NCBI RefSeq assembly: GCF_021869535.1
Contig: NW_026262734.1
Coordinates: 52,948,001 to 53,012,000, forward strand
Length of the DNA stretch: 64,000 nt
Source of the DNA: Mytilus californianus
Taxonomy: Eukaryota
Direction: 5' to 3'
The notes under the pieces: generated by a model
Seen by the model: the letters and a program-made list of their open reading frames with translations, nothing else
Told to the model about the DNA's origin: nothing
Databases searched by the model: none
Position numbers and translations under genes: made by a program
Part shown: in pieces, positions 1 to 64,000 of the stretch
How positions within the stretch are numbered: position 1 is the first letter of the stretch
Layout: the number at the start of each line of letters is the position of its first letter

Positions 1-113
1 AAAGCTGTGTGATTGACGTAACTTCTCGTTTGGCCCGGATCATTGCAAAATGCTTTACGATGTACCACAATACTTTTAATTGAAAATACTGTAAGCAAAA
101 CAATATACTTTAC

Positions 114-311
114 CTGTTTTGCTTGAACTTGTAGACGAAATCTAACCAAACGTTTACCAGATTGACAATTCAACGCACTTGTCCATCGACCCCAAGGACC
201 TTCTTTTGCCATTATAGTACCACCAGTATTTGGAGCGCTAGTTCCTCTTCGACATTTAAGTCGAATAGCATTTAATGCAGTGTCGTCTCCACTTCCTTGT
301 TTAGGTTGAAC
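114..311 (-). pseudogene. VMO1: VMO1-like (vitelline membrane outer layer protein 1) coding exon 2; gene continues beyond window start
   Basis: AG/GT-bounded 198-nt phase-0 exon translating VQPKQGSGDDTALNAIRLKCRRGTSAPNTGGTIMAKEGPWGRWTSALNCQSGKRLVRFRLQVQAKQ. Contains the VMO1 beta-prism repeat motifs QGxGDDTALN and GxWGxW. Confidence 0.88.
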
Positions 312-3300
312 CTATAGAAATTTATAAATTAACGCTAATTGAAAAAGAAAATGACTTTTTTAAAAAGAGTATCAAAATGTGGCAAAATAAAACATACATT
401 GTGTCATTAGTTTTCGAGCCCAGTATGTATTCAATTTGGTGTGTGTCAGATATAACAGAAATGCAACTAAACTACTTGGTTGGTTTAGAGTGAGTAAACA
501 TTTCAAACGTCCTTAAATATTTTCTTATTTGAAACGCAAATAAAAAAAAAACCCATTTAAACTAGTTATTCAAAGAACAGTTAAAGGTCTTTCAACCTAT
601 CTAAATTATGTTTGACAAGAAAGGGTCAAATATGGTAACGTATGGTGTCAGAAGATTGCTCATCTTAAACTAATTCTAAAAAATACGTGGATTGCGGTAG
701 TTTTGTGAAGAAATATTGAAGATAACTAGCTACTTCCAGTTTACTCAAAATAACTTCCGGCTTAATAAGAAAACTTGCCTTACACTGGTTCCAAACGTAT
801 ATGGTTTCTATGTTCGCTTGCTCGAAAAAATGGCGATAATTCAGTTTGTCCGGCTTGCACAATGTCACTTCCGGTGTTATTTGATATATCTTTTTTCACT
901 GATCCCAAAAAGATATGGTGTTTATTTACTTTTCCATAAGATAAGTGCAAAGATGGCCATTTCATATTTTCACAAAATCCCTTCCGCTTGACATTTGTCA
1001 AGGTCGTAGGTGTCACATAACATAATGCAGTAGGCTTTGTAATGTACCTATTTGAGGCAATAACCAATAAATCATAAAATTTATGTAAACATTCCAAAGG
1101 CAATAACTCTTATACGTTTTCAGATAAGTTTGAACCAATTGCATTAAATCTTCACCACTATGTCCGAAACGGTTTGCTTCATATCCTTTTTCGTAATCTC
1201 TTACAGTGTAAAAAAGCAAAAAACAAGCAAAGGTCTAAATTGAAGACGTCAATTTGACATTGACCTCCATTTCCTGATAATGAATTAATAGACATTTGGG
1301 GAAAGTATTTTACACATACGATTAGGATTACAACTACACTTTCAGGTAGCATTTAAAGTAGTCTCGTAGCGCAAATATAAATCGTCGTTCCAAAGCAAAT
1401 TCTAACTCTTATGTTGTTTCTTTATAGTTGAACAACAGGTTTTTTTTTTAAATATATGAAATAATGTGTACACATTAATCATTATACATGGTGTTATCCA
1501 GATTCAGCATGCCGTTAATGTACGGAGCATGATAGAATGGACATGATGGACAAACATCATTTAATAAATTTTACATGAGACATAAAAACAAGTCGTATTG
1601 TCGTTGGCTATGTGTAAAGAAAGGGCGATCAACTAACATGACTAAGGAACATGTTGACAATATTTAATGTATATGATAAGACAAACCTTTTCCATATTTT
1701 ATTTAAGAAAATGAGAGCATACAGCGGTTGGGTGCTTACGAACTATTTATTGTTCATGGCATTATGCTTGCCGATTGGTATATGTTTATTTTTATTATTT
1801 TTTTTCTGAATTGAGAAAACAGTTGTGGCCACATTTTAAGTATAAAAAATATGCGTAAAAATACAACATCGTTATCAATGAACATCTTTGTGTCGAATAT
1901 TCGTCAGACTCTTTAGAAATGTAAAATAGGTGAACTCAAGTAGTTGGAATTTTACTATGATTTTTCTTTTCAACTGATTGAACCAGGCCAATACCATGTC
2001 TGGACCTGTGTCACTGCATGTAATTGATTGATGTAGGATCGGCAACAGGAAGTGGTTGCACGGCAGATATAAAAATTGCGCACACACCGCAACTTATTAT
2101 TATTAATCTGCAAGCAAAATATAAAATCTTTCCGTTTGATAGAGGCAAGGAAAAGTTTGTATGCAAGGTCTTTCGGACGGACGGACTAGACCTGCTTTCG
2201 CCTTCAGTGACGCAGGTAAAAAGGACTTCCTGGTTCTGAGTTAATTGTTTTCGTGCAATTTTTATAAAGAACTTTGGAATTTGAGTATAGACGTTTTATT
2301 CACGTTGTCGATAATTCTTTCTCTCCCATGAACATGGGTGGGTCTGGTCTGATCGAAGCATGAGCAGTAACTGTTACTCATGAGCCGAGACCGTTACAAT
2401 TTTCTTGAAATTGTGTACTTTCGAATGCACGTATGACGATCACACAAAGTTTATCCGTCATTTTTTTCCGATAATTAATAGGGATAAAAGGTGCAAAGGT
2501 ATATCAGGCGAGAAGAAGTTGTTAAAAGCAATCACACATTATTAAGGTCGGTTAGGGAGCAGTTTCGGATATAAAAGCGTAAGCGTATTTCAAAAGCACT
2601 GATGTACGGCGAGCTTCATAACTATATTGTGTAGAGAAAGTTTAAAAAATCAAACATACTTATTATATAGAATATAGCTTGACCACGCCATCGAAAAAAA
2701 AAATGAAAAGTAATGGGAATTGTTTTGGTAATATATCCGACACATCGATTCAAATATATTGTGACCATTTGCGCTGCATTGGTGTGTCGTCGAAAAGACT
2801 TATTTACAAATCCAAAAAGATCATTGATTTTACTAGGTATATCTATTGTTACTTTTTTTATATTTTGAGATAACCATTGTTTTTGTCAACTATAATCGTA
2901 CGTCTAAGTGTAATCCTAGGTAAAGACCTAGTTGCCGCAAATGTCTAGTCACCACATATCAATACTCAAGTCTCTACGACTTATGGTTAATGAGTTACTC
3001 CGACATATGTCAAATGCAAAAAGGGAAATTATTCTTATATGATGTCACCGGAGCACTCGGATGAAATAAAATAAAACACAGTAAGAACAATTTGGCAAAA
3101 ACAAAAAAACAAACATATTTACTGTTTAAGAGGAACAGCCATAACAGTATCATAGTGAGAAGTGTATGGTCACACAGGGTCAACTAAAAAAAGCGGTATC
3201 ACTGTTCCATATAATGTGGGAAAAATCTTTTCGCAAGCTTAAGAATCTCAACATCAAAAAGTGGTGGAAGAAAAAAGAATAATCAGAACAAAATCAAAAC

Positions 3301-4235
3301 GTCTTGCCAAAGGAATGTGGACAAACCTAATAATATAATGCTGTAAAAAATGTATTAATTAACATTATGTCAAATGTAGGCTACATGTTTCGATAACACC
3401 TTTCCACTTTTAAAAAATATAAATTGGTTCCAAATTAAGTATCCCTCAAATTCACATACGGCTAGAGTCTTTTAGAAAATTTGTTTTCTTTAAGTGTAAT
3501 CAACAGATCTACAACATGTACGAAATACAAATACAAATAAAAATATCAAGTCGAAAGAAAAATGCTCATACATGTTTGTTCTATTCAATAATTTTGATGA
3601 ATATCTCATTGTTTAGAATCGGGACTAAACAGTTATTCAGTCGTTTTCTGATAGAACTTAAAAATGAAAAAAAAAAAAACTATTATAGTATGACACCAAT
3701 AACATTACGAAAAACACGCGTTTTCAAGGTAACTTCCAGGAAACATGCTCGATTCAAAGTGTCCTTGTGTCCTGAAGCCAGATTAAAAAAAAACATTTTA
3801 GTACATCACTTTATAAAATAGATAAATAATAATAAAAAAATAACCGAAACAGAAGAGATATATATTCGATCAATTAGTAATTCAAGAACCATAAGAAACC
3901 CTCGAATACAATATTAAACCAAGCAGCAAAAAAGGTGTAGAAAAAAAGATGGTGCATAATGCTAGTCTAAAATCTGGAAGTTATCGACATGTGTCATTTT
4001 TTTAAATTTGCGTTGATGAAAGCTTTCTGAAAGATTCTGACTAATATTCATAGCTCATTGTCACACTCTTGAAGATTTCAAGCTTGACGAATTGATATAC
4101 ACGTTTATTGTTTTTATAATTTACGTTACCATGGTTACCCTCTTGCTGTCTTTTCGTTGTTTGTGTCTTTGGATTGTGACTAATTGACATTTATCTTACA
4201 TGTAACATGTCTAGTTTTTTAGTCAAAAAGGTTAC

Positions 4236-4439
4236 CTTCAAAGAAAATCCACTTGCATGATATCCCCTTGCACAAAATTCAGGTCTACTTCATGTTCCCC
4301 GTCGCCCTCCATTTCTTACCGACAAAACTCTTGTCACGTTTCTTTGAGCAGATTTAATGGTATGTCTGATATCTGGTGCAGTTTTTTTATGGGTTGATAG
4401 AACCGATACAATAAGGCATATACTTATGAAACATAACAT
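4236..4439 (-). pseudogene. VMO1: VMO1-like coding exon 1 (signal peptide plus first repeat) with in-frame TGA
   Basis: ATG at 4439 gives MLCFISICLIVSVLSTHKKTAPDIRHTIKSAQRNVTRVLSVRNGGRRGT*SRPEFCARGYHASGFSLK, then a GTAACC donor in phase 0 compatible with the exon at 311. TGA at 4290-4292 occupies a normally conserved Trp. Confidence 0.82.
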
Positions 4440-5244
4440 TTCCCTGAAATACAGAACATAGTTTTATGATAAATTACAAACCTGCTCGTGCATTTTTCAT
4501 TGTTATTCAACGCAAAATAATTATCTAAGATACTTGGGACGATCTCATTTCACAAAGGATTTCTATTGTCTACTTATTGTACCTCAAACTTAAATACCCG
4601 GTGTAGGTCTTTAAGTTGATGTTCAATTTACTAAAAGTTAATCGGGTATGACTAATTAGATACGCCTTCTTAAATCAGGGGGTCCGAAATAGGATCGGGT
4701 AATAACACCCAGCAAAATACCATAATTTACAATTTTAGAAAATTTTTGATTCAAAGTGCTTTTGGTTGCTTTAATATCTCCATTCAATAATCAAGCAGTG
4801 GAAATACTAACCTGTCCTAAACCGAGAGATGTTGGCTGCAATAGGAATTTATTTACATAAAAAAGTCCATATCTCATTTACTTATAGTGGTCGTTATTGT
4901 TTGTAAATTCATGACGTTTTGTTTTTTTGGTATTCGTCTACCGTGGAAAAAAAAGAGGGAAGGAGGGCAATAGCTTAGCTTACGACTTCGATCATGATTT
5001 AACTGTATTCTATTACGGCATAAGTTTTACTTCTAGCGAACGCTCTGCCTTATTGTAAAAATTGCCACTTTAAAATTGTAATCATTTGCCTCAGATTGAT
5101 CCACTTTGCATCTCGTCGTAAATATGCATGACATATTTGCCACTGAACATAAAAGGAGCAATTAATTAAACAGCTTCATTTAGTGACGTATAATCATTTG
5201 GTTTCAGTAAATAATCGTCACCCAAGGGTGACTGGGGAATAGAA

Positions 5245-5650
5245 ATATGGTCACTTGGTCTTTTTCCGACCGGCAGTAAAACGCTTGCCAAAGTGGGGCG
5301 TCCGTTTGGCTGTGCGGGATGTATCAAGTTTGCAGCCACGTCCGGTCAGATTGGGGACGTTAAATCCGATGCCTCTTGTACAGAAAGTGCCATGCTCTTT
5401 GCACGTTAAGAACCCTTGCAACAACTCTTTGAGGGGTCCGTAGGTGGCCTGTTGCAAGGCAAACTTTCTGTCCCTATCCAATATATTCTCATTGTCCAGT
5501 GGCAGTCCAAATTTCCCCGACCATCATCCCAGATGGCCTCTATTATTACATACATACCTATTGTATTTATTGGTAACTTGTTTTCGTCCTGAACATTCAT
5601 GAAATATTTGTCACTGGACGTTAAGCAACCAACAATCAATAAATCAATAA
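5245..5650 (+). mobile_element. SINE-like interspersed repeat (Deu/Nin-like core, shared bivalve SINE 3' tail)
   Basis: GC-richer island with GCACGTTAAGAACCC-type core, ending in GAAATATTTGTCACTGGACGTTAAGCAACCAACAATCAAT. The same tail recurs near 56945. Family recognised from memory only. Confidence 0.6.
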
Positions 5651-6819
5651 ATAATCGTCTCAAACAGTTTTCCAATTTTTATATTTCATTTTTATTTAAG
5701 TATGAATTTTTAAGAGTAAATCTTTCTTCCATCATTTTTCTCTTTGCATTTAATCTTTTTTTTAAACATTACAAAAACGTTGTCGTGGTACACATCAGGG
5801 GTTACATTGTGTCCTTTAGCAAAACTAATAGGAGAGGGGATAAGAACAGAAAAACGATCTTCATTGAGTGCCAATAACTCATATATTGAAGCGAACAATG
5901 AAGACTGTCTCGTCTCCGTGTCAACATTTGCTGTTTCAAGTTTATTTATATCTCAAACTGGTATAATAGTTGCCATAAATTAAAGCAAAAATGGATAAAA
6001 AAATGTTGACAACAATTTATTTAAGGATTCAACTTATTTTGGGCGTTTCATTTATCTATTTTTTAGATATTGTTTTGCTAATTGGTTTCGTTATATTTTT
6101 TTTTCATCTACAATTGTCCTAGCAAAAGTCGCAAAAAAATGTGTTAAAATCAGCCATGCGACTTATTTGAAAAGATTTAGCTGAACTTTCTTGTTGATTA
6201 CACATTTCGATCATTCAACTCGTGCATAGATCGTTTTCCCCCTAATGTTTTTTTGACGTATAGATAGCGTGAAATTCTCACTACACCAGGAATCGGATAT
6301 ACATTCCTATTTCGATGGGACAAAACTGCGTATTTATATATCTGATAGGCCAAACGAACGCACCCATTTAGCAAGGGTATACTGTGTATACTGTGGGACG
6401 GGAGAGGTCTCGAGATGTCAATATTTTGATTGTTTGATTTTGAATAAAAGGTGATAATGTACATTAATGCGAGAGCAACACAAATACACAGACATATCAA
6501 AACATTTATAGTCAACTTTCAGTCTTTTTTGTTATAGAAAGATCCGTATACAGAAAAATAATCAGTGAAAACAGCCTAATGACTTAATAATAGTTATACG
6601 GAGTTAACTCAATAATAATTACCGTCAAATATTATATATCCCAAAAGTCACATTTGATTTAATACTATTTACCGTCAAAGATATCCCGACAATCACTAGT
6701 CTCTGGTTGAAAATTTTCACCTGCCCTATTTTAATTTTGATCGGTGAAAATTGAAGGAGTTGTAATATAAACCAGTAGACGAAAAACACTTCACTGTATA
6801 ATAAAACGGTAAAATAAAT

Positions 6820-7030
6820 GATGATAATGGATGACGACCAGCGATAAATAAAAAGAATATTCAGGACGATAACATGTAAATACAATATGAGTATTAACCC
6901 CGCTTTTAACTAGACTGACACGCTGAGTCGGTGTTTTTACACGTAAGTTCCCAAGATATTAGTTCGCACGAAGAAAAGTCACCCGACCCGGACACATTTC
7001 CGACTCTGAGCCGACCAGTCTGTGCTCCTA
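6820..7030 (-). mobile_element. 3' half of a tRNA-derived SINE (Meta/MESC-like core) interrupted by the Mutator element
   Basis: Minus strand reads AGCACAGACTGGTCGGCTCAGAGTCGGAAATGTGTCCG...CTCAGCGTGTCAGTCTAGTTAAAAGCGG...CGTCCTGAATAT, continuing the SINE head found at 56410-56555. Confidence 0.72.
7022..7030 (+). repeat. Left 9-bp target site duplication GTGCTCCTA
   Basis: Identical 9-mer at 56410-56418, each immediately outside a TIR. Confidence 0.93.
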
Positions 7031-7073
7031 GCACAAGGATAATAGTTACGCTGAACGGTGCCCACTGGTCACC
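7031..7073 (+). repeat. Left terminal inverted repeat (43 bp)
   Basis: GCACAAGGATAATAGTTACGCTGAACGGTGCCCACTGGTCACC; reverse complement of 56367-56409 with one mismatch at position 2. Confidence 0.95.
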
Positions 7074-7479
7074 TGAACAGAAACGGTTAAAATTGAGTCT
7101 ATACGCGACAAAAAATAGTACATGATTTCCGGTTTAAAGTGAAAGTACGTTACTAAGGGGATACTCAGTGCAGCATACTCAGTTTATAATTGCTGCTATA
7201 CAATACGGATATGAGCTTAATGCAAAGTTCTGGAATCACCATATTTCAAAGGATACTGTTGAGAGAGGTACAAAAAGTAAAAAATAATACACAAATAATC
7301 AATAATCATAATGATTCACTCAAAACAAACAATTGAAAATGCATAGAAGATTCATCTGTAACTCTATTAACGAGTGATATGGCTTATTTTTCAGAAAAAA
7401 AATAACCTAATGGCCTATATTGCACTCTCATGAAATATAACTAAAAAGATGGTATGCCTCGAACTCGGGTACCTTTAAA

Positions 7480-10400
7480 CTGCCATTGGTTACCTCTGGT
7501 CACCCTATACAGAAAATAATAGTGCATACAGTTACACTGGTCATTTGATACAAAATGCATAGTAACTTTATTAACCTTACTTCCTTTGCAGATAAATTTA
7601 CAGTGGTTCTTCTAATTAATTGACACATATATAGATATTGAATGGCCCTTAAACAGATATTGAATTTCTATACATCTTGTCACCTTTTACATAATTAATT
7701 GTGGTGACCTCTGGTCACCCAACACATGTATTGAATTGCAATAAACATTATAAGATATTGAATTTGGTTACCTCTTGTCAACCCGGCAAGCCTTCACAGA
7801 TATTGAATTTTGTTGCACCTTGTCACCTTTTACATAATTAATTGTGGTGACCTCTGGTCACCCTACACATATATTCTATTTTTTATCTTTAGACACTGTG
7901 CATAACTATTGAATTTATTTAACTTTAATAACCCTACTTAGATGTTTAATTTGGTAATATATGGACACCCTACCAAGATGTTGTATATGGTTAACCCTAA
8001 TCACTCTACAATGATGTTGAATATGGTTACCTCTGGGCACCCTACAAAGATATTGAATATGGTGACCTCTGGTCACCCTACCAAAATTTTGAACATGGTT
8101 CTTTCTGGTCACCCTACACATATATTGAATAAGGTTACCTCTAGTCATCTTACAAAGATATTGCATATGGTTACCTCTGGTCACCCTTCACATATACTGA
8201 ATATGGAAACCTCTGGTCACCCAACACAGATGTTTGAATTAGTTATAAACTTGCCATCCTACACAGATAATGATCACGGTTATATCTGGACATCTTTCAA
8301 ATACTTTTAATTGAGTTATGTTCGGTTTCAAAACCTACATACTGGCTTTAACCACCTCTTGTTACCCTAAATATGTCTTTATTTTGGTAATCTCTGGTTA
8401 CCCTACTAAGACAAATACAATCAAAACCAAGGAGTAAACAGATATACCAAAAGAAATTTACAACAACATTAAAAAAGTAAGGAACAACAGGAATCTTCTT
8501 AATCATGTCTTGAACGCTCCCATCGTGTGAGTTCTTTCTTAAGTCCGGTAATAATGAAAATGTACTGATGACTGTGCAAGAGTTTTAATATGATTAATCA
8601 TACATAAATTACTAAAATATTGAATTTGGTGACCTCTGGTCACCCTATACATATATGAACTTTAAATACCTCAAGTTACCCTACACAAATACTGAATTGG
8701 GTTACCTCTGGTCACCCTTCACATATTTTGAATGTGGTTACCTCTTATCTTACACAGATAGAAAACTTGATTACCTCTAGTCACCGTGCATAAATATTTA
8801 ATTTGGTTACCTATAGTTAGCCTACTTAAATATTTAATTTTGTAAACTTTGGTCATAAATTGAACGTGGTAACCTCTGATCAACGTACACAAATATTGAA
8901 AAAGGTAACCTCTGGTAAACAATTACAGATATTGAAAATGGTTACCTCTGGTCAACCTACAATAAATTGGCTTTTATTACCTATGGTTACAATTCATAAA
9001 TAATGAATTTGGTAAGCATCGGTTATCCCGGTTCACACTTTTGCGCTACTTTTATAATTAATATAGCAACTTCTGGTCGCTGTACACATACATTGAATTA
9101 TATTGCCATTGTCAACACACACATATATATATAGCAATTGCCTTTTTTGAATGTGGTAACCTCGGGTCGCCATACACAGATATAAAGTTATTTATCTTTA
9201 GACACCATACTTAAATATTGAATGTAGATACCTTTATTAAACCTACTAGTAAGCTGTTTATTTTGGTAATCTCTGGTCACACTGCCAAGATGATGAATGT
9301 GGTTACCTCTGGTCACCCTCCAAAGATATTGAATATGGTTACCTCTGGTCACCCAACCAAAACTTTGAATATGGTTACCTCTGGTCACCCTACACATATA
9401 TTGAATAAGGTTACTTCTGTTCACCCAACCAAAACTTTAAATATGGTTACCTCTGGTCACCCTACACAGATATGGAATAAGGTTACCTCTGGTCACTTTA
9501 CAAAGATATTGCATATGGTTATCTTTGGTCACCTAAAAAGATATTATATGTGGTAACCTCTGGTCTCCCTACACATATATTGACTATGGTTACCTCTGGT
9601 CACCCTACACATATTTTGAACATGGTTACCTCTGGTCACCTTACCAAAACTTTGAATATGGTTACCTCTGGTCACCTAACAAAGATATTGGATATGGTTT
9701 TTTTTGTCATCTAAAAAGATATTGAATGTGGTTACTTCTGGTCACCCTACAAAATATTGAGTATGGTTAGCTCTTGTTACTCTTCACAGATATTGAACAT
9801 GGTAACCTCTGGTCAACCTACAATAAATTGGCTTATGTTACCTATGGTTACAATTCATAAATAATGTATTTGGTTAGCATCTGTTATCCCGGTTCACACT
9901 TTTGCGCTTCTTTTATAATTAATATAGCAACTTCTGGTCGCTGTACACATACATTGAATTATGTTGCCATTGTCAACACATACATATATATATAGCAATT
10001 GCCTTTTTTGAATGTGGTAACCTCGGGTCGCCATACACAGATATAAAGTTATTTATATTTAGACACCATACATAAATATTGAATGTAGATACCTTTATTA
10101 AACCTACTAGTAAGCTGTTTATTTTGGTAATCTCTGGTCACACTGCCAAGATGATGAATGTGGTTACCTCTGGTCACCCTCCAAAGATATTGAATATGGT
10201 TACCTCTGGTCACCCTACAAAGATATTGAATAGGGTGACCTCTGGTCACCCAACCAAAACTTTGAATATAGTTACCTCTGGTCACGGTGCACCCTACACA
10301 TATATTGGATAAGGTTACTTCTGGTCACCCAACCAAAACTTTAAATATGGTTACCTCTGGTCACCCTACACAGATATTGAATAAGGTTACCTCTGGTCAC

Positions 10401-13400
10401 TTTACAAAGATATTGCACATGGTTATCTTTGGTCACCTAAAAAGATATTATATGTGGTAACCTCTGGTCTCCTTACACATATATTGACTATGGTTACCTC
10501 TGGTCACCCTACACATGTTTTGAACATGGTAACCTCTGGTCACCTTACCAAAACTTTGAATATGGTTACCTCTGGTCACCTAACAAAGATATTGGATATG
10601 GTTTTTTTTGTCATCTAAAAAGATATTGATTGTGGTTACTTCTGGTCACCCTACAAAATATTGAGTATGGTTAGCTCTTGTTACTCTACACAGATATTGA
10701 AAATGGTAACCTCTGGTCAACCTGCAATAAATTGGCTTATGTTACCTATGGTTACAATTCATAAATAATGTATTTGGTTAGCATCTGTTATCCCGGTTCA
10801 CACTTTTGCGCTACTTTTATAATTAATATAGCAACTTCTGGTCGCTGTACACATACATTGAATTATGTTGCCATTGTCAACACACACATATATATATAGC
10901 AATTGCCTTTTTTGAATGTGGTAACCTCTGGTCACCCTACACATATATTGAATAAGGTTACCTCTGGTCACCCAACCAAAACTTTAAATATGGTTACCTC
11001 TGGTCACACTGCCAAAATGATGAATGTGGTTACCTCTGGTCACCCTCCAAAGATATTGAATATGGTTACCTCTGGTCACCCTACACAGATATTGAATAAG
11101 GTTACCTCTGGTCCCCCAACCAAAACTTTGAATATAGTTACCTCTGGTCACACTGCCAAGATGATGAATGTGGTTACCTCTGGTCACCCTCCAAAGATAT
11201 TGAATATGGTAACCTCTGGTCACCCTACACATATATTGAATAAGGTTACCTCTGGTCACCCAACCAAAACTTTGAATATGGTTACCTCTGGTCACCCTAC
11301 ACATATATTGAATAAGGTTACCTTTGGTCACCCAACCAAAACTTTGAATATGGTTACCTCTGGTCACCCTACACAGATATTGAATAAGGTTAACTCTGGT
11401 CATTTTACAAAGATATTGCATATGGTTATCTTTGGTCACCTAAAAAGATATTATATGTGGTAACCTCTGGTCTCCCTACACATATATTGACTATGGTTAC
11501 CTCTGGTCACCCTACACATATTTTGAACATGGTAACCTCTGGTCACCTTACCAAAACTTTGAATATGGTTACCTCTGGTCACCTAACAAAGATATTGGAT
11601 ATGGTTTTTTTTGTCATCTAAAAAGATATTGATTGTGGTTACTTCTGGTCACCCTACAAATATATTGAGTATGGTTAGCTCTTGTTACTCTACACAGATA
11701 TTGAAAATGGTAACCTCTGGTCAACCTACAATAAATTGGCTTATGTTACATATGGTTACAATTCATAAATAATGTATTTGGTTAGCATCGGTTATCCCGG
11801 TTCACACTTTTTACGCTACTTTTATTATTAATATAGCAACTTCTGGTCGATGTACACATATATTAAATTATGTTGCCATTGTCAACAAAAATATATAGCA
11901 ATTGCCTTTTCTTAATGTAGTTACCTCGGGTCACCATACACATATATAAAATTATTTATCTTTAGACACCATGCATAAATATTGAATGTAGGTACTTTTA
12001 TTAAACCTACTAAGATGTTTATTTTGGTAATCTCTGGTCACACTACTAAGATGTTGAATGTGGTTACCTCTGGTCACCCTCCAAAAATATTGAATATGGT
12101 TACCTCTGGTCACCCTACAAAGATATTGAATATAGTAACCTCTGGTCAACCAACCAAAATTTTGAATATGGTTACCTCTGGTCACCCTACTAAAATTTTG
12201 AATATGGTTACCTCTGGTCACCTTACAAAGATATTGCATATGGTTATCTTTGGTCATCTAAAAAGAGTTTGAATGTGGTTACCTCTGGTCACCCTACACA
12301 TATATTAAGTATGGTTACCTCTGGTCACTCTACGCATAATTTGAACATGGTCACCTCTGGTCACCCACACAGATATTGGCTATGGTTACCTTTGGTCAAT
12401 CTATAAAAATTTGGCTTATGTTACCTATGGTTACAATTCATAAATAATGAATTTGGTTAGCAATGGTTATCTCGGTGCACACTTTTTGCGCTACTTTTAT
12501 AATTAATATAGCCACTTCTGGTCGATGTACACATATATTAAATTATGTAGCCGTTGTCAACAAATATATATAGCAATTGTTTTTTTTTAATGTGGTTACC
12601 TCGGGTCACCATACACAGATATACATTTATTTATCTTTAGACACCATGCATAAATATTGAATTTAGGTACCTTTATTAACCCTACTTAGATGTTTAATTT
12701 GGTAATCTCTGGTCACACTACAAAGATGTTAAATGTGATTACCTCTGGTCACCGTTCAAAAATATTGAATATGGTTACTTCTGGTCAACTTACAAAGATA
12801 TTAAATAGGGTGACCTCTGGTCACCCTACCACAATTGTGAATATGGTTACCTCTGGTCACCCTACACAGATATTGAATAAGGTTACCTCTGGACACCTTA
12901 CACAGATATTGACTAAGGTAACCTCTGGTCACCTTACAAAGATATTGCATATGGTTACCTCTGGTCACCCACACAGATATTGGCTATGGTTACCTCTGGT
13001 CATCCTACACAGATATTGAAAATGGTTACTTTTGGTCACCCTACAATAAATTGGCTTATGTTAACTATGGTGACAGTTCATAAGATGAATATCGTTGGTC
13101 AATTTAAAAGATATTGAATGTGGTTAACTCAGGTCATTCTACACAGATATTAAATATGTTTACCTCTGGCCCCCCTACACAGATTTCGAATTGGGTAACC
13201 CTTTCATATTATTGAATGAGATTACCTCCGGTCATCGTATACATATATTTACTTAAATTACCTCTGGTCACCCTTTACAGATTTGGAATGTGGTTACCTT
13301 TGGTCACCATACACAGGTATTAACTTTAGGTTCTGGTCACAATTCATAATTAATGAATCTTTATTAGCATCGATTATCTCGTTTCACACTATCCAGATGT
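7480..13400 (+). repeat. Left internal satellite: 36-bp unit (GGTTACCTCTGGTCACCCTACACAGATATTGAATAT-type) in ~0.7-1.0 kb higher-order repeats
   Basis: 36-bp period, seen as 12-aa periodic ORFs on both strands. The higher-order marker ATCCCGGTTCACAC and its variants occur at 9025, 9886, 10790, 11794, 12469 and 13376. Confidence 0.95.
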
Positions 13401-15074
13401 TAAATTTGGTTAACACTTCCCGCAACATTTATATTGAATATGAATATTGCTCATCATAAACAGATAATGATTATGGATATCTCTGGATACCCATCCTATA
13501 ATTTATTTACTTTTGGTAATCTGACGCAAATAATGTCTTAGGCAACCTCTTATTACCCTGAACTGCAATTCATTTTGGTTAAATCTGTTCATCCTATATA
13601 TAATTATATGACTTTTAAGGGGTCTCATGGTTTCTCCGGTTATATACAATTAATAAAAAAAAGATTTTGTTGACATTTTAAAAATAAATATGATATATTT
13701 CACATTCTCATTACAGGGTTTTTTGTTCGTGAATTAAATAGAGGAAATATGACAGGTGTAACAGGCGATTTTGAAGGTAATGGTTACAGTTTCAAACATA
13801 ATTATTTCATTAATCATAGTAGAGGTCATATTAAGACCAATATTCAATTCCTAAAATCAGAATTCGAAACGTAGGGTTGATAGTACAAATCAAATACTTC
13901 AAAAACTAGAAAAACTGCACAAATTCCAAAATTATAGTTAAGGAATGTCAAATTATGATACATTATCGCGGTGTATATTTGAAACATCGTTATTTATTCC
14001 GCCATTTCCATATCTTACAGGTTTGGAAAACTTTAATTTGGAAGACCTCCATGAATTGCGACATGAAGAAAAGGAAGAAGTTAAAAAACAGATTGAAGCC
14101 ATATATATTGAGGCAACCTCTTTGGAGAAAAAAGCCAGAGAATTGGGTATGAATTGTGTTTTCTCATTTATGCCCAAACCGCCACAAATGTCGTGATATT
14201 TTTCATACAGTATTGTATAGATTACGCTGTTTAGATCATACAATTGAGAAATAATTCATTTAGGCTTGAATTTATACTGATTTTACCACGGATTGACCTT
14301 TTATGCTAAATATTTTACAACGACCGATGGCATGGATAATATGCTCTTCATTTTTTAAAACTTTATTCAGCTACGATCAATTATCCTTGGCCAATTTGTA
14401 ATGGCTCAGCGACTGCGTATATATCTTTTTTAAAAGTGTTTCAAAATTAGTATCTTATTCCAACAAATCGAAAATTGTTACTGTTTTTGTTTTTTTGTGT
14501 ACATATGCAAATTGAAAAAATATGATTTATTCTAGGAAATTACACGCACAAATATTATATTTCCCTACCATTTTAGCATGTGATACAAATTCAAAACAGT
14601 ATATTCTTCGCCACGCACAAACCTTAACAGAAAAAGCAAATGAGATGAAAGAAAAGATATGCTTAGCATCAGGTGATTTATTTCTTTATCTGTATTATAT
14701 TATAGATATACATTTATAACACAGTAGTGTTATTTTTATGTTAATACTGTAGACTTTTGTAGTTGAATATATCTGTTGGCACGCAAATTGGAAACTGAAA
14801 AACAGAAAATTCAAAAGGCACTTAATCAAATCCACTTGTCATAACCAAATTGACAAAGCCACGACAATAAACACAAAATCGGGAACAAGACAAACATCAT
14901 TCCACGGAATTGGTTTGCGGTTTATTCCTTACTTTATCATTTGTTTATTATCTCAAAACTAGTGTACATAACACACTTTGGCAGTTCACTTAATACTGAT
15001 CAGTGTTTTATTTCAATTTTCTTATGATGCCCTTTATTAGTAAAAAGAAAGGATTCATATCAAATTTTTACTTC

Positions 15075-15147
15075 CCCACACACACATACCAGCACACCCA
15101 CATACACACCAACACAACAACACACATACACACACCAACACACAGAA
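15075..15147. repeat. Imperfect CA-rich microsatellite in a transposase intron
   Basis: CACACACACATACCAGCACACCCACATACACACCAACACAAC... Confidence 0.7.
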
Positions 15148-15422
15148 GGTCTGAAAAAGTTAATTTATAATTCTAAAGAGGTGAATGTCAACAACCTCAC
15201 AAAGAAATGAAAGAATCATAATTCATATTTTATTGTAAAATTCAGAGTTTACCCAGAATCATATCACTCTTAACAAATCTGTCAAATGATCCCTGAATAA
15301 ACAAGTAATATTTTCAATGATACGTTTTTATTACAATTGAATACACATAAGTATGTATAAACAATGTCATTTAGCTGTAAATTTGAAGTGAAGAAATGTT
15401 AACCTTATATTCTAATATTAAG

Positions 15423-16511
15423 GGAAATCATTCCAAACACCTGATGAACTACAAATTGCTATAAAGCAATCCATAGCTTCAAACGAGGAACAAACATTAA
15501 TAGTTGAGAGACTTAAGAGGAACTGTTCATCCCATGGCTTAGAATACAGAGGTCAAACACCAGGGAATGGGAATTGTTTTTTTGAAGCAATCACATGCCA
15601 GCTAGATAGAATTGGCGCAGACGTTATTGCTCCCGAACAATTAAGAACAAATGTTGTAAACTACATATCAACACATCCTAGTTTTGAGGTAAACTAATTT
15701 ACTTGTTAAATACATTCACTAATTATCAAACTCCTCCATGGACAGAAACATAAAGAATTAGTTGGACATGTTTTCAGGGGACAAATCAAAACCGTTGGCA
15801 ACAATAGTGGCGCATCAGCACAACTTAAATATATGATTTAAATCAGTTAAGAAGCTATTAACACACAAATACCATCAAAAATACTTCCGACAGAATATTA
15901 ATTTGGAATTGACGTAACTGCCCGTAATACCTGTGATTAATGCAATTTAATATTTAAAGATTTACAAACTGATAAAAGAATAAGCATCAGTTAAGACTTT
16001 CATATCAACCAGAATGCTTTTTTCTGCAGATGTTTAAATAAATCATTTACAGTTAATATAGTACAATGCTAAATAATAGGTATTGACAAAAAACAATAAA
16101 ATAAATAAAAAATGTATGTTATGATCATGATGATTTTTGATAAAATGTAGTTATAAAAGTATTTGTTTTGTATTAATCAATTTCAATGTACAGTAGTTAA
16201 TAAAGACTTATGTAAGTAGCTTTCTTTCAATCAATAGGGCAGTCAAGGCATTGTGTTATTAGAAAACTTCGTTGAAGACAATTTTCCGGACTACTGTGAC
16301 AGGATGTTACAGAATGGAGAGTACGCAGACCATGTTGTGGTCATTGGAATGTCCAGAATGCTACAGAGAGACATAGTTATTGTCACCAGTGCTCCCAGTA
16401 CCAATAATGAGGATAGTGTCCTTTGGGTAACTGGTTGTGATGGTTTTTCCGGTAATCCTATTCTTCTTGGGCACATTTTCGAAAACCACTACCAGTCACT
16501 CCAGCCAAAAG
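15423..16511 (+). CDS. UIM-like motif plus OTU cysteine protease domain (two exons) within the transposase gene
   Basis: DELQIAIKQSI (LxxAxxxS), then RGQTPGNGNCFFEAI (Cys 15575-15577), GEYADHVVVIGMS and ILLGHIFENHYQSL (His 16487-16489). Confidence 0.88.
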
Positions 16512-17989
16512 GTAACTGATAATAGAAATTATATAATTTATGATTATCTCTCAGAAAGAGATACCTTTACAGTTATAGTTTAAAGTAACGCATATGTAAA
16601 TCTATGTTAAAAAAATAATGTCTACGGTTGATAGTTGGGAAATATCTTATAACACGAGATATAGTTGTGGAATCTGTTAATCTAATGATTCCAATAAAAT
16701 TTGATAATTTGTTTAGATTATTTACAAAAAGTCATACTCTTCTTGTCTGACTTCATCGGGCATGATCACCTATTCCAATGACGTCATTATATAAAATTCA
16801 GAGGAAAGCAAAATATTTGTCGTCATTATTATATTTCGACTAAGGAAGGACTTCGATCAAGTGACCCACGTTTGGTAAAATGTTGATCAATATTGTGCTC
16901 AGAAAGGAATAAATACCATAGAATCAGTAAAATGTCCATATTTATATATTTGATATTTTATCAAATTGTTTTTGGCAAAACGAAATGAAATAAGTTTACT
17001 TTAACTTTGTTCTTCATTAGGCATTTTCACATTTTCGATAGGAGCGACCCTAATGAGTCTACGTAGACGGAACACATTTTTAAGCCTTATATCTTTGAAT
17101 TAGGTAGATCATCACTATATATCTGTATATCGCCATCTTGAATTGTAAAATAGCAGCACACAAGCGACAAAGTTCTTTATTTAAAACTGCAAATTTTGAG
17201 ACATAAATGCTATTCATTTTTAAAACTCTTGTTTGATAAATGTAAATAAGTGCATTATATCATTGAAAAAATAAGTGTTATTGTAAAAACCGGCTATCAG
17301 TCTTTGTTTGATTCAATTTGTCAACTGAGCTAATTAACGGAAGATAACTTATTTGGTGAATTTTCTTTAAAGGAATGATAATGAAATTTCTATTTTTCGC
17401 AAGAAAACGGGATTTATTTTCACCCTTTTTCTTTTGATTTTCTACTAAATTGTGGCTATGTATAAGAAAATTATGTCTGAGAAAAAAATTCAGTAATGAT
17501 CTACCTTAAATCGTTTTACGTTTTTTCACTGTAGACTGTTTTTGAAAAAGAAAAATATTAAAGGAAGTATTGTAAATGTGATATTTATATAAGTTTACTT
17601 TACATAATTTGATTACATAATTACTGCATTGATATCAATCAGCATTAGAGGCAAAGTTTTTCTAATTGGCAAATACATTCAGATGCAAAAAAGCTTTATT
17701 TTAACAGATAAACTAGTATTAATTATAAATTATTACGTTTTTTTGTTAATTGTAACGTTTATACAACAAATTTTAGGTGACAGTGGCAAACTTGATCACC
17801 ACACGAATGATAAGCATGCAACAAATGATGATAACCTTTTTATTCCTGTTGATGTGTGCAACGAAGAACTCAGCAACTATAACATGACACATGATGTTGA
17901 AGGTACAATATTGTTCCTTCGGAAATGTTCACTAGCCATACTTATCATCAGTGATTTTAAAATGATTTGAATAACTTATAATTAGCGGG

Positions 17990-18115
17990 AATTTCTCGCT
18001 ACATTGAAGACCTGTTGGTGACCTTCTGCTGTTGTATTTTTCTACGGTCGGGTTGTTGTCTCTTTGACACATTCCCCATTTTTATTCTCAATTTTATTAT
18101 AAAAAGTAAAAGTCA
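17990..18115. mobile_element. End of a high-copy mussel-type non-autonomous repeat (Helitron/Helentron-like) in an intron
   Basis: TACATTGAAGACCTGTTGGTGACCTTCTGCTGTTG...GGTCGGGTTGTTGTCTCTTTGACACATTCCCC; a related fragment lies near 28880. Recognised from memory only. Confidence 0.45.
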
Positions 18116-18639
18116 TTTTATCATCCACTTTTATACATAACCTACCATTAGTATACATAGACGTCAATATTCTATAAAAAATAATTAGTTGTATTATAAA
18201 GTTGCAGTTTATAGATACTACCAATGAGCATGACTTTATCGAAGGCTTTTCGAAAGTCAACAATGCATTTAAAACACATTTTATTTCCATTTCTCCGTAC
18301 TTCCAACGACAAAATTATTATACTTAAATTTGACTTTACATGCGAAATTTAAAGTGGTTTATCTAACGTCATTTTGTCGCAATAGTTGTATCATGTGTCC
18401 TCCTTTTTTATTATTAACTGTAACGTCTATGTTATACTGCAAATGCGTTTTATTATTGTATTAATACTGTGTCGCAAAGTATACTTATGTTTATAATTGT
18501 ATTTTTTGTAACTCGTTAATTGTTTTGTCAGAGTTAAGCCATTTTCCATTATTTGCTTTTATAGTGCGTCTTTTCTTTTAATGTTTTACTGCTGTTTTAC
18601 GTGTAATGTGCAGGTTTGCGCCTGTTGAAACGTTCAAAT

Positions 18640-18905
18640 ATATTATATGCAACTATTTTTTTGTGTTATTAAAATTTGCTGTTACAAAATATTAGAAATT
18701 ATTATAAATTAAGGAATGTATCTCCCTCATGCAAAGCTCTGATTTCTTTCACGGATTTGGCTATACTTTTTGGACCTTTTGGATTATAGCTCTTCATCTT
18801 TTATATAAGCTTTGGATTTCAAATAATTTGGCAACGAGCATCACTGAAGAGACATGTATTGTCGAAATGCGCATCTGGTGCAAGAAAATTGGTACCGTTA
18901 ATTTT
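18640..18905 (+). mobile_element. Penelope/retrozyme-type non-autonomous repeat with hammerhead-ribozyme core
   Basis: CTGAAGA-GACA-TGTAT-TGTC-GAAA-TGCGC-ATCTG-GTGCA at 18844-18882, inside a repeat I recall as abundant in Mytilus. Confidence 0.55.
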
Positions 18906-21664
18906 ATTGTGCAGAGGTCGTTTGTTGGTATTTTTCATCGATGTCATCATTTGTTTTTAAATTTATAACAAGTAAACTAGTGTTACTACATAGCAATACA
19001 TATGCTTTTCTTACCCTAGATATGCCATTCGTAGAGTTTGTGAGATCCACCTTCATCAAAAAACGGAAAAATGGTACTGATTGCATTGTTAGACGTTTAA
19101 GGTATGGGAAAGTTTATTTTAATCGAAAATATATAGTTTTGAAATCAACTAATTTCTATATGCTACCTTCTTCCTATGACCTAATGGTTTCAATAGAATT
19201 AAAAGAAAATAAATATCTATCACAGCAAAACATATACCTTCAGATTATTGAAAAATAACTCTGTTTGTTATTCAGAATAATTTTACTGAACTTCAAATAG
19301 TCTTACAAAATATAAAAATCACTGTATTAACAAAGGGATCATTTTTAAGAACTCTATTTTTTGGGGGACAATTTAAGTCTATTATACTATGGTGTAACTC
19401 TTTCCAATGTTTCTGAATATATGGATGAATTTTTGGTCACACTATTACACTGAAACATATTGTTGTGTTTTATCAGCTAGCATTTGTGACTTTGGCTTCA
19501 GTTTTTGCTTATCATTCAACAGAAATGAAGTGGACAACGAAGACGTCATAACCAAGCATGTAATGGATATAACAATCACAGGGAATTTTATTCACAGGAA
19601 AGCAAATAAAACCACATTGCAATACAGGTGTGAAAGGTAACTTTAATCATCTAAGTCGATAATCTATAAAGGAATTTTATCTTGAAATAAATCCACTCTT
19701 GTTTTTCTCCAAATAAACAATAAATAGAAAAAGAGAACAACTTTAGTAACAATCGTAAACATTCTTAAAGAATCTATTTACATATCTTACATATCAAATT
19801 TGCAAGACAATGCTGAGTTAAAAGATACATTTGTGACAGAAAATAATATTGGTATAGTTTTGAAAGAGATAAGTTGTATAATCTTGACTTCTGGTTGTAT
19901 GTTATTCTCTTGCTTTTTTTCAATAATATACGTTTTGTGTTATAGTTTATACAGTAATTATAGTATGGCCTTTAATAACAGATAGTTCCGAAAGCTTTTA
20001 AACGTATTGAACTATGAATTTTCTGAAATATTGCACAACATTTTTCTCTTTGGTTATCTATGAAGTTAAGATGCATATTTGTTTAAATTTTATCATGTTT
20101 ATTTTAGATGTAATAAACCAAGAGGACAAAAAAACAGGTCCTTTGAATACCAGGGCAAATAATTGTCAGGCATATGTGTCATTCCAGTATGTTATGTTAA
20201 TGTAATATTCATTTATCTCTTTTACTTTTCTTTTATGATGCAAAACTATAAATTAATTTATAACTTTTAAGCGTTTGAACATCATTATTTATTGATCCTA
20301 ACATCCTTGTTGTAGTTAAGCAACCTTTTGTCCGTGTCTTGAGAGTGGGAATTAAATGCATTTATCATATTACTAAACCAAACACATTTAAACAGGTATT
20401 CACCGGGCATACACCATTCATGAGTTTCTGGCTAGTTTACCTGACATTTCATGTGATGAGCGGGTCAATACACCCTGTCATGGTTGAAATTATTATATAG
20501 AGAATCCCTGTATCAAATTATATAGAATTTGGTATATATCATTTTGATGATAAGTTATCAATTTACAAGGAGAACACAACAACCATAGCAGTTATTCGAA
20601 GTAGCCTTACACATATTTTTAGAAAAAATAATCCTTTTCTTCAAGTCCGATAGATCTTAAATATTGCTTACAAGCTGTTTTAATAAATATAATAATGATA
20701 CGTTTGGCAAAACAGTACTAACCAGTGACGTTGTACATGTAAAAAAAAATCATTAAAGGGCATGTTAATATCTTCTTACACAGATTTTTGACCCATTTGA
20801 GTAAAAAAGCAGTAATAATTCGGCAACAACTAAAACACAATGGACACAGTTTACAGATAAAAGAGGAAAAACACCAATCACGCCCAGATCACAGCTTACT
20901 GCTTTATATAGATGCTTTACTTGATCAGGTATTCATGTCGTCGGTATTATATATAATTTATTGCTCATAACGAATTGACTTATTTTTCAATTATAAGTTG
21001 CTGGCACTCTTATAAACACAATGATAATAAAAATTGTGTATGCTGACATTATTGGAGTTTAATATTTTCTCAACCATTCTGTTCTTTTCGATGTCTGTGT
21101 TTGTCTTCCGGCGCATTTTTTCATAATTTGCAAAGATTATAATAAATGAATAGGTTGAAATAAATCAAAAATAAAATGATTAGGATAAAATTGGCTTGCC
21201 AGAGAGTCATTAATGCATTTACATAAATATCGGACGCTTGTATGAAATATTTTAATGAAAAAACCAGTTTAAAGCTGAATAGCATTGATGATAAAATATT
21301 CTAGAAGACATATATTTTTACAATGACATATATTGATACAACGACATATTTTGTGTTGATTTGAAAAAATCCTTAAGCTCAAAAAGATTTTAACTAAATT
21401 TGAAATTAGTTGTAATTGACACGAATTTAATTTTATTTCATTATCAATAGGGGAAAAAACCCATGGAAATATTGTGCAAAGCATGGAAATGGGCTCGAGA
21501 TCAAGGGCATTTTGATGTGCACGATAGAAGATACTATCTGACACCAGTTGACATTAAGAATATATGTCAACGTTACAAAATGGATAAGAGGTATCAAAAC
21601 ATAATCAAAAGATTTACTTAAAATATGTACTTACTACTTTGTTCTTCTAAAAAATCCAAAGAAA

Positions 21665-21852
21665 CAGGCTCATTGTTGAAGGCCGTATGGTGACCTATAG
21701 TTGTTAATGTTTGTGTCATTTTTGGTCTTTTGTGGATAGTTGTCTCATTGGTAATCATACCATATCTTCTTTTTTATATTTGTCTCTACGTATCCAGTCA
21801 TCGAACCACATCTTCTTTTTTTATATTTGTCTCTACGTATCCAGTCATCGAA
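21665..21852 (-). mobile_element. High-copy mussel-type non-autonomous repeat (Helitron/Helentron-like) with a ~46-bp local duplication at its end
   Basis: GAAGGCCGTATGGTGACCTATAGTTGTTAA...TTGTCTCATTGGTAATCATACCATATCTTCTTTTTTATAT is the reverse complement of the copy at 34790-34960. 21761-21806 is repeated immediately after. Confidence 0.6.
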
Positions 21853-21869
21853 AAATAACACATTATCCG

Positions 21870-22560
21870 GACTTCAGTTACCTCTGATAACTTGAACCAA
21901 ATCTTAATATTGACAAAGACTTTGCTACCTCTGATAACACTTAACATATACAGACTTTGGTAACCTCTGGTTAATGAACACATATATGGACCTGGGTCGC
22001 CACTTGTACCCTTAAATGTTTGTAGAATTTGATAATCACTTTTCACCATTTTGTTAACTTTGGTCACCTGAAACATATATATAATGATACACAGGTATTG
22101 ACTAGGGCTACCTTAATCGTACTTGTGTTTCCTATGTCTACTTTAGATATGTATATAATCTATATCCCTTTTGAAACCGTACACATATATTGACTTTGGT
22201 TACCACTGTTCACCGCAACTTTGGTCACATCTGGACAATTTAAAAAAAAATGATAGCTTTACACAAAGTATATCCTTGGTTCCGTCTTGTTACATCTACA
22301 TACTTTAGTAAAGTGAAATTTAAAGAGCATTTGGTATTTAGTACCTTACACTCGAAATGACGTTGGTTACCTCCATCACATTTATAGATACAGCCTTTGG
22401 TTTGTGGTTCTTTAAACTGATGCACTGTTTGCAAACCCAATGGTTCGTCTGTTAAAATCATTACTTTATTCACCATTTTAATCTTTTTACCAATCTGATT
22501 GTAAACATGCACTTTACACAGTAAATTAACTTTGGTGTTTTCTGGTCAAATTATACAGAT
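21870..22560 (+). repeat. Degenerate block of 36-bp satellite motif in a transposase intron
   Basis: GACTTTGGTAACCTCTGGT, ACTTTGGTCACC and ACATATATTGACTTTGGTTACC, in the same orientation as the left array. Confidence 0.65.
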
Positions 22561-23222
22561 GTACTGTTGACATTGATTTTGTATATGTCAGTACTGGTAT
22601 TGATCTATGATATTTCCTCATTTGTTTTAGAATTCACCAGAATGATGCTGTAGCTGTACACGAGCTATGCACACAAATACTGAAGGAAGAGATACTTTTC
22701 TACCAAGAATTGAAAGAGTAATTATTCTTATATAATAATGTACTTTTGTAAATTTTAATAACTGATATAAGCATAATGCTGATAAAGAGTAATTCTGAAA
22801 TTACTGATTGATACCCTGTTTTGTTCTTCAGACATGACTGGATTGCCTTATGTTCAAATAGTTTTTATAGTACTCGTCTGTCCAATTTCGTATATGATTT
22901 TGTCTGTAAAATGTTTCAATGAGAGCTGTACAGATGAGTTTTCTGTAGACTGAACGTATATCTGACTCCTCATAATAGATGATTTGTATTTTTGGTTTTT
23001 ATCCTTTTGAGTGTTTCAGTGCTACACTTGTTCACAAGTCATATATTTTGTCAATATATTTTACATTTTTGTCTTTTTCAGTTTTAATAGAGGTTATTTA
23101 ATATGAGTACAATGTAGCTAGTTTGTCGTCTTCTTTTCCATTAAATGGACATGATTTCAACATAAAATATATAATTCATACTCATACTTTTGGTCATTAA
23201 ATATGTAACATTTACATTGTAG

Positions 23223-26200
23223 GGGAGTACAGCCATTAGTAATTATTTACCAGAATGAAGCACAAAGAAAAAGAATGGTGAAACTAGCAGAAAATGTGGT
23301 GTTTTTAGATGCTACATATAAAGGTATATACTTGTATATAATCATGGAAATTTCAATTTAAAATATTGATACGTTTAAAAGAATTGAACTGTGTGACAAT
23401 AAACTTACAACATGTTTTTTGTTTGTTTTAAGGATTAACTGCCTATGGTTATTCATTCTATGCTCTTGTTGCAAGAGATGAACAGCAAGGCCGAGGCACT
23501 CCTCTTTCGTACTGTATCTCGTCAGATGATACTGGTGAAGTTGTCAAAATATTTCTGAGATCTCTGAAGACTACGGCTGAAAATCATGGATTTGATTTCC
23601 GTCCAAGGTTTGTGGGTATCAAAGTTGACAATATTTCGAATTCAATATCATTGCTTATTAACACTTTTCATTTTCGTCTTATTATTTGTTTACAATTAGT
23701 AACATTATTCGGAGTCAACATCAAATCTGATATGGATATAAAAGATAAATAAATACCATTCAATTATATGTTTTAATTAATTTGGCTGTAAAAATTACAG
23801 GTTAAACTATGACATTATTCACATATTCGTGCAGTGATAGTTATTTGAAATGACAAATACACAATGCTATGAAAGATTCATCTAAAGAAACATTTTTTCA
23901 TGCATATCAAAATTAATACAATTAAGGTCCACAATAATTTCAGTTGAATTTTGGCAAAGAATATTAGATAAATAATTTTTGCATAATAATATTTTTCTAA
24001 TGGACTAATGAAACTTACAAACACATCAATTTCCTTAAAATCTTTTGAGTGTGATCTATAGCAAGGCTTTAAAACCAAAGCATTTAAGATTAAAGCATAG
24101 TCAGGTTTATACATAACATAATAATTAAAGCTTTTTTAGGCTTGTTTCCAAACTTTTTAATCACAAATTAAAAATCTAATTGATATAAAAAAAAAAGAAT
24201 TTACATAATTATTTACAAATTAACAAATAGTATTATAGAATAAAACCAATATGAGATAAAGATATAGATTGTTGATACTGCAGTGTTACATTTTGTTTAC
24301 TAGATCTTTTATGGTAGACAGAGATACCAAAGAAATCAGCGCAATTAATGAAGTATTCCCAAACAGCTCTGTTTTACTTTGCTGGTTTCATGTTTTACAG
24401 GTATTATATTATTCAATATATGTATCATACATTTTACCTTATTCTTTATGGGAAAAAAATCAGTTATTAAATGAGAGTTATTCTGTGAAGTTTCACTCTT
24501 TTGGATCAATAAGTATTAATTGCATTGGATTTAACATTTTATATCTTTTTTTTGTGTTTATAAGCTTGAGGTCAGTTTTGAATTAATAAATAGACTCTTT
24601 CGCATTAATACTTTCATAGATCAAATATTATCTTGTTGAAAAATAATTAGTCATGATATATTCAAGACAATGTTTAATTATTATTATCTTTAAGACATGA
24701 ACTAAATATAAATGATTTGATTTACAGGCTGTGTACAGATTTTTGAATAAAAAAGAATCTGGTGTATCAGGACCCATGCACGCACATACCAGAAAAAAAG
24801 TTATTGACTATATTAGAACTATGAAAATATGTACCAAGGTAATCAAACGTGATAGTTAAGACAAATAAAATATAATGAACCTATGATACCACAGTGAAAT
24901 ATAATAATTTTTAAATTGGTCAATAATTTTGAGTTGGTCCTGACAAATTCAAATAATGTATTCGAATATTTAATATGTACTAGGTGAATGTTAATTTACA
25001 TAGTATAACTTGACCTGCTTCTGATAATAACAGTTTTATATGCAGAGGATGTGAAACATTGTTAAAAAATTAATCACGAGTGTGTTGCCTCACAATGAAA
25101 CACGATTGGTTATTGATATGTTTATATTATAAGAAAAATCCCTGTAGAAATGAAACCTCAGTGGGATCTTTTTCTCCTTTTCCAACATTGTAATTGTTTT
25201 AATATCAAAATCATATCAACAAGATTTTTCAAATAGAGTCAATTAAAACGCAATAATAATAATAATAAAAAATACAATCAATGAATTTTGGTTGATAAAA
25301 GATGAAAAAAAAACACTGAAACATATAGAAATGAATCTCTATTGAATTAAAGCAGTAAAATAATTTGGAAAGTACAAATAGTTGCTTAATGCGATTTAAA
25401 GATCTTACCTATAAATATACAATGCTTATGAGTACACGCGTGTTTAATCTATAAAATCTGATTTTATACTCAAAAGAAATGTGTCAATATAATTTTTCCT
25501 CAGAAAGAAGACTTTTCTCAAAAAGTTTAAATGTTGCAAGAGAAGATGCCTTCCAAACAAATAGCAGACTACTTGTTAGACAACTGGTGTACTGACAAGT
25601 GGGGATGTCGATGGGCCAACTATGGAAGACATTTTTTTCATGAAGATCAAGATACAAATAACTTAGTTGAAAGGTTATTAATACATTTTATTACTATACA
25701 CCTTATATTTTACAAGATCGAAATTTTAAGCATCATCTAATTATCATCTGTTTGATAATAGTAACTAAGTATATTTTATTTTGGGGATAAATTTTCTGAA
25801 CTGTCTCTGTTTTTATGACCTGATTTATAAAAAGTATTACACTTTGTCTAAATCCTACTTCTTCATGGGTAACCAAAGACAAAGCAGGATATAAACTTTA
25901 CAATTTTTAACAATATGGAGAGGATTTTTGCCGTTCTTTCATGATAGGGTTATGCAAATTTAATACAAATATCATAATTGTCAATGCAAGTCGATAATTA
26001 CATAAAAGCAGACAAAATGAAAAAATGTAGTCTAGCAAAACCTGATGTGTATGAGGATATTAAAACAAAAAAATATAATGCTACTTATAACATTCAAATG
26101 TTAACACATTAATATTTTATGTACTTTCTATTTGTACATTCAAATATAAATCATAAATTCAAAGTCCTTAACATTTTGTCATTTTCAGGTTTTTCCTGGG

Positions 26201-26290
26201 CATGAAATACCATTTCCTTGGTGGGTATGCCAATAGCAGAGTAGAGGACTTACTACTCCTTCTCCATGGAAATGTAACTATGTTTTATGA
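23223..26290 (+). CDS. MULE transposase DDE catalytic core exons
   Basis: VVFLDATYK (D1, 23308-23310), SFMVDRDTKEISAINEVFPNSSVLLCWFHVLQ (D2 at 24317-24319 plus CxxH), and QDTNNLVERF (E, 25669-25671). Confidence 0.92.
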
Positions 26291-26497
26291 GTAAGTAAGT
26301 TTAAATTTGTCACAATCCTGTTCTTCTTATCGTTCACTTGAATCGTCTGAAATTAGAAAGATCATTTTAATTTAAGATGCAAATACATTGAATATTGAAT
26401 ACTGTGAATTCAATTTTTTAAGAAATAATTTATTATTAGATCTTTGAATTATGTTTTCATAACCAAAAATAAATTAACAAAAACATCGTAATTTTAG

Positions 26498-27832
26498 CTA
26501 TCTGGATGAACTCGCAAAGATTGGTCGCCTGAAAAATATGGGAGGACAAAGGAGAGACAAAAGTAAATTGACAGCAGAGAATATGCTCAAGGCAGGACTC
26601 GACCAAACTGTGCAATGGACTTCATCCACAGAATGCACTGTTCCATCACAGACAGCATTTGGGACGATTTATAATGTGGACATTGTCAATGAAGTGTGCA
26701 ATTGTCCAGCAGCAACAACAAGAGGTATTTTTTTAGCATCTTAAGTCAGTCCAACAATGTTTAAAAGTACACCATCAAGTATGAATTGTTATAATCAAGA
26801 TTAGTAATTTCGGGTACCGTATATGGTTCCCGGAAATGCTTATCCTTCTAAAGCACCTAATTTCACTTCAGGTATTCAGTGGAATTCGTGTTGTTTATTA
26901 TTGTTTTTTACTGTTGTTGTAAATGTCTTATGGTTTTATGAGTCTCCTCGGTTTTGATTGTTTTTGTCTTCCAACAAGGCATTATCAACCGTCATAAGGT
27001 TATACAAGTGCAAATAATCATTTTCCTCATCAAATTTTCTAAAACAATGCGATCCAATTTAAGTAAATCTTTACTCAACGTTCATTAGTGGTTTTGTTTA
27101 AAGTTTGTACAATTGAAAGTGAACCATAAAAGTACAAGTTATTTATGTTCCATTCTCTACTATTTTTCAGGAATGTGTAAGCATGTTCATTTAGCTGAAT
27201 TGATTGCTTCTAAAAGGAACATCGACCTTACTGTAGAGCGCAGATCAGAAGCAATGGATGTATTTAATGCAGAACAATATTTTTATGACAGTGATAACAA
27301 CCAGGTAGAGGTTTTGTCAAGATTGGGAAATGTATCAGTTGTTAATTTGACCTCTTTCAAATGTACATGTTTTGCCAATAGCCATGGTAAACATTGTGTT
27401 TGTGTGATGGTAGCAAAACTGGTAGTTCCATCACCTGACATAGAGTCTACCTCAATTGATGAAACAAAACAACAATTAATTGAAGACAAAGAAACAACCG
27501 ACCAGGCTATTAAAAGAAAAATTGAGGAAATCAATTTATATGTAAACAATAAAAATTTCCAGACAATTGACGTGAAAAAAAAGAAAGCTATTTGTCAAGC
27601 ACTCACAACGGCATTACATATTTGTAAGACAACCAACTTTTCCAAAACAACAAGAAAGCGAAAGCAGCAACCGCTGTTTCCAAGCAGAAAATCCAAAAGT
27701 CCAAAAACTGATCATGACTATTCAGTAAGCCGAAAGTGTGTTCTGAAAAAACGGGGGCGTAAAGTTAATGATGATGGCAGTTTCAAATCTACGCACAGAA
27801 AGAAAGGATCCATTCGTAAACCATTTCAATGA
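26498..27832 (+). CDS. C-terminal transposase exons: two SWIM-type zinc fingers and a basic tail
   Basis: VCNCPAATTR|GMCKHVH across the 26724/27171 splice; FKCTCFANSHGKHCVC; basic NLS-like RKRK and KKRGRK; stop at 27830-27832. Confidence 0.85.
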
Positions 27833-29398
27833 AAAAAATAATGAAATATTATAACTGCCTTTTCTAGATATTCGTTCAAAAATTGTATATGTTACATAGG
27901 TGCTTAAATGCTTTAAAAGTAGGACATATACAGTTTGCTCTTGAAATGTTTTGCAAAGATACTGATGTGAACAAATGGATATAATTTAATATAACAAATA
28001 CCTATTCCTAATGATGATTTTGTCAAGCAGATAACTTGGCTAATTATTACATTGGACTAGGTCTGTTTGTTGTCTCAAGTAGGTTATATTTTTTAAGCAA
28101 ATGATCAAATATGTTTTAAGTTAAGATAATACGTGTCATGTGTCTAATAAATCATTACCTGGCAGCATTGTCTGTATTGTCTTCCAAAAGGCCTCAAAAA
28201 CTTTCCCATGCATTGCCTTGTTTACATTAGTTTTATTTAGTTAGGCTATAACATGGCCAACAATTTCTCTGCAAATATAAGTTAAGACAGCAATTTTATT
28301 ATTATAGGACATTTCTTTACCTACACAATTTTATATAATGACACCATCTTAATTATTCTAGTTTTAATAAGAATCACTTAATCTAAGCAAATAAAAGACT
28401 TAATTTACAAGAATGCATTTTATTTTATTGACTTAAATATTTTTTTTTAAATGTTTTAATATGTTAATACTATAATGCTTAATTTATGTCATTACTAACA
28501 AAAATTGTATTCAATAATTTCAAATGTTTCCTAGCTACAACAAAATAGAGCATGTTAAACCGTTGGAAAATAAATGAGAATAGCAATGTTATACATATCA
28601 ATAAAAAAACAAAGGACCAAGTCGAATTGTAAGGCCAAATTAAATAGTAATTTGTACATCAATAATTATAAGTCAATTGTTCTACCTAGCTTTCTGATAA
28701 ACATGTAGTGTGGATTGTTTCAAGTTTATGACCAGTAAGAAGTAGATTGTATATGATTTTATAGTTAGTATTCTAACGATGCTATTAATTTTAAAATGAT
28801 TGATTCCATGTCATTTTGCTTTGAAAAGTTTATTATTTAGTACACAGAGAAATGTGAAACCTTGAGTTGTTTTTTACGTTTTGGTCGGGTTGTTGTTTCT
28901 TTGACATAATCCCTGTGTCCATAAAGTTATATTAAAACGAAATCTGTTTTTAAACAGCTGGTAGTATGTTTGTGTTTGACTGTATATTAAAATGATAACT
29001 ACACATTTCCATTCGCTTTTAACACAATTGTTCATTTTCTATATATAGACCTCGAGTGTAAAAAGATAGATTGCATTATAGACTTGATTATGAATTTATG
29101 ATCTGAATTTTGTCACAAATTTAGTCTAGAATAATTATTGAAACAGATAAGCAATCAATTGAATAGATGATAACTCAGTTTATAATTGATTGTTGAGAAG
29201 ATAAATACATAATGATCATGGTATTTGGAAAATGTATGTTTTATATATTTCATGTTAATCTAGATGTTTGCATTTTCTATTGTGTATTTTATTCCATACT
29301 CTTAGTATGTAATAAAGATGTCAAGAAGACGATTGCCTTTGTAGCCATTATAAATCCAATGTTCATAAAATCTGAACAATTGAATTCTCCTCAAACAC

Positions 29399-31318
29399 TT
29401 ACTTAGTTTTTTCAATGTCACCCTTTTTTTGGGCAGATGTCCCTTTCATTTTTTTGCATACAGCCTTTTTGGTTGCTTCTTTGTCAACAAGAGCCTCGGT
29501 CAAAGTGTTTAAAGATTGAACTTGATAGTCAACATCACCTGAAAATGAAGTGAAATACAGTTGTGATCTTTTCTTGGAGTTAAGCTGATAAATATATGTA
29601 ATAAGACATATTAAGCACCGTTATGAAAGTTCTTACAACTTAAAAAAATGTCTTACAGATTGGCAAAGCGACATGTATATGATTCACAGTAGACATATGA
29701 TTTCAAAAGATACAGTTATATACCAAGGGATCATAAACTCAAGCATGAACAATATTATGGGCACCACATAATAAGCTGGATCTGATAACCAATATAGATA
29801 ACCTGAGACCACCCTAGTTTTTTATGGGGTTTATGTTGCTCAGTTTTATTTTTTCTATATTGAATTATAATGATTGCATTTTTGACTTTCCATCATTTTT
29901 TTAAATTTTTTTGCTCAGCTTTGTCAGTTTGTTCTCCAAATTTCAGTTTGATTGTTCCTTTCGACCCATTCACCATTCCTTACCTTCTAATCAATCAATG
30001 CTTAAAAAAACACGAGATCATCAATTTATGTGTTTTAACCAGCATAAACTGTTTTCTTTGAGAATCAAGTGTATTCACTAAAGTCTTACCGTTTGTTAAC
30101 ATGGACCAGGCTGATGTGATCGGTGGCACTATGTTTGTTGGTTTTGGAATCAAATTGACTAGTCTTGAAAGTTCCTTTCGATTTTGTTGAGTAGTATTTG
30201 ATTTCCCTATTGTCAAGTAATCACCTATCTGGTGAACTGACATTCTGTCTGGTCCCTGGACTCTGGCCGTGATTTCATCTCCCTTCACCATATAAATCAT
30301 TCTTTTCTCCGTTTTGTTTGTTTTCATTGACTGTAGTCTACTTCTCACAGGTCTAATGTCTTTTTAAAATAAATTGGAAAATAATCATGAACCCTTATGA
30401 TAAGAATAATGAGAAACTTAAAATTGTGTTTTTGTTAGCCTATTAAAAGAAATCAATGACTTGAATTATTTAAGGCACAATGTAAAAATAAATGATACAG
30501 GGAGCTTCTAAATGTATAAAATTACCAAGTAAATATCAAACTAGTATATGTATAGGTTGTTACTAAACAGATAAAAGCCATTCCTGAAAATGTGAAGGTA
30601 CAGTCATCACACAGGACATTTAGCTTTGTTATTCATAAAAAGTAATTGGAAAGACAATAATAAAACAAGTAATGATTCATATCCAAATCCATGAAGTGCT
30701 AAATATAATGATTGTTGAGGTGAAATATAGATTGTTGGTGATCATGGTATGCAAATGATCAAAAAAATATAATGTACATACTTGCAATCCTAAACTCCTC
30801 AAAAGAAGTAATCTCATTCCAATCCGTCGTCTCACTTGTACCTGTTGAGATAAGAGTATTATTCAGGATAATTGATAAGAAACCAATCAAAACACAATTA
30901 CTTTAATCATAAAATGTAATCCTAGTTATCTTCGGTAATTAATTCCTGGTGGTTGCATTGATTTTGTGTACAAAATAACTACATAATATCAATGTCTTGA
31001 TCATTATGATACCATTTTTAGAAACAAAGTGACATTTTTCTACCCCAATATCTCCTAAATAAAATTAGGTTGGGGGTTGAGCCAGTCAACTCCAAAGCCT
31101 GCCCTGTGAAGAAGTATATTAAAAACTTCAATTGTTTTCTTTATATAAAGTATAACAAAAACTATTATATGCTTCATATTTAAAAATATATCATTCTAAA
31201 ATAGGAAAATAATTCATTTTGGTCAATTTCCCTACTTTTTTGTCACCTTTTTCAATGTTCATAAATTTAACTATGGCTCCACATCTTGCCCATTCAATTT
31301 TGATGAAATTGGCAATAT
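29399..31318 (-). CDS. Four minus-strand coding exons (~180 aa) of unknown function; either the C-terminal extension of the Ulp1-PHD gene or a third element gene
   Basis: Exons 31247-31318, 30782-30841, 30090-30359 and 29399-29538, all phase 1-1 and stop-free: IANFIKIEWARCGAIVKFMNIEK-G-TSETTDWNEITSFEEFRIA-N-IRPVRSRLQSMK...WSMLTN-G-DVDYQVQSLNTLTEALVDKEATKK...IEKTK*. The 31247-31318 exon has weak splice sites. Confidence 0.68.
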
Positions 31319-31329
31319 CTTGTTAAGTT

Positions 31330-34300
31330 GACCACATGTAACCAATTCAATATTTTTGTAAAGTAATCTCAACAGGAAAATGAAATTACTTTTCAATCAA
31401 ACCTAAGTAGCATTTTTACAAATATCAATAACAAGTTTTAAGTTCAAAAAGAATGATAGTTTCAGTATCATAAAACTTAATGAACTTATCCATCATGATT
31501 AAATGCATACATACCACTCTCATCTACATTTTCTGTTGACTTCTAAAAATAGAAGATAAAAATTATAATGATTGTATTAGGAAATCAATTGATTTATCAA
31601 AAATTATCTAATAATGATAAGTATAAATTGTCTACATAATCAATTGTAAAAATCCTCTTGACAAAGTAAGAAATTTTAATTATTTTCTAAGATTTGTTTT
31701 TTAGACGACTCTGAAAGACAATGTACATTTTTTAATGGTTATTAATATATTGAAATTAATATAACAATATAACATATTCTCCCTGAACCAAGAATGTATA
31801 TCTAACCTGATCTTCATCTTTTTTCTAGATCTTCGGTTGTCTAACATTATCTACTAATGAAAAGAAATAAAACCATGAACCATTCAAATGTAAATGTTGA
31901 TATTTTTTTGCAATTTATATTAACATTAATTGTTTCATTTTCTGTTATAAAAGACTAAATAAAACAAGTTTTGTTTGCGTAAGTGTGTCCAGAGGTTACC
32001 ATATTTCATATCAACATAAGGTGATCAGAGGTGACAAAATCTGAAATCTACAGAAGGTGACCAGAGGTAACCAAATCCCATGTATGAATAAGATGACCAG
32101 ATGTAACCAAATCAATTATCTGCATAAGGTGACCAGAGGAAGCCAAATCCGAAATATGCAGAAGATGACCAGATAATTACAATATCTGCATAAACTTAGG
32201 TAACCAAAACTTATATTTAAATCAGGTGACCAACAGTAACAAAACCCTATTATAACTTTTAAAAGTGACCAGTAATTACCAGATACCATATCTTGGGAAG
32301 ATGACCACATGTATCCAAAATTAAGAATTTTGTAAGGAAATTCTTAAAGAATATTGAATTTACTTTTCAATCAAACCTAAGTAGCCGTTTTAACAAAAAA
32401 TGATAACCAGTTTTGTGTTAGAATAGAATGATAATTTCAGTATTATAAAAACTTCATGTACTTATGCATCATATATAATGATTATATATCACAAATTAAA
32501 TGCGTACATACCTCTTTCATCTACATTTTCTAGTGACTTCTGAAAAAAAAGATAACAAATACAATAATCGTATAAGGAAATCAATTGATTTATCAAAAAT
32601 ATCTACAGAGGATAAGTATCAATTATCAACTGAACATGCTCTTGGCAACGTTTGCAAATTAAATCATTCTCTAACGTTTGTTTTATAGATGATCATGGTA
32701 GACAAAGTTCATTCTGTTAATTGTAATAAAATATTAAAAGTAATATATAATACTTTTCTATATTCTTGTTGAACCCATGATGTATATCAAACCTGTTTTT
32801 CTTCTTTTTTCCCTCTCTTTGATTTTCTAGCATGTTCTAAAATGATAAAAAAAACACAACATGACCAGTTGTAGGTAAATATTGATGACAAGAAATAACC
32901 AAATTCGAATAATACATAGGGTGGCCAGAGATTTCCAATATATGCATGAAATGAACGGAGGTAAACAAATCCAATATCGTCGTAAGGTGACCAGAGGTAA
33001 GTAAACACATTCAATATCGTCGTTAGGTGACCAGAGGTAACCAAATTCTATATGTTGTTCAGATGACCAGAGGTTACCATATACCATATCTTGTAAAGTT
33101 GACAACATGTAGCCAATTTAAATTTTTATAAGGTTATCCCAAAAGAAAAATGTTTTTTTTAATTAAACCTTAAATGCCATTTCACAAAATTCGTAACAAG
33201 TTTAAAGTTTCAATAGAATAATAGTTTCAGTATTATATAGACACAAGGCGCTTATCCATCATAAATAAGAATTATATTTAACAAATTTAATGCATACATA
33301 CCTCTTTTATCTACATTTTCTAGTGACTGAAAAAGAAGATAAAATATATAATGATTACATTAGGAAATCAATTGATTTATCCAAAATAATATAATGAGGG
33401 TAAGTAAAAATTGACTTAATAATCAACTTTAAATGCTCTTGTCAACGTTTGCAAGTTCAAGCATTTTCTAAGATTTGTTTTTAAAAGATCAGGATAGACA
33501 ATGTTCATTCTGTTGAGATCATTAATATTTTAAATGTAATATGCAATACAATTCTATAGTCTTGCTGAACCAGTAATGCATATCAAACCTGTTCTTGTTC
33601 TTTTTTCCTTCTCTTCGATTGTCTTACATTTCCTACAAATAATAACAAAAAATAACATGACTTATGTTTTGATGACCAGAGTTAATTAAATCTGAAATCT
33701 GCATAAGGTGACCAAAGGTCCTCAAATCCAATATCTGCATAAGGTGACCAGAGGTTCCCAAATCCAATATCTGCATAAGGTGACCAAAGGTCCCCAAATC
33801 ATATATCTGCATAAGGTGAACAGATATATAACAAATCAAATTTCTTCATAGAGTCACCAGAGGTCCCCAAATCGGAAATCTGCATAAGAAGACCAGAGGT
33901 CCTCAAATCCAATATCTGCATAAGGTGACCAGGAACTCTAATCCAATATCTGCATAAGGTGAACAGAGGTCCCAAAATCCAATATCTGCATGAGGTGACC
34001 AGATTTATCCCAATCCAATATCTTCATAAGGTGACCAGAGGTCCCCAAATCCAATATTTGCATAAAGTGACCAGAGGTCCTAAAATCCAATATCTGCATA
34101 AGGTGACCAGAGGTCCCCAAATCCAATATCTGCATAAGGTGACAAGAGGTTACTAAATCTAGTATCTGCATTAGATGACCAATGGTAATCCGATTTCATA
34201 TCATGTTAAGATCACTAGAGATAATCTGATACCATATATGATAAAATTGATCACTTATAGCTAATTAAATATTTTTCTAAGTTAATCCAAAGAGAAAAAG

Positions 34301-37300
34301 AAATTTTTCAATCAAACCTAAGTAGCGATTTTAAAGCTATCGATAACAAGTTGTAAGTTTAAATAGAAATTTAGTTTCAGTATCATATAGACGTAATGAA
34401 CCTATCCATCATACTAAAAAAATGATAAAATAAATACAAACCACTTTCATCTTCATTTTCTGTTGACTTCTGAAAAAAGAAGTTAAATATTAAATAATCG
34501 TATAGGAAATCAACTGATTTATCCAAAGGATCTAATGAAGATACGTATAAATTGACTTCGTTATCGGCTCTTGACAACGCAAGCAAATTCAATTATTTTT
34601 AAGATTTATTTCTAAATGATCATGGAAGATAATGTACATTTTTTCTGTTCAGTGTTACTTAGATAGTAAATATAATGTTATAGTATTCTATATTTTGAAC
34701 CAATGATATATACAAACCTGTTCTTCTTTTTTCACCCTCTTCAAATTTCTCACATTTTCTACAAATGATAAAAAAAACTCAACATTTAAAAAAGAAATTG
34801 TGGTATTATTGCCAATGAGACAACTGTTCACAACAAACCAAATGACACAGAAATTAACAAGTATAAGTCACTGTACGGCCTTCAACAATGAGCAACGTCC
34901 ATACCGCATAGTCAGTTATTAAAGGCCCGGAAATAAGAAATGTAAAATAATTCAAACGATCATACATCTAAGACTACATATGACCAATTTTTGTAAAATT
35001 TAATGACCAGTGAATAACAAAATCCGAAATCTGAAAAAGGTGTCAACTGTCAAGAGAATTCCAATAACAACAGAAAGTGACCAAAGATAACTAAATACAG
35101 TATCTGCTTCAGGTGATCAGTGTTAACACAATTCTATATCATTTTAAGGTTGCTTAGGGTACTCAAATACCATATCTGGGAAAGTTGACCATATGCAGCC
35201 AATTAAATATACCAAAAATAATTAATTTCAATCAAACCGAAGAAGCCATTTTACAGCTATCGATAACAAGTTTTAAGTTCAAAAAGAATAATAGTTGCAG
35301 CATTATATAAACATAGTGTATGTTTTCATCATATTAAAGGTTTGATACAATAAATTAAATGCATACATACCACTTTCATCTACATTTTCTGAGGACTTCT
35401 AAAAAAAAGAAGATAAACATCTGATATTTGTATTAGTAAATTCAATTTTATTTATCCATAATTATCTTATGAGGTTAAGTAAAAATTGACAACATTTTCA
35501 ACTGTCAATGCTCTTGGCAATGTTTGCAAGGTCAATGATTTTCAAAGATTTGTTCTTTAAAAGATCAGGATAGACAATGATCATTCTGTTGAGTGCTATT
35601 AATATTTTAAATGTAATATGCAATACAATTCTATAGCCTTGCTGAACCAGTAATGCATATTAACCTTTTCTTGTTCTTTTTTTCCTCTCTTCGATTGTCT
35701 TACGTTTCCTACAAATGATAAAAAACATAACATGACTTATGTTTTGATGACCAAAGGTAACAAAATCCAATATTTACATAGGGTGACCAGAGGTCACCAA
35801 ATCCAATATTTACATAAGGTGACCAGAGGTCACCAAATCTAATATTAACATTAGGTGACCAGAAGTCACCAAATCCAGTATTTACATAAGATGAACTGAG
35901 GTCACCAAATCCAATATATGAATAAGGTGACTAGAAGTTACTCCATTCTAGCATATTAAGGCAAACAGAGGTTAACAAATCCAAACTGGTTAAGATGACC
36001 ACATGTAATCAACTTAAATATTTGTGAAAGGTAATCAAGAAACAAAAAAAATGATTAGTTCAATCGAGCCTAAGTGGCCATTTTACCAGAAACGATTGCA
36101 AGTTTCAAGTTCAAAAAGAATAATAGTTGCAGCATTATATAAATATAGTGTATGTTTCCATCATATTAAAAGTTTGATACAATGAATTAAATGCATACAT
36201 ACCACTCTCATCTACATTTTCTGAGGACTTCTGAAAAAAAGAAGATAAGTATATGATAATTGTATTAGTAAATTCAATTTTATTTATCCAAAAGTATCTT
36301 ATGAGGATCAGTTTTATTTTATTTAATTATCAACTGTCCGTGCTCTTGGCAATGTTTGAAAGATCAATGATTTTTCTTTAATTTGTTTGTAGATGATCAT
36401 GAAAGATAATGATCATTGTGTTAAGTTTTATCGGTACATTAAACTTAATGTAATAATATTCTATATTCTTGTTGAATCCATAATGTATATCAAACCTGTT
36501 CTTCTTCTTTTTTGTCTTTCTTTGATTGTCTCAAATTTTCTACAAATGATATGAAAAACATCAACTAGTTGTATGCAAATGTTATTTACCAGAGATAACC
36601 AAATCTGAAAACTGCATAAGGTGACCAGAGGTAACCAAATCCAATATTAACATAAGGTGACCAGAGGTCACCAAATCCTATATTTCCATAAGATGACCAG
36701 AGGTAACCAAATCCAATATATGAATAAGGTGACTAGAAGTTACCCCATTCTAGCATATTAAGGCCAACAGAAGTTAACAAATCCCATTTCTGGCTAAGAT
36801 GACCACATGATATCAACTTAAATATTTGTGTAAGGTAATCAAGAAACAAAAAAAATGATTAGTTCAATCGAGCCTAAGTGGCCATTTTACCAGAAACGAT
36901 TGCAAGTTTCAAGTTCAAAAAGAATAATAGTTGCAGCTTTATATAAGTATAGTGTATATTTCCATCATATTAAAAGTTTGATACAATGAATTAAATGCAT
37001 ACATACCACTCTCATCTACATTTTCTGAGGACTTCTGAAAAAAGAAGATAAATATATGATAATTGTATAAGTAAATTCAATTTTATTTATCCAAAAGTAT
37101 CTTATGAGGATCAGTTTTATTTTATTTACTTATCAACTGTCCGTGCTCTTGGCAATGTTTGAAAGATCAATGATTTTTCTTTAATTTGTTTGTAGATGAT
37201 CATGAAAGATAATGATCATTGTGTAAAGTTTTATCGGTACATTAAAGTTAATGTAATAATATTCTATATTCTTGTTGAATCCATAATGTATATCAAACCT

Positions 37301-40300
37301 GTTCCTCTTCTTTTTTGTCTTTCTTTGATTGTCTCAAATTTTCTACAAATGATATGAAAAACATCAACTAGTTGTATGCAAATGTTATTTACCAGAGATA
37401 ACCAAATCTGAAAACTACATAAGGTGACCAGAGGTAACCAAATCCAATATTAACATAAGATGACCAGAGGTCACCAAATCCTATATTTCCATAAGATGAC
37501 CAGAGGTAACCAAATCCAATATATGAATAAGGTGACTAGAAGTTACCCCATTCCAGCATATTAAGGCCAACAGAAGTTAACAAATCCCATTTCTGGCTAA
37601 GATGACCACATGATATCAACTTAAATATTTGTGTAAGGTAATCAAGAAACAAAAAAAATTATTAGTTCAATCGAGCCTAAGTGGCCATTTTACCAGAAAC
37701 GATTGCAAGTTTCAAGTTCAAAAAGAATAATAGTTGCAGCATTATATAAATATTGTGTATGTTTCCATCATATTAAAAGTTTGATACAATGAATTAAATG
37801 CATACATACCACTCTCATCTACATTTTCTGAGGACTTCTGAAAAAAGAAGATAAGTATATGATAATTGTATTAGTAAATTCAATTTTATTTATCCAAAAG
37901 TATCTTATGAGGATCAGTTTTATTTTATTTAATTATCAACTGTCCGTGCTCTTGGCAATGTTTGAAAGATCAATGATTTTTTTTCTTAAATTTGTTTGTA
38001 GATGATCATGAAAGATAATGATCATTGTGTAAAGTTTTATCGGTACATTAAACTTAATGTAATAATATTCTATATTCTTGTTGAATCCATAATGTATATC
38101 AAACCTGTTCTTCTTCTTTTTTGTCTTTCTTTGATTGTCTCAAATTTTCTACAAATGATATGAAAAACATCAACTAGTTGTATGCAAATGTTATTTACCA
38201 GAGATAACCAAATCTGAAAACTACATAAGGTGACCAGAGGTAACCAAATCCAATATTAACATAAGGTGACCAGAGGTCACCAAATCCTATATTTCCATAA
38301 GATGACCAGAGGTAACCAAATCCAATATATGAATAAGGTGACTAGAAGTTACCCCATTCTAGCATATTAAGGCCAACAGAAGTTAACAAATCCCATTTCT
38401 GGCTAAGATGACCACATGATATCAACTTAAATATTTGTGTAAGGTAATCAAGAAAAAAAAAATGATTAGTTCAATCGAGCCTAAGTGGCCATTGTACCAG
38501 AAACGATTGCAAGTTGTAAGTTCAAAAAGAATAATAGTTGCAGCATTATATAAATATTGTGTATGTTTCCATCATATTAAAAGTTTGATACAATGAATTA
38601 AATGCATACATACCACTCTCATCTACATTTTCTGAGGACTTCTGAAAAAAGAAGATAAGTATATGATAATTGTATTAGTAAATTCAATTTTATTTATCCA
38701 AAAGTATCTTATGAGGATCAGTTTTATTTTATTTAATTATCAACTGTCCGTGCTCTTGGCAATGTTTGAAAGATCAATGATTTTTCTTAAATTTGTTTGT
38801 AGATGATCATGAAAGATAATGATCATTGTGTAAAGTTTTATCGGTACATTAAACTTAATGTAATAATATTCTATATTCTTGTTGAATCCATAATGTATAT
38901 CAAACCTGTTCTTCTTCTTTTTTGTCTTTCTTTGATTGTCTCAAATTTTCTACAAATGATATGAAAAACATGTACTAGTTGTATGCAAATGTTATTTACC
39001 AGAGATAACCAAATCTGAAAACTGCATAAGGTGACCAGAGGTAACCAAATCCAATATTAACATAAGGTGACCAGAGGTCACCAAATCCTATATTTCCATA
39101 AGATGACCAGAGGTAACCAAATCCAATATATGAATAAGGTGACTAGAAGTTACCCCATTCCAGCATATTAAGGCCAACAGAAGTTAACAAATCCCATTTC
39201 TGGCTAAGATGACCACATGATATCAACTTAAATATTTGTGTAAGGTAATCAAGAAACAAAAAAAAATATTAGTTCAATCGAGCCTAAGTGGCCATTTTAC
39301 CAGAAACGATTGCAAGTTTCAAGTTCAAAAAGAATAATAGTTGCAGCATTATATAAATATTGTGTATGTTTCCATCATATTAAAAGTTTGATACAATGAA
39401 TTAAATGCATACATACCACTCTCATCTACATTTTCTGAGGACTTCTGAAAAAAGAAGATAAGTATATGATAATTGTATTAGTAAATTCAATTTTATTTAT
39501 CCAAAAGTATCTTATGAGGATCAGTTTTATTTTATTTAATTATCAACTGTCCGTGCTCTTGGCAATGTTTGAAAGATCAATGATTTTTCTTAAATTTGTT
39601 TGTAGATGATCATGAAAGATAATGATCATTGTGTAAAGTTTTATCGGTACATTAAACTTAATGTAATAATATTCTATATTCTTGTTGAATCCATAATGTA
39701 TATCAAACCTGTTCTTCTTCTTTTTTGTCTTTCTTTGATTGTCTCAAATTTTCTACAAATGATATGAAAAACATCAACTAGTTGTATGCAAATGTTATTT
39801 ACCAGAGATAACCAAATCTGAAAACTACATAAGGTGACCAGAGGTAACCAAATCCAATATTAACATAAGGTGACCAGAGGTCACCAAATCCTATATTTCC
39901 ATAAGATGACCAGAGGTAACCAAATCCAATATATGAATAAGGTGACTAGAAGTTACCCCATTCTAGCATATTAAGGCCAACAGAAGTTAACAAATCCCAT
40001 TTCTGGCTAAGATGACCACATGATATCAACTTAAACATTTGTGTAAGGTAATCAAGAAACAAAACAAATGATTAGTTCAATCGAGCCTAAGTGGCCATTG
40101 TACCAGAAACGATTGCAAGTTGTAAGTTCAAAAAGAATAATAGTTGCAGCATTATATAAATATTGTGTATGTTTCCATCATATTAAAAGTTTGATACAAT
40201 GAATTAAATGCATACATACCACTCTCATCTACATTTTCTGAGGACTTCTGAAAAAAGAAGATAAGTATATGATAATTGTATTAGTAAATTCAATTTTATT

Positions 40301-43300
40301 TATCCAAAAGTATCTTATGAGGATCAGTTTTATTTTATTTAATTATCAACTGTCCGTGCTCTTGGCAATGTTTGAAAGATCAATGATTTTTCTTAAATTT
40401 GTTTGTAGATGATCATGAAAGATAATGATCATTGTGTAAAGTTTTATCGGTACATTAAACTTAATGTAATAATATTCTATATTCTTGTTGAATCCATAAT
40501 GTATATCAAACCTGTTCTTCTTCTTTTTTGTCTTTCTTTGATTGTCTCAAATTTTCTACAAATGATATGAAAAACATCAACTAGTTGTATGCAAATGTTA
40601 TTTACCAGAGATAACCAAATCTGAAAACTACATAAGGTGACCAGAGGTAACCAAATCCAATATTAACATAAGGTGACCAGAGGTCACCAAATCCTATATT
40701 TCCATAAGATGACCAGAGGTAACCAAATCCAATATATGAATAAGGTGACTAGAAGTTACCCCATTCTAGCATATTAAGGCCAACAGAAGTTAACAAATCC
40801 CATTTCTGGCTAAGATGACCACATGATATCAACTTAAATATTTGTGTAAGGTAATCAAGAAACAAAAAAAATGATTAGTTCAATCGAGCCTAAGTGGCCA
40901 TTTTACCAGAAACGATTGCAAGTTTCAAGTTCAAAAAGAATAATAGTTGCAGCATTATATAAATATAGTGTATGTTTTCATCATATTAAAGGTTTGATAC
41001 AATAAATTAAATGCATACATACCACTCTGATCTACATTTTCTGAGGACTTCTGAAAAAAGAAGATAAACATATGATAATTGTATTAGTAAATTCAATTTT
41101 ATTTATCCAAAAGTGTCTTATGAGGATCAGTTTTATTTTATTTAATTATCAACTGTCAGTGTTCTTGGCAATGTTTTAAAGATCAATGACTTTTCTTAAA
41201 TTTGTTTGTAGATGAGCATGAAAGATAATGATCATTGTGTAAAGTTTTATCAATATATTAAACTTAATAAAATAATATTCTATATTCTTGTTGAATCCAT
41301 AATGTATATCAAACCTGTTCTTCTTCTTTTTTGTCTTTCTTTGATTGTCTCAAATTTTCTACAAATGATATGAAAAACATCAACTAGTTGTATGCAAATG
41401 TTATTTACCAGAGATAACCAAATCTGAAAACTACATAAGGTGACCAGAGGTAACCAAATCCAATATTAACATAAGGTGACCAGAGGTCACCAAATCCAAT
41501 ATTAACATAAGGTGACCAGAGGTAACCAAATCCAATATATGAATAAGGTGACTAGAAGTTACCCCATTCTAGCATATTAAGGCCAACAGAAGTTAACAAA
41601 TCCCATTTCTGGCTAAGATGACCACATGATATCAACTTAAATATTTGTGTAAGGTAATCAAGAAACAAAAAAAATTATTAGTTCAATCGAGCCTAAGTGG
41701 CCATTTTACCAGAAACGATTGCAAGTTGTAAGTTCAAAAAGAATAATAGTTGCAGCATTATACAAACATAATGTATGTTTCCATCATATTAAAAGTTTGA
41801 TACAATAAATTAAATGCATACATACCACTCTGATCTACATTTTCTGAGGACTCCTGAAAAAAGAAGATAAGCATATGATAATTGTATTAGTAAATTCAAT
41901 TTTATTTATCCAAAAATATCTAATGAGGATCAGTATTATTTTTATTTAATTATCAACTGTCAGTGTTTTTGGCAATGTTTGAAAGATCAATGATTTTTCT
42001 TAAATTTGTTTGTAGATGATCATGAAAGATAATGATCAATGTGTAAAGTTTATCGGTATATTAAACTTAATGTAATAATATTCTATATTCTTGTTGAATC
42101 CATAATGCATATCAAACCTGTTCTTCTTCTTTTTTGTCTTTCTTTGATTGTCTAAAACTTTCTACAAATGAAATGAAAAACATCAACTAGTTGTATGTAA
42201 ATGTTAATTACCAGAGATAACCAAATCTAAAATATGCATATGGTGACCAGAGGTAACCGAATCCAATATTAACATAAGGTGACCAGAGGTCACCAAATCT
42301 GAAATCTGCATTAGGTGACCAGAGGTAACCAAATCCAGTATTTCCATAAGGTGACCAGAGATAACCAAATCTAATATATGAATAAGGTGACCAGAGGTAA
42401 CCAAACCCGTTATTAACATAAGGTGACCAGAGGTCACCAAATCCAATATATGAATAAGGTGACCAGAAGTAACCCCGTTGTAGTAAGGCAAACAGAGGTT
42501 AACAGATCTAATTTCTGGTAAAAATGACCACATGTAATCAAAATTAAATATTTGTGTAAGGTAATCAAGAAACAAAAAATGATTTTTTCAACTAAGCCTA
42601 AGTGGCCATTACCAGAAACGATTGCAAGTTTTAAGTTCAAAAAGAATATTAGTTGCAGCATTATATGAACTTTGTGTACATATCTATCATATTAAAGGTT
42701 TAATACAATAAATTAAATGCATACAAACCACTCTCAAGGTGACCACAAGTATTCAGATGCAATATCGCGGTAAGGTGAGCAGAGGTAACAAAACCTAATA
42801 TTTACATTATGTGACAAGAGCTAGCAAATCCAATAAATACATATGGTGACCAGAGGTAACCAAATCCAATATCAGCATAGGTGACTAGATGAACGTATTC
42901 CAATATTTACATAAGTTGACCTGAAGTAACCAAATCCGTTATCTTCATTAGGTGACAAGAGGTTACCAAATCAATTATCTGCATAAGGTACACAGAGGTA
43001 ACCAAATCCTATATATGCGTAAGATGACCAGATGTAACCAAATCCTATATGCGGAAGGTGACCAGTGGTAACAATTCAAATATTTGCAGAAGGTAACCAG
43101 AGTTAACCGAATACTATTTTAGCATAAGTTGACCAGATGTAACAAAAGCCGCTATTTGCATAAACTAACAGAGGTAATCAAATCCAATAATTGCATAGGT
43201 TGACCAGAGGTAATACAATACTTTTTTGCATAAGATAACCAGAGGTAACCAAATTCAATATTTGCATTAGTTGATCAGAGTTAACCGAATCCAATATTAA

Positions 43301-44720
43301 CATAAGGTGACCAGAGGTCACCAAATCTGAAATCTGCATTAGGTGACCAGAGGTAACCAAATCCAGTATTTCCATAAGGTGACCAGAGATAACCAAATCT
43401 AATATATGAATAAGGTGACCAGAGGTAACCAAACCCGTTATTAACATAAGGTGACCAGAGGTCACCAAATCCAATATATGAATAAGGTGACCAGAAGTAT
43501 TCCCGTTGTAGTAAGGCAAACAGAGGTTAACAGATCTAATTTCTGGTAAAAATGACCACATGTAATCAAAATTAAATATTTGTGTAAGGTAATCAAGAAA
43601 CAAAAAATGATTTGTTCAACTAAGCCTAAGTGGCCATTACCAGAAACGATTGCAAGTTTTAAGTTCAAAAAGAATATTAGTTGCAGCATTATATGAACTT
43701 TGTGTACATATCTATCATATTAAAGGTTTAATACAATAAATTAAATGCATACAAACCACTCTCAAGGTGACCACAAGTATTCAGATGCAATATCGCGGTA
43801 AGGTGAGCAGAGGTAACAAAACCTAATATTTACATTATGTGACAAGAGCTAGCAAATCCAATAAATACATATGGTGACCAGAGGTAACCAAATCCAATAT
43901 CAGCATAGGTGACTAGATGAACGTATTCCAATATTTACATAAGTTGACCTGAAGTAACCAAATCCGTTATCTTCATTAGGTGACAAGAGGTTACCAAATC
44001 AATTATCTGCATAAGGTACACAGAGGTAACCAAATCCTATATATGCGTAAGATGACCAGATGTAACCAAATCCTATATGCGGAAGGTGACCAGTGGTAAC
44101 AATTCAAATATTTGCAGAAGGTAACCAGAGTTAACCGAATACTATTTTAGCATAAGTTGACCAGATGTAACAAAAGCCGCTATTTGCATAAACTAACAGA
44201 GGTAATCAAATCCAATAATTGCATAGGTTGACCAGAGGTAATACAATACTTTTTTGCATAAGATAACCAGAGGTAACCAAATTCAATATTTGCATTAGTT
44301 GATCAGAGTTAACAAAATCTGAAATCTGCATAAGGTATTATCCATCATATTAATTGATTTAATCAACAAATTAAATGCATACATACCATTCTCATCTAAA
44401 ATTTGTATGGACTTCTGAAAAAAGAAGATAAAAATATAATAATTGTATAAGGAAATCAATTGATTTATTCAGAAGTATCAAGTGAGAACAAGCATAAATT
44501 GACCCGATTTTTAATTGTGAATGTTCTTGACAATTTTTGCAAGTTCGTTCATTTTTTTTAGATGATCAGGAAGAAAATTCGATGGTAAAGTGTTTTCAAT
44601 GAATAAACATTTAAAATGTTATGCAACAATCATCTGTAGTCTTGATGAACCAATTATAGATATCAAACCTGTTGTTGTTCTTTTTTTCCTCTCTTTGAAT
44701 GTCTAACTTTTTCTAAAAAA
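31330..44720 (-). repeat. Right internal satellite: ~803-bp higher-order tandem repeat, each unit with a cluster of inverted 36-bp motifs plus AT-rich unique DNA
   Basis: Marker TTAAATGCATACATACC at 36187, 36991, 37794, 38598, 39401, 40204, 41007 and 41810 (803-804 bp spacing). More diverged copies lie at about 31499, 32496, 33287, 35355, 42713, 43741 and 44371. The 36-mer core is GGTGACCAGAGGTAACC. Confidence 0.95.
34790..34960 (+). mobile_element. High-copy mussel-type non-autonomous repeat nested in the right satellite
   Basis: TTGCCAATGAGACAACTG...AAATGACACAGAAATTAACAA...GTACGGCCTTCAACAATGAGC; same family as 21665-21780. Confidence 0.6.
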
Positions 44721-45792
44721 AAGAATAAACAAAATCCATGAAGAGAAACTAAAGGTTAATATTTTTAAAGTCAGTACAATTCAGAGTAAAAATATATACT
44801 CAAATTATTAAATTGCAATATAAAAAAAGGGTAACCTCTCTGTCAAGTATAGATTACCTTGAACAACACGAACCATTTAGTGCTTTTAAATAAGTGTGGG
44901 TGAAACATAAAAAAATTAATAGCTTAACGTGAACTTACTTCTAGCGAAAACTGTGTGAATTATATATATTCATAGGAATTAATTCAGAAGCATGCTTTAT
45001 TATTTTTTCTGCATGCATTTATGTTTATCTATCATTGATTATAATGTAATGTAAAATTGATACAGGATAGAAATGAAGTTGTGATAAAGATACATGACTT
45101 CACAGCAGAGATAATAAATAAGGAAATTGTAATTATTGTGTCAAGCAGAACATTAAGTGAGAACTATAATATGTAAAAGTAGTGGCATATTGACTACACA
45201 TTGATTATATTTGAAGCGTACAGATTTAGGATAAAGCACACCAAACTAAAAGTTCACAGTATTTTATACATTACCATACATCTGTATATAAGAAACAAAA
45301 AAATAAATAAAATCCAACAGCTTATACAATGCAAACAAGAAACTGACAAGTTATATAACAAAATCATTTGAAAAGACAATATTTAAAGAAGACTTGAAAA
45401 GTAGTGTGCACTAAGCAAACGGTACCTATGCCAGCGTCATTCTGTATTAATCAACTAAGTCATGAGGGGGAACATTAAACGTCTGCCTTTACCATGTGAG
45501 TCTGAATGTGAGAACAACAAATCTTTGGATTTCAAAGATATCTTAGAATAAGTTCATTTAGTGCAATCTATAAAAAATGTAAGAAATATCAACATGAATA
45601 TATCTACAAAAATTAATAAGTCGACTTCTGTTATGAAATTAAACGCAACTTATAGAATTATTGAACAAATGGAAGAACAATGATCATTCTACAATTTTGT
45701 TATATCGCATTTTGTCCTTGCAAATTAAATTCTATTTCATTGTATTACTTTAAAAAAAAAATAGAAATGGTAGAATTTTCTATTGCACTCAC

Positions 45793-46175
45793 CAGGTGGA
45801 AAAATTGAGCACAAACTGCATAGTCCTGGAGTCATACACTTTTTGTGGAAATTCCTTTTACAGCATGAACATGCTCTCTGCAATATTTAATAGACATGTT
45901 CAAATTCTATGAATTAATGTAGTTATTGCGAAAAATGTTAATATTAGTGAAAGTTCATCAAATTGATATAAAAAAAAACATTTATATTCTAACCTACAAT
46001 ATCACAAGGTTCTGTTAAAAAATTATCAATTTTAACCATAAAACGTATTTAAATAAGCAATAAAAATAATAAAGCACCCTGTTAAGTTGAACATCAACGA
46101 TCTATAAATGTATATTTACCATGTTAGTTGGTTCTTTAGCACACAAGAAGCATGTCATAACAGCACCTTTTGTTT
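45793..46175 (-). CDS. PHD finger (C4HC3) encoded by two exons
   Basis: TCFLCAKEPTNM|RACSCCKRNFHKKCMTPGLCSLC; strong GTAAAT and GTGAGT donors. Confidence 0.8.
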
Positions 46176-49100
46176 CTATAGTAAAATAGAAATAGATGTT
46201 AACATGAATTAGGAACAACATTCTTCTGCTCCAAATCACAAATTGCAGCAGCTGATAATAAGTCATAAAATTGAAAATGTTTACACTTGGTTGATGTTAT
46301 TTTTTACGTTCCTTCCCGTAGATGGTAATTATGATGGTGATGCTCATTGATGACAGCGGCAGTTTATATGAAGAAGACAATCGCATAAATATATCGGCTA
46401 ACTTAATTAGACCTACAAAAACTAGTTGATTTTTAAACATCTACTTTCCATGTTTATATTTTCATTAATAAGATCGTAATATTTGACAACAACACATTAT
46501 CATACATATATAAGACATGGAATATCATAAAAATAAGTACAGTTTGAGCTGTAGAAAAAAGAGAGAAATTATTACAGAAAACAACCGGAATTATTAAGCT
46601 ATTATTTCCAAACTACATTTTTAAGTATAACATATCAATAATGAATAATACATTAAAGAAACATAAATACATCATTTATAGCGTAAAGAAATTTGGTCAG
46701 AAACAATAGATAAAATTAAAAACAAATCATCAATGAATTGAGATAAACATCAAAGAAAAGGATTTCAAACACATTATTGAACATGTTAAAATTCATATTC
46801 CCTTTTTATTAGATTCACTTATTGTCTAGCAAGAAGATATTAAGTATTTACATAACATACGGTACTATTAGTAAATGCTTTTATTCTATTGATTACTTAC
46901 GCACAGCTTGAACAATTTCACTGCCAATTGTGAATCTTTCAGCTAGGACGTTTAATTCCAAAGATGTATCTGTCTTACTTAGGTATCGGTCGAGGAACTA
47001 AAAAAATAATTCTTAAATGTACACATTGTTTTGTAAATTTTCTATGGCCTGTTCAAAACTGAATGTTTAAATTACTGAAATGATTCATGTAGGCCTAATA
47101 ATGATATAAAAATGTTTTTTTTACAAAAGGTAAATTAAAAGTACCACATATTTATTTGTTTTTCTTTCCATTACATTTAAAGTAATTTATGCAAATCATA
47201 GATTTGGTTAAATTTCACACAACCTTTGTGCTTTGCGGATTTTACTGAAATAGTTTACATGATATATATTCCAAGTTATTGTTTACACATATTTAAATAA
47301 ACAGGTTTGGGAAACAAGTTGTTTACAACTTACAACAATATTTTGTTCATCTTGTTTGTACGATTCTGCCTTTTTTTCAAAATCAACAAGGGTGTCTTTT
47401 ACGTGCAAAATTGTGATCTTTATTAGTATATATATATATCATTGATTTAAGATTCAAGCTTCAATTGAACTTTCATTTATTAACTCTCAATTCATACATG
47501 CAAAGCCCAATGTTTTATGTACCTTCAAACAATAAACACCACATGAGCTAAAATCATTTTGCAGAGGATACCCAACTGCTGTACAGATTGTCCATGTACC
47601 AAGATCTCTGCTTTTAGTGAAGTAGCTACATAATATAATATGAAAAGAAAAATGTGTTACTTAAAATTGATATATATTAAAAAGTCAAGCTGGCTATAGC
47701 CATAATGCCAGCCATTGCCTTACCCCGGACTGTATCATAGAACTTACATGTCTAGCTAGATGTATGATACTTAAGGAGATATTGCACATTCCATAGAAAA
47801 CCGTTCATTTGACCAACCTTTCTAATGTAGGAAAAAAAATATTTGCAGCTGTTTTAAAGTTGATATCAACAACGTTTGGAAAAAAATAACTGGTCTTCAG
47901 TTCTTACTGCTATATTCAATTTACAAAGCTGTGCAATCAATAATACAATTATAGTTCAATTCCAGTATCAACCAGAAGTAATTTTCATTTTAGATTAACA
48001 AATTATATTTCTCTAGATTTGTCCTTATAACTTGTGACTCACTTCTGAAAATTTCAGAATTATAAACCTTTTTTTAAGTATATATATCAAACACAGAAAT
48101 AAAAATTTACTTTGAAACAAATCACATGCATTAAAGCAATAAACGACTGTCATGTAACTACAGTTTCAATCTTACTTGAAATTCTTTTCATATGTTCTCA
48201 ATTTCTTTGATATTTTGAGCGGGTCCATACTTGTCACAATATGGTGTTGGACATCCATAACCTGAAACAAAAATTATTCTCTCTTTTTAATTTCACATAC
48301 TTAAATCTGTTTACATTAACATTTATAAAAAAATAAATATTTTGCTTAATTACTGGTTGTTGCTCAATGTTCAGAAGCAAATATTTGATAATATTCTATA
48401 CGAAGAAGCCAATATTTTATATCTGATATTTCTTTTCTAACTATCATTTCCATGCAGTATAAATGCTTTCATATAAATGAGTGCAATATCAGTTGGAAAA
48501 ATGTATGAGAAAATATATATATTAAGTCAAGTAAGTTGAATTAAGTTATAGAAGAACAACTAACATGACTAAAAACTCAACGAAATGTCTGAAATGCTGT
48601 TCTTGCAACTCATTTTTCTATTAACTTATAACCTCATGGAAAAATGCCTGAATAGTGTAATTAATAACATTAATTGAGCAAATAAACCTACCACAGCAAC
48701 CCAATGACACTTCCCGTCATTAATGCACCCAATGACAGTGTCATACTGTTGTATATCGTCCTAAAAAAGTATTGTAAAATGTTATTATTAACTTGCAAAC
48801 TGATAAAAAAAAAGACCGATGAAACATTAAATACATTTTATAAACAGCAATATAATACCATACACAATACAATATTTAGCATATTGTTTTATTATTTATC
48901 ATTTGATAATTTACATATATCATCAATATGTTAGAATGTCTTATTATTTTGTTAAAACGTGAAAGGCGAATTGGTAATATCCAGCTTTTAGCTGTAAAAA
49001 GAGTAATCTATGTGTAAATCAAAAGCACTTATATAAAAAGAGTTTATAACAGATGATTATATAGTATTATACCTTTTTAAACCAAGTTACGCTTTTCCTC

Positions 49101-52100
49101 CCTTCAAAAATTGAGGTCAGAATCAGACAATCTGCACGGGACACTTTCTGGAAAACGGAAATATGTATAAAACAAATTGTGTGACAAGAACATTGGATTT
49201 ATTTAACTGTTTCTATTACATCGGAACGTGAAATTATATAAGGTTTTTCTTGCCTGGTTCAATACTTCTTCAAAGTCAGTATGAAATTACCCATCAAAAA
49301 TACGAGGAATAAAAGTAAATTCATTTTTCTCATAGTTAATGAGTTGTGCATATATTTCCTTAACGACAATTCCAAATGGGATATAACTCTTATAAGGAAT
49401 ATCCAGATAGCTTCGGTTAAATAATATATGACATCATAAGGGTGTAACGGGTAATTGAGTAAACTAATAAAAGATCGCAGTAGATGTATCTACACGCAAA
49501 ATCGAGATTGGGGAGGTAACTCTATTAATGAGAGTAAAAAGTCTTCGTTAGGGCAATGGCGAAAGCTCATAAGCTGTACGATATCATATAAAACAAAGTC
49601 AAAGCTATATCTGTTAAAAATAATAGCTCAACTTAAAAAAGGCGAACAAAATATAAATAATAATATCAAAATAATGATAATAATTATAATCCTTAAGTAA
49701 AGCTAAAAGTCTTTCAACCGAAAGGTAGAAAGACCTTAAATTATATAAAAGGGAAAAAATAAAAGATGATTTAGTGGAACAAATTTTTCATTCTCTGCAA
49801 AAAGGGTGGTGGGTGCGAAAGTAACTTTTACAATACACAGTTTACTTTGGTGAAATTGAAAATGAATAAAAAATGCATAAAACAAGTTTAGAATGATAAT
49901 TCAGATACCCTTAATGGAGGAATGGATCATGTAGAAAAAGCGAAATTAAATGAATTGATCCTGGAAGTTACAAAAAAATAAGCATGCTTTAAAGTAGCCG
50001 ATGAAAAAATCAGTCAACTCTAAAATAAATGCACTGAAATATGATAAAACGGTTATTAAATAAATACTTTTAATTCGTTTACCTGTACACACTGATCCGT
50101 CCGTTTTTGCAGTACACTACAATAAAGATTAATTATCTGAAAAAAAAAAGAAAATGATAAGGTCAGATCTTTTCAATCAGTATGATACAAAGGAAACCAT
50201 CAACAAAACTAAATATCACAAAGGTGAAGACATACAAGTTTGATCAAGATAACACATAACATAAAGTACCATGATTATGTTATCAGTTTAAGACAGATTA
50301 TTTAAAAAAATCCTTGTACATTTTATAGAACTAAATAAAATCAAAAGACCTCCAAAAACCTGAATGACTTACCTGCATTTTTTTTGTTGTTAAATCTTTC
50401 ATCAATGATTATTTCTGCTTTTCAATGGAAATAAAGTAGTGCTTACATTGTCAAATTGGTATTTAATTTTTTTTGGTATCTGTCATATTTTCTTCAATGG
50501 CAAAACAATGCATTTTAAACCAATATGCTATTAAGCCATAGTGACTATATTTCTTGGCATAAAAGAAAACACAATTACTTTCAGGCCAGTAACTCTTTAA
50601 GGGGTCACAAAAATTAGCAATTTAGTGGCATCAACCAAACAATGGGTAGTTTTATTTGTCTGAAAATGCTTTACCTAATGAACCTTTTCACCAATGTCAG
50701 ATTTAATTTTATTTTAGATACCCTAAGGATGATTAAGCTTACGTTTGGTTGGAATTGGTTCAGTAGTTTCAGAGGAGAGTTCAAGATCTTTGAAAACGTT
50801 TAACCTTTATTACATAAATTAAACCATTAGTACTGTTACCTGATCATTCAACTCCTCCTCAATTTTTAAGCTCATTAAATCCGATACGTAAAGAACATTC
50901 CCATACACCGTACCAAACTTTTCGTCAGCATTTCCTTTCCATGAATTCCATATAGTTTCCAAAAATGCTTTAAATAAATAATCATTTTTAACAATCAAAG
51001 TAATACAAATAATAATACCTGAAACAAATGACATCAATTAAGTTTCTTTTAAATTTTGGAATTCTACGAAAACAGAAGTGCAATCTTGTTTAGCACAGAA
51101 GATCACAATATTTGGGTAGGGTGACCAGAAGTAGCCGCAGTCAATATTATATAAACAATAGGTGCCATATTATTTAAGTCTATAACCGTTTAAATTGCAA
51201 AGAGGTAATAAAGGTTTACAAGTTACAGAATGACATGAGGTAATTAATATCAACATATGTGTAGGGTTAGCAGAGTAAGTCAGAAACTATGTAGGGTGAC
51301 CAGAGGTCAACCAAAGTCACTATCAGTGAAGGGCGACAAGATGTAACCAGTCAATATATTTGTAAGGTAAGCGAATGTTAACTAAGACAATATGCGTAGG
51401 GTGACCAGATTTAATCAAAGAATATATATCTGTTTAAATGTCGCAGAGCTAGCCAAAGTTCATAACTTTGTCACCTGACTAAAGTTAACTAAAATCAATA
51501 TATGTGTAAGATGACCACAGGTTACAAAAGTCAATTACTATGTAAGGTGACCAAATGTAGAGAAAGTCAATAAATGGGAAGGGGTGACCAGAGGGCACCA
51601 GTCCATAAATCTGTAGGGGACAAATGTAACCCAAATCTGTATATGTGTGAACTGCCTACAAGTTAACAAGTTTGATAATTGTGCGGGGGTAACTCAGGTC
51701 AATAACTTAGTAGGAAAAAAGGTTATAAAGTCATTTTATGTGAAGGGTGACCAGAGGCAACCTAAGCCAATATATGAGTAGGGTGACCAGAGATAACCGA
51801 AGTTAATATCTGTGTTAGGTGACCAGAGGTAACCAAAGTTAATATATGTGAAAGGTGACCAGAGGGCACCAGTCAATAAATCTCTATGGCGACCAGATGT
51901 AATCTTTAATCAAAATCTATATCTATGTAAACTGCCGACAGCAAACGAAAGACAATATCTGTCACGTGTATGGCGTTAGGAAGTAACCAGTTTCAATATA
52001 TATGAAGGGTGACCAAAGGTAACCATTGTTTAATCTGGAAGATATGATTTTAGTATGCACACAATTACTGCACAGAGTTTGGTAATTTTAATTTTCCAAC

Positions 52101-54909
52101 GAAAGAAAGAGGTAGGGCCAATATGCCGAGGATTTTTTTTCACAGAAGGGCCAATTTCAAAAAGTGCCGACAGAATAAAATTTACTATAAAAACAAAAAA
52201 TAAAAATGCTTTTTGATCAATATCTCGATTTACATATAGTATGATATGTGTGATCAATAGTTAATTTAACCCTAAAAAATGATGAAAATCCAATATCCGG
52301 ATTTTCGGGTGTTTTTATGTGGAAAAAACAGGGAATCCCCCAAGAAGGACATTTCAAACCAAAAAAAAGTTATGCTTTTTATGACTGTTGTTATACATAC
52401 TACTTTTTACTTCAAAAATGAAATTGGTTTAGTGTGTCCTTATTACATAAAAAACAACTTTTTAAAGAAAAAATTGTAACATCGATAAATTGTACCGATA
52501 TACCTTCTAAATAAGAGTCATAATGATCAGAATCGCCGTAGCTCCACCATTAGAGCACAGAACTACTAATAAATGATGAATTTGAAGAAAGGGTTCGAAC
52601 CTCGCTCAGAACTTTTGCATTTTTTTGTGTTGTTATATTAAATTTTAAAGTTTCTATCATATTTTTTCGGATGTTTGCTTGACTCATAGAGTCATTCTGG
52701 TTCATTTTGACTATTCAGTTAGTTTACTAGTATATAATTTTACGTGTATCAAAGAAAAATAATGTATCGCTTATTGTGTGCAATCCTATGACTGTCCATA
52801 CTCTTGAATTACTTTCTATTCATGTGTTTACATTATTACGTATTTCCAAGGGACAACTGCCGTCAAATTGATGTAGGTGCCTGTACATAACCAATAACAC
52901 GAGAATTAATTCTATAGAAATTAAGCCTACATGTTGCGGGTGTAATATACACATAACTTAAAATAAGGCCATTGTATACAAGTTTCATAACAACAAAAAA
53001 CAATTCGTCGAAACCTTTTTTGAACATGGTATTATATGTAACAAATGCAGTCAACAACAATTTTGTCGCCAAATCACAAACTGTAAAGATACTAGTACTG
53101 AAATTTTTACCACCTTCTATACACGGGTACCTAACTCATCAGAAAAATAAAACAACATAACAGAACAAATCAATTACACTACAAATCGCGATTGTAGGTA
53201 AAACATCAAGAAGCTGTTGCATCTGTATCACAACGAAGGGCCGATTTGTTAAAATTACAGAAAAGGCAATAAAACATGAAGTAGTAACACAGGGTGATCT
53301 ATGACCAACTGATGTAAGATGTTCTCCGGTTTTAATTTTATATACATGTACATGTATTTTCTTGTCTTATCTTATAGACGATAAAACCTTAAAAGACCAG
53401 GACAAATACAGATATACATATTCAAAATGAGAAAATCACGATTTGAATTAGTTCGATATTATTTGGCTCCTTGACAATTTACATGGTATGGCACCTCGCA
53501 TAAAGGATGTTAATAATAAAATAAAATCAATATTAAAAAAACAATAGTCTTGGCCTTGTTTTTGTAGGAATACCTGTTCAAGGTATGAAAATAAATAATG
53601 TGACGTATTTTCTTGTACTATAATTAGCATCTATCGGGCTATTTAAAACATTATTTACCTATCTTATCGAATGAAACAAATCTCCGGCAAATTGGCCCTC
53701 CCTCTTTATTTTTTTGGATTCCTAGCAATTTTATGTTATGGTTTACGTCTACTTTGAAATTTAATTGTAATTTTATTTATTTCATATCGGTTCAGAATAA
53801 GATTCTCTTATTGGATAAAAAGGGGTAATATGACATTCATTATTTTTCAGTAATAAATTCCATCCTTCATTAACAGAACAAAACGGACCAGAAAACTGGT
53901 CGTTAACGAACTTTTACATGAGAATGACAGGTGGGCGTGGTTTCCGTCTGATAATGACCGTTGAGGCGTGGTTTCTCTGTAAATGACCGTTGGGGCGTGG
54001 TTTCTCTGTTAATGACCAATGGGGCGTGGTTTCTCTGTTTAGAGAGATTTATCCATTTTTAAAACATGTTCCTTTCTTTAATATTATATTTAATTTGTTG
54101 AATTGTTTATTATTTGTTTTTGTTAATAATAAAATTAAAGAGAACTTGATTAAGTATTTATATACTGAAAAATTGCACTAAAATGAATGGGAGTATTCCT
54201 ACAACTGGTCTTCACTCTCTGCCATACAAATCAACTACTCGAGTTCGCTTTAGGCATTTTGAATTAATGAAAATTTTCAAAACATAGTTCCTCAATGAAA
54301 TAAACATAATAGTTCTTCAAAAAAGACTGGTCATTATCGTGATACATGGACTGCCCGTAGGACAGTAATATTGACTATGACAGCGATAATGACCTCGCCT
54401 TCGCGTCATTATCGCTACCTTAGTCAATACCACTGTCCTGTGAGCGGTCCAACTATTATATAAATATTAAATCCTGAATTAAAAGGATTAAGTCGATTAG
54501 AATGTGACCTTACTCTTAATACTGTTCAATGGCATTTTAATATAATTACACCAACTATATATAGCTAACAACATTACAAATGTCTACATTCATAAATACA
54601 TATAAATATGTTACTGGTTGAGTTGACAAATAAAACTGTAAGATCAGCATAACATCAGAAGAAACCTTCTCAAGCTCAAGAGATAAATCATTGAAAAATA
54701 TTATTAAAAGTAAATGTCATAATATGGAACCTTCTGGTACTCTTGATCAAACCTCTAAAGTAGGTAAATCCCTAACTTTGTATTGTGTAACTTTTGTCTT
54801 TCGTTTGTAAGGTGGCACTAGATCAATAGCATTTCCTTTCTTCTTGAAGATAAATATAGAATTGATTTAAAAACTTACCTTTACTTCTTTCTTTTATGAC
54901 AGCTAACAT
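45793..54909 (-). CDS. Ulp1/SENP-family (peptidase C48) cysteine protease plus PHD finger; intact reading frame
   Basis: Exons 54879-54909 (ATG, tentative), 50840-50967, 50083-50136, 49073-49147, 48692-48760, 48176-48261, 47523-47625, 46901-46997, 46120-46175 and 45793-45877 are GT-AG, phase-compatible and stop-free. Motifs: SDLMSL..EELNDQIINLY, VTWFKKDDIQQYDTVIGCINDGKCHWVAVVMD (His, Asp), YPLQNDFSSCGVYCLKF (Gln, Cys). The 3' end is either 45554-45567 (DCTK*) or the 29.4-31.3 kb exons. Confidence 0.86.
51110..52030 (-). repeat. Block of inverted 36-bp satellite motifs in the first coding intron of the Ulp1-PHD gene
   Basis: Repeated AGGGTGACCAGAGGTAACCAAAGTTAATAT; spacer subtype is the reverse complement of that at 21870-22560. 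Confidence 0.8.
53923..54039 (+). repeat. Four copies of a 29-30 bp unit containing a GC-box-like GGGCGTGG
   Basis: AATGACCGTTGGGGCGTGGTTTCTCTGTT-type units starting at 53923, 53953, 53982 and 54011. Confidence 0.85.
54347..54451. repeat. Imperfect palindromic hairpin repeat with a CTCGCCTTCG centre
   Basis: GGAC..GGACAGTAATATTGACTA..GCGATAATGAC-loop-GTCATTATCGC..TAGTCAATACCACTGTCC..GTCC. Confidence 0.7.
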
Positions 54910-54996
54910 TATCCTTAAAAAATATTAAAATACAGTTCATCCATTGCTTAAGTTATCTTAACATTATCAATATCATCAACTACATGTATAAGATTA

Positions 54997-55997
54997 GGCC
55001 GTGTTCACATTGACTTAAACTCGGTGTTGTGTTAGTGTAACTCACACATTAACTAAAGATAATTGCGTTCCCATTGATAAAACTTAATGTTTACATGAAG
55101 ATTTAATCAAGACTCATCTATCATCTTTGCCGAACACATAGTTCATTTGAAAAGGTCTTCCTGAATCGATCAGACGTACACACTGACAGAAATATTTGCC
55201 ACTGGTCTTTATACTCAAACAGCGATTCACTTATAAATGCATTACTGAAAAAGGGGGAGGTTAATTGTTTGTTTGTGTAGTATCTGAGACTCGTTAAAAT
55301 ACTATTAGAAATAATAAAAAAAACATTCTCCCCTCCCTTTGACAAATACTCCTTGGATAAAAAAAAAAATAGCACTTGAAACAAACAGAAGAGATAGAAA
55401 TGTAGTGATCCTTAACATAGCAATTCTTTTTCTTCGTCTGTAAGCACGCTAATGGCAATCCTACGTTTTTAATGCGTAATCGAGACATCTTTAAACTACT
55501 GCAAATCATCCAAAATGACTTTCTTAAAGGAGCAACCACTTTACTTCAAAAAAAAGGGAGAGGGGTTCTGAGTTCTCGCGCGAAAGTTTATAATTAGTTT
55601 TTTTTCGATGGTACCAATTTATATAATATTTAACATGTTTAACACTATAATGTATGGGAAAACGTTTGATTCAGAATATTTGTTCATTCTATAATTGTCT
55701 GAATGTCTCAATTTTTTTTTTAAATCTAATTGTGGAAAAATCCACCCCCCCCCCCCCCCCTTTTTTAAAGTCAAGTGGTCGTTTATTAACTGTAGAAAAG
55801 TTGTTCGAAAATTTGAATTCGGTTCTACGTAATGAACATTTAAATGACATATAGTTTACGAGTGTGAACAAATCTTATGTACATGTAACTAAACAAGGTG
55901 TATAGATGTGAACAAATTTAATGTGAAACTAGCGTACATTACATTAAACCAAATGTAAACATGTTTACTGTACACGACGTTTGGTGTGAACACGGCC
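54997..55997. mobile_element. PIF/Harbinger-type MITE (1,001 bp) nested near the right end of the MULE
   Basis: 13-bp TIR GGCCGTGTTCACA / TGTGAACACGGCC, flanked by a TTA target duplication (54994-54996 and 55998-56000); no coding capacity seen. Confidence 0.85.
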
Positions 55998-56366
55998 TTA
56001 GTGAATTATTTATTTTGTGAATTTTTTTTATATCTACTTCTACTTAGAGTCTTAGGGTGAATATATCCTTCTAGTCTGTGATTCGAACATTTAAAAAAAA
56101 CGTGTCATCACAAATGACAAATCATGCAAAATGGATGAAACAATCATTTTGCTTTGAATGACTTAATTAAACTTAATATGCTTAAGTTTGTGTTATTCAT
56201 TGTATTCAATTGCTCGGTATGTTAATTTTACTTACAGATAATACAGACGGTGACAGGCTCTATGGTGTATTGCTAAATAGAAAGATGAATTGTCTATTTT
56301 AAGCTTTCTATTTTTAGACATGTGTTAGAACTACAATATTACTACACACAAGAGCACTATTTATAG

Positions 56367-56409
56367 GGTGACCAGTGGGCACCGTTCAGCGTAACTATTA
56401 TCCTTGTCC
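56367..56409 (-). repeat. Right terminal inverted repeat (43 bp)
   Basis: GGTGACCAGTGGGCACCGTTCAGCGTAACTATTATCCTTGTCC. Confidence 0.95.
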
Positions 56410-56418
56410 GTGCTCCTA
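56410..56418 (+). repeat. Right 9-bp target site duplication GTGCTCCTA
   Basis: Identical to 7022-7030. Confidence 0.93.
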
Positions 56419-56555
56419 CTCTATGATGTCACGTGTTAAGCGTTGAAATAGCCAATACTAATTTAACGTCTTTGTTTGGCCCGGTCGGGATTCGAACAAA
56501 CGACCTCCCGCTCTCGAGTGGAACACCTTCACATGAGACCAACCAGTAGAGCGGT
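56410..56555 (-). mobile_element. 5' half (tRNA-like head) of the SINE interrupted by the Mutator element
   Basis: B-box GTTCGAATCC on the minus strand (56488-56497), followed by SINE body that continues at 7030 once one TSD copy is removed. Confidence 0.75.
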
Positions 56556-56799
56556 AGTACATAATATACCAAAACCTCAAGTATAATAAACAATACAGTT
56601 TCACAGACTTCTCACAGTTACTAAAGCGAGCTAAAAGTATCTAACCTAAATTAAATGCGTGAATTGATATTGTAAACTACACGTAAACATCGATGATCGA
56701 CTTTAGTGTAGATTTCATGGATCAACGCTCTCGGCAAATTAAAAACTCTTGCACAAATTATTTGAGTGGTCCGAATGTGGCCAGCTGTTACAAGTCTAA

Positions 56800-56990
56800 A
56801 TTTCTATCCTAATTCAATATACCCTCATTTTCCAGTGGTATTTTAAAGTTTCACGTCCAACCTCACTGTCGACCTCCTATTGCACGACCTACCTATTGAG
56901 TATTGTATTTAAAGATTTTATGTGTTATAGTCATGAACATGCATGAAATATTTGCCACTGGATGTAAAGCAAACAACAATCAATCAACTT
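56800..56990 (+). mobile_element. Degenerate SINE 3' fragment
   Basis: Tail GCATGAAATATTTGCCACTGGATGTAAAGCAAACAACAATCAATCAA matches 5597-5645. Confidence 0.55.
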
Positions 56991-58098
56991 CATAAATTGT
57001 TCCATGTACTTAGCACTCAAAGACAAGATCTTGTAAATTGCTATAATGTACTATTTCCATTTAAATTTTTATGGGTTTTTTTTGTTTTTTTTTTTCCTTC
57101 AATTTATTACATAACTGACTGCTTATAAAAAAGTTTTAAATATTTTTTTACTATGGTTCTTATCTACTGTTTTAATACGATTTATAACATGATGTTTTGT
57201 CAGGCAAGGATAAAACTAAGAAAGGTAAAAGTTATTTCAGGTGTTTTGCTTCAGTTGGACATAAAATGGGAATAATATAATACATATAATACATCTATCT
57301 ACGAATATATGTCACCTAAACACGTTTTGATCGGGTCAGAGAAACCTAGTTGATGCTATAGATGTCACATTTATGCTTTTTAATACGATTTTATTCATTG
57401 AAGTTTGCATGCATAGTTTTTATTTTAAAAAAACCCAAAACAAGATCTATTAATTAATTGAACTGAACAGACAACACTAATTATTTTGCATTCGCATGTA
57501 ACGTAGTGTAGGAAAATTACAGAATCAAAAAGGAATGAACATTTACCGGATGAATATTGTTCAGGACCTTATGCATCTAGGTCTGTTCGATTAAAAGTTC
57601 TGAAACAAGCTGTTTAAAAAGCTAATTGATGGAAGAATTTACTTACTGTTTTCTTATGTCTGGTCTGTTTCATGATTACTGACAGTTTAAAAACATCAAA
57701 TATATATATAACAAGAAGTTGTTGTGCAGAATATTCATTGGTCAGTTATAAATGAGGTATGTACAGGGTTTTGAATGCCTCATTTATTAAATAAGAAATC
57801 ATTATTTTGAAAAGTTGGATTCAAAAATATAAATTTACCCCCTAATTTTGTAAAACTATCATTTGGTGTTATTTCAATGCTAAACAAAATATAATAAATG
57901 AATAATCGAATGATGCACTGCCATTTAATCGGTCCGTTTCCGTTGCAATTTGGTAAATGTTAATTGTATATATCAGTCTGAGTACTGTTTAACTATCATT
58001 TAAGGTGAACATATTTAGACTCGTCCAATTCAGGGGAATTAGGTCTCTGCGAGTGCTTTTTGTGTACTTTTCTTATGTTTTTGACGGTTTGTAAGTCA

Positions 58099-58254
58099 GT
58101 AAAAGTTCAATGATTACGTTAATATTGACATTAAAAGACCTCCTCACAAAAAGGGCTGTTCAAATCCCCTCGCCCTTCAGGCTCGGCGATCTGAATATCC
58201 CTTTTTGTTCGGAGGTCTTTTAATATCAATATTAACTTATCATTGAACTTTTAC
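58099..58254. repeat. Long near-perfect hairpin (~67-bp arms) with a CCTCGCCCTTCAGGCTCGG loop
   Basis: GTAAAAGTTCAATGAT...AAAAGACCTCC...AAAAAGGG pairs with CCCTTTTT...GGAGGTCTTTT...ATCATTGAACTTTTAC. Confidence 0.85.
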
Positions 58255-60619
58255 TATTACATATACATAACTGCAACTGTTGCAATGGCAAAGTTTTCAA
58301 TACACATTTCTTGATATAGTACGATTATTATAATTCATTACAGAAATCTTCATTCATAAGTGATATACTTATATGGTGTTTACAAGAAGAAAATAACAAC
58401 AGCGAGTTGTCTTACGTCACATCTTTTTTTTTATTTATAGTATTATGGGAATTTTAAGTGAACGTAAAATGTATGTAATGTCGCGTGTTTTCTTTTATTT
58501 TTGAAATTTATTATGAATGCATTTTAACGCTTTTAAAATGGTTGCCGCCATCCTTGTGTCGTTAGATTTCATATGCCACGCCTAAATAGTAGTGGAGCAT
58601 CACGTGCTTTAGTCTGTATGTCTGTTCGATATTCCGTCCGTCAACACATAAAGTTTAATTTTTTGGTCAATGTAGTTTACTATGAAGTTGTTGTTATATT
58701 GATGTGAATCTTAGTACACAATCATGCTCATTTTAGTGAATCTTTTAGAGTTTTGACTCTGATTTTATGGTTTACTGATCATAAAAATATGATATATTAA
58801 TCCAATATATTTCAGCAAGGTTTAGATTTTGGTCAAGGTATTTTATCATGAAGGTGTGGTCACATTAACTAAAAAAAAAAAATATGTTAATTTATATAAC
58901 ACAATTTAATTAAACGTAATGCCAAAGTACAATTTTGAACTTGATTTCCCGATTAACTGAACATGGTAATTAGATAGTGCAATGAGTATAGTGTCTATGG
59001 ATACATATTCTTGTTTGAAATGTATTTCTCGTAATTATTTACAGTCGTTTATTTCTATTTTGGTTTGCTGGTGTTAATTGTTTGTTGTCGTATTAATTTG
59101 TAATCGTACCTTAATTCATCAATGATATACCAATGTACGTACCAATTAGGTTCTGCTTTACACATTTTCTGTCCTTTGATATCATTGAAAACTATTCCAT
59201 ATGAAAAACTGTCAAAAATATATGTGTCAAATAATTGGAAAGTGAACACCTATAAAACAAATAAGGATTCTAGGTATTTCTCTGAAATTTGAAAAAAAGA
59301 TAAACGTCTGATTCACAAATGGTCACTTCCGCTTCCGGTATTTTGCAATGGCGTTGTCAGTTTTTTTTTCTTACGAGTTTTGAATGTCTATTTAATTCTG
59401 ATATTACATTTACGATAGATCTACTGAACTGTGCATGTTCTGTATAATTGTAATTGTATTATTATGTAAAGGAGAAGAAGAAGTTGGTTAAACTTGTGTC
59501 CGATCCTATTTGTTTCTTTGAGCAAATAAAATCGTTTTAAACTGAATTGAATGTCTACTTCGTATCTTTCGCCTCTTTTTTTCGCGACGCCATAAGGTAG
59601 CTTATATCTTATATACATCTTGAATATATGGTTATTAGGCACTTTACATTGCAACAAGTTAGAAAAAAACGAAACTTCTACCAGTTTGCAATTTAGAACA
59701 ATGATCTACATCACAAAGGAAATAAATATCAAAATTAATGCGTTTTCGGATTAAATACGACATCCTGCGAATGTAACGAACAAATCAATGTAAATTGTCG
59801 ATATCTTTAACTATTGCAAATGAGTTATGAAAACAAGAAAAACTCTTACAAACAATAGTCCATTGGAGTTTGGTAATTTTTTTTTTTTTTTTTTTACTTT
59901 GTACTTACATGTTTATTTTGATATATTTACACAAGTAACAGTTACTAAACTTAGCAGGGAAACGGATTGAATACTTTATAGCAGATACGTCTGACTCAGT
60001 GGTTTACAGGTCTGTACATGATAAGATGACCTTTTATCGACGCAATATAGGATTTGCTTGATAATTAATGTAAAGGTATTTATTTTGAAAACGTCAGATG
60101 GGACATACATTTTAAGCTTATATTAAAATGTAAACGATGAACAAATTCTTATATTTACATCGCAATACGTCGGAAGGAAAAAGATAGTGAACTACTTGTT
60201 TCAAAAAAGTTTATTATCACTCATGCACAGACATGTAATATATAAAAGTAATTCCTTAATCATTTTTCCATATTTAAAAAGAAGGGCCATTTTTCCATGT
60301 ATTGATATTCCTTAAGGGATCAGAGCCTTTAAGTTGTCAAATCTTAGCAGCATGAAATTTAATATTAGGGAGTATATATCATATATTTAACCTTGTGTTT
60401 CACGTTTTGATATATTTCCATAAATCAAAAAAATATTTATCGCTAAATGTTGCTGTATTTATACATGTTTCGTTTCGAGTTTGCATTAACCATGTTTTTG
60501 AAGGATATTGCTTACCAAATGAATGAATAATTTGTACCCGAAAGACAATACATTGCTTTACTTCTAAAATAATTTAATATTATTTATGATAATAAAATTA
60601 GATGATGTCGTAGGATTTC

Positions 60620-61130
60620 AAACTCTCAAACAGAGACCTTATAATGTAGATGCAAGCAACTAGACCTTCGACAATGAGGGAATCCCATACCTCATTGTAA
60701 ACTATAAAAGTCCAGACATGACAAAGTGTTAAACAATCTATATAGGAAAACCAAGATCACCGTTTATAACAACAAACGAAAATCAAATATGCTATACAGC
60801 ATCAAACAATAAACTGTGAATAACATGCTCATGACTCCTACAGACACATGCAGAAGTGGCGGGGTTAAATATGTTTGCCAGCGCCCCTAACCTTGGACAG
60901 TAGTAACAGCACAACATAAGAACAAACTATAAAAACAGTTGAAAGGTCTTGACTCATCAGATCGATATATAACACAAAAACAACTTAACAATAAAAAACA
61001 CCAACGACACAAAGCACCGATTTTAGAGTACGTGCAATTGCTGAAAGCTATTTCAAAGCCGATAACTAAACAAAATCATGTATCCAAGACAATGTCAATC
61101 CGTAAATATAAAGACGTCATAAATATTCAA
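60620..61130. mobile_element. Degenerate high-copy mussel-type non-autonomous repeat (Helitron/Helentron-like)
   Basis: Contains GGCGGGGTTAAATATGTT...CCTAACCTTGGACAG...AACATAAGAACAAACTATAAAA...CTCATCAGAT, which I recall as an abundant Mytilus repeat; not verified. Confidence 0.45.
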
Positions 61131-61598
61131 GGAAAACATAATATTAAACAAACTATACATATTTGGCTGTGATACTATGAATTTAAATAAATATTAAAAA
61201 ACAATATGTGAAAATGGTCCTGTTGTGAAATATTTTTAGAGGAAATTGGCCCTACTACTTTTTGTTTCCCCTACAGTAAAGCAAATTACAATTGGTTTAC
61301 CTTCAATGGCTATTCCAAAAATATAGCACACGACATATAAAAGCATATAATATTAATACTCTCTTTCAAAAAAAGTTGGAAATACTTTATTAAAATAGGC
61401 AAAACATGTTGCTGCAATTATATTCGACTTATTTCGTTACAGATGAAAATAAAAGTTTAATATAAACATGCATTTTTTTCATAAGAATTGTGTTTGCGTT
61501 AAACATGAATGCCTATGTTTATTGAAATAAACAAAATTTATTCAAATAAAATCTACCTTAATACGATTATTTAAACAATACTTATTTTACATTTATAA

Positions 61599-61955
61599 TT
61601 GTGCGCTTTTTACCTTCATCAGAAACGCTATAAACCGAGTATTTGAAAACCAGGTATGTATCAGAACCGAAAAAGTTGAGCAGCTATATAACCAAAAAGG
61701 ACATGAAAAATAGCCAAATCCACCTAAGGTCAACCTCGCCTGGTGGAGTTAAAAGATTAGATTCTTAATAATTTCTGAATTTATATAAACAAACAATTTA
61801 AGAAAGGTTTGTTATATATCATGTCAGTACTGAAGTATTGATGTACTGAGCTGACGATACCCTCGGGGACTGATTGTCCACCAGGAGCGGCATCGATGCT
61901 GTTATAAATTATGAATACAACTCTATAAATTTCATGCGTCCGAAGCGCTTTTCTG
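61599..61955 (-). mobile_element. Penelope/retrozyme-type non-autonomous repeat with truncated hammerhead-like ends
   Basis: Minus strand has CAGAAAAGCGCTTCGGACGCA at one end and CTGATGAAGGTAAA at the other. Confidence 0.45.
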
Positions 61956-64000
61956 TTATAAATAAACATCTAAATATTTTTTATCGTATTTCTTAAAATG
62001 TAGCAAAATGTATGATAAATCCTAGCATATGTCCAATTTTGATGGATGTTTGCACGTTTGGAGTATTTATAAAAAAAAAAGAAAAGTGTCGAATTCAGGT
62101 TAGGATTTAAAGGGCATATCCAATTAATATATGATCGGAAAAATGTTAGCTTGACATATAATCGTCAAACTTGTCTTCATCGGCGCTATTTTTACAATGT
62201 TGAACAAATCCCCCCTTTTCCTCGGAATGGATCCAACCCTGTCAAGTGTAAGCAATACATTTTTCATCATCACCATAGTTAATTCGAAGTAATTTTATAT
62301 AAGCCTTAAAATCCATTTTGATTTATTTGGGTTTAAGATGTTCTTCGATGCAGAGATGAAAAAGTTTTTTGCAAAGATGCGTACAGTTTGTGGTAATCAG
62401 ATCAACACGAATCGTCAAATAACATAGGCTTTATCAATTTACAATTGTTGTCAGATGCGACTATTTCGTGATATCGCCTATGATATTGTTATGATATTGT
62501 AACTATCATATTTATTTAGTTGGCCTAATTAGTTCTGTGTGGCCTTAAAGTTGTTTACGAAATGATATTGTAACTGTGCAGTTTAGAAATCACTGGAACA
62601 ATCATAGAGACTGATGAAATGATTAGAACTTTCGATTTGACATACATAACGATTCCAGAATGATCATAATAAGATATGCGTAATTTAAACTTCTTACACT
62701 GTTCTAGAAGATTCCGTTTTACACTTTTCTAGGAATTTCCCTTCTACAGTCTTCTAGAGATTTCCGTGACAACTATATATATACAGACACTAAAGTTAAA
62801 CATTCAGATATAGACATTAATATTCTCATGAGTTCTCTCAGTTGGATTGACACTTGTATTCACGTTAACTACATCATACTAGATTGTGACTTATGACTAA
62901 TTGGACATAATATTCTGTTTGGATTCCCGCAACAGTGAAGAGAAGAATTCCGGATAAAGAAAAGACAAAAGATATATTTTGACAGTTAAGTTGACATTTC
63001 TATTTGTGTAATACTTCTTGTAAACTTGTGTATAATAAATCTTTTTAAATTTTATTATTGATTTGTGTCATTTGTTGGCTACAATTTAAAGGTGATTTCT
63101 GGCTGTAACAATAAATAATAATGCGAAATAACGAAAAAAAAAAAAAAAAAAAGACCTGTAAAGCAGAAATATTTCCGCTTACCTTTTCGCCATGCACCGT
63201 TTTTGCCTTTTCCCTGTGATATTAACGTATTTTATAAGAATAAGCTACACGTTACACTATAGATGCAAAATACAAATTCAATGTGAAATTTGAAATTTCT
63301 ATTTTTATTATTGTCGCGTGAATATTTGCTAATGTGTTTGTTTCTTAGTTGCTTAACTAATATCATTTGAATTTGCATCTTGTAAAAGACAATATGCAGC
63401 TCAACCTCCAATAAATTTTGCTTTTGGATGATAATGTCCTTCTGAAAATCTTTTATGGGATAAAAGGTTTATTTCTTGAATGCCTTCATCCATTGATCTA
63501 CCAAAAAATACAATCACAAATAATTTGGCATTTAAGGAATATTTTGGTCATGTTCTATGAATATATAAAGCATTGGTGTAAATGTAATCGCATTACAAAT
63601 ATAAAATATATGTTATACATACTTCTTCATAAATATACCAAATTAGATAAAATAATTTAGCTAAAAAATTTAAAACTCATTGAATTCAATAAGGGTAAAT
63701 AATCATATTATAATTGCGATTAAAATGCATGGATGTTACAGTATAGCAAATCAAATATGACTGGCCTATATGTAACTAGAATTTAGCAACATTCGAGGGC
63801 ACTAACAAAAACGCAATGAACCGGAACAAAAATGTTGAACCTAATGAACGAACAAATGAGTATTGCGTCATCGTGAATAGAATTTTCAAAGTGTCCAATA
63901 GTTTAGATCTTAGATCTACAGGACTACTAGTATATAAAGAATAATAAAATGCATGTTATCACCAAAACATCACATGGGCCTATAATCAAGTGTTTATAGT

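Follow-up and report, generated by a model that had tools for sequence, protein, structure and literature searches.

The transposons of the Mutator superfamily (MULEs) create target-site duplications (TSDs) of 8-11 bp, typically 9 bp, and their terminal inverted repeats (TIRs) are reported at lengths of 14-500 bp (PMC6446971). Cargo in natural DNA transposons is usually limited to a few kb, natural cut-and-paste transposons are thought to be less efficient past a few kilobases, and the recognised giant transposons of eukaryotes work by other mechanisms (PMC6431247). Polinton/Maverick elements, Teratorn, Helitrons and Starships reach tens of kilobases, and are self-synthesising, virus-fused, rolling-circle or tyrosine-recombinase systems with many genes. 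The element described here, found in a 64-kb stretch of Mytilus californianus DNA (the window), shares their length, but is a plain TIR/TSD cut-and-paste transposon with a bulk made of repeats and introns. It is most probably a genuine, though defective, copy of a giant foldback-like MULE, and ranks with the largest clean-ended transposons of the cut-and-paste kind so far seen in animals.

In foldback elements of the Mutator superfamily (Drosophila FB and Tetris), each end begins with a short flanking domain, after which come variable, terminus-derived tandem repeats, and the TSDs measure 8-10 bp; the repeats have been proposed as extra transposase-binding sites and can seed satellite DNA (PMC4079207). 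The mussel element likewise has a TSD in this range and terminus-derived tandem repeats at its ends. However, its exact inverted repeat is only 43 bp, its arms are degenerate and measure 5.8 versus 13.4 kb, and it is roughly ten times larger; the mussel family also includes copies that encode a MULE transposase, while for Tetris no autonomous copy is known. Rehavkus and Phantom MULEs combine a 9-bp TSD with an internal minisatellite (PMC6446971, Table 1), as does the mussel element when compared by description, but their minisatellites lie near or after the ORF rather than in two inverted kilobase arms.

Mutator transposases have been reported with an Ulp1 and PHD finger combination, and Ginger1 and Helitron/Helentron elements encode an OTU cysteine protease in the polypeptide of the transposition enzyme (PMC2836005, PMC6431247). 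Like the Ulp1-bearing MULEs (plant KI-MULEs/VANDAL, hydra and lancelet MuDR), the mussel element is a Mutator transposon with a putative SUMO-protease-like domain; its Ulp1-like exons, of moderately supported identity, instead belong to a gene of their own, split by introns and lying on the minus strand 18 kb away from the transposase, and the transposase is fused to another type of deubiquitinase, an OTU. The joining of OTU and transposition enzyme in one polypeptide is shared with Ginger1 and Helitron/Helentron, but the OTU lies C-terminal to a Gypsy-like integrase in Ginger1, within RepHel in Helitron/Helentron, and N-terminal to the MULE DDE in the mussel; a non-exhaustive literature search found no earlier report of an OTU-MULE fusion. 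The ZSWIM1/3-related MULEs of fish, amphibians, hemichordates and echinoderms (PF10551 and PF21056), annotated as 'uncharacterized' and compared as proteins, have zinc finger, DDE, CWFH and SWIM collinear with the mussel transposase at 25-65% identity per exon, but are 700-880 aa long and have no OTU.

Results

Element ends and target site

The left TIR (7031..7073, plus strand), a 43-bp sequence with the first bases GCACAAGG and the inner end CTGGTCACC, was identical at 42 of 43 positions to the reverse complement of the 43-bp right TIR (56367..56409, minus strand). The sole mismatch fell at base 2 of the repeat (C versus G), and similarity between the two ends stopped sharply past base 43. 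The 9-bp TSD GTGCTCCTA abuts both termini, at 7022..7030 on the left and 56410..56418 on the right, giving an element of 49,379 bp from end to end (7031-56409). The 39-nt core of the TIR occurred only twice in the 64-kb window, at these two ends, and a 42/43 inverted match combined with a 9/9 flank match in 64 kb rules out chance. An earlier note on this DNA had claimed 43-bp inverted termini with a 9-bp flanking duplication, and these alignments bear it out. Since one TSD is common to both ends, both derive from one insertion.

At locus L003, both element flanks were homologous to one unbroken, 73%-identical paralogous stretch. Additional copies of the flanking repeat (a 'SINE' in the earlier note), sought within the window to rebuild the empty site, were not found, and tRNA and Rfam scans of that repeat gave no match, leaving a tRNA origin unconfirmed. 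The ORF across the empty site was considered as a protein query for uninterrupted copies of the flank repeat and dropped, a stop lying 4 codons from the junction. No empty-site allele was recovered, and neither junction was crossed by a read or contig; at the right junction the Logan contigs end 30 nt inside the TIR, a limit set by their k=31 graph, and so bear on neither junction contiguity nor the empty allele. Exact-pattern scans of metagenome contigs for the empty-site junction as predicted, and of metagenome and viral contigs for the TIR, gave 0 matches each, which carry little weight because these collections probably contain no mussel DNA.

Related copies in Mytilus

A complete second copy was found in M. 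trossulus (L002). It measures 14,504 bp, with TIRs identical at 43/43 positions and the TSD ATGTGACCT on each side, and so supplies the other TIR pair with a 9-bp TSD that the earlier note had proposed as a check. The TSDs of both copies fall inside the 8-11 bp Mutator/MULE range, and their 43-bp TIRs inside the MULE range. Five loci from three species (the window, L002, L004, L007 and L009) begin at the same terminal base amid unrelated flanks, and over 120 bp the left termini of the latter four are 97.5-100% identical to that of the window. L008 contributed a right TIR with a short-form end. L001 and L003, fragmentary or rearranged copies, were left out of the comparison.

Four loci (L005, L006, L007 and L009) were collinear with the window at 99.0-99.5% identity. 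Their combined cover is 7031-37852, so that the sibling comparison refers to this part of the window and 37.9-56.06 kb lies outside it. L009 in M. californianus covers 7031-37852 on its own: starting at the left TIR, it is collinear over at least 31.3 kb at ~99% identity and still continues where the locus ends, which indicates that large size is not limited to the window locus; judged by these alignments, large size is probably a trait of the family. Siblings at ~99% occupy several chromosomal sites in M. californianus. One 90% cluster includes at least 14 gene models of this species, located on at least 6 records. In run X5, contigs of the right end (53.6-56.39 kb) had a depth of 115-147 against 3.6 for a contig of unique flank, a ratio of ~30-40x that serves only as a rough proxy for copy number; right-end contigs were near-identical in three organisms. 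The short forms L002 and L008 belong to a subfamily 86-93% identical, separate from the 99% subfamily of the window.

Transposase gene

The transposase gene (13749..27832, plus strand) comprises 20 GT-AG exons and ~1,068 codons, arranged as OTU-zinc finger-MULE(DDE)-SWIM. Exons were placed by tblastn with the Mytilus models P0110, P0104, P0102, P0120 and P0124 and the distant relatives P0072 and P0079, and the splice junctions were then solved. On the plus strand, exons 1-5 lie at 13749-13776, 14021-14146, 14577-14672, 15423-15688 and 16238-16511; exons 6-10 at 17777-17902, 19020-19101, 19523-19636, 20108-20186 and 20784-20928; exons 11-15 at 21451-21590, 22631-22717, 23223-23323, 23433-23607 and 24304-24400; and exons 16-20 at 24728-24838, 25504-25673, 26189-26290, 26498-26724 and 27171-27832. 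The gene thus spans 14.1 kb for 3.2 kb of coding sequence, with a largest exon of 220 codons.

The exon at 24304-24400 matched the Pfam MULE family PF10551 (E 6.6e-6). All three members of the DDE triad (first D, 23302-23322; second D, 24311-24325; E, 25654-25674), a CxxH motif (CWFH, 24380-24394) and a SWIM CxC...CxH motif split across two exons (26697-26714 with 27173-27190) are readable on the plus strand. Relatives of the transposase carry PF10551 and PF21056, close homologues have the UniRef name 'SWIM-type domain-containing', and the best Atlas cluster has PF04434 in 19% of its members; the Pfam SWIM model gave no significant match on the separate exon pieces. A SWIM finger downstream of the catalytic domain is a feature of many MULEs, though not of all. 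The candidate N-terminal zinc finger corresponds to exons at 19523-21590, which can be aligned with the N-terminal Cys/His-rich part of P0072, P0079 and P0081. Upstream, the OTU cysteine-protease exons (15423..16511, plus strand) include a Cys box at 15563-15589 and a His box at 16481-16498, and two exon pieces matched Pfam OTU at E 0.043 and 4.7e-4. Models P0110 and P0124 are 98-100% identical in these exons, and both carry PF02338. The RefSeq model P0124 (994 aa) combines PF02338 OTU, PF21056 and PF10551 in a single product, and maps to the window exon by exon.

The internal DDE and SWIM transposase announced in the earlier note is therefore present, with a frame interrupted twice. The first break is an additional base in an A-run of exon 9 (20121..20138, plus strand, near 20127), a +1 frameshift leading to a first stop at codon 389. 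The run is one base shorter, and in frame, in L005, L007 and L009, and of window length in L006; as the break lies in a homopolymer, an assembly error is possible. An alternative splice, 19629|20108, restores the exon 9 frame and was rejected, since it loses a conserved Cys-Glu-Arg-Cys and conflicts with P0124. The second break is an in-frame TAA in exon 17 (25528..25530, plus strand), which falls after the second D of the triad and before its E; eight other copies (L001-L007 and L009) have AAA or CAA at this codon. Together the two breaks indicate that the window copy is not autonomous; its sibling L009 encodes a 994-aa product without interruption. The M. edulis copy, L004, was not used to judge the reading frame, having too many 1-3 nt indels. 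Farther along the element, minus-strand ORFs at 29.4-30.4 kb underlie sibling RefSeq models of 297-505 aa; they had no Pfam match and no clear conservation in diverged copies.

Satellite arms

The transposase gene is bracketed by two arms of a 36-bp satellite containing the inner motif of the TIR. The left subterminal arm (7496..13289, plus strand) is 5.8 kb long, with arrays called by TRF at 7962-8239 and 9264-13289; the right arm (31314..44742, minus strand) is 13.4 kb long and organises the same repeat into a higher-order unit of ~803 bp. The motif CTGGTCACC had 52 plus-strand matches, all on the left (1 in the left TIR and 51 within 7496-13272), and 52 minus-strand matches, all on the right side. 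These 104 occurrences compare with 0.12 expected, are strictly split by strand with 0 outside the element, and change polarity in a single clean flip. Opposed 36-bp-repeat arms containing the inner 9-mer of the TIR are a foldback-like trait; being degenerate (repeats 65-88% self-similar) and unequal (5.8 and 13.4 kb), they are not long exact TIRs. Satellite makes up ~41% of the element and transposase coding sequence 6.5%, and these shares, with the 14.1-kb gene, agree with the earlier view that introns and satellites inflate it.

Arrays of such self-similar repeats are where an assembly might fail, and N gaps lie in or beside the arms in two other Mytilus assemblies (L004 28217-28316 and L008 9774-9873). 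We nevertheless regard it as very unlikely that the ends are real and the interior mis-joined or over-expanded within the satellite, because the same TSD at both ends marks one insertion, the window contains no Ns, and 22.7 kb of it, 6.5 kb of this being arm, recur in an independent assembly with a net length difference of 6-11 bp.

The arms do vary between copies, from 2.2 kb to 5.8 kb on the left, and part of the 49 kb may accordingly have arisen in place. Carried further, this would mean that an ordinary element (~15-30 kb) inserted and was later inflated, by arm expansion through unequal exchange and by gain of the 11-kb Ulp1 segment considered below, so that a unit of 49 kb would never have moved. 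The regular 803-bp higher-order repeat of the right arm, typical of local amplification, and the right arms of only 3.5-5 kb in the short forms L002 (14.5 kb) and L008 fit this account. Against it, L005 and L009 match the right arm collinearly over its initial 6.3-6.5 kb at ~99%, which makes the arm older than these copies.

Right segment and Ulp1-like exons

Between the right arm and the right terminus, the window copy has a long-form segment (44743..56058, minus strand) with Ulp1-like (peptidase C48) exons. A His box (48629-48760), a Cys box (47490-47660) and a Cys-rich piece (45740-45886) were recognised on the minus strand, and a satellite patch is embedded at 51000-52050. Atlas (language-model) features linked two collinear exons to Peptidase_C48 clusters at 0.95 and 0.87, with 84 and 91 of 100 matches; on single exons, Pfam C48 was not significant (best E 0.19) and a PDB phmmer search returned nothing. 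Based on the language-model features, identification of these exons as an Ulp1-like protease is moderately supported. The last unique segment before the TIR (56059..56366, minus strand) is common to the short forms, being matched at 86-88% by L002 28055-28394 and L008 26168-26501.

The segment 44743..56058 is missing from both L002 and L008, and in related subfamilies of M. trossulus and M. edulis the satellite is joined straight to the last 350 bp, so later acquisition of these 11 kb is possible. Yet one unbranched contig, at multi-copy depth, contains the junction at 56059 in three organisms, the subfamily of the short forms is not that of the window, and no nested-element TIR or TSD was seen around 44.7-56.06 kb (no convincing TIRs around 44.3-56.4 kb). 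Together with the age of the right arm, these observations make later inflation of a smaller insertion unlikely in our assessment.

Absence of the Ulp1-like exons from other subfamilies, and the resemblance of ~1 kb (54994-56002) to DNA beyond the L002 copy, might also be read as macro-transposition: two ends or elements would once have carried off the host DNA bracketed between them, such as a host Ulp1/SENP-like gene, leaving a composite with an incoherent interior. We give this scant credence. The window has no internal TIR copies, motif polarity flips once and cleanly, and the order end-arm-transposase-arm-end is that of L002; moreover, the 3 kb at the right end, to which the 5' side of the Ulp1 region belongs, are multi-copy, and MULEs of hydra, lancelet and plants repeatedly carry Ulp1 together with a PHD finger (PMC2836005).

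Discussion

Most likely, 7031-56409 represents a single insertion of a Mytilus cut-and-paste MULE with foldback-like architecture. The earlier proposal of a single, unusually large Mutator unit is supported by the TIR/TSD structure, the MULE and SWIM features, the L002 pair and the sibling of at least 31.3 kb, with the amendment that the window copy is not autonomous. For transposition, we envisage that the putative N-terminal zinc finger of the transposase would bind the inner motif of the TIR and its many subterminal copies, that bound transposase would bring both ends together, and that the DDE domain, making a cut staggered by 9 bp, would excise and reinsert the element as a whole. The window copy may have been moved in trans by an intact sibling, or may have acquired its mutations once inserted. 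Both proteases, OTU and Ulp1-like, might modulate ubiquitin/SUMO-dependent repair or silencing during transposition, and unequal exchange would lengthen or shorten the arms, setting element size.

A more tentative proposal, on the doubtful side in our judgement, is that the family forms a lineage of 30-50 kb cut-and-paste MULEs, active now or until very recently, with an OTU-fused transposase, a SUMO-protease-like partner gene and arms acting as arrays of transposase-binding sites. If so, natural DDE transposition would tolerate ~50 kb between ends, and whole satellite arrays would be moved around the genomes of mussels, where they would seed satellite DNA and give rise to large hemizygous presence/absence variants. 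A 49-kb TIR/TSD MULE with ~99% siblings at several loci, at least one of them of at least 31 kb, offers a natural test of the size limit of cut-and-paste. Satellite arrays borne and copied within a transposon provide a concrete case of a proposed route of satellite dispersal in bivalves, and the fusion of a DDE transposase to a deubiquitinase is relevant to the proposed involvement of ubiquitin/SUMO pathways in transposition.

ORF-based discovery of transposable elements would miss intron-rich transposase genes of this kind. Curation of bivalve elements demanded ORFs >300 aa (PMC10294476), a filter that would plausibly overlook a gene with a largest exon of 220 aa. Genome annotations now present pieces of the transposase gene as many 'uncharacterized' host genes.

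Termini and target site duplication

The element at 7031-56409 has the near-exact 43-bp terminal inverted repeats (TIRs) and the shared flank that the earlier note had claimed for it. Bases 7031-7073 match the reverse complement of 56367-56409 at all but one of 43 positions, the likeness breaking off at base 43, and the same 9-bp sequence, GTGCTCCTA, lies on both sides (7022-7030 and 56410-56418). The TIR core has no third site within the window, which contains zero Ns, and the element measures 49,379 bp. A search of the window for elements nested inside it found no internal TIR copies and no convincing boundaries. The target site duplication (TSD), the TIRs, a DDE/MULE domain and a SWIM motif together place the element among the Mutator-like elements (MULEs).

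A multi-exon transposase gene with an OTU domain

Guided by Mytilus gene models and distant full-length relatives, exon placement gave a transposase gene at 13749-27832 with 20 GT-AG exons and about 1,068 codons. On the plus strand, its domains run from an OTU protease (Cys box 15563-15589, His box 16481-16498) through a Cys/His-rich N-terminal transposase region (19523-21590) and the MULE catalytic domain (D at 23302-23322, D at 24311-24325, CWFH at 24380-24394 and E at 25654-25674) to a SWIM CxC...CxH motif divided by the last intron. Pfam recognized MULE on one exon (E 6.6e-6) and OTU weakly on two. With that match and the D/D/E, CWFH and CxC...CxH motifs located, the internal DDE+SWIM transposase proposed earlier is confirmed.

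The 994-aa RefSeq product P0124 (XP_052075386.1), from a sibling M. californianus copy (L009), carries OTU, ZSWIM1-3_RNaseH-like and MULE domains in one protein and corresponds exon by exon to the window; in P0104, an M. edulis gene model, an OTU exon is likewise spliced to MULE exons. These models support, at the level of gene prediction, an OTU-transposase fusion. More remotely related proteins, from fishes, amphibians, hemichordates and echinoderms and annotated as 'uncharacterized', have the same two Pfam domains without OTU.

A transposon family in Mytilus

A search with the final exon (27089-27829) of the internal gene identified 80 relatives among 1.84 billion representatives, the nearest being annotated proteins of Mytilus galloprovincialis, M. 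coruscus, M. trossulus, M. edulis and M. californianus. The DNA around the closest-relative genes provided nine loci (L001-L009). L002, on M. trossulus chromosome CM071711.1, holds a complete copy of 14,504 bp with perfect 43-bp TIRs and its own 9-bp duplication, ATGTGACCT, which differs from the window's; a further TIR pair flanked by a 9-bp TSD, which the earlier note had proposed looking for, therefore exists. The left terminus begins at one common base (GCACAAGG...), is 97.5-100% identical to the window over 120 bp, and is adjoined by five unrelated flanks: those of the window, of L002, of L004 (M. edulis), and of L007 and L009 (both M. californianus). The right TIR is perfect in a second M. 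edulis locus, L008. The host is a mussel and the transposon family is genuine.

The L008 copy is split by a 2.6-kb insertion (11960-14592) whose 455-aa gene includes DUF3504 and matches phage integrase weakly, and which looks like a Crypton-like or tyrosine-recombinase element. Gaps of 100 Ns lie in or beside the satellite arms of the family in two published M. edulis assemblies (L004 28217-28316, L008 9774-9873), marking the family as an assembly breakpoint.

Four M. californianus loci are collinear with the window at 99.0-99.5% identity, a closeness that makes M. californianus, or a species very near to it, the likely source. Three are on chromosome record JAKFGE010000008.1: L005 at 94.4 Mb (matching window 14576-37614), L006 at 39.05 Mb (11795-34578) and L009 at 60.5 Mb (7031-37852); L007 is on scaffold JAKFGE010000024.1 (7031-29183). 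L009 runs 31.3 kb onward from its own left TIR, and the fetched locus ends still within the right satellite arm, 6.3-6.5 kb of which is repeated nearly base for base in L005 and L009. At least one sibling is thus large as well. L005, L006 and L007 are mutually about 99.6% identical over 7.3 kb of unique sequence, and each is 99.13-99.15% identical to the window. All four siblings contain some 270-290 bp that the window lacks at 15143/15144, in the intron preceding the first OTU exon.

In one 90% protein cluster, the M. californianus gene models under different names number at least 14, spread over six or more records. Across 53.6-56.39 kb, Logan contigs from three organisms show 0-2 differences per 400-800 nt; in one run (X5) right-end contig depth is 115-147, whereas a unique flank contig that matches perfectly has 3.6, which roughly indicates tens of copies, as a proxy and not a count. 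These contigs end at 56396, the point at which branching into the shared TIR is unavoidable for a k=31 graph, and so are uninformative on the junction. Contigs from two other organisms (runs X9 and X10) differ from the right end (53400-56396) at 0-2 positions, whereas identity is only 86-97% for the copies fetched from M. edulis (L004, L008) and M. trossulus (L002); the near-identity could stem from labelling, from introgression, or from a recent transfer among mussel species.

Satellite arms and the right-hand segment

The inner 9 bases of the TIR, CTGGTCACC, have 104 occurrences where 0.12 are expected: the 52 on the plus strand all lie within 7065-13272 and the 52 on the minus strand all within 32056-56375, with none in the window outside the element. 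The motif is held in a 36-bp repeat that forms a left arm of 5.8 kb and a right arm of 13.4 kb, the latter with a higher-order unit of ~803 bp; 51.0-52.05 kb holds an extra 1-kb satellite patch. Satellite accounts for 41% of the element, and the transposase gene spans 28.5% versus 6.5% for its coding exons, in agreement with the earlier claim of inflation by introns and satellites.

RefSeq minus-strand models of 297-505 aa without Pfam matches span the spacer and right arm in L005, L006 and L007 (window-equivalent 28.2-37.6 kb). The matching window ORFs (29402-29620 and 29998-30363) had no family match, and conservation was not evident.

In L002 and L008, an 86-93% identical subfamily, the segment at 44.7-56.06 kb is absent and satellite is joined straight to the last 350 bp (window 56059-56407). 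The corresponding long-form junction is crossed, in each of three organisms, by a multi-copy contig with no branches (55954-56396); among copies in the source species, then, the long form seems to prevail. About 1 kb of the window (54994-56002) is 75-87% similar to L002 11907-13472, which sits outside the M. trossulus copy, 420 bp upstream, and may represent either a distinct family of repeats or what is left of an older, related element at that target.

Two exons on the minus strand of the long-form segment bear a His box (48629-48760) and a Gln/Cys box (47490-47660), ordered as expected for peptidase C48. Protein-language-model features placed both among Peptidase_C48 clusters (scores 0.87 and 0.95; 91 and 84 of 100 matches), whereas the best Pfam E value was 0.19 and phmmer against PDB returned nothing; we therefore regard them as Ulp1-like with moderate support. 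Unrelated transposons repeatedly carry OTU and Ulp1 domains (Ginger1, Helitrons, and MuDR of hydra, lancelet and plants), and an action on ubiquitin/SUMO-dependent repair has been proposed for them (PMC2836005).

The architecture resembles that of foldback elements. By analogy with MuDR, En/Spm, Galileo and Tetris (PMC4079207), the repeated inner-TIR motif may be a transposase-binding site, and the arms would be expandable arrays of predicted sites that aid pairing of the distant ends, with the DDE domain making the staggered 9-bp cut. Bivalve MULEs (PMC10294476) and minisatellite-bearing MULEs (PMC6446971) are already known, and a review of giant transposons includes no MULE and emphasises the cargo limits of cut-and-paste elements (PMC6431247). 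The size, N-terminal OTU fusion and 20-exon gene stand out here.

A defective copy in a repetitive target

The window copy is defective. Exon 17 contains a TAA (25528-25530) at a codon that reads AAA or CAA in eight other copies, a robust nonsense substitution. The A-run of exon 9 is one base longer than in L005, L007 and L009, shifting the frame; since it is a homopolymer and L006 has the same length, the extra base may be an assembly error. L005, L006 and L007 each have one single-base frame problem, all different, and L009 has none, judged by its annotated product. Frame defects alongside an intact TSD and 42/43 TIRs fit a recent insertion, either mobilised in trans or damaged later.

The right flank is highly repetitive, with contig depth in the hundreds to thousands; neither ARAGORN nor Rfam recognized a tRNA-like head in it, leaving its 'SINE' label unconfirmed. 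In L003 (M. coruscus), homologues of the right (56426-57066) and left (6502-6751) flanks lie at most 880 nt apart in the same orientation at 72-74% identity, and a forced alignment passes through TGCTCCT at the insertion point. As judged from these alignments, this supports a reading in which the element interrupts one once-continuous repeat, the L003 stretch being a paralogue and not an empty allele.

Other features of the flanks include a minus-strand exon at 3-311 of a vitelline membrane outer layer protein I (VOMI) homologue (PF03762, E 2.3e-12), probably a host gene, 6.7 kb from the element's left end. In the right flank, a ~55-65-bp segment of extreme contig depth (56923-56987) is a hyper-abundant short repeat or MITE end: depth in bin 56800-56999 reaches 141,664 in run X1 and 283,870 in X5, and loose contig ends accumulate by hundreds at 56923-56934 and 56981-56987. 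A 430-bp interspersed repeat in the left flank (5221-5653) has three more copies immediately left of the L007 element (3481-5584) and another nested within it (19091-19517, equivalent to window 21235), and was therefore probably mobile recently.

What the first reader, a model, noticed from the sequence alone, without database searches (positions are those of the whole stretch)
7480..13400. 36-bp satellite built on the TIR inner motif and a double GGTNACC palindrome
Seen: the unit core GGTTACC-TCT-GGTCACC is two interrupted palindromes 3 bp apart, and CTGGTCACC equals the last 9 bp of the TIR. Well over 100 units, many degenerate, fill 5.9 kb. Established: subterminal repeats of Foldback-like and CACTA elements bind transposase. 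Inference: an amplified array of transposase-binding sites, showing a DNA transposon seeding satellite DNA.
Basis: partly seen in the sequence, partly recalled or inferred. Interest (0 to 1): 0.7.

Follow-up and report, generated by a model that had tools for sequence, protein, structure and literature searches.

The report
Repeat arms of giant mussel Mutator transposon
The 5.9-kb stretch of 36-bp repeats is real and is one repeat arm of a young 49-kb Mutator-type jumping gene in a mussel; this design is already known from insects, and the same repeat lies mostly outside this element.

Summary
Window 7480-13400 is a degenerate 36-bp tandem array of about 105 recognisable units. Its core is GGTTACC-TCT-GGTCACC.

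The array lies 0.4 kb inside the left 43-bp terminal inverted repeat (TIR) of a 49.4-kb element (7031-56409) with a 9-bp target duplication and a MULE transposase exon. The inner 17 bp of the TIR match the core at 14 of 17 positions, not only the last 9. Mirror-oriented arrays lie at 32.0-44.3 kb and 51.3-51.9 kb.

All 15 left ends found in the genome carry the array. Arm length varies from 4.05 to 9.7 kb (left) and 6.9 to 12.7 kb (right) among copies 98-100% identical. In the one copy I compared, the difference is two ~1-kb higher-order repeat (HOR) blocks.

- A transposase-binding role is plausible by analogy with the mosquito MULE Muta1, but it is untested here.
- Within arrays the core is no better conserved than the spacer. 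Only the consensus core is constant across arrays.
- "Transposon seeding a satellite" is not shown. About 85-90% of the 4,448 exact cores lie outside this family, in long free composite arrays and other repeats, and units cluster by array.

This is a new member of a known kind (Muta1, Rehavkus, Foldback-type). The scan has met other satellite-carrying transposons in this genome, but not this 36-mer.

The parts
7022..7030 (.). Left copy of the 9-bp target-site duplication GTGCTCCTA
   Evidence: Same 9-mer at 56410-56418. Matching 9-bp duplications were read directly for three other pairs of ends, each with different flanks.
7031..7073 (+). Left TIR (43 bp). Its inner 17 bp (7057-7073) are a core-like motif, GGTGCCCACTGGTCACC.
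   Evidence: 41-bp perfect inverted match to 56367-56407. 14/17 identity to the array core. 34 TIR hits in the genome, giving 16 paired copies plus 2 solo ends.
7074..7479 (+). About 0.4 kb between the TIR and the first canonical unit, not organised as 36-bp repeats
   Evidence: Sequence reading. 98-99.5% identical in other copies.
7480..13400 (+). Left repeat arm: 36-bp units (core plus a 19-bp spacer with ATATTG), about 105 recognisable cores, organised in ~0.9-1.0-kb higher-order blocks
15422..16516 (+). OTU-like protease exons of the transposase gene (context)
Evidence: Weak Pfam OTU hits, E = 0.043 and 4.7e-4.
21876..22214 (+). Four degenerate core-like motifs inside the transposase gene region
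   Evidence: Fuzzy core search, 2-4 mismatches
24260..24583 (+). Exon with the end of the MULE transposase domain
   Evidence: PF10551, E = 6.6e-6, 26.9 bits against a cut-off of 27.6. Found only in about 13 family copies in the genome.
27089..27829 (+). Large open stretch that begins with a CKH-containing motif resembling the second half of a SWIM zinc finger
   Evidence: Translation. My reading only; there is no Pfam hit.
32015..36500 (-). Right-side arrays, part 1: short runs of reverse-oriented 36-bp units separated by other sequence
36588..42474 (-). Right-side arrays, part 2: about 7.3 copies of an 803-bp higher-order unit (97.6% alike). Each holds about 540 bp of other sequence plus about 7 36-bp units.
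42771..44336 (-). Right-side arrays, part 3: dense 36-bp array (44 copies) containing a 1,028-bp duplication
51290..51920 (-). Small right array, 4.5 kb from the right TIR. It includes two units with a TIR-like core, GGTGCCCTCTGGTCACC (51583-51599 and 51854-51870).
56367..56409 (-). Right TIR. The inner core-like 17-mer is at 56367-56383. The next 19 bp inward match the unit spacer at 9/19.
56410..56418 (.). Right copy of the 9-bp target-site duplication

Best explanation
The 36-bp array is the left repeat arm of a young, autonomous, 49.4-kb Mutator-like transposon. Each unit carries a 17-bp, nearly palindromic core: two GGTNACC half-sites one helical turn apart. This core is homologous to the inner half of the element's TIR. 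The same units lie in mirror orientation on the other side of the transposase gene. Shown here: the anatomy, membership of the element, presence in all copies, and rapid gain and loss of ~1-kb higher-order blocks between near-identical copies (unequal exchange or replication slippage). Inferred: the cores are reiterated binding sites for the element's transposase or an accessory protein. They would raise the local protein concentration and help recognise and pair two ends 49 kb apart, as shown for the 12-bp subterminal repeats of the mosquito MULE Muta1. The repeat family is older and wider than this element. Most copies lie in free composite satellites and in other repeats, so element and satellites draw on a shared repeat library. 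The direction of transfer is unresolved.
For: - Element anatomy: TIR, 9-bp duplication and MULE exon.
- The TIR inner 17-mer matches the core at 14/17, and intermediate variants sit in the small right array.
- Orientation is mirrored: cores lie mainly on the + strand at 7-13.4 kb and mainly on the - strand at 31-44.5 and 51-52 kb.
- All 15 left ends carry 11-20 cores in their first 1.5 kb.
- Arm spans differ by kilobases among copies 98-100% identical. The one copy compared lacks two ~1-kb higher-order blocks.
- Sister copies on C99 and C2 share a TIR mutation and equal arm lengths but have different flanks, so arrays move intact.
- The two arms differ at 9.0 of 19 spacer positions on average, yet their consensus cores agree at 16/17. 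The one difference is the central N of the first half-site.
- Precedent: more subterminal repeats strengthen Muta1 transposase binding and increase excision (PMC5499845).
Against: - No binding or transposition data exist for this element.
- When units are anchored on the spacer motif, the core is no better conserved than the spacer (0.74 vs 0.76 left, 0.80 vs 0.80 right).
- The main right arrays are 12-24 kb from the right TIR, and the arms are only about 70-75% complementary. This is unlike classical foldback termini.
- No DNA-binding zinc finger was identified upstream of the DDE domain.
- About 85-90% of exact cores lie outside the family, so the motif is not specific to this transposon.
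Confidence: 0.55

Rival explanations
1. Captured satellite. A pre-existing mussel 36-bp satellite was taken up by, or became the ends of, an ancestral MULE. The TIR inner motif then derives from a satellite unit rather than the reverse, and the arrays are cargo with no role in transposition.
For: Most exact cores (about 85-90% of 4,448) are outside the family. Free arrays reach 10-21 kb, have their own higher-order structure with a 113-bp satellite, and lack the TIR and transposase. Free-array spacers are central: they are nearer to each arm (7.5 and 8.4) than the arms are to each other (9.0). Other transposons in this genome carry satellites as cargo (earlier notes, untested).
Against: The core-like motif is part of the TIR itself at both ends, and units point inward on both sides. 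The 113-bp partner satellite and the other parts of the free arrays are absent from the element. Both arms have been kept in every full copy.
Confidence: 0.25
2. Neutral by-product. TIR-adjacent sequence expanded by slippage or abortive gap repair and persists because it is harmless. Consensus constancy of the core reflects homogenisation, not function.
For: There is no within-array excess conservation of the core. Units are highly degenerate (65% matches). Array length is very unstable.
Against: The consensus core is constant across arms and across free arrays that have diverged at about 40-50% of spacer positions. Homogenisation within one array cannot explain agreement between arrays that do not exchange units.
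Confidence: 0.15
3. The arrays act mainly on chromatin or silencing, for example as small-RNA sources, heterochromatin nucleation sites or insulators around the transposase gene, rather than in end recognition.
For: The arrays bracket the transposase gene on both sides. Tandem repeats often attract silencing (general knowledge).
Against: Only 1 read was laid from about 6% of one RNA-seq run. That library would not show small RNAs, so this is a weak test either way. There is no positive evidence.
Confidence: 0.05

Closest known systems
Muta1 (Aedes aegypti MULE, a 'type 2 foldback' element; PMC5225508, PMC5499845)
   Same: MULE with 8-9-bp target duplication. Its ends are built from a terminal motif followed by tandem subterminal repeats. 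Repeat number varies among natural copies. The repeats are experimentally shown to strengthen transposase binding and raise excision.
   Different: Muta1 is 3.2 kb with nine 12-bp repeats inside a 145-bp TIR, and its two ends are 97% alike. Here the element is 49 kb and the units are 36 bp. The arms are 4-13 kb, strongly diverged from each other, and on the right side far from the TIR. Muta1 has a FLYWCH finger; none was found here.
Rehavkus elements and their satellites in Tribolium (10.1101/2024.12.02.626372; PMC6446971)
   Same: MULE-related, 9-bp target duplication, variable numbers of tandem repeats in inverted termini. The same repeats also occur as long free satellite arrays (up to 80 kb in T. 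castaneum).
   Different: Rehavkus has so far been reported from arthropods and annelids and has a PHD finger in its transposase. Here the host is a mollusc and the transposase looks MULE/SWIM-type with an OTU domain. PHD and phylogenetic placement were not tested. In Tribolium the TE-to-satellite direction is supported by a sibling-species comparison; here the direction is unresolved.
Drosophila Foldback (FB) and Tetris elements
   Same: Inverted arms made of short tandem repeats that can contribute to satellite DNA. This rests on my own knowledge and on the citation of Dias et al. 2014 in 10.1101/2024.12.02.626372.
   Different: Their arms are near-identical inverted arrays that reach the termini and can snap back. 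Here the arms are about 70-75% complementary and the spacer consensus differs at 7 of 19 positions.
Subterminal transposase-binding repeats of plant En/Spm (CACTA) and Ac/Ds
   Same: Reiterated short motifs near the ends bound by element-encoded protein (established knowledge, not tested here).
   Different: Those are different superfamilies. Their motifs are dispersed over a few hundred bp, not arranged in kilobase-scale tandem arrays.
Transposon-associated satellite-like repeats of bivalves (Helentron- and MITE-borne; PMC7492417, PMC3879986, PMC8268682)
   Same: In bivalves, tandem repeats are carried and spread by DNA transposons.
   Different: Those carriers are Helitron-type elements or small MITEs with 100-200-bp monomers. 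Here the carrier is a giant MULE with a 36-bp monomer tied to its TIR.

Membership tests
Mutator-like element (MULE) DNA transposon | Terminal inverted repeats | tested here: met
   43-bp TIR, 42/43 matching, with a perfect 41-bp stretch. It recurs at 34 ends in the genome.
Mutator-like element (MULE) DNA transposon | Target-site duplication of 8-11 bp (typically 9) | tested here: met
   9-bp duplication in the window and in three other paired copies read directly.
Mutator-like element (MULE) DNA transposon | MULE-type DDE transposase | tested here: inconclusive
One exon hits PF10551 at E = 6.6e-6, 26.9 bits, which is 0.7 bits under the Pfam cut-off and covers only the last third of the profile. 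A SWIM-like CKH motif lies downstream. The full spliced protein was not assembled.
Foldback-type element (arms of tandem repeats) | Inverted arms composed of tandem repeats in mirror orientation | tested here: met
   Cores lie mainly on the + strand at 7-13.4 kb and mainly on the - strand at 31-44.5 and 51-52 kb.
Foldback-type element (arms of tandem repeats) | Arms nearly identical and reaching both termini, able to snap back | tested here: not met
   The best inverted matches are 70-75% complementary over at most 270 nt. Arm spacers differ at 9.0/19 on average. The main right arrays are 12-24 kb from the right TIR.
Rehavkus | 9-bp target duplication plus a subterminal minisatellite | tested here: met
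   Definition taken from PMC6446971.
Rehavkus | PHD finger in the transposase; placement with Rehavkus transposases in a tree | not tested
No Repbase sequences were available.
Satellite DNA in the strict sense (long free tandem arrays) | Long arrays not bounded by transposon ends | tested here: not met
   This locus lies inside the transposon. Sister variants of the unit do form free arrays of 10-21 kb elsewhere: C2:32.07M, C24:27.16M, C24:53.87M, C35:16.04M.
Transposase-binding subterminal repeats | Specific binding by the element's transposase, and an effect of repeat number on transposition | not testable with these tools
   Indirect support only: TIR/core homology, mirrored orientation and a constant consensus core.

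The most novel reading that the evidence does not exclude
The 17-bp double-GGTNACC core is a protein-recognition module shared by the MULE's TIR, its kilobase arms and the free 10-21-kb composite satellites. The transposase, or a host protein derived from one, would then also bind those satellites genome-wide. The satellites could act as sinks that titrate transposase, or the very large arrays could be what allows a 49-kb element to pair its ends and move.
Probability: 0.12. Interest if true: 0.65.

Novelty: new member of a known kind. Interest (0 to 1): 0.33.

Why it matters
The locus is a clean, well-delimited case in a mollusc of a transposon whose end motif is reiterated into kilobase arrays. 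There are 16 paired, near-identical copies whose arm lengths differ, which gives a natural series for testing whether repeat number affects mobility of very large DNA transposons. It also shows that a single locus cannot support the claim that a transposon seeds a satellite: here the repeat family is mostly outside the element. The general phenomenon is already documented in mosquito, beetles and flies, and transposon-borne repeats are known in bivalves.

Tried and rejected
1. Core conservation as evidence of selection. A first tally showed the core at 0.93 against the spacer at 0.82. That was selection bias, because units had been picked by their core. Anchored on the spacer motif ATATTG, the difference vanishes.

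2. Free arrays as non-autonomous family members. No terminal TIR motif (up to 6 mismatches in 26 nt) was found in 140 kb around five free-array regions. There is no similarity to non-array parts of the element apart from a 112-bp dispersed repeat. There is no transposase exon nearby. The inner TIR 21-mer with up to 3 mismatches occurs only in family copies, plus 2 unrelated hits.

3. WRKY-like, FLYWCH or other zinc-finger DNA-binding domain. Pfam scans of most open stretches of 55 aa or more in 13.5-31.8 kb, and regular-expression searches, gave nothing. Exons may split such a domain, so this is not proof of absence.

4. Fetching all copies whole. Arm lengths were obtained from anchor coordinates instead.

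5. Literature search for the exact core returned no paper. No paper on a Mytilus MULE with such arrays was found.

6. RNA support. One read was laid from about 6% of one RNA-seq run. This is uninformative for small RNAs.

7. Empty-site evidence from organism C contigs was set aside. The insertion flank is itself a high-copy repeat: word depth in 6850-7049 is 569-6,153.
Full report
**What is there**

Tandem Repeats Finder reports period-36 arrays on the + strand at 7962-8239, 8615-8961 and 9264-13191 (109 copies, 65% matches). It reports the reverse complement of the same unit at 32015-44336 and 51737-51865.

The exact 17-mer GGTTACCTCTGGTCACC occurs 49 times in the window against 0 in shuffles. 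Thirty-one are on + at 7488-12969 and 18 on - at 32056-51834. Allowing 4 mismatches gives 105 non-overlapping cores in 7400-13450. Of these, 68 are followed by the next core at exactly 36 bp. GGTNACC occurs 131 times in 7480-13400 but only twice in the 14.6 kb outside the element.

The array is not uniform. It contains a non-repeat island near 8400-8610. It is built from ~0.9-1.0-kb higher-order blocks that are 88-90% alike.

**The element around it**

A perfect 41-bp inverted repeat lies at 7033-7073 / 56367-56407. With two more bases it is a 43-bp TIR at 7031-7073 / 56367-56409. It is flanked by the 9-bp direct repeat GTGCTCCTA at 7022-7030 and 56410-56418. The element is 49,379 bp long.

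An exon at 24260-24583 matches the end of the Pfam MULE transposase domain (E = 6.6e-6, just under the cut-off). Weak OTU matches lie at 15422-16516. This agrees with the earlier notes on this window.

The TIR occurs 34 times in the genome, as 16 pairs spanning 9.4-50 kb plus two solo ends. Flanks differ between copies, and the three other pairs I read directly have matching 9-bp duplications. Ends are 98-99.5% identical to the window's, and internal anchors are 99-100% identical. This is a young family that has transposed.

**Relation between TIR and unit**

In fact the whole inner 17 bp of the TIR, GGTGCCCACTGGTCACC, match the core at 14 of 17 positions (chance about 1e-6).

At the right end the next 19 bp also resemble the spacer (9/19). 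Units with the intermediate core GGTGCCCTCTGGTCACC occur twice in the small right array (51583-51599 and 51854-51870) and in the same place in other copies. So the TIR is an outer 26-bp terminal part followed by a diverged copy of the repeat core.

The two GGTNACC half-sites start 10 bp apart. The 17-mer as a whole matches its own reverse complement at 13/17 positions (direct reading).

Units point inward on both sides. With up to 4 mismatches, cores lie mainly on + at 7-13.4 kb and mainly on - at 31-44.5 and 51-52 kb.

**The other copies**

All 15 left ends in the genome carry 11-20 cores within their first 1.5 kb.

I measured arm length as the distance from the TIR to a unique anchor just past the left array.

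| Arm | Range among copies | In the window |
|---|---|---|
| Left (TIR to anchor) | 4,051-9,711 bp, 15 copies | 6,417 bp |
| Right (between two unique anchors) | 6,854-12,700 bp, 10 copies | 12,700 bp |

I tiled one other left arm (C2:7.55M) from fetched loci. It is colinear with the window's except that it lacks about 2 kb, which equals two ~1-kb higher-order blocks. That difference therefore arose by unequal exchange or slippage between higher-order blocks.

Two sister copies (C99 and C2:15.2M) share a TIR mutation and have the same arm lengths (5,729/5,728 and 8,421/8,421). They sit in different flanks, so arrays are carried intact through transposition.

**The right side**

The right-hand arrays are heterogeneous:
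- Short runs lie at 32.0-36.5 kb.
- About 7.3 copies of an 803-bp higher-order unit lie at 36588-42474. The copies are 97.6% alike, and each has about 540 bp of other sequence plus about 7 units.
- A dense array lies at 42771-44336.

These arrays lie 12-24 kb from the right TIR. Only the small array at 51.3-51.9 kb is near it.

The two arms have different spacers: consensus CTACAAAGATATTGAATAT on the left and TTATGCAAATATTGGATTT on the right. The consensus spacers differ at 7 of 19 positions. Unit to unit, the mean spacer distance between arms is 9.0/19. The best inverted matches are only 70-75% complementary. This is not a classical snap-back structure.

**Is the 36-mer confined to the element? 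No**

The exact core occurs 4,448 times in the genome, against 0 for the reversed control. Full copies hold 23-49 each, so the family accounts for roughly 10-15%.

I fetched five other regions. They hold arrays of 10-21 kb of a sister unit, with spacer near TTACACATATATTGACTTT or ATACACATATATTGACTAT. These arrays have four properties:
- They are interleaved with a 113-bp satellite in higher-order units of about 1.65 kb that are about 92% alike, with orientation switches.
- They have no terminal TIR motif.
- They have no similarity to the non-array parts of the element.
- They have no transposase exon nearby.

A different dispersed repeat of more than 3 kb, with three copies about 99% alike, carries an eight-unit run.

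Units cluster strictly by array. Nearest neighbours of left-arm units are left-arm units (60 of 62), and the same holds for right-arm units (53 of 53). Free arrays on different chromosomes intermix with each other but not with the element.

This young family therefore did not seed those arrays recently. Whether an ancestor did, or whether the element took up a pre-existing satellite, is open.

**Is the core under constraint?**

A first tally suggested so (0.93 against 0.82). That was selection bias, because units had been chosen by their core. When units are anchored on the spacer motif ATATTG, core and spacer are equally conserved within arrays (0.74 vs 0.76 left, 0.80 vs 0.80 right).

What remains is a consensus-level contrast. 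All arrays, in the element and free, have the same consensus core and the same ATATTG. The rest of the spacer differs at about half its positions between arms. This fits a functional core but does not prove one.

**Reads**

Contigs of runs from two differently coded organisms (A and B) carry an identical variant of the left end. A third organism (C) carries a version with more differences and small gaps (for example 5 base differences plus a 14-bp gap in one 210-bp contig). Canonical units are far deeper than the unique part in A and B but not in C. One RNA-seq run, sampled at about 6%, laid a single read.

**Comparison with what is known**

- The closest tested system is Muta1, a mosquito MULE. 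Its TIR is a terminal motif plus nine 12-bp subterminal repeats. More repeats strengthen transposase binding, are needed for cleavage, and raise excision in yeast (PMC5499845; PMC5225508).
- Rehavkus elements are MULE-related and have a 9-bp duplication and subterminal minisatellites (PMC6446971). In Tribolium they carry repeats that have also grown into satellites of up to 80 kb (10.1101/2024.12.02.626372).
- Transposon-borne satellite-like repeats are well documented in bivalves on Helitron-type elements and MITEs.
- Other agents of this scan report satellite-carrying TIR and foldback elements with 178-190-bp units elsewhere in this genome (untested by me).
- I found no paper containing this core, and none on a Mytilus MULE with such arms.

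**Verdict**

The binding-site reading is the most likely mechanism (about 0.55) but rests on analogy and anatomy. The satellite-seeding claim is not shown, and for this family specifically it is contradicted. This is a new member of a known kind. Its notable features are its size, its strongly diverged arms and the natural series of arm lengths.

Noticed in passing
window 36588-42474: An 803-bp higher-order repeat (about 7.3 copies, 97.6% alike). Its non-36-mer part contains, on the - strand, a 28-nt segment flanked by AG and GT like a mini-exon. About 500 bp of the unit is 71-76% similar to window 31315-31800.
   Followed up: partly
L031 1-5849, L033 4186-7172, L043 2602-3410: A 113-bp satellite (also with 224/449-bp periods) is interleaved with the 36-bp units in free composite arrays with ~1.65-kb higher-order units about 92% alike and with orientation switches.
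   Followed up: partly
L046 237-306 (G000:C1:68489174-68489243): A short telomere-like run (units close to CCCTAA / CCTAAA) sits inside another 36-mer array region. Cores there are + at 68.489-68.491 Mb and - at 68.534 Mb, which could mark another large element.
   Followed up: no
L045, L048, L049 (G000:C1:22.28M, 103.05M, 117.90M): A different dispersed repeat of more than 3 kb (copies about 99% alike) carries an eight-unit run of the 36-mer. The same 83-bp string also occurs on C35, C57 and C92.
   Followed up: partly
window 17985-18096: A 112-bp dispersed repeat inside the transposase gene region recurs (83-94%) inside or at the edge of the free arrays: L035 5730-5840, L039 4475-4585, L042 3490-3600, L043 2501-2611.
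   Followed up: no
window 5394-5652 and 56727-56997; 6850-7049: The insertion site is itself repetitive. The two flanks share a 73% direct match, and the left flank has very high word depth in public runs. An apparent empty site in another organism's contigs is therefore not decisive.
   Followed up: partly
window 21876-22214: Four degenerate + oriented core-like motifs lie inside the transposase gene region, next to a 47-bp tandem duplication at 21759-21852.
   Followed up: no
G000:C99:53199979-53244680 and G000:C2:15236150-15280831: Two copies share a TIR point mutation and identical arm lengths but have different flanks and target duplications. They are sister insertions from one source.
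   Followed up: partly
runs X1 (organism A) and X8 (organism B) on window 7044-7705: Runs labelled as two different organisms hold an identical 663-bp contig of the element's left end, with the same two differences and one gap. Either the labels cover one species complex or the element is shared very recently.
   Followed up: no
window 53933-54039: A 29-bp tandem repeat (3.6 copies, 88% matches) lies in the region of the element's second gene.
   Followed up: no

Follow-up and report, generated by a model that had tools for sequence, protein, structure and literature searches.

Convergent genes for an OTU-bearing transposase and a C48 peptidase in a probable giant Mutator-like transposon of Mytilus californianus

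The 64,000-nucleotide stretch of the Mytilus californianus genome analyzed here (the window; contig NW_026262734.1, positions 52,948,001 to 53,012,000) contains two multi-exon genes whose spliced models converge, confirming in part an earlier reading of the window made from the sequence alone. We consider it likely that both genes lie inside a giant Mutator-like transposon 49.4 kb in length, of which positions 7031-56409 are a single copy, a judgment that covers jointly the identity of the element, its two-gene content, and the inferred roles of its proteases in transposition. The features of the locus are as follows, with coordinates in the window.

7022-7030, no strand: left target site duplication (TSD) GTGCTCCTA, 9 bp, by direct reading; the same 9-mer lies at the right end
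7031-7073, + strand: left terminal inverted repeat (TIR), 43 bp, of which the 41 inner bp match the right TIR perfectly (blastn)
7500-13400, + strand: subterminal 36-bp satellite arrays with a GGTNACC-type motif resembling the inner TIR (TRF and repeated ORF patterns)
13945-27832, + strand: gene 1, OTU-MULE-SWIM transposase, 17 exons, 998 aa (alternative 1011 aa), from collinear tblastn, GT-AG junction search and assembled translation
Gene 1 exons 1-6, + strand: 13945-14146, 14577-14672, 15423-15688, 16238-16511, 19020-19101, 19523-19636
Gene 1 exons 7-12, + strand: 20154-20186, 20784-20928, 21451-21590, 23223-23323, 23433-23607, 24304-24400
Gene 1 exons 13-17, + strand: 24728-24838, 25504-25673, 26189-26290, 26498-26724, 27171-27832
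15423-16511, + strand: OTU domain in two exons, with GNGNC (catalytic Cys) and ENHY (His), from Pfam halves and the alignment with protein P0097
25528-25530, + strand: in-frame TAA stop in exon 14, codon 621 of the model (assembled translation)
31300-44340, - strand: repeat block between the genes, with 36-bp arrays inverted relative to the left arrays and a macro-repeat of ~803 bp
56321-45737, - strand: gene 2, 11 exons, 307 aa (alternative 318 aa), Ulp1/C48 peptidase ending in a Cys-rich finger, from NCBI model P0099 and junction search
Gene 2 exons 1-6, - strand: 56321-56236, 54913-54879, 50967-50840, 49388-49291, 49097-49073, 48760-48692
Gene 2 exons 7-11, - strand: 48261-48176, 47625-47523, 46997-46901, 46175-46120, 45877-45737
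45800-46161, - strand: Cys cluster C-x2-C-x9-C-x2-C-x4-H-x2-C-x5-C-x2-C in the last two exons of gene 2 (translated sequence)
51100-52000, - strand: 36-bp satellite patch in intron 2 of gene 2 (repeated ORF patterns on this strand)
56367-56409, - strand: right TIR (blastn and ends of homology in copies L002 and L006)
56410-56418, no strand: right TSD GTGCTCCTA, a perfect repeat of the left one (direct reading)

Elements of the Mutator/MULE superfamily generate TSDs of 9-11 bp, and the window element has both such a TSD and paired TIRs, which align at 7033-7073 versus 56407-56367 with 100% identity over 41 bp (blastn) or over 43 bp with one mismatch. The list of inverted repeats for the whole window was swamped by satellites, and the true TIRs were located through the ends of homology with the Mytilus coruscus copy L002. 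Specifically, homology with L002 starts at the left TIR, and homology with both L002 and a sister copy (L006) stops exactly at the right TIR. The sequence-only reading had placed the genes between TIRs at 13749 and 54909. The genes do lie between real TIRs, but these fall 6.7 kb and 1.5 kb outside that range, at whose ends no inverted repeat was detected (blastn of 13.0-15.5 kb versus 53-56 kb, and direct reading).

Copies of the element were found at different sites. L006, which is 99.2% identical, lies on a different scaffold within unrelated flanking DNA (flank ATGCCATGG), and its gene 2 adjoins the same TIR, while L002 has its own 9-bp TSD, AATTGAATA, and lacks both protease regions. Since a 99%-identical copy occupies another site and an internally deleted M. 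coruscus copy carries a TSD of its own, the element family has moved recently as one unit. Copies L002, L003, and L004 were also considered as orthologous loci, an interpretation that was rejected on the grounds that homology ends exactly at the TIRs and that flanks and TSD differ.

In the left arrays TRF reported a 36-bp period with 109 copies (9264-13191), repeated ORF patterns start at ~7.9 kb, and the inner TIR motif matches the satellite units at 85-90%. The block between the genes includes two TRF arrays (33697-34181 and 42771-44336) and about seven units of the macro-repeat, visible as recurring ORF patterns at ~35.7-42.2 kb, and inverted-repeat pairs join 9-13 kb to 42-43.5 kb. The satellite arrays that separate and flank the genes derive from a TIR-like motif. 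A Pfam search of eight additional long ORF pieces within the element detected no other cargo domain.

The product of gene 1 begins with a coiled region; the OTU cysteine protease follows, then a region of Cys and His residues, the MULE DDE core, and finally the SWIM finger. The OTU-transposase gene proposed on the + strand is borne out as a multi-exon model. Positions 15422-27826 are collinear with the 911-aa Mytilus galloprovincialis OTU-MULE protein P0097 (VDH94519.1), in which both domains occur in a single annotated protein, and P0081, P0082, and P0059 are likewise collinear with the gene (tblastn). One junction is ambiguous (19636/20154). The MULE core (PF10551), defined by D, D, E and CxxH motifs, is recognizable by FLDATYK, MVDRD, CWFH, and NNLVE in the assembled translation and by a match of 26.9 bits on the exon piece 24260-24583. 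Among the homologues, P0081, P0082, and P0097 exceed the Pfam MULE cut-off, and the sister-copy product P0002 carries PF10551 and PF21056. A SWIM finger (CxCxnCxH) C-terminal to the MULE core is common, not universal. Here it reads CNC-x9-CKH across the 26724/27171 splice junction and is unscored by Pfam because the motif is divided between two exons; paralogues are named SWIM-type in UniRef. The OTU domain (PF02338) scored 14.8 bits at 15422-15694 and 21.1 bits at 16238-16516, each alone below the cut-off of 23.3. Aligned over 295 aa with the N-terminal part of P0097, it shows 42% identity, and the P0097 OTU itself passes Pfam at 31.8 bits. Both the xGNC Cys and the HY His of the OTU signature are present, with Asn instead of the usual Asp three residues before the catalytic Cys. 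The closest OTU relatives found were those of Mytilus SLIP-GC-like host GTPases, at 48% identity.

The stop in exon 14 is the only disabling change in a coding sequence of ~3 kb. The aligned codon is CAA in L002, L003, and L004, and homologous proteins align across the site. Given this nonsense codon, the window copy would depend on an intact one at another locus. Among the copies compared no intact master was observed, the window copy having the stop and L001 wholly lacking transposase exon 14.

Gene 2 begins 88 bp inside the right end of the element, and its first exon lies outside the range 13749-54909. Exons 1-3 were taken from the NCBI model of the sister copy (P0099), and one junction is ambiguous (49291/49097); the assembled ORF is open both in the window and in L006. 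The catalytic residues of C48 peptidases are all present: His in KCHW, Asp 17 residues on in SMDP, and an oxyanion Gln six before the Cys in LQNDFSSCG. The sister copy's 323-aa product is recorded with PF02902, and the window exon piece alone gave a weak match (E 0.19). A protein search for Ulp1 homologues was restricted to candidates whose length was 0.55-1.75 times that of the query, and with the short exons as queries only P0098 and P0099 were returned; NCBI also lists products of 323 and 495 aa. NCBI models break both genes of the element into fragments. The residues in the OTU and C48 domains suggest that neither is catalytically dead. C48 members vary in substrate, with NEDD8 or another modifier as alternatives to SUMO, and 'desumoylase' is an assumption for gene 2.

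The Cys cluster at the end of gene 2 had previously been labelled a PHD finger and read as a histone-tail reader. PHD fingers are C4HC3 modules with a last loop of 12-46 residues and a conserved Trp before Cys7. The cluster departs from PF00628 in having a last loop of 5 residues and no Trp. In Pfam searches of the gene 2 exon pieces no PHD was found, the sole match being C1_1 (E 0.68, not significant); the best PDB sequence match to the cluster was a PKC C1 domain (E 0.13, not significant), and the NCBI records of the 323-aa and 151-aa products list no PHD. The loop and both searches thus lend no support to a PHD, leaving weak C1-like matches only. Of the predicted - strand Ulp1-PHD gene, the C48/Ulp1 peptidase with its triad residues and open spliced model is retained, while the PHD label and the histone reader are not supported.

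Comparison of copies indicated constraint at the level of the family. Between L003 and the window, 39 of 1614 coding sites differ, as do 237 of 5106 intron sites, and against older copies in general coding DNA is less diverged than introns, with omega ~0.5-0.65. Among young copies, coding and non-coding DNA diverge about alike and omega is 0.5-1 from few changes (~1 for gene 2, from only 5 changes), so selection is visible at the family level only. Neutral evolution of the domains, raised beforehand as a possible objection, is countered by the older copies, but not by the young ones, in which omega reaches ~1.

Relatives of the element were found in mussels and fish. At L005, a divergent OTU-MULE paralogue locus of M. 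galloprovincialis, a convergent C48 gene is annotated downstream. Its downstream region gave no tblastx match to the Ulp1 region of the window, the compared part being tandem repeat with the C48 exons beyond it, and an inverted-repeat search in L005 yielded nothing useful. In Astyanax (L007 and L008), 77-bp arrays in inverted orientation, 98.5-99% identical, enclose the transposase and a convergent C48 gene. The Astyanax mexicanus LOC111195777-type protein (P0088) and VDH94519.1 belong to the same transposase family as gene 1, with collinear proteins and a last exon that is 25-35% identical, and in both cases a tandem array directly follows the transposase and the convergent downstream gene has a C48 match. 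The fish elements differ in being much shorter, in having no OTU in the transposase, and in a second gene that contains a TF_AP-2-like region and in which no Cys finger was seen. When the fish loci were searched by tblastn with the Ulp1 model from the mussel, no match was significant, and no similarity was detected outside the C48 motifs. A compact OTU-MULE-SWIM relative is present in another assembly. No C48 was found within 10 kb downstream in L013 or L014 (tblastn with the gene 2 model), and none is annotated beside a Saccoglossus relative or one P. parva relative. A 408-aa convergent ORF in L013 was considered as a second gene and rejected as low-complexity or coiled-coil sequence of no family. 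As a query, P0097 returned only host OTU-GTPases and no further OTU-MULE fusions.

The layout recalls maize MuDR, in which convergent mudrA and mudrB are transcribed from the TIRs. The two share a MULE DDE transposase, TIRs, a 9-bp TSD, two convergent genes, and a second gene that starts <100 bp from the terminus. Only the convergent layout links the second genes, gene 2 being set apart from mudrB by its C48 motifs and the Pfam record of the sister copy. Unlike MuDR, the window element is found in an animal, is ~10 times longer, has TIRs of 43 bp (about 200 bp in MuDR), and has its transposase gene beyond a satellite array, 6.9 kb in from the left TIR. OTU domains occur also in Helentrons and Ginger1. 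Among Mutator elements, OTU has been recorded in Hydra MuDR-6_HM (table in PMC6446971) and at the C-terminus of Medicago MULE transposases (PMC1702500). As in these, the OTU of the window is fused to or encoded with the transposase, but it is N-terminal, closest to the OTUs of Mytilus host GTPases, and accompanied by a second protease gene. Ulp1-bearing Mutator elements are known from plants (KI-MULEs/Kaonashi) and, as Repbase MuDR families, from Hydra and lancelet (PMC2836005 and references therein), and both Ulp1 and PHD have been published in the hydra and lancelet elements (PMC2836005). They too carry C48/Ulp1 internally, some with a zinc finger (PHD) after it in the same place as the Cys cluster. 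By their published description, the window element differs in that Ulp1 is a separate convergent gene of 11 exons, the finger does not match PHD, and an OTU is co-present. In the literature searched, no paper was found that describes OTU and Ulp1 in one MULE, but the novelty suggested earlier was overstated, since Ulp1 (with PHD) and OTU each have previous records from Mutator elements of animals. The element is thus an unusual combination of already known parts.

We propose that the transposase would bind the TIRs and related subterminal repeats and perform cut-and-paste transposition. The OTU domain and its C48 counterpart are predicted to function as isopeptidases that cleave off ubiquitin-like and SUMO-like modifiers, and their likeliest role would be to aid transposition of the element itself. 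The modifiers might be removed from chromatin or from silencing factors where the element sits, or from the transposase and repair proteins where it excises. Among these roles, anti-silencing is a tentative candidate to which we give a minority of the weight. Alternatively, the proteases may serve the protein chemistry of the element or DNA repair rather than erase silencing marks, the OTU, through self-deubiquitination or polyprotein-like cleavage, processing or stabilizing the transposase and the C48 protein modulating SUMO-dependent repair at excision sites. This is a serious possibility, although still short of even chances. It agrees with the fusion of the OTU in cis to the transposase and with the lack of Pfam or PDB support for a histone reader, and there is precedent in the polyprotein processing proposed for OTU-MULE fusions (PMC1702500) and in the DNA-repair modulation proposed for transposon Ulp1/OTU (PMC2836005). 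The same observations are compatible with anti-silencing. A more ambitious scenario, which we regard as unlikely, is a long-lived bivalve/teleost Mutator lineage that needs a convergent C48 second gene (a mudrB counterpart), with a mussel OTU recruited from a host GTPase, both proteins erasing the SUMO/ubiquitin marks needed by germline piRNA/heterochromatin silencing.

Gene 2 could instead be a recent capture, or a nested insertion of another Ulp1-bearing element or of a host gene, close to the right terminus in a single M. californianus lineage, its pairing with the OTU fortuitous and without a role in transposition. The M. coruscus copies L002 and L004 do lack 44.3-56.06 kb, and in L002 the satellite joins the terminal ~350 bp directly; in addition, the mussel and fish second genes are alike only in C48 motifs, C48 domains are common TE cargo (PMC2836005), and omega for gene 2 is ~1 between young copies. 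However, L002 and L004 are also without the OTU and N-terminal transposase exons, and with their frameshifts and stops they are deletion derivatives, not ancestral forms. Moreover, exon 1 of gene 2 is retained within the terminal ~350 bp of L002 (90% identity at L002 22080-21994, tblastn), so the 5' end of the gene is ancestral to the copies of both species. Gene 2 is also present in L006, and convergent C48 genes occur at L005 and at two Astyanax loci, which answers the earlier concern about a one-off capture and makes such an origin quite improbable. In mussel and fish relatives alike, a convergent C48 has been kept over the long term, which speaks for gene 2 as a probable functional part of the autonomous element and against passive cargo. 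Least probable of all, and in our view very doubtful, is that the host has domesticated both genes, or that they form a decaying inactive fossil, and do not belong to a live transposon family. The stop in the window transposase, the exon deletion in L001, the split NCBI models, and an omega near 1 among close copies would fit such a fate. They are outweighed by perfect TIRs and TSD, at least two insertion sites at ~99% identity, and a deletion derivative with its own TSD in a second species, and by coding sequences of which one has a single disabling change and the other is open in two copies.

Transposon silencing and DNA repair both depend centrally on the conjugation of SUMO and ubiquitin. 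If the proteases promote transposition by removing these marks, the element would be an example of transposon-encoded counter-defence in an animal, and if the lineage with a required C48 and a recruited OTU is real, it would be the first transposon-encoded dual-modifier anti-silencing system. A recently mobile cut-and-paste transposon of 49 kb is far beyond the usual size range of DNA transposons, and its clean ends and gene models can be used for Mytilus repeat annotation, in which both genes are now fragmented. The two-gene layout of transposase plus C48 recurs in MULEs of fish and mussels.

The element ends in a perfect 41-bp inverted repeat (7033-7073 against 56407-56367), identified by direct comparison of both ends. 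Reading of the junctions revealed two extra terminal bases on each side (GC on the left and, strand-corrected, GG on the right), followed by a perfect 9-bp direct repeat, GTGCTCCTA, at 7022-7030 and 56410-56418. On the basis of the TIR extent, the terminal bases and the 9-bp repeat, the element was delimited to 7031-56409, a length of 49,379 bp. Similarity between the window and a copy from M. coruscus (L002) starts at approximately 7031 and ends at 56407, and the final 43 bp of that copy match window positions 7073-7031 in reverse orientation. The sequence-only reading had described two convergent genes between terminal repeats, with 13749 and 54909 as the ends of its range. The convergent gene pair was largely right, but no inverted repeat exists at those two positions, and the ends were corrected to the TIR-bounded interval. 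Outside the element, a stop-free stretch on the - strand (3-311) resembles by eye VMO1 (vitelline membrane outer layer protein 1) and probably belongs, as an exon, to a host gene next to the element.

Features of the element, from left to right (window coordinates)
Left end: TIR
About 7.5-13.4 kb: 36-bp satellite arrays
13945-27832, + strand: gene 1, OTU-MULE-SWIM transposase
15423-15688 and 16238-16511, + strand: exons of the OTU domain of gene 1, GNGNC and ENHY present
Inverted 36-bp arrays and the ~803-bp macro-repeat, about 13 kb
Gene 2, - strand: Ulp1/C48 peptidase, whose second intron holds a patch of satellite
Right end: TIR

The window is AT-rich animal DNA, with exon-sized pieces that match Mytilus proteins, and no further recognisable coding cargo was found inside the element beyond genes 1 and 2. 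About seven units of the ~803-bp macro-repeat lie between both genes (35700-42200), within the 36-bp satellite, and this repeat is also found, at 88-91% identity, in the copies from M. coruscus and from M. galloprovincialis. The 36-bp unit itself (7846-7871, 8061-8080) matches the inner TIR (56358-56383; GGTG.CC.CTGGTCACC) at 85-90%, a likeness that would fit the amplification of a transposase-binding motif.

Gene 1 was delineated with P0097, a 911-aa M. galloprovincialis protein with Pfam OTU, MULE and ZSWIM1-3 RNaseH-like domains, which aligned collinearly with 15422-27826; the alignment of MULE transposases from fish and hemichordate begins at about 20.8 kb. A frame-keeping search for GT-AG junctions yielded a model of 17 exons encoding 998 aa, or 1011 aa with an alternative junction. 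With the Pfam OTU model, the two exon halves of this domain reached scores of 14.8 and 21.1 bits; the DDE region retains the motifs FLDATYK, MVDRD, CWFH and NNLVE, and the SWIM motif (CxCxnCxH) is split by an intron. Exactly one internal stop interrupts the reading frame (TAA at 25528-25530), in an exon spanned by the homologue alignments, and the window copy is thus non-autonomous through a single lesion. This position reads CAA in three copies from other mussels (L002 and L004 from M. coruscus, L003 from M. galloprovincialis), while the M. californianus copy L001 lacks the stop-bearing exon owing to a 477-bp deletion. The OTU domain (15423-16511) shares 48% identity with the OTU at the C-terminus of "nuclear GTPase SLIP-GC-like" host proteins of Mytilus (P0100-P0102), which carry OTU and GTPase domains. 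This suggests that the domain may have been exchanged between the transposon and a host GTPase gene family, in either direction.

The start of gene 2 was taken from P0099, the NCBI model in a sister copy, which places exon 1 at 56321-56236, 88 bp inside the right element end, with exons 2 and 3 at 54913-54879 and 50967-50840, respectively. Motif and junction searches downstream completed an open model of 11 exons and 307 aa (alternatively 318 aa) that ends at 45737; the corresponding NCBI product of the L001 copy is 323 aa long, with a Pfam Peptidase_C48 match. The catalytic His (KCHW), the Asp 17 residues after it (SMDP) and, in LQNDFSSCG, the Cys with a Gln six positions ahead of it are all present, with the spacing of yeast Ulp1. 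The C-terminal Cys cluster, of C4HC3-like order, had been read as a PHD histone reader, a claim for which we found no support: the Pfam search of the gene 2 exon pieces returned no PHD, the NCBI products carry no PHD annotation, and the cluster resembles C1 domains only, with both matches non-significant. Given the lack of a PHD match and a last loop of five residues without Trp, we regard this cluster as an unclassified zinc-finger-like module.

The interpretation of both genes as parts of a single element was supported by copies at other sites. On a different M. californianus scaffold, L006 matches the window at 99.2% identity between 56407 and about 39.3 kb. The match sets in precisely at the TIR, outside of which L006 has unrelated sequence, with other bases (ATGCCATGG) adjoining the element. 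L006 is therefore an independent insertion, and it holds the entire Ulp1 gene, open except for a stop seven codons early. The element has thus been mobile recently as a unit. A ~430-bp MITE- or SINE-like repeat was also observed in the window (5221-5648) and in L006 (3602-4026, 4413-4844 and 14355-14776) at about 88% identity, one copy being nested in the Ulp1 intron of L006 and missing from the window element. L001 (M. californianus scaffold JAKFGE010000006.1) is 99.3% identical to window 13559-35324, which assigns the window to this species; it is either another haplotype of the same locus or a sister copy. The M. coruscus copy L002 retains both TIRs and its own 9-bp repeat, AATTGAATA, at about 91% identity to the window. 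It is a typical internal-deletion derivative that also has frameshifts and stops: the OTU and N-terminal exons are missing with 13.1-21.1 kb, and the greater part of gene 2 with 44.3-56.06 kb. Since exon 1 of gene 2 is kept in its terminal ~350 bp, the 5' end of this gene is older than the deletion. L004 shares this internal pattern, and L003 matches the window only from 23.2 kb onward.

Between the window and L001, the gene 1 coding sequence showed 15 differences over 941 codons (nine amino-acid-changing codons, five silent), with 0.62% in non-coding sequence; between the window and L006, gene 2 showed five (four amino-acid-changing codons, one silent), with 0.44% in non-coding sequence. The figures from these young copies are the neutral expectation after insertion and are uninformative on function. 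For the older copies L002, L003 and L004, omega in transposase exons was 0.52-0.65, and coding versus intron sites gave 39/1614 versus 237/5106 for L003, values consistent with purifying selection during part of their history. Across paralogues, the catalytic motifs of the OTU region were kept at 42% identity.

A convergent transposase and C48 gene also recurs across lineages, being present in a divergent M. galloprovincialis paralogue locus (L005) and in the fish Astyanax mexicanus. At L005, a tandem array lies behind the OTU-MULE gene, and next to it comes an opposite-strand NCBI gene whose C48 match comes from the annotation, its C48 exons lying beyond the L005 DNA compared. The two Astyanax copies (L007 and L008), on different chromosomes and 98.5-99% identical, encode a related 748-aa transposase without OTU and a convergent gene of 516/527 aa with C48 (weak) and TF_AP-2 matches, both genes sitting between inverted 77-bp arrays.

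Convergent second genes of the fish relatives, each with a region matching Pfam TF_AP-2
L007 17040-21843, - strand
L008 16927-21819, - strand
L012 (further fish relative) 13605-19371, - strand

The Pfam TF_AP-2 match at L007:17647-17982 has an E-value of 3.9e-10, and in Astyanax this region is accompanied by a C48-type Q..D...CG exon, an odd domain pairing within a transposon. One Pseudorasbora parva copy also carries a convergent TF_AP-2-type gene. Mussel and fish second genes may share a common descent, their divergence being too great for proof. In ENA assembly ERZ24900295, two compact OTU-MULE-SWIM genes of a related family (L013 2000-10651 and L014; about 8.6 kb, 97-99% identical) each have a tandem array immediately behind them, and a search of the 10 kb downstream revealed no C48.

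Each of these modules was already known in MULEs, including those of animals. According to Bao et al. 2010 (PMC2836005), Mutator transposons carry Ulp1 domains not only in plants but also in hydra and lancelet; the same paper aligns the Ulp1 and PHD domains of Mutator and Ginger1 transposases. Likewise, a C-terminal OTU was described on Medicago MULE transposases and PHD on animal ones (Babu et al. 2006, PMC1702500), and Hydra MuDR-6_HM is tabulated with "Ovarian Tumour Gene" (Dupeyron et al. 2019, PMC6446971). Our literature search, with Repbase outside its scope, found no description of OTU and Ulp1 proteases together in one MULE, of a convergent C48 gene conserved in the MULEs of fish and bivalves, or of a recently mobile 49-kb MULE.

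With the element structure and the protease catalytic residues established, a mechanism can be proposed in which the transposase would recognise the TIRs and subterminal repeats, gene 2 would be transcribed from the right element end, and OTU and C48 would both act as isopeptidases. Ideas published for cargo of this kind include a part in processing the transposase (PMC1702500) and in modulating DNA repair that depends on ubiquitin/SUMO (PMC2836005). Among transposition-promoting roles, the anti-silencing function put forward by the sequence-only reading is a tentative candidate to which we give well under even chances. Most likely, the two proteases are putative accessory enzymes that aid the element's own transposition.

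What the first reader, a model, noticed from the sequence alone, without database searches (positions are those of the whole stretch)
15423..16511. UIM-like motif and OTU protease fused N-terminally to a Mutator transposase
Seen: PDELQIAIKQSIAS (15440-15481) fits the UIM pattern LxxAxxxS directly before an OTU domain with Cys and His retained. The usual GDGNC loop reads GNGNC. All exons splice in frame toward the transposase. Inference: the transposase could bind and remove ubiquitin to stabilise itself or to edit chromatin at its target sites.
Basis: partly seen in the sequence, partly recalled or inferred. Interest (0 to 1): 0.75.

Follow-up and report, generated by a model that had tools for sequence, protein, structure and literature searches.

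The report
OTU-bearing transposase of giant mussel MULE
Two exons in the California mussel genome encode a ubiquitin-removing (OTU) protease domain that is spliced onto the transposase gene of a very young 49-kb Mutator transposon. This copy is broken, and protease-transposase fusions of this general kind are already known.

Summary
Exons 15423-15688 and 16238-16511 (+) encode a genuine OTU domain with its Cys and His kept (Pfam; AlphaFold model, Z 17 to OTUD3). The LxxAIxxS helix sits just before the OTU core and recurs in the closest paralogues. No UIM profile recognises it.

The organism is Mytilus californianus. The gene lies inside a 49,379-bp Mutator-like element (7031-56409) with 43-bp TIRs and a 9-bp TSD. 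At least five insertions are about 99% identical.

One spliced RNA contig joins OTU exon 5 through four zinc-finger exons to the first MULE exon, across six GT..AG introns. A 20-exon model would give 1,068 codons: OTU, WRKY/GCM1-like finger, DDE, SWIM.

No examined copy is intact. This copy has an extra C in the exon-9 A-run, which leaves a 388-aa OTU-only ORF, and a TAA in exon X6. Copy L001 is one homopolymer base from an open frame. RefSeq annotates separate genes.

The fusion reading is therefore supported for the family but not for this copy. Deubiquitinase and UIM function are inferred. OTU-transposase fusions are known (Medicago MULEs, Ginger1, Helitrons), so this is a new variant. The scan had already noted another copy of this element 41 Mb away.

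The parts
7022..7030 (.). Left 9-bp target-site duplication, GTGCTCCTA
   Evidence: Identical to 56410-56418
7031..7073 (+). Left terminal inverted repeat (43 bp) of the 49,379-bp Mutator-like element
   Evidence: 42 of 43 bases match the reverse complement of 56367-56409. Homology in all four other copies starts exactly here.
13749..13776 (+). Exon 1, carrying the ATG
   Evidence: RefSeq models P0001 and P0121 mapped to the window
14021..14146 (+). Exon 2 (N-terminal helical, charged region)
14577..14672 (+). Exon 3
15423..15688 (+). Exon 4: UIM-like helix and the N-terminal half of OTU with the Cys loop GNGNC
15440..15481 (+). UIM-like motif PDELQIAIKQSIAS
   Evidence: Predicted helix (model residues 11-22, pLDDT about 90) lying outside the OTU core, which aligns from residue about 24. 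Conserved in the closest paralogues. No Pfam UIM hit.
15575..15577 (+). Codon of the catalytic Cys (Cys135 of P0121)
   Evidence: Invariant column C56 in alignment A1. Aligns with the OTUD5 DGAC Cys.
16238..16511 (+). Exon 5: C-terminal half of OTU with the His loop ENHYQSL
   Evidence: RNA reads of X21 and a contig of X18 lie on it.
16487..16489 (+). Codon of the catalytic His (His256 of P0121)
   Evidence: Invariant column H177 in A1. Aligns with the OTUD5 HYNS His.
17777..17902 (+). Exon 6 (linker)
   Evidence: Joints 16511>17777 and 17902>19020 in the X9 contig
19020..19101 (+). Exon 7 (start of the zinc-finger region)
   Evidence: Joints; RefSeq model
19523..19636 (+). Exon 8 (…LQYRCE, first Cys of the finger). 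RefSeq P0001 stops by reading through its AG|GTAACT donor.
20108..20186 (+). Exon 9, with a variable A-run. This copy has an extra C at 20127, giving an in-frame TAA at 20160-20162.
   Evidence: Joints 19636>20108 and 20186>20784. Copy lengths are 79 (window), 78 (L001) and 77 (L002, L004).
20784..20928 (+). Exon 10 (…KAVIIRQQLKHNGH…, His pair of the finger)
   Evidence: Joints 20186>20784 and 20928>21451. Open only in the MULE frame.
21451..21590 (+). Exon X1. RefSeq's separate MULE model starts at the ATG at 21463.
   Evidence: Joint 20928>21451. L004 gene call starts here and carries PF10551 and PF21056.
22631..22717 (+). Probable exon X1b (87 nt, in frame)
   Evidence: Present in M. edulis models P0139 and P0133. 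AG/GT borders. Not covered by the reads laid.
23223..23323 (+). Exon X2, with the first catalytic Asp (VVFLDATYK)
   Evidence: P0142 and P0140
23433..23607 (+). Exon X3
24304..24400 (+). Exon X4, with the second Asp and the CWFH motif (FMVDRD…LLCWFHVLQ)
   Evidence: Weak Pfam MULE hit on this piece. RefSeq P0141.
24728..24838 (+). Exon X5
   Evidence: P0141
25504..25673 (+). Exon X6, with the catalytic Glu (NNLVE). This copy has a nonsense TAA at 25528-25530.
   Evidence: P0141 gives the exon start. The codon is TAA here, AAA in L001 and L004, and CAA in M. coruscus.
26189..26290 (+). Exon X7
26498..26724 (+). Exon X8 (first half of SWIM, CNCPAATTR)
27171..27832 (+). Exon X9 (CKHVH of SWIM, a second Cys-rich motif, a basic tail and the stop codon)
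56367..56409 (-). Right terminal inverted repeat
   Evidence: In copy L003 the same end is followed by its own 9-bp TSD, TTCAATTCC.
56410..56418 (.). Right 9-bp target-site duplication, GTGCTCCTA

Best explanation
The two exons are exons 4 and 5 of the transposase gene of a giant, recently active Mutator-like transposon of Mytilus californianus (window 7031-56409).

In the family's functional form a roughly 20-exon mRNA encodes one protein of about 1,068 residues. Its parts, in order, are a helical N-terminus, a UIM-like helix, an OTU cysteine protease, a WRKY/GCM1-like C..C..H..H zinc finger, a MULE DDE core and a SWIM finger.

This particular copy is a dead derivative. An extra C in the exon-9 A-run ends the frame after 388 residues, so it can yield only an OTU protein without transposase. 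A TAA also interrupts the DDE region.

Inferred, not shown: the OTU domain is an active deubiquitinase, since its fold, Cys and His are kept. It would travel with the transposase and remove ubiquitin or a ubiquitin-like modifier from the transposase itself or from chromatin and repair factors at the donor or target site. That would favour transposition. The N-terminal helix would be an accessory substrate-contact element of this OTU subfamily. The module was probably captured from a host OTU family that marine invertebrates fuse to NACHT, Roc-COR, GTPase, TPR and Schlafen scaffolds.
For: The OTU domain is real: Pfam, fold, and invariant Cys and His.

It lies in a transposon:
- 43-bp TIRs and perfect 9-bp TSDs, both here and in copy L003.
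- Five insertion sites with different flanks at about 99% identity.
- Internally deleted derivatives.
- MULE and ZSWIM1-3 RNaseH-like Pfam hits on RefSeq models of the copies.
- D, D and E motifs visible in the sequence.

One transcript: the X9 contig carries six consecutive GT..AG joints from exon 5 to exon X1.

One ancestral frame:
- Exons 9, 10 and the start of X1 are open in the MULE frame for about 68 codons upstream of the ATG that RefSeq uses. The chance of that is about 0.005.
- The finger's first Cys is in exon 8, in the OTU frame. Its second Cys and the His pair are in exons 9 and 10, in the MULE frame.
- L001 has 19 of 20 exons intact and differs by one A in X1.
- The lesions differ between copies.

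Other support:
- M. edulis model P0139 joins OTU exon 5 to MULE exons.
- Against M. coruscus copies, the OTU-gene exons (exons 1-5) diverge 1.6% and introns 4.8% (p 2e-5). MULE exons diverge 3.2% against 5.0% (p 0.003).
- The nearest relatives of the OTU module are host multidomain proteins.
- OTU or Ulp1 domains on transposases are documented (PMC1702500, PMC2836005).
Against: - No examined copy has the full frame open.
- The exon-9 A-run has three states, and the in-frame state occurs in only one of four copies.
- RefSeq models stop in exon 8 or 9 and start a separate MULE gene at 21463.
- The transcript evidence is one contig at depth 5 from a run whose RNA status is a guess. That contig also carries an extra A in exon 7.
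- True RNA raw reads (X21, 6% sampled) touched exon 5 only.
- No fused protein of about 1,000 aa exists among 1.84 billion representative proteins.
- The zinc finger has no Pfam hit.
- The residue two positions after the catalytic His is Gln, where many OTUs have Asp or Asn.
- Protease activity and substrates are untested.
Confidence: 0.65

Rival explanations
1. There are two genes, as annotated. The element encodes an accessory OTU/zinc-finger protein of about 380-390 aa, analogous to a second gene such as MURB of MuDR, and a separate transposase starting at the ATG at 21463. The spliced contig would be read-through or a non-coding isoform.
For: - RefSeq models P0001, P0121 and P0122, and the separate MULE call in L004.
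- Stop codons in exon 9 in three of four copies.
- An ATG 12 nt into exon X1.
- The intron between exons 4 and 5 is retained at higher depth than the spliced contig in X9.
Against: - A transposase starting at 21463 would have only about 100 residues before the first Asp and no DNA-binding domain.
- The C..C..H..H finger would be cut in two between the genes.
- About 68 codons upstream of that ATG are open in the same frame.
- The exons are spliced together.
- L001 reads through exons 9 and 10 in frame.
Confidence: 0.2
2. The frame break is programmed. In the A7 form of exon 9, the zero-frame heptamer A_AAA_AAA would allow a -1 ribosomal frameshift or polymerase slippage. Most product would then be the short OTU protein and a minority the OTU-transposase fusion, as with OrfA/OrfAB of bacterial IS1 and IS3.
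For: - Two of four copies (L002, L004) carry A7. There the zero frame ends 4 codons later, and a -1 shift enters the open MULE frame exactly (my reading of the codons).
- The break lies between the accessory domain and the transposase.
Against: - The window would need +1 and L001 would need no shift, so the site is not uniform.
- L002 and L004 carry other lesions or deletions.
- Homopolymer length errors and mutations are the simpler cause.
- No downstream stimulatory structure was looked for.
- No such mechanism is known for eukaryotic DNA transposons (my knowledge).
Confidence: 0.07
3. The OTU domain acts as a processing protease rather than a deubiquitinase. It would cut the polyprotein to release the N-terminal part from the transposase, as Babu et al. 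suggested for Medicago MULE-OTU fusions.
For: - The suggestion in PMC1702500.
- Viral OTU-like proteases combine polyprotein processing with deubiquitination (established knowledge).
Against: - No cleavage site resembling the ubiquitin C-terminus (a Gly-Gly motif) was found or searched for between the domains.
- The nearest relatives are C- or N-terminal modules of host signalling proteins, not polyproteins.
- The best structural matches are cellular deubiquitinases.
Confidence: 0.08

Closest known systems
Medicago truncatula MULE transposases with an OTU-superfamily protease (Babu et al. 2006, PMC1702500)
   Same: A Mutator-like transposase with a WRKY-GCM1-type finger, DDE core and SWIM, fused to an OTU papain-like protease in a recently expanded family.
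   Different: There the OTU is C-terminal and the host is a plant. Here it is N-terminal, upstream of the DNA-binding finger, the host is a bivalve, and the gene has about 19 introns.
Ginger1 transposases with a C-terminal OTU or Ulp1(+PHD) domain (Bao, Kapitonov and Jurka 2010, PMC2836005)
   Same: Animal cut-and-paste transposases (Hydra, Aplysia, aphid) carrying an OTU or Ulp1 protease. That paper also notes Ulp1 in animal Mutator elements and proposes a role for the ubiquitin/SUMO pathway in transposition.
   Different: A different superfamily (Gypsy-integrase-like DDE). The protease is C-terminal, and each Ginger1 has either OTU or Ulp1. This element carries OTU on the transposase and, apparently, a separate convergent Ulp1-PHD gene.
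Helitron/Helentron RepHel proteins with an OTU-like protease (PMC6431247; PMC2836005)
   Same: An OTU domain as an accessory domain of an animal DNA-transposon protein.
   Different: Rolling-circle elements with no DDE transposase, TIRs or TSDs.
Plant KI-MULEs/VANDAL with Ulp1-like protease (Hoen et al. 2006, cited in PMC2836005)
   Same: Large MULEs carrying a protease that removes a ubiquitin-like modifier.
   Different: Ulp1 (C48) rather than OTU (C85), and plants.
Human OTUD1 and OTUD5 (OTU plus UIM)
   Same: The OTU core fold (Z 15.7-17). A short helix next to the catalytic domain with the sequence pattern of a UIM.
   Different: In OTUD1 and OTUD5 the UIM is C-terminal to the OTU domain (my knowledge). 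Here the helix is directly N-terminal and is not recognised by the UIM profile.

Membership tests
OTU cysteine proteases (Pfam PF02338, MEROPS C85) | Profile match above the curated cutoff | tested here: met
   37.7 bits against a cutoff of 23.3 on spliced RefSeq protein P0001. The halves alone score 14.8 and 21.2 bits.
OTU cysteine proteases (Pfam PF02338, MEROPS C85) | Catalytic Cys at the start of a helix and catalytic His near the C-terminus | tested here: met
   C135 and H256 are invariant in 16 relatives and align with the OTUD5 Cys and His.
OTU cysteine proteases (Pfam PF02338, MEROPS C85) | Acidic or amide third residue (Asp three residues before the Cys, or Asp/Asn two residues after the His) | tested here: inconclusive
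   Asn three residues before the Cys (GNGNC). The family alternates Asp and Asn there, and wMelOTU has GNGSC. Two residues after the His is Gln (HYQ), conserved in the subfamily.
OTU cysteine proteases (Pfam PF02338, MEROPS C85) | OTU fold | tested here: met
   AlphaFold2 pLDDT 89. OTUD3 4bou Z 17.0 with 139 residues aligned; Otu2, OTUD1, OTUD5, wMelOTU and nairovirus vOTUs also match.
OTU cysteine proteases (Pfam PF02338, MEROPS C85) | Isopeptidase activity on ubiquitin or ubiquitin-like modifiers | not testable with these tools
   Needs an enzyme assay.
Ubiquitin-interacting motif (UIM, Pfam PF02809) | Profile match | tested here: not met
   No UIM hit at E up to 1 on exon 4 or up to 10 on the 29-aa peptide and on the P0003 homologue. 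No PDB chain at E up to 10.
Ubiquitin-interacting motif (UIM, Pfam PF02809) | Consensus acidic-acidic-hydrophobic-x-x-Ala-hydrophobic-x-x-Ser-x-x-acidic on a single exposed helix | tested here: inconclusive
   DELQIAIKQS fits the core. The trailing acidic residue is missing here (S-I-A-S) but present in P0003 (S-L-A-D). A helix is predicted outside the core. Its exposure could not be measured.
Ubiquitin-interacting motif (UIM, Pfam PF02809) | Binds ubiquitin | not testable with these tools
   Needs a pull-down or NMR.
Mutator/MULE DNA transposons | Terminal inverted repeats | tested here: met
   43 bp, 42 of 43 bases.
Mutator/MULE DNA transposons | Target-site duplication of 8-11 bp, typically 9 | tested here: met
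   GTGCTCCTA here and TTCAATTCC in L003.
Mutator/MULE DNA transposons | MULE DDE transposase domain (PF10551) with the D, D, E and C/H motifs | tested here: met
   PF10551 and PF21056 on the L004 RefSeq model and on P0139. VVFLDATYK, FMVDRD..LCWFH and NNLVE seen in the window. Only a weak hit (E 0.038) on a single exon.
Mutator/MULE DNA transposons | Multiple near-identical copies at different sites | tested here: met
   The window plus L001-L004 have five different left flanks at about 99% identity. The RefSeq cluster of the MULE part has 16 members.
Mutator/MULE DNA transposons | Intact transposase in this copy | tested here: not met
   Extra C at 20127 and TAA at 25528-25530.
WRKY-GCM1/FLYWCH-type DNA-binding finger of MULE transposases | C..C..H..H pattern on four strands, N-terminal to the DDE core | tested here: inconclusive
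   The pattern YRC…NNCQAYV…KHNGH is seen in L001's exons 8-10. There is no Pfam hit. The fold was not predicted because the spliced sequence has no reference.

The most novel reading that the evidence does not exclude
The A-run in exon 9 is a programmed frameshift or slippage site. It would let one mRNA give mostly a free OTU deubiquitinase and occasionally the OTU-transposase fusion. That is an IS-like OrfA/OrfAB control of transposition in an animal DNA transposon.
Probability: 0.07. Interest if true: 0.8.

Novelty: new variant of a known kind. Interest (0 to 1): 0.5.

Why it matters
Ubiquitin- and SUMO-type proteases recur on unrelated transposons (MULE, Ginger, Helitron), yet nobody has shown what they do for transposition.

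This family offers a very young set of copies, about 99% identical and carrying target-site duplications, in an animal with RNA data. Natural variants uncouple the protease from the transposase: OTU-only copies, MULE-only copies, and a copy that is nearly intact. Exon conservation suggests the OTU part is under constraint.

That makes the family a usable system for asking whether a transposon-borne deubiquitinase protects the transposase, edits chromatin, or counters host defence.

The case also shows that RefSeq splits the gene, so fusions like this one are probably under-counted in invertebrate genomes.

Tried and rejected
- Pfam on single exons gave only sub-threshold OTU and MULE hits. The spliced RefSeq proteins were needed.
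- The UIM was sought with Pfam at E up to 10 and with a PDB peptide search. Both gave nothing.
- The zinc-finger exons and exon X1 gave no Pfam hit.
- A domesticated single-copy host gene was considered and rejected because of the TIRs, TSDs and multiple copies.
- I first placed the exon-9 donor at 20137 and the exon-X6 acceptor at 25543. The reads and RefSeq P0141 corrected them to 20186 and 25504. The second correction exposed the TAA at 25528-25530, so my earlier count of 655 open codons holds only with the weaker acceptor.
- M. coruscus copies L005 and L006 were fetched to test whether the ORF is intact in another species. Their exons carry many 1-nt indels, probably from assembly quality, so they were used only for substitution rates. 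Codon changes were 14 synonymous against 30 non-synonymous, which is near neutral.
- Raw RNA reads of X21 were too sparse (6% sampled) to show any joint.
- Ulp1 pieces on the minus strand gave no Pfam hit.
- Rfam found nothing for the highly expressed intronic repeats.
Full report
**What is there.** Frame 3 of 15425-15688 and frame 1 of 16238-16510 on the + strand give two open pieces. They read …TPDELQIAIKQSIAS…GQTPGNGNCFFEAI…THPSFE and GSQGIV…ILLGHIFENHYQSLQPK. Both have AG/GT borders, and the intron between them is phase 0. Each half gives a sub-threshold Pfam OTU hit.

A search of 1.84 billion representative proteins with exon 4 found P0001 at 100% identity. P0001 is RefSeq XP_052097435.1 of Mytilus californianus. 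On it, Pfam OTU scores 37.7 bits against a cutoff of 23.3.

An AlphaFold2 model of residues 80-270, built on 16 relatives, has pLDDT 89 and pTM 0.88. It matches OTUD3, yeast Otu2, OTUD1 and OTUD5 at Z 15.7-17, followed by wMelOTU and the nairovirus vOTUs.

Cys135 (15575-15577) and His256 (16487-16489) are invariant in the alignment. The Asn in GNGNC replaces an Asp that alternates with Asn across the family. The active Wolbachia enzyme wMelOTU has GNGSC at this spot. Two residues after the His is Gln, where OTUD5 has Asn; this Gln is conserved in the subfamily. The domain therefore looks catalytically competent, but that is an inference.

**The UIM-like motif.** PDELQIAIKQSIAS is at 15440-15481, as reported. 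In the model it is a confident helix (residues 11-22). It lies directly before the part that superposes on cellular OTU cores, which starts at residue about 24.

The closest relatives keep P-[DE]-[DE]-L-x-x-A-[IL]-x-x-S at the same distance from the Cys loop. The best UIM-like example is the M. californianus SLIP-GC-like GTPase P0003, with SPEDLDKAIKQSLAD. More distant relatives have a different helix there.

Pfam's UIM profile does not score either peptide, and a PDB peptide search found nothing. The motif is thus a conserved accessory helix of this OTU subfamily with a UIM-like pattern. Ubiquitin binding is not shown.

**Context: a giant Mutator element.** Four other loci of the same species were fetched through RefSeq proteins of the same 90% cluster. 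They are about 99% identical to the window, and in every case homology starts at window 7031.

- The left end (7031-7073) and the reverse complement of the right end (56367-56409) match in 42 of 43 bases.
- Both ends are flanked by GTGCTCCTA.
- The internally deleted copy L003 has the same ends and its own 9-bp duplication, TTCAATTCC.
- All five left flanks differ.

The element is 49,379 bp. It contains the OTU gene, the MULE exons at 21.4-27.8 kb and long satellite arrays. On the minus strand near 45.7-48.8 kb there are Ulp1-like His and Gln..Cys boxes and a Cys-rich PHD-like piece. I saw those motifs directly, but Pfam did not confirm them on the short pieces.

The MULE identity rests on:
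- PF10551 and PF21056 hits on RefSeq and M. edulis models of the copies.
- The motifs VVFLDATYK, FMVDRD…LLCWFH and NNLVE.
- A SWIM CxC…CxH split across the last intron.

Related copies occur in M. coruscus (91-95% DNA identity), M. edulis, M. trossulus and M. galloprovincialis.

**One gene or two?** RefSeq models the OTU part as a protein of 371-382 aa. P0001 ends by reading through the AG|GTAACT donor of exon 8, and P0121 ends in exon 9. In copy L004, RefSeq starts a separate MULE gene at the ATG that corresponds to 21463.

I laid four runs on 15640-21639. One 857-nt contig of run X9 (depth 5.2) joins 16511>17777, 17902>19020, 19101>19523, 19636>20108, 20186>20784 and 20928>21451. All six joints are GT..AG. 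The contig runs 145 nt beyond exon X1.

OTU exon 5, the four following exons and the first MULE exon therefore occur on one spliced molecule. The caveats are:
- X9 is only guessed to be RNA.
- It is one contig.
- It carries an extra A in exon 7.
- The same run holds the unspliced intron between exons 4 and 5 at higher depth.
- True RNA raw reads (X21, 6% sampled) touched exon 5 only.

**The reading frame.** I built a 20-exon model from three sources: the read joints; RefSeq P0141 for exon X6; and M. edulis models P0139 and P0133 for an 87-nt exon at 22631-22717. An uninterrupted frame under this model would be 3,207 nt, or 1,068 codons.

Exons 8-10 carry a C..C..H..H pattern (…LQYRCERC…NNCQAYV…KAVIIRQQLKHNGH…). 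It resembles the WRKY-GCM1/FLYWCH finger that sits N-terminal to MULE cores (PMC1702500). Pfam does not recognise it.

The first Cys of this pattern is in the OTU frame, and the rest is in the MULE frame. About 68 codons upstream of the RefSeq ATG are open in the MULE frame, which has a chance of about 0.005. A transposase starting at 21463 would lack any DNA-binding domain. Together these points argue that the ancestral product was one protein.

No copy examined is intact, however:

| Copy | Lesions |
|---|---|
| Window | Extra C at 20127 in the exon-9 A-run, giving TAA at 20160-20162 and a 388-aa ORF. TAA at 25528-25530, where L001 and L004 have AAA and M. coruscus has CAA. |
| L001 | One base short in the A-run of exon X1; otherwise all 20 exons are open. 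|
| L002 | A7 in exon 9 (one base short) and a large internal deletion. |
| L004 | A7 in exon 9 (one base short), a partial deletion of exon 5 and a stop in exon 6. |

The lesions differ between copies, as expected for recent decay from an intact master. The exon-9 state is the exception. It is A7 in two copies, A8 in one, and A-C-A7 here, so the ancestral state is ambiguous. In the A7 form the zero-frame heptamer A_AAA_AAA would allow a -1 shift into the MULE frame. I keep that as a low-probability novel reading.

**Constraint.** Against M. coruscus copies, the OTU-gene exons (exons 1-5) differ at 1.6% of sites and introns at 4.8% (odds ratio 0.33, p 2e-5). MULE exons differ at 3.2% against 5.0% (p 0.003). 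Codon changes are 14 synonymous to 30 non-synonymous, close to neutral. The signal is therefore modest and comes from comparing decayed copies.

**Origin of the module.** The nearest relatives of this OTU, at 31-47% identity across the domain, are modules of large host proteins in bivalves, a brittle star and amphioxus. Those proteins carry NACHT-LRR, Roc-COR, TPR, Schlafen, TNFR, kinase or dynamin-like GTPase parts. None of the nine long hits scanned has a MULE domain. No fused protein of about 1,000 aa with near-identity to exon 4 exists in the library. Capture of a host OTU exon pair by the transposon is the simplest reading; this is inferred.

**Mechanism.** Three things are shown: an OTU fold with Cys and His kept, its position on the transposase mRNA upstream of the DNA-binding finger, and the element's recent mobility. 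The rest is inferred. The OTU would remove ubiquitin or a ubiquitin-like modifier from the transposase or from chromatin and repair proteins where the transposase binds, as Bao et al. proposed for Ginger1 (PMC2836005). Alternatively it would process the polyprotein, as Babu et al. proposed (PMC1702500). Nothing here separates these two.

**What is known.** Fusions of OTU to transposon proteins are documented: Medicago MULEs (C-terminal OTU), Ginger1 (C-terminal OTU or Ulp1), and animal Helitrons and Helentrons. Ulp1 is known in plant and animal Mutator elements.

What is new here:
- The OTU is N-terminal, ahead of the finger.
- It carries a UIM-like helix.
- The host is a bivalve.
- The gene has about 19 introns.
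- It sits in a 49-kb element that apparently also carries a convergent Ulp1-PHD gene.

This is a new variant of a known kind.

**Earlier notes of this scan.** Another copy 41 Mb away had already been described as a giant MULE with OTU and Ulp1, and as an OTU-UIM-MULE fusion (s1-330625, s1-330639).

Noticed in passing
window 7031-56409: A 49,379-bp Mutator-like element with 43-bp TIRs and a perfect 9-bp TSD. At least five insertions are about 99% identical, including deletion derivatives: L003 is about 14.5 kb, and L002 lacks 21.2-36.2 kb. This is far larger than the MULE sizes quoted in the giant-transposon review (PMC6431247).
   Followed up: yes
window 7480-13400 (+); 32.9-34.2, 35.7-36.0, 42.2-44.3 and 51.3-51.9 kb (-): 36-bp satellite arrays sit inside the element in opposite orientations on the two sides of the genes. 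Translated, they give runs such as VTSGHPTKILNM, which produce the longest mechanical ORFs in the window.
   Followed up: partly
window 36216-42359: About seven tandem copies of an approximately 803-bp unit, 93-98% identical to one another and to copy L002.
   Followed up: no
window 45740-45886, 47490-47660, 48629-48760 (minus strand): Ulp1-like boxes (…NDGKCHWVAVV…, …PLQNDFSSCGVYCLK…) and a Cys-rich PHD-like piece, convergent with the OTU-MULE gene. Pfam gave no hit on these short pieces.
   Followed up: partly
window 5221-5657; L001 19091-19520; L004 20189-20610; L005 18851-19702: A repeat of about 430 bp lies outside the element here. It is inserted at two different intron positions in copies L001 and L004, and it is also present in M. 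coruscus. It looks like a small mobile element active after the copies separated.
   Followed up: no
window 17985-18098 and 18657-18910: Intronic stretches with very high depth in all RNA runs (word depth in the thousands) and loose ends on both sides, so they are pieces of abundant unrelated repeat transcripts. There is no Rfam match.
   Followed up: partly
L002 1-26664: Copy L002 lies inside the range of a minus-strand gene whose product has a Phage_integrase (tyrosine recombinase) domain. It may be a Crypton-like element or a host gene with the MULE in an intron.
   Followed up: no
window 20124-20137 and 21451-21462: The A-runs in exons 9 and X1 differ in length between otherwise near-identical copies (A7, A8 or A-C-A7; A5 or A6). 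These may be real mutations or assembly errors, and they decide the reading frame.
   Followed up: partly

What the first reader, a model, noticed from the sequence alone, without database searches (positions are those of the whole stretch)
45793..54909. Intact Ulp1/SENP-like protease-PHD gene invisible to the ORF track
Seen: ten short exons splice in phase with no stops and rebuild a C48 fold with His (CHW), Asp (VMD), Gln (LQND) and Cys (SSCG), followed by a C4HC3 finger. Only one exon shows up in the supplied ORF list. It stays intact while the transposase is broken. Inference: it may still be functional, either acting in trans for the family or useful to the host.
Basis: partly seen in the sequence, partly recalled or inferred. 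Interest (0 to 1): 0.8.

Follow-up and report, generated by a model that had tools for sequence, protein, structure and literature searches.

The report
Transposon-borne Ulp1-type protease gene, intact
The hidden multi-exon gene is real, spliced and intact, but it is the ordinary second gene of a very young 49-kb Mutator-type jumping gene in a mussel. Its intactness reflects youth, not selection or use to the host.

Summary
Observation confirmed and extended. RNA-assembly contigs from two organism labels carry the nine junctions (GT-AG, minus strand).

The true gene is longer: 13 exons. The start codon is probably at 56321, 88 nt inside the right terminal inverted repeat (TIR) and just after a TATA box. 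A 7-nt micro-exon and a last exon supply the stop. The product is 293 aa.

A 99.1%-identical RefSeq proxy scores Peptidase_C48 at E=8.8e-12. His145, Asp162, Gln200 and Cys206 align with the SENP1 active site. The catalytic Asp is the one in MDPL, not VMD. One of the two SENP clamp tryptophans is Glu here. The C4HC3 finger looks like a PHD finger but stays below the Pfam threshold.

The gene lies inside a Mutator-like element at 7031-56409 (43-bp TIRs, 9-bp target site duplication), convergent with an OTU-transposase gene. An oyster relative has the same layout.

Five copies differ by about 0.23% each, and exons diverge as fast as introns (9 non-synonymous to 3 synonymous changes). An intact frame is therefore expected by chance (about 0.89). 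The RNA contigs carry the consensus letter at this copy's four private sites.

Ulp1(+PHD) in Mutator elements is already published, and this scan had noted the same family on other DNA (s1-330625, s1-282002). No break in the transposase was found.

The parts
56367..56409 (-). Right terminal inverted repeat (43 bp) of the 49.4-kb Mutator-like element. The 9-bp target site duplication GTGCTCCTA lies at 56410-56418 and 7022-7030.
   Evidence: 42/43 match to the left TIR at 7031-7073, with a perfect 9-bp duplication; the same TIR bounds four other copies, each with different flanks.
56358..56365 (-). TATAAATA box directly after the TIR. Candidate promoter of the protease gene (inferred).
   Evidence: The transcription start was not mapped.
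56236..56321 (-). Exon 1, with the probable start codon ATG at 56321-56319. Encodes residues 1-29, including a basic KNRKLK stretch.
   Evidence: RefSeq models P0001 and P0019 start here and splice to 54913. The donor is CT|gtaagt.
54879..54913 (-). Exon 2.
   Evidence: The loose end of RNA contig X20 matches 54884-54913 exactly. Acceptor aag|GATA and donor AAAG|gtaagt.
50840..50967 (-). Exon 3, the start of the C48 domain. It ends in E-E-L-N-D-Q. Glu79 (50854-50852) stands where SENP1 has the clamp Trp. The private change D48N is at 50947.
50083..50136 (-). Exon 4. An alternative acceptor at 50116 gives a frameshifted isoform, seen in RefSeq model P0001.
49073..49147 (-). Exon 5.
48692..48760 (-). 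Exon 6, with catalytic His145 (48706-48704) followed by Trp146.
48176..48261 (-). Exon 7, with catalytic Asp162 (48225-48223) in the motif SMDPL. The private change I160S is at 48230.
47523..47625 (-). Exon 8, with oxyanion Gln200 (47561-47559) and catalytic Cys206 (47543-47541).
46901..46997 (-). Exon 9, the end of the C48 domain. The private change Q230L is at 46945.
46120..46175 (-). Exon 10, with zinc ligands Cys253 and Cys256.
45793..45877 (-). Exon 11, with zinc ligands Cys266, Cys269, His274, Cys277, Cys283 and Cys286. A private synonymous change is at 45814.
45275..45281 (-). Exon 12, a 7-nt micro-exon ATGTATG (cag|..|gtaatg). It supplies Asp292, Val293 and the first two letters of the stop codon.
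   Evidence: Both RNA contigs carry these 7 letters between 45793 and the last exon.
44603..44712 (-). Exon 13 (last). It completes the TGA stop, and the rest is 3' untranslated region. The RNA contig extends to about 44603; the poly(A) site was not mapped.

Best explanation
This is the accessory (second) gene of a very young, 49.4-kb autonomous Mutator-like transposon (7031-56409) in the California mussel genome.

Shown:
- The gene reads inward from the right end of the element, convergent with the OTU-transposase gene that reads in from the left end.
- Its mRNA is spliced from 13 exons.
- It encodes a 293-aa protein: a complete clan-CE C48 cysteine protease core (His145, Asp162, Gln200, Cys206) followed by a compact C4HC3, PHD-like zinc finger.

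Inferred:
- The protein removes a ubiquitin-like modifier from chromatin-bound proteins. SUMO is the best guess, because SENP1 is the closest solved relative.
- The finger would bring it to histone tails.
- It would act in trans for all copies of the family, either by relieving SUMO-dependent silencing or by helping the transposition and repair step.

The family keeps the gene: an oyster relative has the same layout and the same active site. Individual copies, this one included, drift neutrally after insertion. The open frame here is explained by youth.
For: - Element boundaries: 43-bp TIRs and a perfect 9-bp target site duplication.
- Splicing: nine junctions are carried by RNA contigs from two organism labels. 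The 5' exon comes from RefSeq models. The 293-aa frame is intact.
- Protease identity: the RefSeq proxy P0017 is 99.1% identical to residues 72-291 and scores Peptidase_C48 at E=8.8e-12, 45.8 bits against a cutoff of 20.7. SENP1 is the best solved relative (E=1.2e-5) with His, Asp, Gln and Cys aligned.
- Oyster relative: transcript-derived P0013 (264 aa) is 47.5% identical and collinear through the finger. It scores C48 at E=3.9e-15.
- Conserved layout: the oyster locus L002 has the transposase SWIM/C-terminal exons on the opposite strand about 6 kb downstream. Intron positions are shared with M. edulis and oyster loci.
- Wider family: the Atlas lists nine clusters that share the Peptidase_C48 plus PHD family set; the three shown are 234-267 aa, from Chordata and Cnidaria.
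- Copies: five copies have the same TIR and different flanks, with a star-like pattern of private changes.
- Literature: a Ulp1 domain, aligned together with a PHD, is reported in Mutator transposons of hydra, lancelet and plants (PMC2836005). SUMO is needed for piRNA-guided transposon silencing in flies (titles and abstracts).
Against: - No biochemical evidence exists for any substrate.
- The Trp that precedes LND in SENP1 is Glu79 here and Glu in oyster. SUMO specificity is therefore not assured.
- The finger is below the Pfam PHD threshold (17.7 against 24 bits). The oyster finger hits no family.
- Only 5 residues separate ligands 6 and 7.
- Structure prediction failed (pLDDT 37.8).
- A raw RNA run of the same species showed no reads on the exons in the 6% of the run that was sampled.
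- The RNA contigs show the consensus letter, not this copy's, at the private sites the table lists, so this copy may be silent.
- The transcription start was not mapped. The X20 contig has more 5' sequence than the TIR-to-ATG distance allows.
Confidence: 0.8

Rival explanations
1. This particular copy is a dead passenger. It is not transcribed, or its product is impaired by its private changes, and only other copies supply the protein.
For: RNA contig X15 differs from the window by one letter in each of the four exons that hold this copy's private sites. At 50947 and 46945 the table shows the consensus letter. I160S replaces a conserved hydrophobic residue two positions before the catalytic Asp; oyster also has Ile there. 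The right TIR has a private change at position 2. Post-insertion evolution is neutral.
Against: The frame, the splice sites, the TATA box and the catalytic residues are all intact. Assembly contigs collapse near-identical copies, so absence of this copy's letters does not prove silence.
Confidence: 0.35
2. It is a domesticated or host-beneficial SENP-like gene that merely lies within old transposon remains.
For: The frame is intact and the mRNA is spliced.
Against: It lies inside an element with intact TIRs and target site duplication. At least five copies at about 99.5% identity sit at different loci, each starting 88 nt from the TIR. There is no excess of synonymous changes. One copy has a premature stop. 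Similarity to SENP1 is only distant.
Confidence: 0.03
3. It is a processing protease for the element's own products, comparable to adenovirus and Polinton clan-CE proteases. For example, it might release the transposase from its OTU-bearing N-terminus, rather than remove a modifier from chromatin proteins.
For: The oyster relative also passes the Peptidase_C5 (adenovirus endoprotease) threshold, 24.2 against 21.3 bits. One SENP clamp Trp is missing. The transposase gene carries extra N-terminal domains.
Against: The best matches are SENP1 and Ulp1. The mussel proxy is below the C5 threshold (18.5 bits). No cleavage motif was looked for or found. The PHD-like finger points to chromatin.
Confidence: 0.07

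Closest known systems
Ulp1 (and PHD) domains carried by Mutator/MuDR-type transposons of hydra, lancelet, Arabidopsis (KI-MULEs), maize, rice and melon (Bao, Kapitonov and Jurka 2010, PMC2836005, and references there)
   Same: A C48 domain, in some cases followed by a PHD finger, encoded inside a Mutator-superfamily element. The role proposed there is in transposition, DNA repair or the ubiquitin pathway.
   Different: That paper's figure legend aligns the domains as parts of 'Mutator TPases'. Here the protease is a separate, small, 13-exon gene read from the opposite end of the element. The transposase carries an OTU domain as well. The host is a bivalve. The MULE survey PMC6446971 lists mollusc groups with one ORF only.
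mudrB of maize MuDR (from my own knowledge, not tested here)
   Same: A second gene transcribed convergently to the transposase gene from the other terminal repeat.
   Different: I know of no sequence relationship between mudrB and C48 proteases, and did not compare them here.
Ginger1 transposases with C-terminal Ulp1, Ulp1+PHD or OTU domains (PMC2836005)
   Same: The same accessory domains (Ulp1, PHD, OTU) associated with a cut-and-paste transposon in invertebrates.
   Different: Ginger1 has an integrase-type transposase and carries either OTU or Ulp1, never both, fused to the transposase. This element has both, in two genes.
SENP1 / yeast Ulp1 (host SUMO proteases)
   Same: The catalytic His, Asp (+17), Gln and Cys, the LND and HW motifs, and the collinear C48 core all match.
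   Different: The match to SENP1 is only distant (E=1.2e-5). The Trp before LND is Glu. There is no long N-terminal targeting region. There is a C-terminal zinc finger instead.

Membership tests
Peptidase C48 (Ulp1/SENP; Pfam PF02902) | Profile match above the curated threshold | tested here: met
   P0017, which is 99.1% identical to window residues 72-291, scores 45.8 bits (E=8.8e-12, cutoff 20.7) over profile positions 3-207 of 217. Single window exons alone are below threshold (E=0.19). The joined window peptide itself had no reference and was not submitted.
Peptidase C48 (Ulp1/SENP; Pfam PF02902) | Catalytic His-Asp-Cys triad with the oxyanion Gln, in SENP-like spacing | tested here: met
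   His145, Asp162 (+17), Gln200 and Cys206 align with the HW, YYDS and QQ..DCG motifs of SENP1.
Peptidase C48 (Ulp1/SENP; Pfam PF02902) | Pair of tryptophans that clamp the Gly-Gly tail of SUMO. The role of these residues is from my own knowledge of the Ulp1/SENP structures. | tested here: not met
   Trp146 after the His is present. The Trp before LND in SENP1 aligns with Glu79 here, and oyster also has Glu.
Peptidase C48 (Ulp1/SENP; Pfam PF02902) | Clan-CE fold | tested here: inconclusive
   AlphaFold2 on a 7-sequence alignment gave pLDDT 37.8, so the model is unusable and no fold search was run.
Peptidase C48 (Ulp1/SENP; Pfam PF02902) | Isopeptidase activity on SUMO or another ubiquitin-like modifier | not testable with these tools
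   Needs an enzyme assay.
PHD finger (Pfam PF00628) | C4HC3 ligand pattern | tested here: met
   C253-x2-C256-x9-C266-x2-C269-x4-H274-x2-C277-x5-C283-x2-C286. The pattern is conserved in oyster P0013.
PHD finger (Pfam PF00628) | Profile match above the curated threshold | tested here: not met
   17.7 bits (E=0.0038) against a cutoff of 24, covering profile positions 1-31 of 47 only. The oyster finger hits no family. The best PDB hits are nearly all PHD fingers, but none has E below 0.02. Related Atlas clusters have PHD hits in 49-66% of members.
PHD finger (Pfam PF00628) | Long loop between ligands 6 and 7 (canonical 12 or more residues, from my own knowledge) | tested here: not met
   5 residues in mussel and 6 in oyster.
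Autonomous Mutator-like element (MULE) | Terminal inverted repeats with a 9-11 bp target site duplication | tested here: met
   43-bp TIRs (42/43 match) and the 9-bp duplication GTGCTCCTA.
Autonomous Mutator-like element (MULE) | MULE DDE transposase with a SWIM finger | tested here: inconclusive
   A single exon scores PF10551 at 26.9 bits against a cutoff of 27.6 (E=6.6e-6). The RefSeq product at the matching place of copy L003 has PF10551 and PF21056 hits. D, D, E and CxC..CxH motifs are seen in open exons. The full coding sequence was not rebuilt.
Autonomous Mutator-like element (MULE) | Several copies at different loci | tested here: met
   The window plus L001, L003, L004 and L005 share the same TIR and have different flanking 9-mers. 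Identity between copies is about 99.5%.
Domesticated (host) transposon-derived gene | Purifying selection on the copy, and a locus free of transposon ends | tested here: not met
   9 non-synonymous to 3 synonymous private changes. The exon rate is 0.28% against 0.23% for non-coding DNA. The gene lies within intact TIRs.

The most novel reading that the evidence does not exclude
The Ulp1-PHD-like protein is a transposon-encoded anti-silencing factor. The finger would dock it on histone tails at the element. The protease would strip SUMO (or another ubiquitin-like modifier) from the heterochromatin and piRNA effector proteins that need that modification to silence transposons. The OTU domain on the transposase would do the same for ubiquitin. 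This would be an animal counterpart of plant MULE anti-silencing genes. A skippable 7-nt micro-exon would switch the C-terminus between ...PPDV and a basic KRGKKEQQQV tail.
Probability: 0.2. Interest if true: 0.75.

Novelty: new member of a known kind. Interest (0 to 1): 0.3.

Why it matters
It gives a clean, RNA-supported gene model for the accessory protease of an active-looking giant Mutator element in a bivalve. The model includes a 7-nt micro-exon that carries the stop codon. It also shows that the two-gene layout (OTU-transposase plus Ulp1-PHD-like protease) is shared with oysters. This makes the old, untested idea that transposons tamper with SUMO and ubiquitin marks testable with a defined consensus protein. 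It does not reveal a new kind of system.

Tried and rejected
1. Pfam on single exon-bearing stretches was too weak. The best was C48 at E=0.19.
2. I did not type the joined peptide into any tool, because it has no reference. I used RefSeq proteins of sister copies (P0017, P0018, P0019) as proxies and compared them with the joined peptide in scripts.
3. The exhaustive protein search with the longest exon found only fragments and partial models. One hit, P0011, is unrelated.
4. AlphaFold2 on the 7-row alignment failed (pLDDT 37.8). No fold search was run, and the second structure job was not used because no deeper alignment could be built.
5. A viral-contig scan with the family alignment found no relative.
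6. The raw RNA run X22 had no reads on the exons, only on repeats at 47.37-47.41 kb and 50.35-50.95 kb.
7. The last exon was first missed by a 30-nt pattern search, because a 7-nt micro-exon intervenes. This was solved.
8. The reading as a host or domesticated gene is rejected.
10. I tried to test the claim that the transposase is broken. I found only that all recognisable exons are open here and that copy L003, not the window, lost the E-motif exon.
Full report
**What is there**

The window is AT-rich animal DNA. Protein hits and sister copies place it in Mytilus californianus (assembly GCA_021869535.1).

On the minus strand, nine short exons between 51.0 and 45.8 kb join in phase without stops, all with GT-AG borders. 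They encode a protein with the motifs ..LNDQ....CHW....MDPL....LQNDFSSCG.. and a C4HC3 cysteine pattern.

**RNA evidence**

31-mer searches found runs that hold 5-10% of the words of the 5.3-kb stretch. That is roughly what spliced exons alone would give.

I laid four runs on 45150-51120. One 875-nt contig (X15, organism A, depth 22) and one 1156-nt contig (X20, organism E, depth 26) skip exactly the eight predicted introns, each with CT..AC on the + strand.

- Upstream, X20's loose end matches 54884-54913 exactly.
- Downstream, both contigs continue past 45793. The extra letters are a 7-nt micro-exon ATGTATG at 45281-45275, with perfect acceptor and donor, followed by an exon beginning at 44712. 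The TGA stop spans that junction, so the protein ends ..PPDV.
- RefSeq models of sister copies (P0001, P0019) add a first exon, 56321-56236, whose ATG opens the same frame 30 codons earlier.

The full model has 13 exons and 293 aa and is intact in the window.

The ATG lies 88 nt inside the element's end. A TATAAATA box (56365-56358) directly follows the 43-bp terminal repeat. The transcription start itself is not mapped. X20's contig has more 5' sequence than that distance allows, which I could not resolve.

**What the protein is**

The joined peptide has no reference, so I used RefSeq proteins of sister copies as proxies:
- P0017 is 99.1% identical to residues 72-291.
- P0019 is 98.9% identical to residues 1-177.

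P0017 scores Peptidase_C48 at E=8.8e-12, 45.8 bits against a cutoff of 20.7, over nearly the whole profile. SENP1 is the best solved relative (E=1.2e-5). His145-Trp146, Asp162, Gln200 and Cys206 align with the SENP1 active-site motifs.

The catalytic Asp is therefore the one in MDPL, 17 residues after the His.

One difference from SENP/Ulp1 stands out. The Trp before LND in SENP1 is Glu79 here, and oyster also has Glu. SUMO specificity is therefore a guess.

The finger is C-x2-C-x9-C-x2-C-x4-H-x2-C-x5-C-x2-C. It gives a sub-threshold PHD hit, 17.7 against 24 bits. Its best PDB matches are almost all PHD fingers, but none is significant. The loop between ligands 6 and 7 is very short. The Atlas search lists nine clusters with the Peptidase_C48 plus PHD family set; the three shown are 234-267 aa, from chordates and cnidarians, and 49-66% of their members pass the PHD model. 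I call the finger PHD-like. Structure prediction failed (pLDDT 37.8).

**Context**

- The positions 7031 and 56409 are the ends of a 49,379-bp element: 43-bp terminal inverted repeats (42/43 match) and a perfect 9-bp target site duplication, GTGCTCCTA.
- 36-bp satellite arrays lie inside both ends.
- On the + strand there are open exons with OTU motifs (15.4-16.5 kb), MULE D/D/E motifs (23.2-25.7 kb) and a SWIM finger with a long tail (26.5-27.8 kb).
- The protease gene is thus the second, convergent gene of a Mutator-like element.
- An oyster relative (P0013, 264 aa, transcript-derived) is 47.5% identical and collinear through the finger.
- At the oyster locus L002, the transposase SWIM and C-terminal exons lie on the opposite strand about 6 kb downstream.
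- Intron positions are shared with M. edulis and oyster loci.

The gene is therefore an old, integral part of this transposon lineage, not a recent capture.

**Is intactness meaningful?**

Four further copies (L001, L003, L004, L005; three chromosomes) start with the same TIR and have different flanks. In a five-way alignment, 133 of 134 variable columns are singletons, which is a star-like burst.

| Measure | Value |
|---|---|
| Private divergence, exons | 0.28% |
| Private divergence, non-coding | 0.23% |
| Private coding changes | 9 non-synonymous, 3 synonymous |
| Test against the neutral 80:20 expectation | p=0.72 |
| Simulated chance that the 882-nt frame is still open at 0.23% divergence | 0.89 |

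Copy L003 already has a stop at codon 71. So the open frame is what youth predicts.

The window copy has three private amino-acid changes (D48N, I160S, Q230L) and one private synonymous change. Contig X15 differs from the window by one letter in each of the four exons that hold these sites. At 50947 and 46945, the two sites the table lists, it shows the consensus letter. Expression is therefore shown for the family, not for this copy.

**The transposase**

I found no break in its recognisable exons. Copy L003, not the window, lacks 480 bp that include the E-motif exon.

**Mechanism**

Shown:
- a gene next to the TIR, convergent with the transposase gene, and spliced;
- a complete C48 active site;
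- a layout conserved in oyster.

Inferred: a ubiquitin-like-modifier isopeptidase brought to chromatin by the finger and acting in trans for the family. It would either relieve SUMO-dependent silencing or assist transposition and repair. For the first, the dependence of piRNA-guided silencing on SUMO in flies is described in the papers listed. The second was proposed in PMC2836005.

**Comparison and novelty**

Ulp1 domains, aligned together with a PHD, are already reported in Mutator transposons of hydra, lancelet and plants, and in Ginger1 transposases (PMC2836005). Surveys of MULEs and of bivalve transposons do not mention such a gene in molluscs.

This scan had already noted the same family on other DNA of this genome (s1-330625) and this same two-gene system (s1-282002).

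I rate it a new member of a known kind. The modest new points are:
- a separate 13-exon gene rather than a fused domain;
- OTU and Ulp1 both present in one element;
- a stop-bearing micro-exon;
- conservation of the layout between mussel and oyster.

Noticed in passing
window 45275-45281 and 44600-44712: The stop codon is built across a 7-nt micro-exon. Skipping the micro-exon would extend the protein to 307 aa with a basic tail ending KRGKKEQQQV. RefSeq model P0018 of a sister copy skips it and chains repeated last-exon-like pieces into a long acidic/basic tail.
   Followed up: partly
window 35200-42500: About nine tandem units of roughly 803 bp lie between the two genes. Each holds a short 36-bp mini-array. 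RefSeq predicts same-strand 'genes' of 297-505 aa in the matching region of sister copies. These are probably artefacts of the repeats.
   Followed up: no
window 45780-51030 against coded sequencing runs: DNA runs labelled as other organisms (B, C, E, F and 'mollusc metagenome') hold 47-85% of the 31-mers of this stretch, introns included. That implies only about 0.5-2.4% divergence. The transcript of organism E shows 7 differing letters in the eight exon pieces listed (about 750 nt), and by count about three of them lie outside this copy's private sites. If these labels are different species, the element is unusually similar between them, which could mean horizontal transfer or very recent shared activity. 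The labels are coded and could not be resolved.
   Followed up: partly
window 50350-50950 and 47373-47408: Very high RNA and contig depth (up to about 2700) with loose ends on both sides, inside introns of the gene. These are pieces of abundant repeats or other transcripts, not of this gene.
   Followed up: no
window 50116: An alternative acceptor 20 nt inside exon 4 gives a frameshifted, truncated product. It is annotated as RefSeq protein P0001 on a sister copy.
   Followed up: partly
L001:7355-7776, at the place matching window ~51981; window 5221-5648: Sister copy L001 carries a 437-bp insertion in intron 2. The insertion is 88.6% identical to a repeat lying outside the element in the window. 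It looks like a small mobile element that landed after the copy was made.
   Followed up: no
L003, at the place matching window 25348-25827: Sister copy L003 lacks 480 bp that include the transposase exon with the third catalytic (E) motif. It also has a stop at codon 71 of the protease gene. That copy is dead in both genes.
   Followed up: partly
window 56408: The right TIR of this copy reads GG at positions 1-2. Its own left TIR and four sister copies read GC. This is a private change in the terminal repeat.
   Followed up: no
window 53933-54039 and 51737-51865: A 29-bp tandem repeat and a short array of the element's 36-bp satellite lie inside intron 2 of the protease gene.
   Followed up: no
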